Shown here in pieces: positions 1-34,480 of a stretch of 34,480 nucleotides of DNA. Under the pieces are notes generated by a model, which made no database searches, was not told where the DNA came from, and saw only the letters and a list, made by a program, of their open reading frames with translations. Location of the stretch: the sequence record SRR31156797_495, one strand, 5' to 3'. Both the position numbers and the translations under genes were made by a program. Positions within the stretch are counted from its first letter, which is position 1. Each line of letters starts with the position of its first letter.

Positions 1-32
1 GCCCTGCTGAACATGTTCAGCAGGGCTTTTTT
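1..32. terminator. Intrinsic terminator-like hairpin at the window edge
   Basis: Perfect 26-bp palindrome GCCCTGCTGAACATGTTCAGCAGGGC (1-26) followed by a T-run on +. It lies just past the stop of the minus-strand gene; the left flank is outside the window. Confidence 0.75.
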
Positions 33-60
33 AGTTACTATGGACTTTCTAGTCTGGTCG

Positions 61-1560
61 TTATTTCTTTTTTCCTAAGCTACGCAAGATAGAAAGCAGT
101 ACACCAAATCCGAGCATCAACCATTCAAGTCCGAATCCGGCACCTGGGTTAAACACACAACCTGTTCCAGAATCAAGAGAACCAAGAACAGCCGGGTCTT
201 TGATCTGCCCGAGAGTGCTGTCTTCATCATATTTTCCGTTATCTTGTACAACAAAGTTAACACGATAGTTTGTGCCTACGTTGAGAACTGTGTCTCCAGC
301 AAGATAGTTTCCGTTATCATCCTCAATCCACCAGGCCCCGTCAGTGTCAGGATCTGCCGTCAAAGAGTACCCGCCAAAAAAAATGCTTGAACCATTTGTG
401 CTAAAACACTTCAGCATAGAATAAGTACCAGCGGTACCATTAAGGGCACTTGAACTAAATGAAAAAACCCCGTTTGCCCCATTGCTATCCACCGTAGCTT
501 CGAATTCCGCCAAAGGAGTTGCCTTTGCGAAACTAGGAGGAGGAGAGAATGTTGAAGTGAAAACGGCCTCCGAAGTGCTATTTTGAACAGATTTTGTAAC
601 ATTTACAGTCACACCGCTTTGCTGATGTGTTGCTGGCGACACATAACCTGTTTCCATGGTTATATCGATGACAGTGCCGATGCCTGTGGCAGTGAAAAAT
701 CTGTCTGCTGCAACATCACCGTTTGCGGAAGTGCTAAACACTTCAACCGCCTTAGCAGAATTGTTGTAGTTACCAGCGTATATATTTCCGTCATCAACCA
801 TCAGTGAATGGACGGAAGAGAAACTTGTATTTATTCCCTTAATTGTCGTGATTGGGACTACTGCACCAGCCCCAGTAGCGGCATAAGTATCGACTTGATC
901 GAAATCTGAAGAATAAATGATTCCATCTGCAACAAAAAGCCCTCTAGGACTAGAGAGTGACCCTGAAAGATCAAGTTCTCTCTTCTTGGTAGCTGCGACA
1001 GTACCGGACGCAGTGAGGTCAAACACATAAATTTTAGTATTCGAGTCCTGCACATACAGTTCACTGTTGTATATTGCACAAGCATAAGGACTGCGGGTGA
1101 AACCGGTAATCTCTCTTGTCGGTGCAACATCACCGGAATCACTTGTCTTGAAAACCTTTACTGATTTATCACTTTCATCCGCGCAATAGATATATCCAGC
1201 GTGTACGATTATATCTCTAGGCAGAGCAAAACCTGTATTCCCCCCAGTTATCTGCCGTGTAGGGGCCACGTTGCCGCTATCAGACATCTGAAAGACGTTA
1301 ATGGTTTTACCTGAATCATTAGTTACGTATATCTCCCCATTGTAGACAGCAAGACCATACACACTGTTAGTGGTTAGAGTTGTAGCTGCTCCATTGATCG
1401 TCCGTGTTGGAGTAACAGTACCACTTGATGCTGAGTCAAAGGTGAAAATCGAAGCTTTGGACCTACTGAGAGCATATATATCTTTTGCCTGTGCTAAGCT
1501 TGGAAGCATTAGCACACATGTTAAGGCTAGCAAGGCAGCTAACCTAAAATAGGTATTCAT
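61..1560 (-). CDS. Secreted NHL/YVTN-like beta-propeller surface protein with C-terminal sorting/anchor segment
   Basis: Signal peptide ending LAQA. About six ~45-aa repeats (F-x-x-S-x-S-G-x-V-A-P-x-R-x-I-x-G). C-terminal QDNGKYDED...IKDP region, then GTGCVFNPGAGFGLEWLML, a TM helix and KKK. RBS GGAGGA upstream. Confidence 0.75.
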   Translation of the reverse strand: MNTYFRLAALLALTCVLMLPSLAQAKDIYALSRSKASIFTFDSASSGTVTPTRTINGAATTLTTNSVYGLAVYNGEIYVTNDSGKTINVFQMSDSGNVAPTRQITGGNTGFALPRDIIVHAGYIYCADESDKSVKVFKTSDSGDVAPTREITGFTRSPYACAIYNSELYVQDSNTKIYVFDLTASGTVAATKKRELDLSGSLSSPRGLFVADGIIYSSDFDQVDTYAATGAGAVVPITTIKGINTSFSSVHSLMVDDGNIYAGNYNNSAKAVEVFSTSANGDVAADRFFTATGIGTVIDITMETGYVSPATHQQSGVTVNVTKSVQNSTSEAVFTSTFSPPPSFAKATPLAEFEATVDSNGANGVFSFSSSALNGTAGTYSMLKCFSTNGSSIFFGGYSLTADPDTDGAWWIEDDNGNYLAGDTVLNVGTNYRVNFVVQDNGKYDEDSTLGQIKDPAVLGSLDSGTGCVFNPGAGFGLEWLMLGFGVLLSILRSLGKKK

Positions 1561-1916
1561 ATCATTCCTCCCTGTGTAATTTCATATACGAAATTATAAT
1601 CAGAGTAAACAATTCTGAATGTATAACAATGTTTATAAACAACGAAGCACAACTCATCAAAGGAGTCTGTACTCCCATACATATTCCACTATATAATGCT
1701 ATCAACATTATAAAAGAAGTTTTACAATTGCCTAATATGCAATTTAATATCTTTATCTATTTTATAAACACACCAACAGAATAATATATTCACTATTCCG
1801 CGTGGAACCAAGAAAACTTCACCCAATTACCAACCAGTCCATTCTACCCTAAACATGCACGGCTGGACTTTCCGGCACTCTGGTTGTAATGAAGCTATGT
1901 TGCACGAAGAAGCTGA

Positions 1917-3349
<1,433 letters not shown>

Positions 3350-3370
3350 AGTCCCACCAAATAGAAAACT

Positions 3371-3408
3371 AAATCCCCTGCTGAGTATCTCAACAGGGGA
3401 TTTTTTTT
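3371..3408 (+). terminator. Rho-independent terminator
   Basis: AAATCCCCTG-CTGAG-TAT-CTCAA-CAGGGGATTT stem followed by a T-run, between convergent genes. Confidence 0.85.
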
Positions 3409-3435
3409 ACGTCATACGTAGTAACCAGACCGGAC

Positions 3436-3726
3436 TTAGTGCCCTTTGCAAACATGTTTGCTAGGTGCCCAGCCATCCATATACCATGCCCGGTCGCCCT
3501 GTATCTGCAAGCCGTGTACGCGCACATACTCAAGCTGTTCTTCAGAGTAAGTATGCCCTTCAATAGGCATGAGAGCATCAACCTCAGTGGGACCATAAGC
3601 TTTATCGGAATCTTCTGCCACAAACACAGGCTGCCCCATCGCTCCTGAAGAGTGTTTAGTAGTCAGTTTCCCAAGTCCGATCCCTTCCGCCATGCATGGA
3701 ACTTCTATGTCATGAACGATATCCAT
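3436..3726 (-). CDS. Hypothetical protein (96 aa)
   Basis: Strong RBS (TAAGGAG) ahead of the ATG; converges on the 3371-3408 terminator. No family recognised. Confidence 0.65.
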   Translation of the reverse strand: MDIVHDIEVPCMAEGIGLGKLTTKHSSGAMGQPVFVAEDSDKAYGPTEVDALMPIEGHTYSEEQLEYVRVHGLQIQGDRAWYMDGWAPSKHVCKGH

Positions 3727-3923
3727 TTTGAGTCTCCTTAAATTTAGTAAGTAAAGCCAGCTAGTACTGATCGACGAAATATGCTGTCATATTAAGCATA
3801 ATATTCTCGTATGGACAATATGGGGGCTCTGCCTAGGAGTATGGCATCAGGGGGACACAGTAAGAACGTAATAAATCCTAACACATACTTATATCTTTCA
3901 ATTTACAGACTCAGAAATAATAT

Positions 3924-5396
3924 TTATTGCACATGCCCCCTCTCAGACCTGAATCCTTTCCTACTAAAATCATTAATTAATTTCTTATAGCGATCTCTCC
4001 CCGTCCCGGCAGTCACATTTCCAATACGTAATGCTGTAAACCCGCTGTAGGAAGAATGATTAAAAACATTCTCAATGTTATTCCAACCGTCATTATTTGT
4101 AATACCGCATGCAAGAGCATTCTCCCCCTTAATGACAACACCTTGATGCTTAGCTTCCTTAGCAACCCAGAAAACCAAACTCTCTGCTTGAGAATAATCA
4201 GGATGCCCTTCCTCATTTTTCTTTTCCAGACAGGTAAAATGAAGAACTATATCGCGCCCAGTAGTAGAAAGCTCCTTAGCCAGCCCCACTATCTTGGCAT
4301 AACCGTGTCCGGTTGAATCTGAATTAAAATCCACACTGGTTTGGATAAGTCCCGCAGCAACTTCAGCAGCTCTAGGAGATTTAGAATCTGCCATCGCCCA
4401 ATGCACACCCGGTATCTTGAAACCAATTTTAGCATTCGGAAAAGACTCCCCCAATGAATTTATAACATTAGTGATAAGAATCCTTCCATGATTCACAAGG
4501 GACTGATTATACCAATCTACAAAATCTCGACCATACTGAATATTACTGTAGTCCTTGCTTGAAAAGAAATAATCCGTGTTGTCCGGAGGCCTAACCTCAG
4601 CAATAGATTTGAGATCAGTTCCCCAAGCTGAATTGATGCCTCCTAGCCCGCCATGCTTCTTCAACATTTCACGTCGAAAGCTCTCGATTGCAAATCTCGA
4701 ATAGGCTTGTAAACGTCCTCGGTGCGGATAGCCGGAACAATCGTCATGCGAATTATAAGACGGATAGCGTAGTTCTCCACTTGGACCGGCCGAAACATTA
4801 ATTTCAATGATATCAATATTATAAGACGCAAAGTTCTTTTTGAAATCGTTCACAAAATCTGTGTATTCGTTCGCAACCAAGTCATCGAGCCAACCTTGCA
4901 CCGCCTCATCCGAATAATTACCTTGCTCGCTTTTGAATTTTAAATCTGTTTTGTTAATCTGCATCCCGTTATGAATCTTTCCTAAATACTTTGTCCAAAG
5001 CCACGAAGGTAATGGGATGTTACAATCATCACCCACATTGCCACCGCACTGATGGAAGGATAGGATCGGCACAATTTTGAGATTATGTTTTTTTATTATT
5101 GAAAAAATTTTATCATAATATGACCAGTCAAACTTGTTATCTTTCGTGCCTTCAACCGCTCCCCACCAGACATCTACGCTGACCGCACTAACACCATAAT
5201 CCCTGACCGAATCAAGTTGTTCTTCAAACTTATCCCAACCAGCATCGCTTACATAAAGCGGAGCCATGACATTGGCTGTTTCCAATTTCGCAGCACTGGC
5301 CCAATGTGGTAGCCAAAAGAAAACAGAAAAAAGGTAAAACAGAAACAAGACTCTAACCTTGAATTTCAAAACACTTTTTTTATTAGATACACTCAT
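3924..5396 (-). CDS. Secreted beta-amylase, glycoside hydrolase family 14
   Basis: GH14 motifs VDVWWG, HQCGGNVGDDCNIPLP, GPSGELRYPSY (catalytic Glu), KIPGVHW, FTCLE and GENAL (second catalytic Glu). N-terminal signal peptide. No C-terminal starch-binding domain seen. Confidence 0.95.
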   Translation of the reverse strand: MSVSNKKSVLKFKVRVLFLFYLFSVFFWLPHWASAAKLETANVMAPLYVSDAGWDKFEEQLDSVRDYGVSAVSVDVWWGAVEGTKDNKFDWSYYDKIFSIIKKHNLKIVPILSFHQCGGNVGDDCNIPLPSWLWTKYLGKIHNGMQINKTDLKFKSEQGNYSDEAVQGWLDDLVANEYTDFVNDFKKNFASYNIDIIEINVSAGPSGELRYPSYNSHDDCSGYPHRGRLQAYSRFAIESFRREMLKKHGGLGGINSAWGTDLKSIAEVRPPDNTDYFFSSKDYSNIQYGRDFVDWYNQSLVNHGRILITNVINSLGESFPNAKIGFKIPGVHWAMADSKSPRAAEVAAGLIQTSVDFNSDSTGHGYAKIVGLAKELSTTGRDIVLHFTCLEKKNEEGHPDYSQAESLVFWVAKEAKHQGVVIKGENALACGITNNDGWNNIENVFNHSSYSGFTALRIGNVTAGTGRDRYKKLINDFSRKGFRSERGHVQ

Positions 5397-5488
5397 AACG
5401 TCACCCCCTAGACCAAGTTATTAACATTTTAACAAGCTCATTCAAAGCGATCTTACCAATTAACCTCCGCAACAAACTAAGAAGATAA

Positions 5489-5525
5489 AAAATCCGGTCC
5501 AAGCATCATGCTCGGACCGGATTTT
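5489..5525. repeat. Hairpin carrying copy 1 of a 25-bp direct repeat
   Basis: AAAATCCGGTCC-AAGCATCATGCTC-GGACCGGATTTT. Positions 5495-5519 match 12667-12691 at 24/25. Confidence 0.8.
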
Positions 5526-5844
5526 CTTTACATACCCTAAAACCATACCACCACATATTTCATGAATAAGTTTTAAATATTCTTCAAACTTTGTAACACC
5601 TTTTCTTGACTGGTAACACAAAATCAAGTACATACTTTTCTAGAAAAACGGCCCCAGTCCGGGAAGATGCTACTGCTCAGCGTGCTTTCCGGCTTCTTGA
5701 TTTCACTCAAGAAGATCTACCTCCATCCCCGGGGCTTTAACGTTTTTCAAATCCCACGGCGACTCGGAAATAACTACCTCTAAATTCGAGCACGAGCCTG
5801 ATAGCGCCTGTCACTGCTATCAGGCCCGTGGGGATACAAAAAGC

Positions 5845-5899
5845 ATAAAAAAAGGCCGGCATCCATCTCAACCAAAGACGGATGCCGGCCTTTTTTTAT
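5845..5899. terminator. Bidirectional intrinsic terminator of the hyd operon
   Basis: A7-GGCCGGCATCC...GGATGCCGGCC-T7 directly after the hydF stop. Confidence 0.9.
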
Positions 5900-5908
5900 A
5901 TTGAAAGA

Positions 5909-7111
5909 TTACAAATTAAAGGGACTAATGATCCGGTCGAGGACTCCCTGCACTTTGGATATTGCCACGCCGTAATTGGTAACCGGAACTCCGCTGCGCT
6001 GGCACTCCTTAATGCGGCGTAACATCTCGCTACGGTTGAGCATGCAGGCTCCACAATGAATTACCAGCTTGAAACGCTCCAGATCGTCAGGAAAATCATG
6101 CCCGGAATACATGACAAAGTTGATGTCCTTACCAGTATACTTACGAATCCAGCGCGGAATTTTGACCTTTCCGATATCATCTTCCATAGAATGATGAGAG
6201 CAGGCTTCGCCCATCAGGACGGTATCCCCATCCTGCAAGGAATCAATGGCCTTTGCCCCTTCCACAAGACTGGGTAAATCCCCCTTATAGCGTGCAAACA
6301 GGGTGGAAAAAGTAGTTAGCGGGATCTCGTCCGGCACATCATCGGCAACACTCATTACTACCTGAGAATCAGTGATGACCAACGCCGGATTGCGCTTCAT
6401 AGATGCCAATGTTTCCTCAATCTCATGCTCTTTGACGGTTACCCCCACGCCGTTACAATCAAGGATATCCCTTAGGACCTGCACCTGCGGGAGAATCAAG
6501 CGTCCTTTGGGGGCGGAAAGATCAATGGGAACCACACAGACCACCCAATCCCCTTTATCAAAAAGGTCTCCGGCAAGGACAGGTTCGCGCTTCATTTCCT
6601 CCGGGGCCAACGTGATGATAGCTTCCTTAAGTTTATCAATAGAACAGGCTTCCAGCACTGAGGTCTTGTAATACGGGATATCGCGCTGACGGCAATAATC
6701 CATATCAGACTCAAGGGGTTCACACAGGTCATTTTTATTGAAAACGACCATATAAGGAATCTCCAACTCAAAGACCTTGTCTATCAACTTCACTTCATAA
6801 TCTGTCAGCCCGCCTTCACCCACAACGATCAAGGCAAGGTCAGTGCGCATCATGACCTTATTGGTGGCTTTTACCCGCAGCTCACCGACCTCTCCGGAAT
6901 CATCAAGTCCGGCTGTATCGTAAAAGGTCACCGGGCCAAGCGGAAGCAGCTCATAATGCTTTGCCACCGGATCAGTAGTGGTTCCGGGCTGGTCGGAAAC
7001 AATAGCCACATCCTGTCCGGCAATTGCGTTGATTAATGAGGATTTACCGGCATTACGTTTACCGGCAAGAGTTATCACCAGACGGACACCGCGTGGAGCC
7101 TTATTGGACAT
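5909..7111 (-). CDS. hydF: [FeFe]-hydrogenase H-cluster maturation GTPase HydF
   Basis: P-loop GKRNAGKSS, GTTTDPV, DTAG, NKND, APKGRLILPQVQ, and the CxH...HCGAC cluster ligands. Confidence 0.97.
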   Translation of the reverse strand: MSNKAPRGVRLVITLAGKRNAGKSSLINAIAGQDVAIVSDQPGTTTDPVAKHYELLPLGPVTFYDTAGLDDSGEVGELRVKATNKVMMRTDLALIVVGEGGLTDYEVKLIDKVFELEIPYMVVFNKNDLCEPLESDMDYCRQRDIPYYKTSVLEACSIDKLKEAIITLAPEEMKREPVLAGDLFDKGDWVVCVVPIDLSAPKGRLILPQVQVLRDILDCNGVGVTVKEHEIEETLASMKRNPALVITDSQVVMSVADDVPDEIPLTTFSTLFARYKGDLPSLVEGAKAIDSLQDGDTVLMGEACSHHSMEDDIGKVKIPRWIRKYTGKDINFVMYSGHDFPDDLERFKLVIHCGACMLNRSEMLRRIKECQRSGVPVTNYGVAISKVQGVLDRIISPFNL

Positions 7112-8108
7112 TATTCATTCTCCTTGAGGAACCTTTGGTAGCTGAGGGGATAAAACCCAGTGCGCGGATTAATTCTTCAGCTCTGGAAATAGTATCGGCA
7201 ACATCTACGGAAATAGAATTCTTGCCGGGATAGATATTGTAATCCTTTCGTTTGGCAGCAGGCGTTACCGAGGGCATGATGACGTTACACCCACGCAGCA
7301 AGCCCTTTTCCCTGCCTCCTGAATCAAATGAATCAAGAGCGGATGTCGCGGGAATATTAGAGAGCGGGTTAAGCAGGCGTGCCAAGGCCGTAAATCTAAA
7401 AGACAGGTCAATGTCTCCGATTACGGCAGAGGAAAAAGGAGTATCAGGGTGCGGAATAAACGGCCCGGCCGCGATCATATCCAGCTCAAGGCTGCTGAGG
7501 AAAAGTAAATCATCTGCAAGTTGCTCAACAGTATAATCAGGCAGCCCTACAATGATTCCAGACCCCACCTCGTAACCTATCTCCTGCAAGGACCGCAGCA
7601 ACTCCATTCGCTGATAAAATTTTTCACCGCATCTGATTCTTTCATAGATATCAGGAGCGGTAGTTTCCAGCTTGAGCAGGCAGCGATCAGCGCCGCAATT
7701 AAACCAGTGCTCGTACTCCCCTGCACTGCGGTCTCCCAAAGAAAGGGTCACCGCCACATCCTGCGATGCCTTGATCCCTAGAATGATATCTTCAACCTGT
7801 GAAGATGAATAACTAAAATCATCCCCGGATTGCAGCACAATGGTACGCGCGCCCGCTTTAGCAGCCAGATGGGCGGATTCAATGATGGCATCAACGTCCA
7901 TCCGGTAGCGGCTCACCTGTGAATTTGGAGCACGCAAACCGCAATAATTACATTTTTTATTGCAAACATTGGAAAACTCGACAATGGCCCGCAAGTATAC
8001 TTCCCGCCCAAAAGAATCTTCCCGCAGACTGTCGGCCATTGAGTACAATTCATCATCATTACCACCAGTCAGGTAGTAAACTATCTCATCACGACCAAGA
8101 ACAGCCAT
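7101..8108 (-). CDS. hydE: [FeFe]-hydrogenase radical SAM maturase HydE
   Basis: CNKKCNYC radical SAM motif, GPFIPHPDTP, IPATSAL, YNIYPGK. Start placed at ATG 8108 after the GGAGGAG RBS (the ORF track extends to 8132). Confidence 0.95.
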   Translation of the reverse strand: MAVLGRDEIVYYLTGGNDDELYSMADSLREDSFGREVYLRAIVEFSNVCNKKCNYCGLRAPNSQVSRYRMDVDAIIESAHLAAKAGARTIVLQSGDDFSYSSSQVEDIILGIKASQDVAVTLSLGDRSAGEYEHWFNCGADRCLLKLETTAPDIYERIRCGEKFYQRMELLRSLQEIGYEVGSGIIVGLPDYTVEQLADDLLFLSSLELDMIAAGPFIPHPDTPFSSAVIGDIDLSFRFTALARLLNPLSNIPATSALDSFDSGGREKGLLRGCNVIMPSVTPAAKRKDYNIYPGKNSISVDVADTISRAEELIRALGFIPSATKGSSRRMNNVQ

Positions 8109-8694
8109 TACCAACTCCTCCAGCAGTTCCACTACTCTTCATGGCCCTTGAACAATCGCTGACCAGCCTGAACGCTGCAACCTCATCAGCACTGGCTCCG
8201 TGCGGGACACTTCCTGACTCAGCCCAGCTAAAAAGCTTTTCAACGTCAGCCTCTACGCATCCCCAGAACCCTTGCGGGGCATGGACACTGGAATGGGCAT
8301 ACTGCCCGAAGCAAATGATGTCATCTACAATGACCAGCGGCAGGCAGGGCAAATTGCAGGACGGATAAACATTTACTTTTGCAGGGTGACATTCAGCCAG
8401 TTCATTTAAGAATGATTGTGAAAGCTCAAGCTCATCCGCGATAGACTGCCGGGAAATACCAAAACGGAGAGCGTTCAAAAAGGGATCATCCCATCCATTT
8501 TCGCCACCGGGCTGAACGGCAATGACATCAAGGGAACTGAAACAGGTCCGCGACAAAGCCTTTTCCAAGCCCTGAATATGGACTTTCGACTTTGAAAAGG
8601 GACCGTAAACCGCTGCATGGAGGATAATGCGTCTCTTAGCTTCGGCAAACATAGCGGGAATACCAAGCTCCCCGACACCACTCACAAGCTTCAT
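8089..8694 (-). CDS. Hypothetical protein between hydG and hydE (HydX-like by position)
   Basis: RBS GGAGGGGG before ATG 8694 (MKLVSG...), 201 aa, overlaps the hydE start. It occupies the same position as hydX in the Shewanella hydGXEF operon; homology was not verified. Confidence 0.7.
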   Translation of the reverse strand: MKLVSGVGELGIPAMFAEAKRRIILHAAVYGPFSKSKVHIQGLEKALSRTCFSSLDVIAVQPGGENGWDDPFLNALRFGISRQSIADELELSQSFLNELAECHPAKVNVYPSCNLPCLPLVIVDDIICFGQYAHSSVHAPQGFWGCVEADVEKLFSWAESGSVPHGASADEVAAFRLVSDCSRAMKSSGTAGGVGNGCSWS

Positions 8695-8811
8695 TTTTAT
8701 TTCCCCCTCCGTTTCTACCCTGATTAAGCCCCAACCTGTGTAACAGTTAGGACTGTGCCTGAACCCCGAAGACATCTCTTCCAGATTCAGGCACTTTACT
8801 CAAGCAAACAA

Positions 8812-10236
8812 TTACAAGTAGAGATCCCGCTCGCCTTTTTCCATGCGGGCAAGACGTTCGGTCAGCAGCTTACGGCGGTCAGGATCAGGGTAGCTCTCAA
8901 TTTCATTCCTGATCAATTCATCACCTACTTTCCTGGTTTCTTCAGAAGCGTAATCCTCAAGATACTCCTTGAAGGTCAGCAATCCGTTGGGCAGACAGAA
9001 TTTCTGAATGAATCCGGTCTTGGCCAATTCCATAAAATGCTCTCCAGTACGGCCAAGACGATAACAAGCTGTACACCATGAGGGCACGTAACCATGTTCA
9101 CTGACGATAGATTTAATTGTTTGATCAAGGGAGCGATTGTCACCGACGCAGAACTGCTGCACGTCGGGGCGGTCATATTCAGGATCGCTATAGGCTCCAG
9201 GGTAGGTTCTTGAACCGGCAGACATCTGGGAAACACCAACCTCAAGCAACTCCTTACGGAATTCGGCATTTTCACGAGTAGTCAAAATCAAGCCAGTGTA
9301 AGGCACGGCCAAGCGAAGTACCGCGACAATTTTCTTAAAATCATGGTCGGAGGAAAGATATGGAGGATTAAATGCCAGCTCTGAATTCTGCGCCGGTTCA
9401 ATACGGGGGAAAGAAATGGTATGAGGGCCTACGCCATGGTCAATTTCCAACTGCTGAGCATGATAAAGCAGCCCCATGACCTCAAATACCGGATCAAAAA
9501 GGCCGAAGAGCGCGCCCATGCCCACATCATCAATCCCTGCTTCCATGGCCCGGTGCATGGCATAGAGCCGCCAGTTATAATCTGTTTTGCGACCTGCGAG
9601 ATGATATTTCTTGTAGGTTTCATGATGGTAGGTTTCATGAAAACACTGGTAAGTTCCAATGCCCACCTCGTGCAACTTCCTGAACCCTTCAACATCCAAC
9701 GGCGCACAGTTGATATTAACCCTGCGAATTTCGCCGCTTTTGCGGGAAGTTACGGAATAAACCTCTTTAACACTCCGGGCAATCCAATCCGCATCATATT
9801 TAGGATGCTCGCCATAAACCAACAGCAGTCTCTTATGACCTAGATCTTCAAGAACTTCGACCTCTTTATGAATTTCCCCGGCACTGAGGGTGCGGCGTTG
9901 CAGGTCATTGTTGGTGGCATTAAATCCACAGTAGGCACACTGGTTGACGCATTCATTTGAAATATAAAGAGGAGCAAAAAGGACCAACCTGTTACCGTAG
10001 ATGCCCTTTTTTACCTCAATGGCAGCGTTAAAAATTTCATTGTCCAGCTCACTGTCCTTATTCTTCAGCAAAACTGCCGCCTCAAAAGGAGAAAGCCCTT
10101 TTCTCTCTTTAGCTTTTGCTATGATGTCGCGGACAAGGGATGGTTCCGGGTCGGTGGCTTTTTCGATCTCCGACCAGATAAGCTCTTCATCAATAAATGA
10201 TTCAAGACCGATTCCAAGGGTGGTATTCTTGTTCAT
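8812..10236 (-). CDS. hydG: [FeFe]-hydrogenase radical SAM maturase HydG
   Basis: FAPLYISNECVNQCAYC, GEIRRVNIN, GPHTISFPR and the C-terminal CTAC-x22-C motif. Confidence 0.97.
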   Translation of the reverse strand: MNKNTTLGIGLESFIDEELIWSEIEKATDPEPSLVRDIIAKAKERKGLSPFEAAVLLKNKDSELDNEIFNAAIEVKKGIYGNRLVLFAPLYISNECVNQCAYCGFNATNNDLQRRTLSAGEIHKEVEVLEDLGHKRLLLVYGEHPKYDADWIARSVKEVYSVTSRKSGEIRRVNINCAPLDVEGFRKLHEVGIGTYQCFHETYHHETYKKYHLAGRKTDYNWRLYAMHRAMEAGIDDVGMGALFGLFDPVFEVMGLLYHAQQLEIDHGVGPHTISFPRIEPAQNSELAFNPPYLSSDHDFKKIVAVLRLAVPYTGLILTTRENAEFRKELLEVGVSQMSAGSRTYPGAYSDPEYDRPDVQQFCVGDNRSLDQTIKSIVSEHGYVPSWCTACYRLGRTGEHFMELAKTGFIQKFCLPNGLLTFKEYLEDYASEETRKVGDELIRNEIESYPDPDRRKLLTERLARMEKGERDLYL

Positions 10237-10250
10237 AATTGTATCCTTTC

Positions 10251-10493
10251 CTACACGAGAAGTGATTTGACTTTTACGCCTTGAAGCATGCCCAGTTGCC
10301 CGGTTAATGCCCCGACCTCGTCCGTGGTTGCCTCGATGATTATCCCGATGACATTCACGCCCTTTTCGCGGAAAGGAAGCCCCATGCGCCCTACAATAAT
10401 TTCTCCATGGTCACTCAGAGTCCGGTTGACCTTTGGTGCAGACTTATATCTGTCTTTGATGGTTATTCCTATAATTCCCAAACGCTTATCCAT
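10251..10493 (-). CDS. TM1266 family (iron-only hydrogenase system regulator-like) small protein
   Basis: MDKRLGIIGITI...IVGRMGLP...ALTGQLGMLQGVKVKS pattern, directly upstream of hydG. Confidence 0.9.
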   Translation of the reverse strand: MDKRLGIIGITIKDRYKSAPKVNRTLSDHGEIIVGRMGLPFREKGVNVIGIIIEATTDEVGALTGQLGMLQGVKVKSLLV

Positions 10494-10710
10494 TAAAAAG
10501 GCTCCGCAATGGTCGAAGTAAAGAAGCAGCTGACAGCTTCCGGAGCTTGCCGGAGAAACTCCTGCAGGAAGTCAGGACGGACCCTTTTCCTCGGTAATTT
10601 GCCGGTAAGAAAGACACTGGCTGTTTTCACAACGAAACAGCCTCCAACACTTGCGCCAACCCTTGGGCCAGATGAATCCTCACCTCAGGTTAACGCATGC
10701 ATATAATTTT

Positions 10711-11049
10711 CTAGAGATTCAGCTTGATACCTTTTTCTTTCAAGGCATTAAGCTTACTGCTGCGATCATAATAATGAGTATGCAGAAGATGGTGGGATTC
10801 ATGTCCGCAAGGACCATCATGCAGGAAACCATTCTTAGGATCGTAAATCTTAACAATCATGGGGTTATCCTGAGATTTTCTGTACTTGTAGATATTCTTG
10901 TTCGCATCAGCCGCATAAACGGAGTTCTGACGACGGGCAACAAAGTCCATGACTTCTGCTGCTGCCTCTTTGGCGATATTTACGCCCAGAACCGCATAAC
11001 CGGCCACCGCTCCTGCGGCCTTGATGAAACTGCGTCTGCTTAATTTCAT
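10711..11049 (-). CDS. hydB: Periplasmic [FeFe]-hydrogenase small subunit with Tat signal
   Basis: SRRSFIK twin-arginine motif, RKSQDNP, SHHLLHTHY. Confidence 0.96.
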   Translation of the reverse strand: MKLSRRSFIKAAGAVAGYAVLGVNIAKEAAAEVMDFVARRQNSVYAADANKNIYKYRKSQDNPMIVKIYDPKNGFLHDGPCGHESHHLLHTHYYDRSSKLNALKEKGIKLNL

Positions 11050-11061
11050 ATCAGTTTCTCC

Positions 11062-12396
11062 TTATGCCTTTATTTTGCGCGCTCTGAATCGCTTGTTGAT
11101 CTGAGCCACGGTAGACCTGAACAGGGATGCCCGGATTTCAGGATCAAGAGGCTGGCCACCACCGTTAACACAACCACCGGGACAGGTCATAATCTCGATA
11201 AAGTGATAAGGAGATTTACCTGCACGCACTTCATCACAAAGCTTAGCAGCGTTACCAAGTCCACTTGCAACAGCAACTTTCACAGTTCCGAAGTTCGGAA
11301 CCTCAACATCAGCAGTATTGATACCCTCGTGGGTACGGACGACTTTGATATCAGGGTTGGCAAGCTTGGTGCCGGAAAGCACTTCGTAGGCAAGCCTGAG
11401 AGCAGCTTCCATTACCCCACCGCTGTTACCAAAGATGGTAGCCGCACCGGTTGATTCACCAAGAACCGGATCAGGATCTTCGTCAGGCAAGCTGTTAAAA
11501 TCAATACCGGCAGCCTTGATCATGTAAGCCAACTCACGAGTATTGATGGTGGCATCGATATCACGGTCAAATCCACCGTCATCAAGCTCACTGCGCACAC
11601 CTTCGTACTTTTTAGCGATACAGGGCATAATGGAAACAGTGTAAATCTTTTTACCGTCTATCTTTGTTTCCTCTGCACCATATGTCTTAGCCAAAGGACC
11701 AAGCATACCGATAGGTGATTTACAGGTGGACAGATTGGGAATCAGGTCGGGATAAAAGGTTTCCGCAAACTTCACCCAACCCGGACAGCAGGAAGTGAAC
11801 TGCGGCAAAGGCATTGCATCCTTGGCCCCCTGACTCTTAACTCTGTTAAGAAGCTCAGTCCCCTCTTCCATGATGGTCACGTCAGCAGTGAATTCATTAT
11901 CCCAGATGTAGTCGAATCCCAGCTTACGCAATGCTGCATGCATCTTTCCGCCGACATATGTCCCGGTGGGAGCACCAAAACATTCACCAAGACCGTAACG
12001 AACTGCCGGAGCAGGCATGGAGACAACAATGGTGTCCGGGTCCTTAAGTTTAGCAGCAAGCTCATCCACGAAAGAGACACCCTCGTAAATGGCACCATAC
12101 GGACAGTTGGTAAGGCACTGTCCACAATTCATACAGGCAACAGGATCAACAATACGATGAATGCCATCATCATTGATCGACTGGATAGCACCACTGGCAC
12201 AATACTCTTCACACGCACCACAGCCTTCACACTTGGATTCGTCAACCCGCACAAACCTGACAGTGTCTGCATCAACCCCAACCGGAGGAGCGTAAAGGCT
12301 GTACTCAACCCCCTCCATTCGTTTGGCATTTTCATTCACAGCAGGCTGAACCGCTGCCGCCCCGGCAGGCGGGGACTTAGGCGCACATCCTGACAT
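11062..12396 (-). CDS. hydA: Periplasmic [FeFe]-hydrogenase large subunit (2x[4Fe-4S] plus H-cluster domain)
   Basis: Two CxxCxxCxxxC motifs. H-cluster motifs FTSCCPGW, MPCIAKKYE and EIMTCPGGCVNGGGQP. GGAGG RBS 6 nt upstream of the ATG. Confidence 0.98.
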   Translation of the reverse strand: MSGCAPKSPPAGAAAVQPAVNENAKRMEGVEYSLYAPPVGVDADTVRFVRVDESKCEGCGACEEYCASGAIQSINDDGIHRIVDPVACMNCGQCLTNCPYGAIYEGVSFVDELAAKLKDPDTIVVSMPAPAVRYGLGECFGAPTGTYVGGKMHAALRKLGFDYIWDNEFTADVTIMEEGTELLNRVKSQGAKDAMPLPQFTSCCPGWVKFAETFYPDLIPNLSTCKSPIGMLGPLAKTYGAEETKIDGKKIYTVSIMPCIAKKYEGVRSELDDGGFDRDIDATINTRELAYMIKAAGIDFNSLPDEDPDPVLGESTGAATIFGNSGGVMEAALRLAYEVLSGTKLANPDIKVVRTHEGINTADVEVPNFGTVKVAVASGLGNAAKLCDEVRAGKSPYHFIEIMTCPGGCVNGGGQPLDPEIRASLFRSTVAQINKRFRARKIKA

Positions 12397-12407
12397 GCAT
12401 GGCCTCC

Positions 12408-12429
12408 TTTGTTAAAATTAGTTAACAAA
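12408..12429. promoter_or_regulatory. Palindromic candidate operator next to the hydA RBS
   Basis: TTTGTTAA-AATTAG-TTAACAAA (8-6-8 perfect inverted repeat). Confidence 0.5.
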
Positions 12430-12492
12430 TCATCAAACACACCAAACACAAATATAAAAAAAGTAACACTAGAGATGCACTAATACACTTCT

Positions 12493-12506
12493 ATTATACA
12501 TGTCAA
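12493..12506 (-). promoter_or_regulatory. Possible sigma70 promoter elements of the hyd operon
   Basis: Minus-strand TATAAT (12498-12493) and TTGACA (12506-12501). They are only 2 nt apart, so they cannot belong to the same promoter, and their partner boxes are weak. Confidence 0.3.
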
Positions 12507-12666
12507 TTAATCATCTAACTACAAAGATGCTCTAGACAAAAATACGGCAAAACATGCAGCTCTATTTGGGTAGAACTACATAGCCTACTAATTACTTTAT
12601 GAAAAATTTAAAATAATGATGGGATGGGGGAGGATTTATCAGGGGATGTGGAGATCACAAAAAAAA

Positions 12667-12691
12667 CGGCCCAAGCATCATGCTCGGACCG
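12667..12691. repeat. Copy 2 of the 25-bp direct repeat
   Basis: CGGCCCAAGCATCATGCTCGGACCG, 24/25 identical to 5495-5519, immediately before the integrase remnant. Confidence 0.8.
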
Positions 12692-12699
12692 ATTATCAT

Positions 12700-13176
12700 A
12701 CACATAAAATTAAAGGTAATCCAGATAGATACTACTCTGTCCGCTGGTATCGCCAAGGCAAAACCTTGGAAGAAGGAATCGGCTGGTCTTCAGAAGGATG
12801 GAAGATTGCCGAGATAGCCGACCTCAGACACAAGCTACAACAGAATTACAAGTCTGGGGAAGGCCCCACCACATTTGCAGCGCTCAAAGAACAGCACGCC
12901 CAAAAGAAAGCTGAAGCTAATAGCGAATGAAGCCAAAGAGCAGATCAAAGGAATCACCTTCAGGAGTTCATGGACACCCTTTACGATGACGAACTGGCCG
13001 GCAACCAGAATCAAAGAGAACGCTTTCTGACCAAGGAAGAAGCGAAGCTGGCAATTGCCGGCGTTGATATCTACCGGATCAAAACCCTTATGCGGCATAA
13101 GACTATTAATATGACCATGCGGTATGCCCATCTTAGTCCGGATCTTTCCCAGGGAATGGAAAAAATAGAACGGTAG
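12700..13176 (+). pseudogene. Tyrosine recombinase/integrase remnant (N-terminal and C-terminal pieces, frameshifted, internally deleted)
   Basis: DRYYSVRWYRQGKTLEEGIGWSSEGW resembles an integrase N-terminus. After frame changes, RERFLTKEE is joined directly to LAIAGVDIYRIKTLMRHKTINMTMRYAHL (C-terminal box with the catalytic Tyr). Box I and HxxR are missing. Confidence 0.85.
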
Positions 13177-13425
13177 TATTGAAATTTAGCATTATTTTGA
13201 CAATTTTTACTTTAGCTCGTTTTAGGAGTTCTCAAATATTATACAGGTTTGCCAGCATTCAGAAACATATAAAATCATCACTAACAAAGATTATTTCAAG
13301 TGCGCATAATTTCAGTTTCATTAATTTTAAAAAACAACTTCCCTCTCTACGAGTCATTGTGATATTATCTATAATAAAGATCATAATATTCATAAAATAT
13401 ATTACTTAACTCGAATGAGGATAAA

Positions 13426-13971
13426 GTGTCCACAAGACCCTCCCAATATCAATGGAATAAACTAAAGACGTCATGCAAAAAAATTTCTGCGTTATTGATA
13501 ACAGGGGTGAATTTCAGTCTATGCGCGTTTTTTTTATTAGGTTGTTCCAGTCATTCGTCAGGATTTCTATTTGTACAACAGGATATAACTGTAACCGTAC
13601 ATATCGCTCCTAACGCCAACAACAGTAATGCCATAGCTGTAGATATCCTCATGCCGTTAACGGATGAAACAGAAGCCGCTGTGACCTCACTGACTGCACG
13701 GCAATGGTTTTCCGAAAAAGCTCAATTCGAACGGGATTATACGCCCGGACAAGATTTCTGGGTACTGCACTATGAATATGTGCCGGGAACCAAAGTTCCT
13801 CCAATCTCAATTTCTTTGAAGGACCAAACCAAATCAATCATCGTCTTCGCAGACTACCAAACTAAGGGCGTACATCGTTTTCGCACCACACGGGGCGATA
13901 ATCTGATTCTCACACTGGGCGAATCAGATTTTTCCGTGGTTGATTCCAATTTCAACTCTTCAGGATCTTAG
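13426..13971 (+). CDS. tssJ: T6SS outer-membrane lipoprotein TssJ-like
   Basis: Lipobox FLLGC, ANNSNAIAVD and IVFADY...GVHR motifs; first gene before tssK. The start codon is uncertain. Confidence 0.75.
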   Translation: MSTRPSQYQWNKLKTSCKKISALLITGVNFSLCAFFLLGCSSHSSGFLFVQQDITVTVHIAPNANNSNAIAVDILMPLTDETEAAVTSLTARQWFSEKAQFERDYTPGQDFWVLHYEYVPGTKVPPISISLKDQTKSIIVFADYQTKGVHRFRTTRGDNLILTLGESDFSVVDSNFNSSGS

Positions 13972-13972
13972 A

Positions 13973-15376
13973 ATGAGTGACACCGATAAAACTCCTGATG
14001 CTGTCCTTTGGCACGAAGGCATGCTGCTGATGCCACAACATTTTCAGGCGGCAGATCAATATCATGAAGCCATGTTGAATTACAGAATGAGAAGCTTCAA
14101 CCCATTTAGCTGGGGAATACATAATATTGAGATAGATCAGAGCCTTATGCTTCAAGGAATCTTCCGAATTCTAAATTTGAGTGCAGTCATGCCGGATGGC
14201 CAGATAGTCAATTTCAACCGCCAAAATAGCGAGGACATGGAATTGGAGACCAATTTTGATACGACTGTTGCTGCACAACCGGGAGGCTTGAGTCTATGGC
14301 TGACCATACCACGACACGCAGACGGAATACTCGTTGATGACGAGACAGCACGTTATCACAGCCGTGAAACAAGGATCAGGGATATTACTACCGGTGAAGA
14401 AATTCCTGTTCCAGGATTAATGCCGAACATGGCACTATGGGCAGGGGATATCCCCCCTTCACGATTCTCATCCCTGCCATTGGCTCATATAAAGGCAAAA
14501 GGCGCAAAGTGTCTGCTAACGAACTACGTACCTCCGCTAATGGTCGTCCGGGATGACACAAAACTGTACTCGCTATGCCGAACATTAGCGGAGAAAATAC
14601 GAAGCAAGGCCTCAATGCTGGCGGAAAGGATTTCCTCACTGAGTGCAAATGAAACGGCTCTGTTGCTGGAAACACGCTTTCACATGTCAGGTCTTCTTGC
14701 CGGACTTTCGGCATTTGAAGCTCTACTTCATTCCAAAGCAGCCCATCCGCTAACGCTCTTCACCGCAATGCACAATCTTGCAGGAGGTGCGGCAAGCATA
14801 GGTGGAACTTATCTCCCGCCAAGGGTGGACTATGAACATGCCGACCCCATGCGCTGTTTCAGAAAACTGATCTCATTTATCTGTCGCATGATCGAGGCCG
14901 GTGTTCCCGAAATATATAAAACTCATACTTTCGAGCAGGCAGACTCTGTATTCACTCTTGAACTCAGGAACCTTCCCCATGGTGAAGAGGATTATATCAT
15001 TGGCGTAGCCTCTGAGCAGGATGACGATCCACGGAAAATAAAAGCATGGATGGATCGGGCTGTCATCGGCATGGACAAGACTCTGGACAAGCTTATGAAA
15101 CAGCGATCCACCGGGGCCAAACGCAAGCTGTTGGACCGTATCCCCGGAATGGTGACTCCAAGCAAAGTACTCCTGTATGAAATCAGTGCTGCTTCAACTG
15201 ACTCCATTTCCAAAGAACTATTTATCGCAGGTGTTGCTGAGGGAACTGAAACACAGCGCCCTTCCTCCATATGTCTATTCTCCAGAATCAAAGGATATGA
15301 CACAGCATTGGACCCTGATATTTTCTCCGGGAATTCGTTTACAGCAGATCCGGAAAAGCCAAAGGGAGGAAAGTGA
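13973..15376 (+). CDS. tssK: T6SS baseplate subunit TssK
   Basis: VLWHEGMLLMPQHFQ, WG, AVMPDG and YVPP motifs. Start placed at ATG 13973. Confidence 0.93.
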   Translation: MSDTDKTPDAVLWHEGMLLMPQHFQAADQYHEAMLNYRMRSFNPFSWGIHNIEIDQSLMLQGIFRILNLSAVMPDGQIVNFNRQNSEDMELETNFDTTVAAQPGGLSLWLTIPRHADGILVDDETARYHSRETRIRDITTGEEIPVPGLMPNMALWAGDIPPSRFSSLPLAHIKAKGAKCLLTNYVPPLMVVRDDTKLYSLCRTLAEKIRSKASMLAERISSLSANETALLLETRFHMSGLLAGLSAFEALLHSKAAHPLTLFTAMHNLAGGAASIGGTYLPPRVDYEHADPMRCFRKLISFICRMIEAGVPEIYKTHTFEQADSVFTLELRNLPHGEEDYIIGVASEQDDDPRKIKAWMDRAVIGMDKTLDKLMKQRSTGAKRKLLDRIPGMVTPSKVLLYEISAASTDSISKELFIAGVAEGTETQRPSSICLFSRIKGYDTALDPDIFSGNSFTADPEKPKGGK

Positions 15377-16104
15377 TGCACCAGACACTGCCCTTGGCAC
15401 GTATTGCCGGAAGCGATCGTCGGCAGCTTCTAACAACTCGACAGTTCAGAGAATTTAATGAGCTGCTTTTCAAAACTCTGAATGCTGCATTCTCGGAACA
15501 GAGTGCTGAAACCGAGCCTCCGGAACAGATGCAGGGGGAACTCCTGCAACTGCTGCTGAGTCAACTGAAAAAGCTTCCTTCGGGCAGTTCCACAGACGCA
15601 CAGCTCGTCATGGTCGGTCTTGCTGATGAACTGTTCCTCTCCGGAGACTGGTATGGACAACAATGGTGGAACTCAAATCCACTTGAATACAATCTCTTTG
15701 GGACCAGATCCGCCGGTGACACATTATATACTATTGCCGACCGCATAATCAGCCAGCGTTCACAGAACAACGTAGCTCTAGCTGCAATACTGCTTGATGC
15801 CTTCGCTATGGGATTCACAGGAAAATATGCTGATTCGGCAGACAGCACACTGGCGGTATACCGCACTGGTTTGCGTGAATCGATCATGCATGGTCACACG
15901 AGTGAGGACCTTTCCGGAAACAGACTTTGTCCGGATGCATATAATCGAACCTTTATCCCTTCCAGTGACCGCAGCCTTCCGTCTCTTAGACGCTGGATGC
16001 TTGCTGCAAGCATTTCCGGATTAATTCTGCTGGTCATTTCTCATCTGGTTTGGTGGTCCGCGACATCTCCACTACGGGAAATCCTCAAGCAGTTAACTGT
16101 GTAA
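15373..16104 (+). CDS. tssL: T6SS TssL/DotU (no OmpA domain)
   Basis: LADE...W...PLEYNLFGTRSAGD, GFTGKY and a single C-terminal TM helix. Confidence 0.92.
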   Translation: MMHQTLPLARIAGSDRRQLLTTRQFREFNELLFKTLNAAFSEQSAETEPPEQMQGELLQLLLSQLKKLPSGSSTDAQLVMVGLADELFLSGDWYGQQWWNSNPLEYNLFGTRSAGDTLYTIADRIISQRSQNNVALAAILLDAFAMGFTGKYADSADSTLAVYRTGLRESIMHGHTSEDLSGNRLCPDAYNRTFIPSSDRSLPSLRRWMLAASISGLILLVISHLVWWSATSPLREILKQLTV

Positions 16105-16112
16105 GGTCCCTC

Positions 16113-19100
16113 ATGTCAGCACTACCCTCCTTTATGGATTTAATCCGCCACTACCTGCCATTGCTACTCAGCATAGCGGCACTGAGCACACTGCTGTTTG
16201 CAGTGCTGACTACAATCATGGTGTTACGTATCCGCGAATCTACAGAGAACTCTGCTCCCCAGAAGGGTGAAAGTGAAACCGCCCCCGATGAGAATTCCGT
16301 TACTCCTGAAAAAAAGGCACGACGCACTCTCCAAAAACAGATGAGCGCCATAGTCAAATCCATTGGATTATGGAGATTACGAGATGTTCCATGGTGCCTG
16401 GTTCTTGGGGATTCGAGGGAAGGCGGCAAGACTATTTTCGCTGACGCCGGCGCTCAGAAGTTCGAAGGAAGCCTGCTGAACTGGTTTCAGTTTCACCAGG
16501 GAGTAACACTGGTTCCGTCCGGGAATCTGGGTGAAATAGGAAAATCTCATTCCAGACACAATTTTACATTGCTTCTGAAATTGATGCTGCGTCATAAGCC
16601 GCGCAGGCCCCTTGACGGATTGATCATCACTATATCTGCAAGGGAGCTGATCTCACCGGAATCTTCTGAAACACTCGGAGAATCCGTGCATGCCCAATTA
16701 GCCCACCTGCAAGATACGCTGGGAATGCGGCCCCCCGTTTATCTGCTGGTCACAGATTGCGAGTTCTTTGAAGGATTTTCAGAGATCTGCAATTCTCTTT
16801 CCCCTGAGCAACTTCATCAGATGCTGGGCTGGTCGAGTCCATATGTCCCTGATATCACATGGTCTTCCAAGTGGATGCAGGAAGCAGAAACAAGCATATT
16901 GGGCGCCTTGGAAGACCTACGAAGTGACATTTTTTCCAAGACTGTGCCTTCCCGGAATGCCAAACACATTTTCGCTCTCAGCTCTTGTATAAAGAACATC
17001 TTCACACCATTGCAGCACTTTGCAAATGAGCTCTTCCGTCACAGCGTATATCACGAACCTTTCCTGTTCCGAGGAATCTGGTTTTGCGGCAATCCTGCGG
17101 GGAGAGAAAAGCACGGTTCGGTATTTATCAGGGATCTTATCTCACAAAAAATTTTCCCGGAACATGCCTGCTCCGTTCCGGTTAGCCGGGTAATGACCAG
17201 ACGGACGGCCTTGGCACGAACGATTCAAGCTATAGCCACAGTCATTCTTTGCAGCTGGGCCGTTTTGATCTGGCATGGAGGAAATGTTTTACGCCAGGAA
17301 GTTCCCACAGTGCTGCCAGTGGTCAGAACCTACATCACCATGAGAAATACAGCCGGTATTTCACGGTGGCCGGAAGGAGTTCAGATCCAGCAAGATCGTC
17401 TGGAAAAAATGGCCACAAGAGTTCCCCGCATTCAAAAGGCATTTGATAACAACGCCAGAACTCTGCTTCTGGATATGGAAAAGGCTAAACAGGAGTGGAT
17501 TACTTCCGTTGTCTTTCCAACAAGTTTCGTGACTGGGTTGGAATCGCGGATAGACAGATCCTACCAACGGGCTTTCAACGAAATAATTCTAAAGGGAACA
17601 ACTCTGGGGCTGATTTATAAGGGAGCTACAATTTACGAAAAGCCATCAGCGGTTCAAAAGGGGCAAGTCGAGCCTTTGACTCAAATGCCAGCATACAGGG
17701 ATTTAAAACAACACATAGCTGATTCAGCGACTTTCCAATTACGATGCGAACAGTTTAACAGCCTCAAAAAAACACATAATGTAGAGACCTTAAAGGATGT
17801 AATAAACTACGTCTTTGATCTCGATTTTCAAAGGACTTTCATTCAGGAAAAGCGACTGGAAGAGATTATGTCAAAAAGCACTTACCAACCTGTCAATATG
17901 TCCTATTATCATAAACCAGCTAAAAGAGCATTTGATAGCAGAATGTCACAACTTTATGCACAGCTGTTTGACGACAATCCGCTTTTACATGCTGTGAATG
18001 AACTTGTCGTAGCACTTAATGATCTCACCCAGAATGGAGGCTCATATCGCCCCGGAAACGAAGAGGTCAGGGTGGAGGATGATATTGAGGCTGTACGTGT
18101 GCTTTTGAACAATCCTGAACAGAACTGGCCCACGAAAACTAATTTACCGATCAACTGGCCTATGGAAACGCTTTTCGCTAAGGCTGAATCAGAGACCCCG
18201 CTGCGTGCTTTTAATGTCAGTAGCTGGCGTAAAGAAGGTAAGGATAGACACAGAACCCTATACAGAAAACTGACAAAAAAGAATTCGCCAATTACAGGAA
18301 CTATTCTGGTTTCAGATTCATCCGGTCTCAACCTGAGACCTATGGTGCTTTTGCTGCAACAGTCAATCTCAGACCTCCAAAAGCAGGCATTCATGCACAA
18401 GGCCAAGGATGTCCACCTTTCCCAAAAGACTCCTCCTGCCACCTATCTTGCCTGGGATATCAGGCTCCTTGAACAAGCAGTGGATCTTGCATCTCCTTTT
18501 GACACATATTTCAGTAATGAAATGGAAGAATTTCCTAGTTCATTCCGTAGTACTGTAAAAAAACAGGGAGAGCAGCATCTTGCCGATAACATTGCGGCTT
18601 TAGTGGCTCAGGCTCAAAAGTTTATAGCTGTTCCCAGCCTGGAATATCTGAGATTGCAACAAAACGACGGCTCCGGTGCGACTAATTTCAACCAGGCTGG
18701 CCCCCTGCTGCTGCGCATTCTCGACATATACAATCAATTGGGAAAACAGAACGAACGATCCAGACTGGCCACAGTGGTTGACAGACAGGCTATGGATTTA
18801 CTGCGCCGAAGCAACGAGGAGCTTACCAAGAGCAACTTATATTCCCCCAGAGACCAGTCACTTGATAAATGGAATGGAAAAACTCCTGCCTCGACAGCTC
18901 TCTTCGGACTGCAAAGCAAAAATGAACTGGTTCCCTACCTTTCGTCTCAACGTGACCGACTGCGTCTGATAATCAACACTTGGGCTGAACCTGCACTGGC
19001 ATATGCCTACATGCGTGATAATTTTACCCAAAATGACTATTCTCTACTTTCTCATTGGGAAACAATTCTTGAAGACCTTGATCAATATGATTCGCATGTC

Positions 19101-20087
19101 CCCGGCAATCCTCTCAGTCTGCTTGAGCAATACATATTGCATGGACTGGACAAACCAGACTCCGTTGTTCCTGTATCCGGAGACAGCTGGTTCCAGAAAA
19201 AAGCCTTTGTAATGTATAAAGCCGTTCATAATCGTTTGAACTGGCTGGCTTTGCAAGATTTTTCCAACAAATGGAATCAGGCTGCAGATTACTTTACCCG
19301 AAGACTAGCCGATCATTTCCCATTCTCATCTCCCTTAAAAATCGGACAAAACGCATCTCCGGACAAAATCAGGACATTTCTATCCATGTTACCGGAATAC
19401 ACTGCTGGCAAACTGCCGAGTGACATACAGATCTTTCTCAATAGTATGAATGAAATGCGATCTCTGGTCGGAGAAACTATACAAAATGCCACTCTGAATC
19501 AGCCCGCCTTTGCAGTCGGAGTAACATTTCATGAGCCACGCTCCGGCGAAATAAATACAGAACAGCTAATCGACCAGAAACTGCAGCTCGGACAAACTCT
19601 CCTTTCATGGCGTAACGGTCAGCGAACCGGTCTTTGGAGCTACGGCGATCCTGTCTCCTATACCCTTCAATGGGCCAAGGACGGAGCACGCATTCCTATT
19701 GAAGGAAAGGACGAATCCGGTTCTACCGCTTCTAAGAATGAAGTTATTTACAAATATGATTCTCCATGGGCTCTTTTGGCCTTTATGCAGACCAACCGGT
19801 TTAATGATGAGTTCCTTGTGGAAGGCTCTTTTCCCGAACCGGGAACCATGATGTTTGAAGTCCAGACAGTGCTTAAAGAATCGGAAAAAGAAGGAAAAGG
19901 CCCTGTCAGGATGCCGGTTGAGAGTAAATCATCCGGACAGGTCAGATCTTTTATACGAATAACATTACGTAAAGTCGGACAAACCGGAAAAGCACCGGAA
20001 GAGCAGATCACATTGCCGGACGAATTTCCGCATGAAATGCCGAAATTCGATCCCTATTCAGTCTGGCTGAACTCAAAACAATATTAA
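16113..20087 (+). CDS. tssM: T6SS membrane subunit TssM/IcmF
   Basis: PWCLVLG, RRPLDGLII, PVYLLVT, GF and FRGIWFCG motifs, TM segments, and FPF and PWAL in the C-terminal part. Start placed at ATG 16113. Confidence 0.9.
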   Translation: MSALPSFMDLIRHYLPLLLSIAALSTLLFAVLTTIMVLRIRESTENSAPQKGESETAPDENSVTPEKKARRTLQKQMSAIVKSIGLWRLRDVPWCLVLGDSREGGKTIFADAGAQKFEGSLLNWFQFHQGVTLVPSGNLGEIGKSHSRHNFTLLLKLMLRHKPRRPLDGLIITISARELISPESSETLGESVHAQLAHLQDTLGMRPPVYLLVTDCEFFEGFSEICNSLSPEQLHQMLGWSSPYVPDITWSSKWMQEAETSILGALEDLRSDIFSKTVPSRNAKHIFALSSCIKNIFTPLQHFANELFRHSVYHEPFLFRGIWFCGNPAGREKHGSVFIRDLISQKIFPEHACSVPVSRVMTRRTALARTIQAIATVILCSWAVLIWHGGNVLRQEVPTVLPVVRTYITMRNTAGISRWPEGVQIQQDRLEKMATRVPRIQKAFDNNARTLLLDMEKAKQEWITSVVFPTSFVTGLESRIDRSYQRAFNEIILKGTTLGLIYKGATIYEKPSAVQKGQVEPLTQMPAYRDLKQHIADSATFQLRCEQFNSLKKTHNVETLKDVINYVFDLDFQRTFIQEKRLEEIMSKSTYQPVNMSYYHKPAKRAFDSRMSQLYAQLFDDNPLLHAVNELVVALNDLTQNGGSYRPGNEEVRVEDDIEAVRVLLNNPEQNWPTKTNLPINWPMETLFAKAESETPLRAFNVSSWRKEGKDRHRTLYRKLTKKNSPITGTILVSDSSGLNLRPMVLLLQQSISDLQKQAFMHKAKDVHLSQKTPPATYLAWDIRLLEQAVDLASPFDTYFSNEMEEFPSSFRSTVKKQGEQHLADNIAALVAQAQKFIAVPSLEYLRLQQNDGSGATNFNQAGPLLLRILDIYNQLGKQNERSRLATVVDRQAMDLLRRSNEELTKSNLYSPRDQSLDKWNGKTPASTALFGLQSKNELVPYLSSQRDRLRLIINTWAEPALAYAYMRDNFTQNDYSLLSHWETILEDLDQYDSHVPGNPLSLLEQYILHGLDKPDSVVPVSGDSWFQKKAFVMYKAVHNRLNWLALQDFSNKWNQAADYFTRRLADHFPFSSPLKIGQNASPDKIRTFLSMLPEYTAGKLPSDIQIFLNSMNEMRSLVGETIQNATLNQPAFAVGVTFHEPRSGEINTEQLIDQKLQLGQTLLSWRNGQRTGLWSYGDPVSYTLQWAKDGARIPIEGKDESGSTASKNEVIYKYDSPWALLAFMQTNRFNDEFLVEGSFPEPGTMMFEVQTVLKESEKEGKGPVRMPVESKSSGQVRSFIRITLRKVGQTGKAPEEQITLPDEFPHEMPKFDPYSVWLNSKQY

Positions 20088-20105
20088 AACAGAGGCTAGA
20101 TCCAT

Positions 20106-21197
20106 ATGGAACACCATGCATTCATATCGTCAGAAAGTACTGAGGCTGTAATTGATGTGCCGTCGCTTCTGACACCACTGTCAAAAGGATCTCCCTGCGG
20201 TGACGACCTTATTTATTCGGAAACTTATGACGCCATCAAGGAAGCCCGCAGGCAGGAAGACGCCAATTTACCGCGGGGAGTCTGGGACCGGGAACTCAAA
20301 CGGGCTGACTGGTCAAAAGTCATACAACTTTGCGAAGAGGCTCTCGCAACCTCAAGCAAGGATTTGCAGATTGCTGCGTGGCTTACAGAGGCTTTGCTGT
20401 GCCTTCATGGTCCCAGAGGACTGCACGAAGGACTGATTCTGATGCTGGAAATGACCAGAACGTTCTGGGATGAAGTTAAACCACTTCCTGAAGGGGATAT
20501 GGACAAACGTACCGCACCATATCGCTGGATAAATACGAAACTTGCTGAACGAGTGAAGTTCATCGCCATTACGGAACCGGACACGAATCAGGGCCGTGCG
20601 TATACATATGCAGACTGGGCGGAAGCAGAATATATTGAGCATCTTGGCGTGAGGGACAAGAAAATTATTGCGCAGGCAGAAAAAGAAGGAAAGGCCAGCC
20701 GGGAAGTCATCAATCAGGTCGCCGCGGCTTCTTCTGACTCATTTTACAGTTCCCTGACCAATGAAATTGCCGCGTGCCTAGAAGTAATCATGGGACTTGA
20801 GGATCTGTTGGACACGCTATGCGAAAAGGACTCTCCCGGCTTCGGAGCTTTAAGAGAGATATTGCAGTCAGTCCTAAACCGTACGTTGACCTGGAACAGG
20901 ATGAATAGCAGTACAGCAGCCACAGAGAACACTACTAAAGACAATGCAGTTATGAAGCAGGATGACGATTCAGAACCGATTATCAGAAGCCGACAGGAAG
21001 CCTATGCCATGTTGAACAAAGCAGCCGATTTTCTCCTAGCAACGGAACCGCATAGTCCTACTCCGTATTTGGTTAAACGCGCTGTTTCCTGGGGACAAAT
21101 GCCATTGGCAGACTTGCTGGGTGAACTTGTAGGAGAAGCTCACTCTGTAAATGATATTCTATCCTTACTTGGTATTCCCGGTAGCGATAGTCATTAA
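20106..21197 (+). CDS. tssA: T6SS TssA (ImpA N-terminal domain)
   Basis: YDAIKEARR, ADW, SKDLQIAAWLTEA and C-terminal EPHSPTPYLVKRAVSWG. Confidence 0.95.
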   Translation: MEHHAFISSESTEAVIDVPSLLTPLSKGSPCGDDLIYSETYDAIKEARRQEDANLPRGVWDRELKRADWSKVIQLCEEALATSSKDLQIAAWLTEALLCLHGPRGLHEGLILMLEMTRTFWDEVKPLPEGDMDKRTAPYRWINTKLAERVKFIAITEPDTNQGRAYTYADWAEAEYIEHLGVRDKKIIAQAEKEGKASREVINQVAAASSDSFYSSLTNEIAACLEVIMGLEDLLDTLCEKDSPGFGALREILQSVLNRTLTWNRMNSSTAATENTTKDNAVMKQDDDSEPIIRSRQEAYAMLNKAADFLLATEPHSPTPYLVKRAVSWGQMPLADLLGELVGEAHSVNDILSLLGIPGSDSH

Positions 21198-21262
21198 TCG
21201 TTGTACCAAGTCCACGGGCGTTTCATCGCCCTGAGGAGCAACCTTCAAAAGGAGAATTACAC

Positions 21263-21913
21263 ATGTCCGAAAGCACGCAAAAACTGTTGGGACGAATCAG
21301 ACCCCCAAGGGTCCAGATCACCTACGATGTGGAAGTCGGTGATGCAATTATCATGAAGCAATTGCCATTTGTTGTAGGAATCATGGCGGACCTATCAGGC
21401 AAACGAGAAAAAGACCTACCTCCGCTCAAAGAGCGTAAGTTCGTTTTTGTTGATCGTGACAACGTGGATAAGGTTTTGGCAGCAGCAGCTCCACGCATAG
21501 CCTTTCAGGTTCCAAACCAACTTAATGACGATCCCGAAAAACTGAATGTGGAACTGAAATTCAAAACAATGGATGATTTTATGCCAGCTAAGGTTGCCAA
21601 ACAAGTCCCGGATCTCAAGGATCTGCTTGAAACCAGACAGAAGCTTGTTGACCTGCTTGGGAAAATTGATGGCAACGACACTCTTGACCAGTTGATTCAG
21701 AGTTTCATTCACAATGATGAAGCACTAAATGATTTGGTTACGCAAGCGACGACTGGAATTAACGAAATTAAAGCTGAAGAAGCCAAGAAAGATGCGGAGA
21801 GTTTGGATGAAGTTGAACCCTCTCCTGAACCTTCTCCCGAAGCAGAATCCCCTAAACCAGACCAAAAGAAAAAGGCAGCCAAGGCAGAAAAACCAAAACC
21901 CGAAGAGGGATAA
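21263..21913 (+). CDS. tssB: T6SS sheath small subunit TssB with low-complexity C-terminal extension
   Basis: RIRPPRVQITYDVE, LPFVVGIMADLSG, ERKFV. Confidence 0.97.
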   Translation: MSESTQKLLGRIRPPRVQITYDVEVGDAIIMKQLPFVVGIMADLSGKREKDLPPLKERKFVFVDRDNVDKVLAAAAPRIAFQVPNQLNDDPEKLNVELKFKTMDDFMPAKVAKQVPDLKDLLETRQKLVDLLGKIDGNDTLDQLIQSFIHNDEALNDLVTQATTGINEIKAEEAKKDAESLDEVEPSPEPSPEAESPKPDQKKKAAKAEKPKPEEG

Positions 21914-21939
21914 CAATTCTGATCAAATAGGAGTCCAAT

Positions 21940-23385
21940 ATGAGTCCTGAAGATAAAAGCTATCTTGAAAAATGCCTGTACGATGGAAAAATGGTTAAGG
22001 ATAAATCACAAACAAGCAAATCCATGGGTTTGTTGTTGGAACTGGCGAACCTAGTACTCTCAAAAAAAATGAAGCCGCGAGACGATATTGCGGCCATGCT
22101 GGTTGACCACATTGACAAAATAGACAAGCAGATTTCCAAACAACTAGACGAAGTCTTACATGCACCTGATTTCAAAAATCTTGAAAGTTCATGGCGTGGT
22201 TTACACTACCTTGTCAAAAATTCAGAAACCGGGGAAATGCTGAAACTGCGGGTACTCAATGTTTCACGTAAAGAACTGCAATCTGATCTTGAAAAAGCAG
22301 TAGAGTTTGACCAAAGCAACCTGTTTAAAAAGGTTTATGAAGAAGAATATGGAACATTCGGCGGGACCCCATACAGCTGCCTGCTGTATGACTTTGAATT
22401 TGGTAGAACACCACAAGATATGACTTTACTGGAAAAGCTTTCGAATGTTGCTGCCGCAGCTCATACACCGCTTATGTCAGGGGCTTCCTCAACACTCTTT
22501 GATATGGAGTGCTTTACTGAACTTGCCAACCCTCGTGACCTAACCAAATTATTTGAAAGCTCTGAACTCATAAAATGGCGCTCATTTCGTTCAAATGAAG
22601 ATTCCCGTTATGTCACCCTCAGCATGCCTCATGTGTTGCTCCGCCTGCCGTATGGTCCGGAGACTCTGCCTGTCGAAGAATTTAATTATAAAGAAGATGT
22701 TAATGGAGCTAAGCATGACAAATACCTTTGGGGTAATGCATCCTGGGCTTTAGCGCAACGCGTAACCTCCGCCTTCGCCAAGCACGGATGGACCGCTGCC
22801 ATACGGGGAGTTGAAGGTGGGGGACTGGTAGAAGGGCTTCCCACTCACACTTTCAAGACTGACGATGGTGATATCGCTGTCAAGTGCCCTACTGAAATAG
22901 CTATCACGGACAGACGCGAAAAAGAACTGTCCGATCTTGGCTTCATTCCACTTATATATTGTAAAGGAACAGACTATGCAGCCTTCTTTGGGGGCCAAAC
23001 TACCAATAAGCCATTGCTATATAACACAGATGAAGCCAACGCCAATGCCAGACTCTCTGCGGTATTACCCTATCTGCTGAACGCATCCCGTTTTGCCCAT
23101 TACATCAAGTCCATCATGCGGGATAAAGTAGGCAGTTTCATGACCGCCAAGAACGTCTCCGACTACCTTAACACCTGGATATCAAACTATGTACTTCTGT
23201 CTGACGATGCCGGACAGGAGATCAAAGCCCGTTACCCACTGCGAGAGGCAAGAGTGGATGTCACCGATGTTCCAGGCAAGCCGGGAGTGTATAAAGCTAC
23301 TATTTTCCTGCGTCCGCATTTCCAGCTTGAAGAACTCACAGCCAGCATCCGTTTAGTAGCGGAACTCCCGCAACCGGCAGCTTAA
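21940..23385 (+). CDS. tssC: T6SS sheath large subunit TssC
   Basis: LESSWRGL, YEEEYGTFGGTP, YLWGNA, EIAITDRREKEL, YPLREA, PHFQLE. Confidence 0.98.
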   Translation: MSPEDKSYLEKCLYDGKMVKDKSQTSKSMGLLLELANLVLSKKMKPRDDIAAMLVDHIDKIDKQISKQLDEVLHAPDFKNLESSWRGLHYLVKNSETGEMLKLRVLNVSRKELQSDLEKAVEFDQSNLFKKVYEEEYGTFGGTPYSCLLYDFEFGRTPQDMTLLEKLSNVAAAAHTPLMSGASSTLFDMECFTELANPRDLTKLFESSELIKWRSFRSNEDSRYVTLSMPHVLLRLPYGPETLPVEEFNYKEDVNGAKHDKYLWGNASWALAQRVTSAFAKHGWTAAIRGVEGGGLVEGLPTHTFKTDDGDIAVKCPTEIAITDRREKELSDLGFIPLIYCKGTDYAAFFGGQTTNKPLLYNTDEANANARLSAVLPYLLNASRFAHYIKSIMRDKVGSFMTAKNVSDYLNTWISNYVLLSDDAGQEIKARYPLREARVDVTDVPGKPGVYKATIFLRPHFQLEELTASIRLVAELPQPAA

Positions 23386-23415
23386 CTTTAACCAGAGAAG
23401 ATAAAGGAACAGCTC

Positions 23416-23898
23416 ATGCAAAATATGTTTATAAAGATAAAAGATATTAATGGGGAGTCTACTGTCAAAGGGTACGAGAAACAGATAGAAATATACTCAT
23501 TCTCTCACGGATTTTCCCAACCAACCTCTCCACTTCGAAGTTCCGAAGGGGGCGGAACAACTTCACGCGCTCACCACTCTGATTTCTCATTCTCAAAACG
23601 GTTTGACATTTCGTCGCCGTCCCTCTGCAAAGCCCTATGGAACGGCACAACGATATCTGAAATAACTTTCACCGCATGCCGTGTAGATGGAAGTGATGTC
23701 GTGGCCTACATGGTCTTAACCATGAACGATGTAATCATTTCCAACTATAGCGTTAGTGGAGGTGGAGACTTGCCCGTTGAAACGGTTTCACTGAACTACG
23801 GAAAAATCAAATACGAATACAAGCAACAGAAACAGGCAGGTGGAGCCAGCGGAACTGCAGCAGCAACCCACTCCCTTGAAACCAATGAAATCTCGTAG
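23416..23898 (+). CDS. hcp: T6SS tube protein Hcp (TssD)
   Basis: INGES, IEIYSFSHG, KRFDISSP, PVETVSLNYGKI. Confidence 0.96.
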   Translation: MQNMFIKIKDINGESTVKGYEKQIEIYSFSHGFSQPTSPLRSSEGGGTTSRAHHSDFSFSKRFDISSPSLCKALWNGTTISEITFTACRVDGSDVVAYMVLTMNDVIISNYSVSGGGDLPVETVSLNYGKIKYEYKQQKQAGGASGTAAATHSLETNEIS

Positions 23899-23904
23899 TC
23901 AGCT

Positions 23905-24507
23905 ATGAAACATGAACAGAAGTCATACCTAGTCCCTCTTCTGAACCGGCTCGTTGATGAAACCCCTCTTGCAGGGGCCGAGCCGGTTCCCAAGAGGACT
24001 TGCAACCTAAATGACTACCAACAGTCAGTTTTGCAGGACGTATTTGCCCTGTTGAACACCAGAGTCTCCAGAGCCGGTTGGTTGGAAGGAAATTCTGCAC
24101 CGACAGTATTGGATTACGGCCTGCCGGATCTAGGCGAAAAAAGGGTTGAATCTCAAATTGATGCTGAGCATTTGGCTAAATTGGTGAGCCAAGCTATCCG
24201 GGCCTTTGAACCCCGACTCGAAAATGTACAGGTAATTCCAGTACCTCTGACTGAACTTCAGCACAAATTTTCCTCAAGCAACCGATCTAGCCAGAAAGTG
24301 CAACACTCCTCCAATATCATGCTCGGCACGGTCTCCCCCACCGATTTTGCCGGACAGGAAACCGCCAGACAGCACTTCCGCCTCGGCCTGCATATAGAAG
24401 CCGGATTAAAGGGGGCTTCCGGGGACATATCTTTATCCTTTCCAATTATTTTCGACTCACAGGGAACTGCATTTTGCGAAGAGGAGAAATGCGATGGCAA
24501 GTCATGA
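23905..24507 (+). CDS. tssE: T6SS baseplate subunit TssE (gp25-like)
   Basis: LLNTR, VLDYGLPD, AIRAFEPRL. Confidence 0.92.
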   Translation: MKHEQKSYLVPLLNRLVDETPLAGAEPVPKRTCNLNDYQQSVLQDVFALLNTRVSRAGWLEGNSAPTVLDYGLPDLGEKRVESQIDAEHLAKLVSQAIRAFEPRLENVQVIPVPLTELQHKFSSSNRSSQKVQHSSNIMLGTVSPTDFAGQETARQHFRLGLHIEAGLKGASGDISLSFPIIFDSQGTAFCEEEKCDGKS

Positions 24508-26317
24508 CAGGGACTCCATGACCCGCGATTACTATCAAAGTGAACTTGCGTACCTTCGCAAGGCAGGTGTTGAATTTGCCAAACAATACCCCCGTATTGC
24601 GGACAGGCTGGAACTGGGGCCGGACATTACACCAGATCCGTTCACGGAACGGCTAATCGAATCCTTCGCATGGCTCACGGCACGTATACGCCGGAACATT
24701 GATGCGGAAATACCGCAGGTTTCAGCTTCCTTGCTGGGGACGCTCTATCCGAACTTCACCAGCCCGGTTCCTTCTATGAGTATAGCGGAATTTCCACCTG
24801 ATAAAGATAAAGGTGATTTACGAACCGGGTATACAATCCCTGCAGGAACCCAACTTCACTGCTCTGCACAGAAAAAAGACATTACCCTACGCTGGACCAC
24901 CGCATGGCCGGTAACCATTCATCCTGTTTCCATTGTTGAAGCCACCTTTGAACCCAGATCGCTATACCAGCTCAAAGATAAAGCGACTCAAGCCTCCACC
25001 ATTTTGAGGCTGCGACTTCAAGGACAAGGAGTTCCCCTTACAGCCTGTACACTGAACAGTTTGCGGCTTTTTCTACATGGAGATCGTTTTGACACCTTTC
25101 CTTTGTATGAAACTCTAGTCACCGGAGCACTTGATATTTGTCTGCGTGACCCTAAGGACAGCCCAGACAAATCTCCTATTTCCCTTGGATTTAACGCACT
25201 TCAGCCAGTAGGTTTTAACCCAAAAGAACTCATACTCCCTCAAGGATGTTACTCCCATCCCGCCTACCAACTGGTTCAGGAATACTTCGCTTTCCCTGAA
25301 AAGTTTTTATTTCTGGACATTGCAGGCCTTGAAAAACGGCAGGAAAATGCAAAGGAATTGGATATCCTAATTCCATTGTCACAAGTACCTGCACGGCAAT
25401 CAATGATTACTAAGACCATGTTCCGCACAGGGGCTGTTCCTGTGGTAAACTTGTTTAAAAAAATTTCCGAACCAATTCGACAGGATGAAACTCAAAATGA
25501 GTATCGTCTTATTGCTGATGCAAGGCGAAATATCTCAACCGAAATCCATTCAATAGAATCCGTCAGTGCAGTGGAACCGGGGAAGACAGAAACTCTACGT
25601 ATAGAACCCTATTATTCCCTAACACACCATATGGCATCAGATCGCACACGACTATTCTGGCTGATGCGACGAGCCTGTGCTTCAGCCGGAACTCTCGGAA
25701 CAGATGTTTACCTTTCTTTCGCTGACCTAGACTTCAATCCCATGCACGCCCCCGCACGTACTATATTTGCGCGTCTTCTGTGCACTAACCGCCATTTAGC
25801 CTCAGCAGCACAGGCGGGAACCATGTTGGAACGAGATGCAAATATGCCCGTGGGAAAAATACGCCTACTGATCAACCCCACCCAACAACGCTCTCCGGCA
25901 ATGGAAGGAGAGGTTATGTGGCGGCTCATCTCACACCTAAGCCTGAACCATCTTTCACTGGATGGTCCGCAGGCCACGGATGCCCTGAGAGAAATCCTAA
26001 GACTTTATACCGATGACACCGACACCCCGTCACAAAGTCAAATACAAGGGCTAACAAACATACAATGCAGACCAATAGCCAGAAGAATGGGAAAAAAGGC
26101 ATGGAGAGGATTTGTCCGTGGGACACTTATAGAACTGACTTTGGATAAAAACAGTTTCACAGGTGGCAGTAGTTTTATCTTCGCCTCAGTTCTGAACAGT
26201 TTCTTCAGTCTTTATACAAACATAAACACTTTTACCCAGTTAAAACTTAAATATGTCGGAGAAAAAGGAGCATCATACCAATGGGCACCAATGACAGGCT
26301 GTCAACCCGTCCTTTAA
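24494..26317 (+). CDS. tssF: T6SS baseplate subunit TssF
   Basis: YYQSELAYLR, DPFTERLIESFA, QEYFAFPEKFLF, WRLISHLSLNHLSL. Confidence 0.97.
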   Translation: MASHDRDSMTRDYYQSELAYLRKAGVEFAKQYPRIADRLELGPDITPDPFTERLIESFAWLTARIRRNIDAEIPQVSASLLGTLYPNFTSPVPSMSIAEFPPDKDKGDLRTGYTIPAGTQLHCSAQKKDITLRWTTAWPVTIHPVSIVEATFEPRSLYQLKDKATQASTILRLRLQGQGVPLTACTLNSLRLFLHGDRFDTFPLYETLVTGALDICLRDPKDSPDKSPISLGFNALQPVGFNPKELILPQGCYSHPAYQLVQEYFAFPEKFLFLDIAGLEKRQENAKELDILIPLSQVPARQSMITKTMFRTGAVPVVNLFKKISEPIRQDETQNEYRLIADARRNISTEIHSIESVSAVEPGKTETLRIEPYYSLTHHMASDRTRLFWLMRRACASAGTLGTDVYLSFADLDFNPMHAPARTIFARLLCTNRHLASAAQAGTMLERDANMPVGKIRLLINPTQQRSPAMEGEVMWRLISHLSLNHLSLDGPQATDALREILRLYTDDTDTPSQSQIQGLTNIQCRPIARRMGKKAWRGFVRGTLIELTLDKNSFTGGSSFIFASVLNSFFSLYTNINTFTQLKLKYVGEKGASYQWAPMTGCQPVL

Positions 26318-27252
26318 ACGAACGACTCACAGCAGAGCCGTGGCGTTTCGACTTCTGGCAGGCAGTGCGCATCATGCGCAGCCTGACCAAGGGTGAAGTC
26401 TGTGCCGACAGCCCGGAGAATGAAGCAATCAGCTTTACATCCCGAGTATCGCAGGCTTTTCCGGCAAGCGAACTCTATTCTGCCAAAACAGAAAAGAATG
26501 CCGAGCTACAGGTGAACTTCATCGGTCTGGCAGGTGCCCATGGCCCTCTGCCAGCACCGATAACCGATCTGATAATGGATAGGGTCCGGAAAGGTGACAC
26601 GGCCCTGCGCGACTTCCTAGACATCTTCAATAACCGATTGATTTCAATATACTACAAATCAATCGTTAAATTACATCCCGGAAGGGGACATGATCCGCAC
26701 CCATCCGAGAGTCCTTTTGCCTACTACGTTTATTCCATAGCAGGTATGGGGACAAAAGGTCTGCGCACCTCACCAGTTGCAGATGCCCCCGGAAGCGCAG
26801 GAGTGCCAGATGCGTCACTTCTGAGGCATGCAGCTCTTTTCGCCACGCACCCGCGCTCAGCCGTGGGATTGGAAAAACTTGTAACGGATCATTTAAACAT
26901 TTCGGCAAAGGTTAAGCCTTTCAAAGGGACATGGCTAACCATAGAACCTGAAGACCGCACTAGTTTAGGCCAGTTCGGCCGGAATCAGGTGCTTGGTGAT
27001 AGTGCCGTGATCGGAAAGAAGGCATGGGATCAATCATCCGGGTTTACCCTTGTATTGGGTCCGTTGACAGCAGAACAGTACAAGAACTTCCTGCCCGAAC
27101 CAGCCGGCAACTGCAGAGCATATCTATTGGAGCTGGTGAAGTTTTACGTAGGAGAAGGAATGGAATGTCATGTTGAATTGGTGTTGGGTGGTGATGAGCA
27201 TATTGATATGCGGCTTGGGTATGGGGGGGATGGTTGGTTGGGGTGGGTGTAG
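26281..27252 (+). CDS. tssG: T6SS baseplate subunit TssG (C-terminus possibly clipped)
   Basis: FDFWQAVR, FIGLAGAHGPLP, FLDIFNNRL, YKNFLP; ends at WLGWV. Confidence 0.95.
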   Translation: MGTNDRLSTRPLNERLTAEPWRFDFWQAVRIMRSLTKGEVCADSPENEAISFTSRVSQAFPASELYSAKTEKNAELQVNFIGLAGAHGPLPAPITDLIMDRVRKGDTALRDFLDIFNNRLISIYYKSIVKLHPGRGHDPHPSESPFAYYVYSIAGMGTKGLRTSPVADAPGSAGVPDASLLRHAALFATHPRSAVGLEKLVTDHLNISAKVKPFKGTWLTIEPEDRTSLGQFGRNQVLGDSAVIGKKAWDQSSGFTLVLGPLTAEQYKNFLPEPAGNCRAYLLELVKFYVGEGMECHVELVLGGDEHIDMRLGYGGDGWLGWV

Positions 27253-27301
27253 GTATCTTCATCAATGATCAAATAGGCTATCAATATTACAGGAGAAAAT
27301 A

Positions 27302-27817
27302 ATGCCAATATTTATTGAAGGTCACGGCACATATAAAACCGAAGATGGAACCTTTGTTGTGCCAGATAGAGTTACGATCAAGTTTTATATTCCACATGAG
27401 AGTGAACTATCTGCAACAGCAGGAAGATACTCCCCAACAACAGAAGAATGCATAAGTCAGTCGTTATGTTATAATTATAAAATATGGCCATTGTACGGAC
27501 TACAACTACACCATAAAGATACTGAATGCAAAAGATATGGCATAGATGAACTTCCAGACACAATTCCAACTGGAGATTTAGCAATAATTAATGCGTTTAA
27601 AAACACTGGAATAAGACTATCTTGCATAGTAGATAAATTAAGGTCAAAATATACTAATCAAGATATTGAAATACGGTGGTTAGCCTGCAGAGAAAAAGTT
27701 GCACCAGAAAGCACTGTCGTATTTTCAATATCTACGCAGTCTTTTGACCCTCCAGAATACAGCAACACCATACAAAAAATCGTAGAAATGCAGGATTACA
27801 ACGGAGCAGAAATTTAA
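27302..27817 (+). CDS. AT-rich hypothetical protein resembling the 'putative adhesin Stv' domain; candidate T6SS cargo
   Basis: RBS AGGAG. Pattern GHG...VP...IKFY...NY...LS...WLACR matches my recollection of Stv-like domains; not verified. Confidence 0.55.
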   Translation: MPIFIEGHGTYKTEDGTFVVPDRVTIKFYIPHESELSATAGRYSPTTEECISQSLCYNYKIWPLYGLQLHHKDTECKRYGIDELPDTIPTGDLAIINAFKNTGIRLSCIVDKLRSKYTNQDIEIRWLACREKVAPESTVVFSISTQSFDPPEYSNTIQKIVEMQDYNGAEI

Positions 27818-27859
27818 TACATAAACAAATCCAAAACTAAAGCAGGTTGTCATCACATT

Positions 27860-28300
27860 ATGCCAGATAAAATACGCAGGACATATACTAAATATTCACA
27901 GGATGGCTACTATTCATACATGCATATAGAATGTACAAAATACACTGATGGTAATCAAAGGATAAAATTTCACGTATCCATAAATCGAATGAAGAAAAAA
28001 GGAGAGCTTAAAGATATTCATGTAACAGCCGAAATTTATCAAATAAATACAAGGTCTCAGGTGACACGCTTTGCAAATATCAAGCTTGGCAAAGTATGGT
28101 TTACTAAAGGCCCTCAAGGTGCTGTGTGGACTTTCTCTAAAAATGGAATAAAGAGTGGCCCGCATAGCAAAATTTACACTGACCCTGCAGCAAATATTAA
28201 TGTTGGAACTCAAAACATAATTGCAAAAACGTCTCCCCAGCTTTATGATTTTTATATAAACATCAAGTTAAAGTCTTATACTTGGTTAGATCTAAATTAA
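27860..28300 (+). CDS. AT-rich, Lys-rich hypothetical protein
   Basis: 146-aa ORF co-oriented inside the T6SS cluster; no family recognised. Confidence 0.65.
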   Translation: MPDKIRRTYTKYSQDGYYSYMHIECTKYTDGNQRIKFHVSINRMKKKGELKDIHVTAEIYQINTRSQVTRFANIKLGKVWFTKGPQGAVWTFSKNGIKSGPHSKIYTDPAANINVGTQNIIAKTSPQLYDFYINIKLKSYTWLDLN

Positions 28301-28377
28301 AACTAGATAAAATGAAGCAAAAGAACTGTTATAAACATTCATAAATCAATCTATTAAACTAATTTTTTAAATTTCCC

Positions 28378-30303
28378 ATGAACAACATCACCACCCTAAC
28401 CACCCCTCTAGGCAAAGATAAACTAACCCTAGACTCCATAACCGGGCAGGAATCACTGTCCGAGCCTTTTTCCTATTCCATCTCCGCACACAGCAAAGAT
28501 AACGCACTGGACTTCAAATCAATAGTAGGCAAGGACGTTTCAGTAGCCATTCAACTGCCGGATGGAAAGTCAAACAGATATATCAACGGGGTGGTGACCC
28601 GCTTCACCATGGGCCTCAGCACAGTGGAAGCCACTCAGTACGCACTTGAACTGCGCCCATGGCTGTGGCTGATGAACCTGCAGGCTGATTGCGCTGTTTT
28701 TCAAAACATGAGTGTGCCGGACATAGTGAAAAAGGTCTGCAATGCTGCCGGATACACAGACATAAGTGATAAGCTCAGCGGCAGTTATGCCCAGCGGGAA
28801 TATACCGTTCAATATAATGAAACCGCCTTTGCCTTTGTCTCCCGTTTGATGGAAGAAGAAGGCATTTTTTATTTTTTCACCCATACTTCAAGTGCGCATA
28901 CCATGGTTCTGGCGGACGGCCCGGACAATTTCACCGACTGCGAACAGGCGTCTTCACTGACATTTCATGCTAAAAACTCCAGCAATATTCCCGCCAAACA
29001 AATTACTGATGTTTCGCTTTCCCAGATTTCCATTACCGGAAAATACGGTACCGGGGATTATAATTTTGAAACCCCGGATACCGACCTGACTGCTACTGCT
29101 GCCGGAACAAACAACCGCATGGTTTACGAATATCCTGCCGGATATATGGTTAAGAGCGACGGGGAAAGCATTGCCGGCAGAAGACTTGATGCGCTGGAAG
29201 CAGACGAAAAGATTCTTTCCGCTTCTTCCCCGGCATCCGGGCTGTGCACCGGAGGGACCTTTACCGTAGCTAAGCATGACCGCCGCGATATTAATTCCAA
29301 GTGGGCAGTTACGGCATTATCTGTCTCAGCCTCTCCCGAGCATTGCAGATACGGGGTTACCGCTATTCCCGCCAATACAAAATTTCGCCCGGCCCGCACT
29401 TTTGCCAAGCCGCAAGTTCCGGGACCGCTCACCGCAGTTGTTACAGGCAAGGCCGGAGAGGAAATATGGACCGACAAATACGGACGCATCAAGGTGCAGT
29501 TCTTCTGGGACAGGCCGGGTAAAAAAGATGAGAATTCATCATGCTGGGTGCGTGTGTCCCAACCGTGGGCCGGAAAGGCTTATGGGGCGCTTTTTCTGCC
29601 GCGCATAGGCCATGAGGTGGTTGTCAGCTTCATTAACGGTGATCCCGACAAACCTCTTGTTACCGGAGCAGTATATAATGCAAACCAGACCGTTCCCTAC
29701 CCCCTGCCGGACAATGCCACCCGGACAGTAATCAAGACAAATTCCAGTAAGAACGCTCAAGGTTCCAACGAGCTGCGTTTTGAAGATAAGGCGGGAGAGG
29801 AAGAGCTGTTCATGCATGCGCAAAAGGACATGAATGCAACGGTTGAAAACGCCCGCACCACGATCATAAAAAAAGCCAATGACACCCTGACTCTGGAGGA
29901 AGGCAACCGTTCCCTTGATGTCCAGAAAGGGACTGAGACCCACCATGTAAAAGGTACACGCAATGTTACGGTAGAAGATGCCGAAACCCGCACCAACAAA
30001 TCTGATTACACCGCTACCGTTGATGGCGATTACAACCTCACAGTCAAGGGAGCTATGACCATCAAGGTAACAGGTGATATCACCATCGCCTCAGACGGAA
30101 ACGTTACCATAAAGGCGGGTCAAAATATAACCGTGAAAGGCGGTCAAAACCTGAAAACTGAAGCAGGCATGAGCGCGACGCATAAGGCTTCAACATCCAT
30201 AACCGTACAGGGTCTTAGCTTTTCAGTTAAGGGAAATGCTTCAGGTGAAGTCAATGGAGGAGGTTCGTTGAGCGTCAAAGGCGGCATGGTCAGCATCAAT
30301 TAA
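28378..30303 (+). CDS. vgrG: T6SS spike protein VgrG (no effector extension)
   Basis: QYNETAFAFVSRLMEEEGIFYFF, GRIKVQFFWDR, SSCWVRVSQPWAG, LPRIGHEVVVSFINGDPDKP, NELRFED and beta-helix repeats to the end. Confidence 0.98.
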   Translation: MNNITTLTTPLGKDKLTLDSITGQESLSEPFSYSISAHSKDNALDFKSIVGKDVSVAIQLPDGKSNRYINGVVTRFTMGLSTVEATQYALELRPWLWLMNLQADCAVFQNMSVPDIVKKVCNAAGYTDISDKLSGSYAQREYTVQYNETAFAFVSRLMEEEGIFYFFTHTSSAHTMVLADGPDNFTDCEQASSLTFHAKNSSNIPAKQITDVSLSQISITGKYGTGDYNFETPDTDLTATAAGTNNRMVYEYPAGYMVKSDGESIAGRRLDALEADEKILSASSPASGLCTGGTFTVAKHDRRDINSKWAVTALSVSASPEHCRYGVTAIPANTKFRPARTFAKPQVPGPLTAVVTGKAGEEIWTDKYGRIKVQFFWDRPGKKDENSSCWVRVSQPWAGKAYGALFLPRIGHEVVVSFINGDPDKPLVTGAVYNANQTVPYPLPDNATRTVIKTNSSKNAQGSNELRFEDKAGEEELFMHAQKDMNATVENARTTIIKKANDTLTLEEGNRSLDVQKGTETHHVKGTRNVTVEDAETRTNKSDYTATVDGDYNLTVKGAMTIKVTGDITIASDGNVTIKAGQNITVKGGQNLKTEAGMSATHKASTSITVQGLSFSVKGNASGEVNGGGSLSVKGGMVSIN

Positions 30304-30313
30304 GGGATACAGT

Positions 30314-30970
30314 ATGGGTAAAGCAGAAGAATACATACAGCGTGATGAACATGGAAACATTTTGTTCAGCGTGCCTTTGCAGGATGGAAAACCGCATGGC
30401 ACTGCGAATATGTTTACCCCCGATGGGTCCGTACTGCAGCAGATGGAATATCAACATGGAATAATTGTAGGAGAAGTGCGGCGTTACGATAAGGACGGAC
30501 AGCTTGAACAGGTATCAATGATACACAAGGGGAAACTTCACGGAGAACTTCGCACCTTTGAACATGAGCGTCCGCGCACGCTTATGACTTACGTAAACGG
30601 CGTGGCCAACGGCCCCATGCAGGTCTGGCATCCTAATGGACAATTGGCAGCCGAGACAACTCTTCTACATGGAAAGACGGAAGGGGAATCCCGTGTATTC
30701 GGAGAAAATGGAGAGCTCATGCAGCGCCTTAACTACCGTAATGGAGTACTGCATGGAGAGGCTGAACATTTTTTTCCCTCTGGTACTGTACGGGAAAAAA
30801 CGCATTGGGTGGATGGCCTTAAACATGGTGATTCTTCCACCTTTTCAGAATCTGGAGATCTGGAAAGACAGGTGCAGTACGAGAAAGGTAATCTGTTGGC
30901 GCAGAAGATTGCTGACGAATCCTCGGCCAAGAAGAAATCCTGGCGGCAGGCAATTTTCGGAGGCAGGTAG
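30314..30970 (+). CDS. MORN-variant repeat protein (YwqK-like)
   Basis: Tandem ~24-aa repeats such as NYRNGVLHGEAEHFFPSG and HWVDGLKHGDSSTFSESG. Confidence 0.88.
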   Translation: MGKAEEYIQRDEHGNILFSVPLQDGKPHGTANMFTPDGSVLQQMEYQHGIIVGEVRRYDKDGQLEQVSMIHKGKLHGELRTFEHERPRTLMTYVNGVANGPMQVWHPNGQLAAETTLLHGKTEGESRVFGENGELMQRLNYRNGVLHGEAEHFFPSGTVREKTHWVDGLKHGDSSTFSESGDLERQVQYEKGNLLAQKIADESSAKKKSWRQAIFGGR

Positions 30971-30972
30971 TC

Positions 30973-31359
30973 ATGTCTCAGTTGGTTGTTTCCGGAGCCA
31001 TGCTCCAGTGTTCATTCGGTGTAGCACCATGCTCTCTGATGGTTTTGCCCCAAAACAGGGTTATGTGTTCCACTCCGGCAGCTAATATCATGGATTATAT
31101 TCCCATGGTGAATGTGCCGGGGTTTGGTATGTGTACATCAATAGCAAACCCAACAGTTGCCTCTGCAACAGCAGCAGCCTTGGGCGTACTTACACCGATG
31201 CCCTGTATTCCCTGTCTCGTGGCCCCGTGGATTACCGGTTCTCCTACAGTTTTACTCGGCAACATGCCTGCTCTGAATAGCAGCTCAACCCTTATGTGCA
31301 TGTGGGCCGGCAGTATTTCAATCACCAGCCCCGGACAGTTTACTACAACAATCCCATAG
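30973..31359 (+). CDS. DUF4280 PAAR-like spike tip protein
   Basis: GAMLQCSFG, FGMC, PMPCIP...PW and LMCMWAGSISI Cys pattern. Confidence 0.93.
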   Translation: MSQLVVSGAMLQCSFGVAPCSLMVLPQNRVMCSTPAANIMDYIPMVNVPGFGMCTSIANPTVASATAAALGVLTPMPCIPCLVAPWITGSPTVLLGNMPALNSSSTLMCMWAGSISITSPGQFTTTIP

Positions 31360-31368
31360 GGGAATATT

Positions 31369-32178
31369 ATGGTTAAGACCAAAACAAAAGTTTTTCTCGG
31401 CCTCTCCATAACCGGACTGATTACATCTTTAGTTATAACAATACTATTAGCCGGACTGCTCGTATCTGAAAATAAAGATGTACAGTCGACCACGCATCAG
31501 GTGAAGGGAGACATCACGCCCCCACGGCAACCCTCCGGGAACTCCACTGCATTGCCTGTTGCCTCCAATCCGGTAAAGAAAGCAGGGAACAGCACCACTG
31601 TGACCAACAGCACTTCTGTAAAGAACACCAACACTTTTACCTTGCAGGTTGGATCATATCTCAGCCTGAATTCCGCAAAAACAGAGGCAGCACGTGTTGC
31701 CGGACTAGGGTTTAAGGCTGAAATATATGTTCAGGAAAAATCACCTCCAGTATATGTTGTACGGACCGGAAATTTTACCGACATGACCGCAGCTAACGCC
31801 GAAGCAAAACTGATTCAACAGCAGAGCAGCATAACTGCCTCAATTGTGCCTATGGATAAAGCAACTCCTGTTTCGGAAAAAGCAGGAATTCCTCTTTGGC
31901 TGGCACAGGTCGGATCGTTTTTAACTCAGCAGTCCGCGAAAACCGAGATATCCCGGCTGAAAAAAATGGAAATCAAAGCAAGCGTTGTCCCGCTTTACGA
32001 TAAGAAAAACAGGCTCTGGTATGCTGTTCTTCTTGGGGCTTTTCCGGATGAAGCCAAAGCAAAATCTACCTGCGTTGCATTTAAAGAAAAGGTGAATGGG
32101 GATTGTATTGTCTATCCTATTGATAAAAAAATATTTGAGGCTCGGAAGGCACGGGGTAAAGATTCTAGAAAAAAATAA
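31369..32178 (+). CDS. Membrane-anchored protein with two SPOR peptidoglycan-binding domains
   Basis: N-terminal TM helix, Ser/Thr/Pro linker, then FTLQVGSY...YVVRTGNF and WLAQVGSF...YAVLLGAF SPOR repeats. Confidence 0.88.
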   Translation: MVKTKTKVFLGLSITGLITSLVITILLAGLLVSENKDVQSTTHQVKGDITPPRQPSGNSTALPVASNPVKKAGNSTTVTNSTSVKNTNTFTLQVGSYLSLNSAKTEAARVAGLGFKAEIYVQEKSPPVYVVRTGNFTDMTAANAEAKLIQQQSSITASIVPMDKATPVSEKAGIPLWLAQVGSFLTQQSAKTEISRLKKMEIKASVVPLYDKKNRLWYAVLLGAFPDEAKAKSTCVAFKEKVNGDCIVYPIDKKIFEARKARGKDSRKK

Positions 32179-32393
32179 AAACACTTTTTATAACACAATT
32201 TACGGTAGTCTACCCATTTGCAAGGAGGGCTGAAAAGTAGAGGCTATTTGTAGACCTCCCCAAATTAGTACCATCCGTAAGTAGAATTTTCTTGGGGATA
32301 ACGTCAGGAAAAACATCAACTTGTCTATAATATTACAGAACAAAAAGTCTAAAAGTGTTACGGAAAATCTAAGCCATCGCTATTAGACATATT

Positions 32394-32700
32394 TTCAACA
32401 CTAAAACCGAAGACCTGACCGGAAAACAACTCGCAAGACTTTTAGAAGCCATTGAGAACGAACCGAACAAATCAGCAGGCAGCCTCATGCTTATGGCCCT
32501 GTACACCGGGATGCGCAAAGGTGAAATATACAGGCTGCAATGGCAGGACATTGATTTCGAGCGCGGCTTCATTTTGATCCGTGACCCCAAGGGCGGAATT
32601 GATCAGCGTATCCCAATAAACACCCCGGCCAGAAATGTTCTCGAAGATCAATACACCAGAAGCGGTAATTCTGAATGGGTGTTCCCCGGTAGGTTCAAAG
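32394..32700 (+). pseudogene. Tyrosine integrase remnant (central Box I region only)
   Basis: KTEDLT...LLEAI...ALYTGMRKGEIYRLQWQDIDF...DPKGG...WVFPG. N-terminus and catalytic C-terminus are absent. Confidence 0.88.
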
Positions 32701-32790
32701 ATATGCCCACCTGCGTGATGATGCCATGCAGCGGGCCAGCGAGGTTGCTGGAGATATGTATAAGGCAATGCAGATAAAACGCACCTCGAC

Positions 32791-32862
32791 TTGACCTATT
32801 AAATATTAATGCCTACTATTTTAGTCATAGAGCAATCTAAAGACTATTTTACTAGGCATTAA
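32791..32862 (+). promoter_or_regulatory. Sigma70 promoter with two tandem palindromic operators for the hipBA-like operon
   Basis: TTGACC (32791-32796), 17-bp spacer, TACTAT (32814-32819). Operators ATGCCTA-N6-TAGTCAT (32809-32828) and AAGACTA-N6-TAGGCAT (32840-32859). Confidence 0.75.
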
Positions 32863-32863
32863 C

Positions 32864-33172
32864 ATGAAAAAGAAATTACCTATAAAACTGCGTAGCAGCC
32901 TTAAGGGGCTTGGCGAATCCTTGAAAAATGCACGGATTCGCCGCCGCCTTAAGATGGTCACCGTTGCCGACCGAGCCGGGGTAAGTAGAGAAACACTTGC
33001 TAAAATTCAGCGCGGTGATCCCGGTGTCAGCATGGGCAACTATGCTGCCGTAATCTTCGCCCTCGGCCTCGGCACAGACTGGATGAATCTGGCGGACATA
33101 ACCGAAGATAAAGTCGGGCAGGCTCTCGACGAGGAACGGTTGCCCAGCCGAGTGCACGAAATATCAAGTTAG
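32864..33172 (+). CDS. XRE/HTH antitoxin (HipB-like)
   Basis: ARIRRRLKMVTVADRAGVSRETLAKIQRGDPGVS HTH, directly upstream of a HipA-family gene. Confidence 0.88.
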   Translation: MKKKLPIKLRSSLKGLGESLKNARIRRRLKMVTVADRAGVSRETLAKIQRGDPGVSMGNYAAVIFALGLGTDWMNLADITEDKVGQALDEERLPSRVHEISS

Positions 33173-33181
33173 GACAGAATT

Positions 33182-34435
33182 ATGCCAAAAGAAATTTTCG
33201 TACATATAGATATTCAAGGCGAAACGCACTTCGTTGGACGGCTTTGGATTCATTCCGGTCAGCGCGGCGAGAGCGCATCTTTTGAATATTCCCGCCAATG
33301 GCGGCAATCACCAATCAGCTTTTCCCTTGAGCCGACTTTGAATCTCGGCGAAGGCTCTTTTCATACGCCCGCAGGCAAATCTCTTTTCGGCTCCATCGGA
33401 GATTCCGCCCCGGACCGCTGGGGCCGTGTGCTCATGAAACGACTAGAGGCCAGAAACGCCAAGGCTGAAAAACGCACCCGCCGCATGCTGCACGACTCCG
33501 ACTTCCTACTCATGGTTAATGATCTGGCACGACAAGGTGCATTGCGTTTTGCCGAACAGGAAGGCGGGCCTTTTTTGGCAACGGACGAAGATGCAACAAT
33601 TCCGCCAATGGTTGAGTTGGGTCGGCTTATGGCTGCTTCAAGCCGCATCTTGGAAAACAAGGAACTGGATCAGGACATTCAGGATCTGGTTGCACCCGGA
33701 GCGTCACTCGGTGGAGCACGGCCCAAGGCATCCATCATAGATACGGACGGCAAGCTGCTGATAGCCAAATTTCCCAGCCCCACCGATGAATGGGATGTGG
33801 AATTGTGGGAATACCTCGCCTTCCAGATGGCAAAAAAGGCCGGAATACCAACACCGGAAGTAATGCTTAAGAAAGTCGGCGGGCAAAACGTACTTCTGCT
33901 CCACCGCTTTGACCGCAACGCAGGTAAGCGCACCCCTTTTCTGTCTGCAATGAGCATGCTCGGTTATTCTGACGGCGAACAGGGAAGTTATCTGGAAATC
34001 GGCGAAGCACTGAGCGAATACGGTGCCAGCACAACCGAAGATCTCAAAGACCTCTGGCGGCGGATCGTCTTCAACATCATGATTTCAAATGTGGACGACC
34101 ACCTGCGCAACCATGGATTCCTCTATGCCGGATCAGCAGGCTGGCGGCTCTCCCCCCTCTACGATCTGGAACCGACCCCAGAACACGAAAAACCACGCAT
34201 CCTGCACACCTTCATCGACCTTGATGATGGCACGGCTTCGCTTGATCTCGCCTATTCAGTAATTGATGAATTCGGGCTCACGCTCAAAGAAGCAAAAGCC
34301 ATTGCCAAAAAGGTCACGCAAGCCACCCAAAGCTGGGCCAACGATGCCGCACGGCTTGGGGCCAGCAATAATGAAATTGAGATGATGCAGTCAGCTTTTG
34401 AGCATGAAGATTTACGGATGGGATTGAAGGGCTAA
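33182..34435 (+). CDS. hipA: HipA-family Ser/Thr kinase toxin
   Basis: DSAPDRWGR, SLGGARPKA loop, IAKFP, RFDR, NVDDHLRNHGF and LSPLYDL. Confidence 0.93.
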   Translation: MPKEIFVHIDIQGETHFVGRLWIHSGQRGESASFEYSRQWRQSPISFSLEPTLNLGEGSFHTPAGKSLFGSIGDSAPDRWGRVLMKRLEARNAKAEKRTRRMLHDSDFLLMVNDLARQGALRFAEQEGGPFLATDEDATIPPMVELGRLMAASSRILENKELDQDIQDLVAPGASLGGARPKASIIDTDGKLLIAKFPSPTDEWDVELWEYLAFQMAKKAGIPTPEVMLKKVGGQNVLLLHRFDRNAGKRTPFLSAMSMLGYSDGEQGSYLEIGEALSEYGASTTEDLKDLWRRIVFNIMISNVDDHLRNHGFLYAGSAGWRLSPLYDLEPTPEHEKPRILHTFIDLDDGTASLDLAYSVIDEFGLTLKEAKAIAKKVTQATQSWANDAARLGASNNEIEMMQSAFEHEDLRMGLKG

Positions 34436-34480
34436 TTGTACGCGACCAGCTGCCCCTTCTCAGTCAACCGATACTTCTGA

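What the first reader, a model, noticed from the sequence alone, without database searches (positions are those of the whole stretch)
13426..32178. Apparently intact T6SS with 12 core genes plus a PAAR-like gene but no tssH/clpV
Seen: tssJ, K, L, M, A, B, C, hcp, E, F, G, vgrG and DUF4280 all have open frames, and no AAA+ ATPase gene lies between the integrase relics. Known: ClpV recycles contracted sheaths and commonly follows tssEFG; some systems lack it (Francisella uses ClpB; Campylobacter clusters have no tssH). Inference: a ClpV-independent or ClpB-recycled variant in a sulfate-reducer lineage, with further odd features (TssB tail, SPOR anchor, no evolved VgrG, no recognisable toxin). 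This is the best candidate for an undescribed system here.
Basis: partly seen in the sequence, partly recalled or inferred. Interest (0 to 1): 0.72.

Follow-up and report, generated by a model that had tools for sequence, protein, structure and literature searches.

The report
ClpV-less type VI cluster, clipped baseplate
This is a bacterial 'harpoon' (type VI secretion) gene cluster of a known family with no gene for its usual recycling motor ClpV on this contig, likely a lineage-wide loss that a general chaperone would cover, but one baseplate gene is cut short here, so this copy may not fire.

Summary
The gene list is right: tssJKLMABC-hcp-EFG, vgrG and DUF4280 are open and no ClpV trace lies on this 34.5-kb contig. 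The cluster is of the P. aeruginosa H3-T6SS kind; its closest named relatives are in Maridesulfovibrio (TssC 86%, VgrG 89%). The MORN (TseF-like), SPOR and TssB-tail 'oddities' recur in relatives. 'Intact' and 'no toxin' are doubtful. An AT-rich cassette with a Stv toxin-like domain fills the clpV slot, and TssG stops about 20 residues early, inside foot 2 (65 of 65 relatives run on). No genome is held, so genome-wide absence of clpV is untested. Of 10 related clusters with an empty slot, 5 genomes have no ClpV, 4 have it elsewhere and 1 is unclear. A ClpV of unknown owner is in the source run. Accession spacing suggests the slot is also empty in Desulfovibrio sp. UCD-KL4C. Four Magnetospirillum-family genomes form a separate, conserved ClpV-less branch. 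ClpV-less T6SSs are already published (Campylobacter, Azoarcus, Francisella). Three look-ups found no earlier scan note on this system. Verdict: a modest variant of a known machine.

The parts
12592..13176 (+). left tyrosine-integrase relic (two fragments)
   Evidence: phrog_1 on 12931-13176
13426..13971 (+). tssJ lipoprotein (by position and similarity)
   Evidence: no family hit; 25-37% to positional homologues, 67% to L101; dN/dS 0.24 against L101
13940..15376 (+). tssK
   Evidence: TIGR03353 over cut-off; 66-76% to the closest relatives
15373..16104 (+). tssL, short form without a peptidoglycan-binding domain
   Evidence: PF09850 only
16050..20087 (+). tssM, family-typical length
   Evidence: PF14331; lengths in relatives
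20106..21197 (+). tssA
   Evidence: TIGR03363 over cut-off
21263..21913 (+). tssB with a longer version of the family's low-complexity tail
   Evidence: TIGR03358; tails in relatives; 24 extra residues
21940..23385 (+). tssC; short N-terminus shared with the Desulfovibrionaceae relatives, ClpV-docking helix position still present but divergent
23416..23898 (+). hcp
   Evidence: PF05638
23905..24507 (+). tssE with a 38-residue insertion
24494..26317 (+). tssF
   Evidence: TIGR03359
26281..27252 (+). tssG, ending about 20 residues early, inside foot 2
27302..27817 (+). Stv-domain gene (putative His-Cys toxin or protease domain) in the clpV slot; GC 0.36, GC3 0.26
   Evidence: PF21527 over cut-off; GHG at residue 7 and WLAC at 126; composition
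27860..28300 (+). 146-aa orphan gene, GC 0.34; possible partner or immunity protein (inference)
   Evidence: no family; 2 weak repeat-like hits among 1.84 billion proteins
28378..30303 (+). vgrG without a C-terminal extension; no Shine-Dalgarno piece upstream
   Evidence: TIGR03361; 89-90% to the closest relatives
30314..30970 (+). MORN-repeat protein, TseF-like
   Evidence: PF07661; 38% over 132 aa to the 178-aa H3-T6SS gene after vgrG3
30973..31359 (+). DUF4280 PAAR-like spike tip
   Evidence: PF14107 and weak IglG hit
31369..32178 (+). membrane-anchored double-SPOR protein, likely the peptidoglycan anchor
   Evidence: PF05036 twice; SPOR gene in 3 of 6 related loci tested
32373..32794 (+). 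right tyrosine-integrase relic, frameshifted

Best explanation
This is an H3-T6SS-family type VI secretion cluster, likely from a Maridesulfovibrio-like sulfate reducer, with no clpV on the contig; the gene was likely lost from the lineage, so contracted sheaths would be cleared by housekeeping ClpB or left after single shots. Steps. (1) Shown: family membership and the empty clpV slot. (2) Inferred: the loss predates this strain, since the slot looks empty in UCD-KL4C while Desulfobaculum senezii keeps one gene there. (3) Inferred: the cluster stayed under purifying selection, so it worked without a dedicated ATPase, firing Hcp-VgrG-DUF4280 with a TseF-like MORN cargo and anchored through the SPOR protein. 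(4) Shown: in this strain an AT-rich two-gene cassette with a Stv toxin-like domain sits between tssG and vgrG, TssG is about 20 residues short and vgrG has no Shine-Dalgarno piece. (5) Inferred: the insertion caused the clipping, and this copy is about as likely to be weakened or newly disabled as to be active.
For: No ClpV trace. UCD-KL4C accessions TssK WP_291328910, TssC ...920 and VgrG ...930 fit steps of two with no number left between tssG and vgrG. D. senezii TssC GAB6178178 and VgrG GAB6178172 leave room for exactly one gene. In 5 relatives (G001, G002, G008, G263, L140) a clpV that is not behind tssG heads a clpV-vgrG-MORN module; the window keeps that module in place without clpV. 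Four of 4 genomes of G003's family with this TssC type have no ClpV over cut-off, only ClpB and a ClpA-sized match, with dN/dS of 0.06-0.15 for tssB, tssC and hcp. They form a branch separate from the window's (both 100% SH-aLRT, quick tree). Window tssJ, K and L against L101 give dN/dS 0.11-0.24; VgrG and TssK show no rate excess. TssC residues 1-70 have drifted from the family consensus more than in M. zosterae (13:2, p 0.007) or UCD-KL4C (15:3). Published precedent for function without ClpV: C. jejuni (PMC3667781) and Francisella ClpB (PMC5481754), passages read.
Against: The genome was not available. Four of 10 related clusters with an empty slot have ClpV elsewhere; in G005 it lies upstream of tssK without vgrG beside it, and in G329 its neighbours were not read. 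The source run holds a 275x contig (window: 232x) with three collinear matches of ClpV type. The accession argument is indirect: tssG itself was not looked up, and the D. senezii gene is unidentified. The TssC drift is not significant with D. senezii as outgroup (10:6, 13:6), the region was chosen after seeing the alignment, and the docking-helix position itself is no more changed than in the sister proteins. dN/dS is pairwise and covers 3 genes. No test here bears on ClpB use. A short TssG could be normal for Maridesulfovibrio, since no TssG from that genus was seen.
Confidence: 0.5

Rival explanations
1. Split system: a cognate clpV lies on another contig of the same genome, and recycling is ordinary.
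For: G001 has one tssC and one ClpV about 180 kb apart, G002 has them on different contigs, and G329 has them more than 110 kb apart. G005 and G008 have clpV upstream of the cluster. A ClpV-type contig at 275x is in the run. The TssC docking-helix position is kept.
Against: Where its neighbours were read, detached clpV usually travels with vgrG-MORN (5 loci; G005 is the exception), and that module is still in the window's cluster. None of the 6 low-GC ClpV genes in hand (GC 0.38-0.54) reaches the three matches that the 275x contig makes to a GC-0.62 gene, which favours a higher-GC owner than this 46%-GC contig. Other T6SS-bearing organisms are in the run (contigs at 47x and 100x link tssC and clpV).
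Confidence: 0.32
2. Decaying relic: the cluster is no longer used; loss of clpV and clipping of tssG are steps of decay, and there never was a working ClpV-independent machine in this lineage.
For: TssG ends inside foot 2; deleting foot 2 abolishes EAEC T6SS activity (PMC8406304, passages). vgrG lacks a Shine-Dalgarno piece. There are broken integrases on both sides. Azoarcus T6SS-1, which lacks tssH, was expressed but showed no activity (PMC6423157, passages).
Against: No frameshift or internal stop in the other core genes over 18.7 kb. dN/dS 0.11-0.24. No rate excess in VgrG, TssK or TssC 71-481. Full-length TssK, TssC and VgrG occur in UCD-KL4C, where the slot also looks empty.
Confidence: 0.16
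3. Assembly artefact: clpV was dropped, or the cassette wrongly joined in, during assembly.
For: The only holder is one run, which may be the window's source.
Against: The stretch is one contig at 232x with no variants or joints, and the slot also looks empty in an independent isolate.
Confidence: 0.02

Closest known systems
Pseudomonas aeruginosa H3-T6SS (subtype i4a; the H3 = i4a label is recalled, PMC6300606 shows only that P. aeruginosa has an i4a system)
   Same: TssC 68% identical; short TssL; long TssM; order tssB-C-hcp-E-F-G ... vgrG-MORN(TseF)-DUF4280; variable genes just before vgrG.
   Different: H3 has clpV3 after tssG, divergent tssJKLMA genes, a full-length TssG and no SPOR gene in the annotated stretch. 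TseF works through PQS and vesicles (PMC5379069); nothing here tests that.
Azospirillum argentinense Az39 plasmid T6SS (family listed as mostly i4a in PMC9113992)
   Same: TssC 67%; vgrG-MORN-DUF4280 module.
   Different: Has clpV after tssG.
ClpV-less T6SS-i clusters: Campylobacter jejuni (PMC3667781), Azoarcus olearius T6SS-1 (PMC6423157), some Xanthomonas oryzae (PMC9048695)
   Same: Near-complete core without tssH; ClpB or a ClpV from elsewhere proposed as the stand-in.
   Different: Campylobacteraceae systems are subtype i1 (PMC9113992); the subtypes of the other two were not checked. C. jejuni secretes and lyses cells, Azoarcus T6SS-1 showed no activity. Function here is untested.
Francisella T6SS-ii recycled by ClpB (PMC5481754)
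   Same: The mechanistic model for recycling without ClpV; a DUF4280/IglG-like tip.
   Different: The window's core proteins score far better against the T6SS-i models than against the Francisella ones; it is not T6SS-ii.

Membership tests
T6SS-i | Membrane complex TssJ, L, M | tested here: met
   Pfam hits for L and M; J by position, lipobox and similarity only
T6SS-i | Sheath TssB/C, tube Hcp, cap TssA | tested here: met
   all over NCBIfam cut-offs
T6SS-i | Baseplate TssE, F, G, K complete | tested here: inconclusive
   all over cut-offs, but TssG lacks about 20 conserved C-terminal residues
T6SS-i | Spike VgrG plus PAAR-like tip | tested here: met
   TIGR03361 and PF14107
T6SS-i | ClpV/TssH in the cluster | tested here: not met
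T6SS-i | ClpV/TssH anywhere in the genome | tested here: inconclusive
   no genome; the run-level probe found a ClpV of unknown owner
H3-T6SS-like clade (i4a) | TssC groups with H3-type systems | tested here: met
   best plasmid-collection hits are P. aeruginosa H3 (67.8%) and Azospirillum (66.6%), the next group 59% or less; in the quick tree both lie in the window's broad group, with weak support 84; no named reference set of all subtypes was in the tree
H3-T6SS-like clade (i4a) | vgrG-MORN/TseF-DUF4280 module | tested here: met
H3-T6SS-like clade (i4a) | Contact-independent metal uptake through the TseF-like effector | not testable with these tools
   needs secretion and growth assays
ClpB-recycled T6SS (Francisella mode) | ClpB localises to and disassembles contracted sheaths | not testable with these tools
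   no ClpB of this organism in hand; needs imaging
T6SS-ii (Francisella) | Igl/Pdp-type components | tested here: not met
   IglH and IglG models score 53 and 52 bits, under their cut-offs, against 590 for canonical TssF

The most novel reading that the evidence does not exclude
H3-type type VI systems have shed ClpV several times independently (Maridesulfovibrio, a Magnetospirillum-family branch, perhaps Candidatus Angelobacter) and stay functional because housekeeping ClpB has taken over sheath recycling, with the outer TssC domain drifting to suit it. This would give non-pathogenic models for how a general disaggregase is recruited to a canonical T6SS-i sheath.
Probability: 0.3. Interest if true: 0.6.

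Novelty: new variant of a known kind. Interest (0 to 1): 0.38.

Why it matters
How ClpB recognises a contracted sheath is posed as open in PMC5481754, and ClpV-less T6SS-i clusters have been noted without a shown recycling route (PMC3667781, PMC6423157, PMC9048695). Repeated loss inside one well-studied family allows close ClpV-plus and ClpV-minus pairs to be compared (for example D. senezii against Maridesulfovibrio, if its extra gene is clpV). Searches listed no paper describing this cluster in Desulfovibrionaceae or Magnetospirillum; only listings and abstract starts were seen, ranked 300 of 5,601 papers, and subscription journals are not covered. This particular copy is a poor test object because of its clipped tssG.

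Tried and rejected
Whole-genome search for clpV: no genome held. Two phylum samples around G007 (151 and 251 genomes) reached no close relative (best HydG 54%, best TssK 33%), so no Maridesulfovibrio genome was read. The first metagenome scan found nothing; the second gave only two 3-kb close contigs, L101 and L102. Laying run X1 on a relative's cluster at 80%: the window's contig was recovered on tssB, tssC and vgrG as a control, but the table of pieces was cut, so the owner of the ClpV-type matches could not be told. No RNA holder listed. The single-sequence fold of the Stv-like protein was unusable (pLDDT 34). PF21527 was found in 0 of 201 genomes and 0 of 14 controls and had no plasmid match; both are uninformative. 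Promoter and terminator scans were at or below chance (18 against 28 expected; 24 against 20). The 12-nt repeat shared by the tssB-tssC gap and the tssG-stv gap was judged chance. The gene after vgrG in L216 is not MORN-like, so the module is not universal in the ClpV-less branch. The careful tree did not finish and the quick tree was used. G326 and G327 gave ClpV-family matches cut at contig ends and were not counted either way. G262, G330 and G331 had none over cut-off, but their loci show no tssG, so they were left out of the count of 10. PMC7541819 was read in passages and is not relevant. No complex prediction was run. Supplements were not opened; those of PMC5379069 (distribution of TseF homologues) and PMC8406304 (TssG foot alignments) may bear on the claims.
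Full report
Observation. The window is one whole 34,480-nt contig, and no genome is held for it. Family scans place tssK, L, M, A, B, C, hcp, E, F, G, vgrG and a DUF4280 gene in open frames on the + strand. tssJ is supported by position, a lipobox-like motif and 25-37% identity to positional homologues. Forty-eight ClpV-like proteins taken from related loci find nothing in six frames (best E 0.16). The slot between tssG and vgrG, where clpV usually lies, holds two AT-rich genes (GC 0.36 and 0.34, against 0.43-0.52 for the other cluster genes).

What it is. The closest named proteins come from Maridesulfovibrio zosterae (TssK 68%, TssC 86%, VgrG 89%), Desulfovibrio sp. UCD-KL4C and Desulfobaculum senezii. 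These form one branch (100% SH-aLRT, quick tree of 47 TssC). The host is therefore likely a Maridesulfovibrio-like sulfate reducer. This rests on the T6SS proteins and on the two-subunit periplasmic hydrogenase next door (own knowledge), not on marker genes. The nearest characterised system is P. aeruginosa H3-T6SS: TssC 68% and the same vgrG-MORN-DUF4280 ending. The H3 MORN gene is the 178-aa iron-uptake effector TseF (PMC5379069, passages). The window's protein matches it at 38% over 132 residues; repeats inflate such scores, so position carries part of the argument. A SPOR gene occurs next to the cluster in 3 of 6 related loci tested. Low-complexity TssB tails are common, and the window's is 24 residues longer. 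So the listed oddities are largely family traits.

Is clpV really gone? This could not be tested directly. (a) I ran TIGR03345 on 23 hand-picked genomes behind related loci; 13 had a hit over cut-off. In 10 of them the DNA after tssG is visible and has no clpV. Four have it elsewhere (G001, G002, G005, G329), one has a ClpV that belongs to another T6SS (G004), and five have none (G003, G292, G298, G313, G332). Completeness values are not given for these genomes. (b) In five loci (G001, G002, G008, G263, L140) a clpV that is not behind tssG heads a clpV-vgrG-MORN module; G005 is an exception, and G329 was not read. The window keeps vgrG-MORN-DUF4280 in place without clpV. (c) In UCD-KL4C the accessions of TssK, TssC and VgrG end in 910, 920 and 930, which fits steps of two with tssG directly before vgrG. 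In D. senezii the numbers leave one gene in the slot. This is inference from numbering only. (d) Laying the source run on a relative's cluster recovered the window's contig on tssB, tssC and vgrG, and showed a different contig at 275x with three collinear matches in clpV. The third match is reached only by ClpV genes, not by the 6 ClpB/ClpA genes in hand, and by none of the 6 low-GC ClpV genes. So a ClpV is in the run, more likely from a higher-GC organism, but ownership is open. Overall I put genome-wide absence at 0.55-0.6.

An independent ClpV-less branch. Of 61 genomes of G003's family (G003 is titled Magnetospirillum sp.), 11 had a TssC match and 4 had this type. All 4 lack ClpV over cut-off and have ClpB, frameshifted in the G003 assembly. 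They keep the tssJ-to-tssG order, with dN/dS of 0.06-0.15 for tssB, tssC and hcp in the two pairs computed; other genes are higher, tssJ up to 0.96 with over-called starts. They are a separate branch from the window's. Loss of ClpV with continued selection is thus a real and repeated event in this family.

Is this copy intact? Probably not fully. TssG ends at residue 323, directly before the AT-rich cassette. All 65 distinct related TssG continue 13-49 residues past that column, and among 13 proteins checked it alone lacks a conserved C-terminal block of 20 columns. The model (pLDDT 79) has three strands in the C-terminal domain, and its last residue aligns to residue 321 of EAEC TssG (6N38, Z 11.5, rmsd 8.3, 197 aligned; the last six residues are low-confidence). 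In EAEC the sheet has four strands, the domain runs to residue 365, foot 2 spans 300-330 and its third TssK-binding residue is Met325 (PMC6300606, PMC8406304, passages). Deleting foot 2 abolished activity there. vgrG also lacks a Shine-Dalgarno piece; of 16 starts checked only tssE, which follows hcp by 6 nt, shares this. The simplest account is that the cassette replaced the tssG-vgrG junction. Against wholesale decay: no other break, dN/dS 0.11-0.24 for tssJ, K and L against L101, and no rate excess in VgrG, TssK or most of TssC. TssC residues 1-70, which include the ClpV-docking helix (PMC5048182, passages), have drifted more in the window than in its sisters when scored against the family consensus (13:2 and 15:3), but not significantly with D. 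senezii as outgroup.

Cargo. The first cassette gene passes the cut-off of Pfam Stv, a domain found at the C-terminus of Rhs proteins and proposed to be a His-Cys toxin or protease (bioRxiv 10.1101/2022.08.23.504947, abstract and section 7). It has GHG and WLAC motifs but no delivery domain. The second gene has no convincing relative. A cargo-and-partner pair is an untested inference.

Mechanism. Most likely (0.5): an H3-type machine that lost ClpV at lineage level, fires a plain VgrG-DUF4280 spike with a TseF-like cargo, and has its sheaths cleared by ClpB or left after single shots, as shown for Francisella (PMC5481754) and described for V. cholerae clpV mutants (PMC10433429, passages). No result here separates those two routes. 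Rivals: clpV on another contig (0.32), a decaying relic (0.16), an artefact (0.02).

Novelty. ClpV-less T6SS-i clusters are published for C. jejuni, Azoarcus T6SS-1 and some X. oryzae (PMC3667781, PMC6423157, PMC9048695; passages). PMC8602904, PMC5796746 and PMC9113992 were read in passages for context, and PMC7273116 was seen as a listing only. Searches listed no paper on this cluster in Desulfovibrionaceae or Magnetospirillum. It is a variant of a known kind; interest 0.38.

Noticed in passing
L056, L216, L217, L218 (G003, G298, G313, G292): A Magnetospirillum-family branch with a conserved H3-type T6SS and no ClpV in the genome; a cleaner case than the window.
   Followed up: partly
window 3924-5396 (-): Intact GH14 beta-amylase-family gene with a signal-like N-terminus, unexpected in a sulfate reducer (own knowledge).
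   Followed up: no
window 5909-12396 (-): Periplasmic [FeFe] hydrogenase operon hydAB-TM1266-hydG-ORF-hydE-hydF, with an unassigned 228-aa ORF at 8089-8775 between hydG and hydE.
   Followed up: no
window 5480-5534 and 12652-12706: A 55-nt palindromic repeat (76% identical) lies on both sides of the hydrogenase operon; the second copy is inside the left integrase relic.
   Followed up: no
L029:15494-17989: An 831-aa AAA+ protein in the clpV slot that is only 41% identical to the ClpV queries, while the genome's cut-off-passing ClpV appears to lie elsewhere.
   Followed up: partly
L023, L031, L032 (G262, G330, G331): Three Candidatus Angelobacter assemblies with this T6SS type show no ClpV over cut-off; L031 shows no tssG in the 8 kb from tssF on. 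The assemblies are fragmented.
   Followed up: partly
L056:16167-17102, L218:15445-16518, L001:14945-16216: The tssG-vgrG or tssG-clpV slot holds variable cargo-like genes in relatives (eCIS-core domain, Ntox11), so it is an insertion hot spot.
   Followed up: partly
L188 (NZ_CP137515.1): A record filed as a 91-kb P. aeruginosa plasmid carries the H3-T6SS region with chromosomal-type neighbours; possibly a chromosome piece.
   Followed up: no
L102:1-2787: In a close relative, tssJ is preceded by a DUF2867 gene and no integrase match was seen, so the cluster sits in different places in close relatives.
   Followed up: partly
window 32864-34435 (+): HipB/HipA-type toxin-antitoxin pair, GC 0.53 in hipA, beside the right integrase relic.
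   Followed up: no
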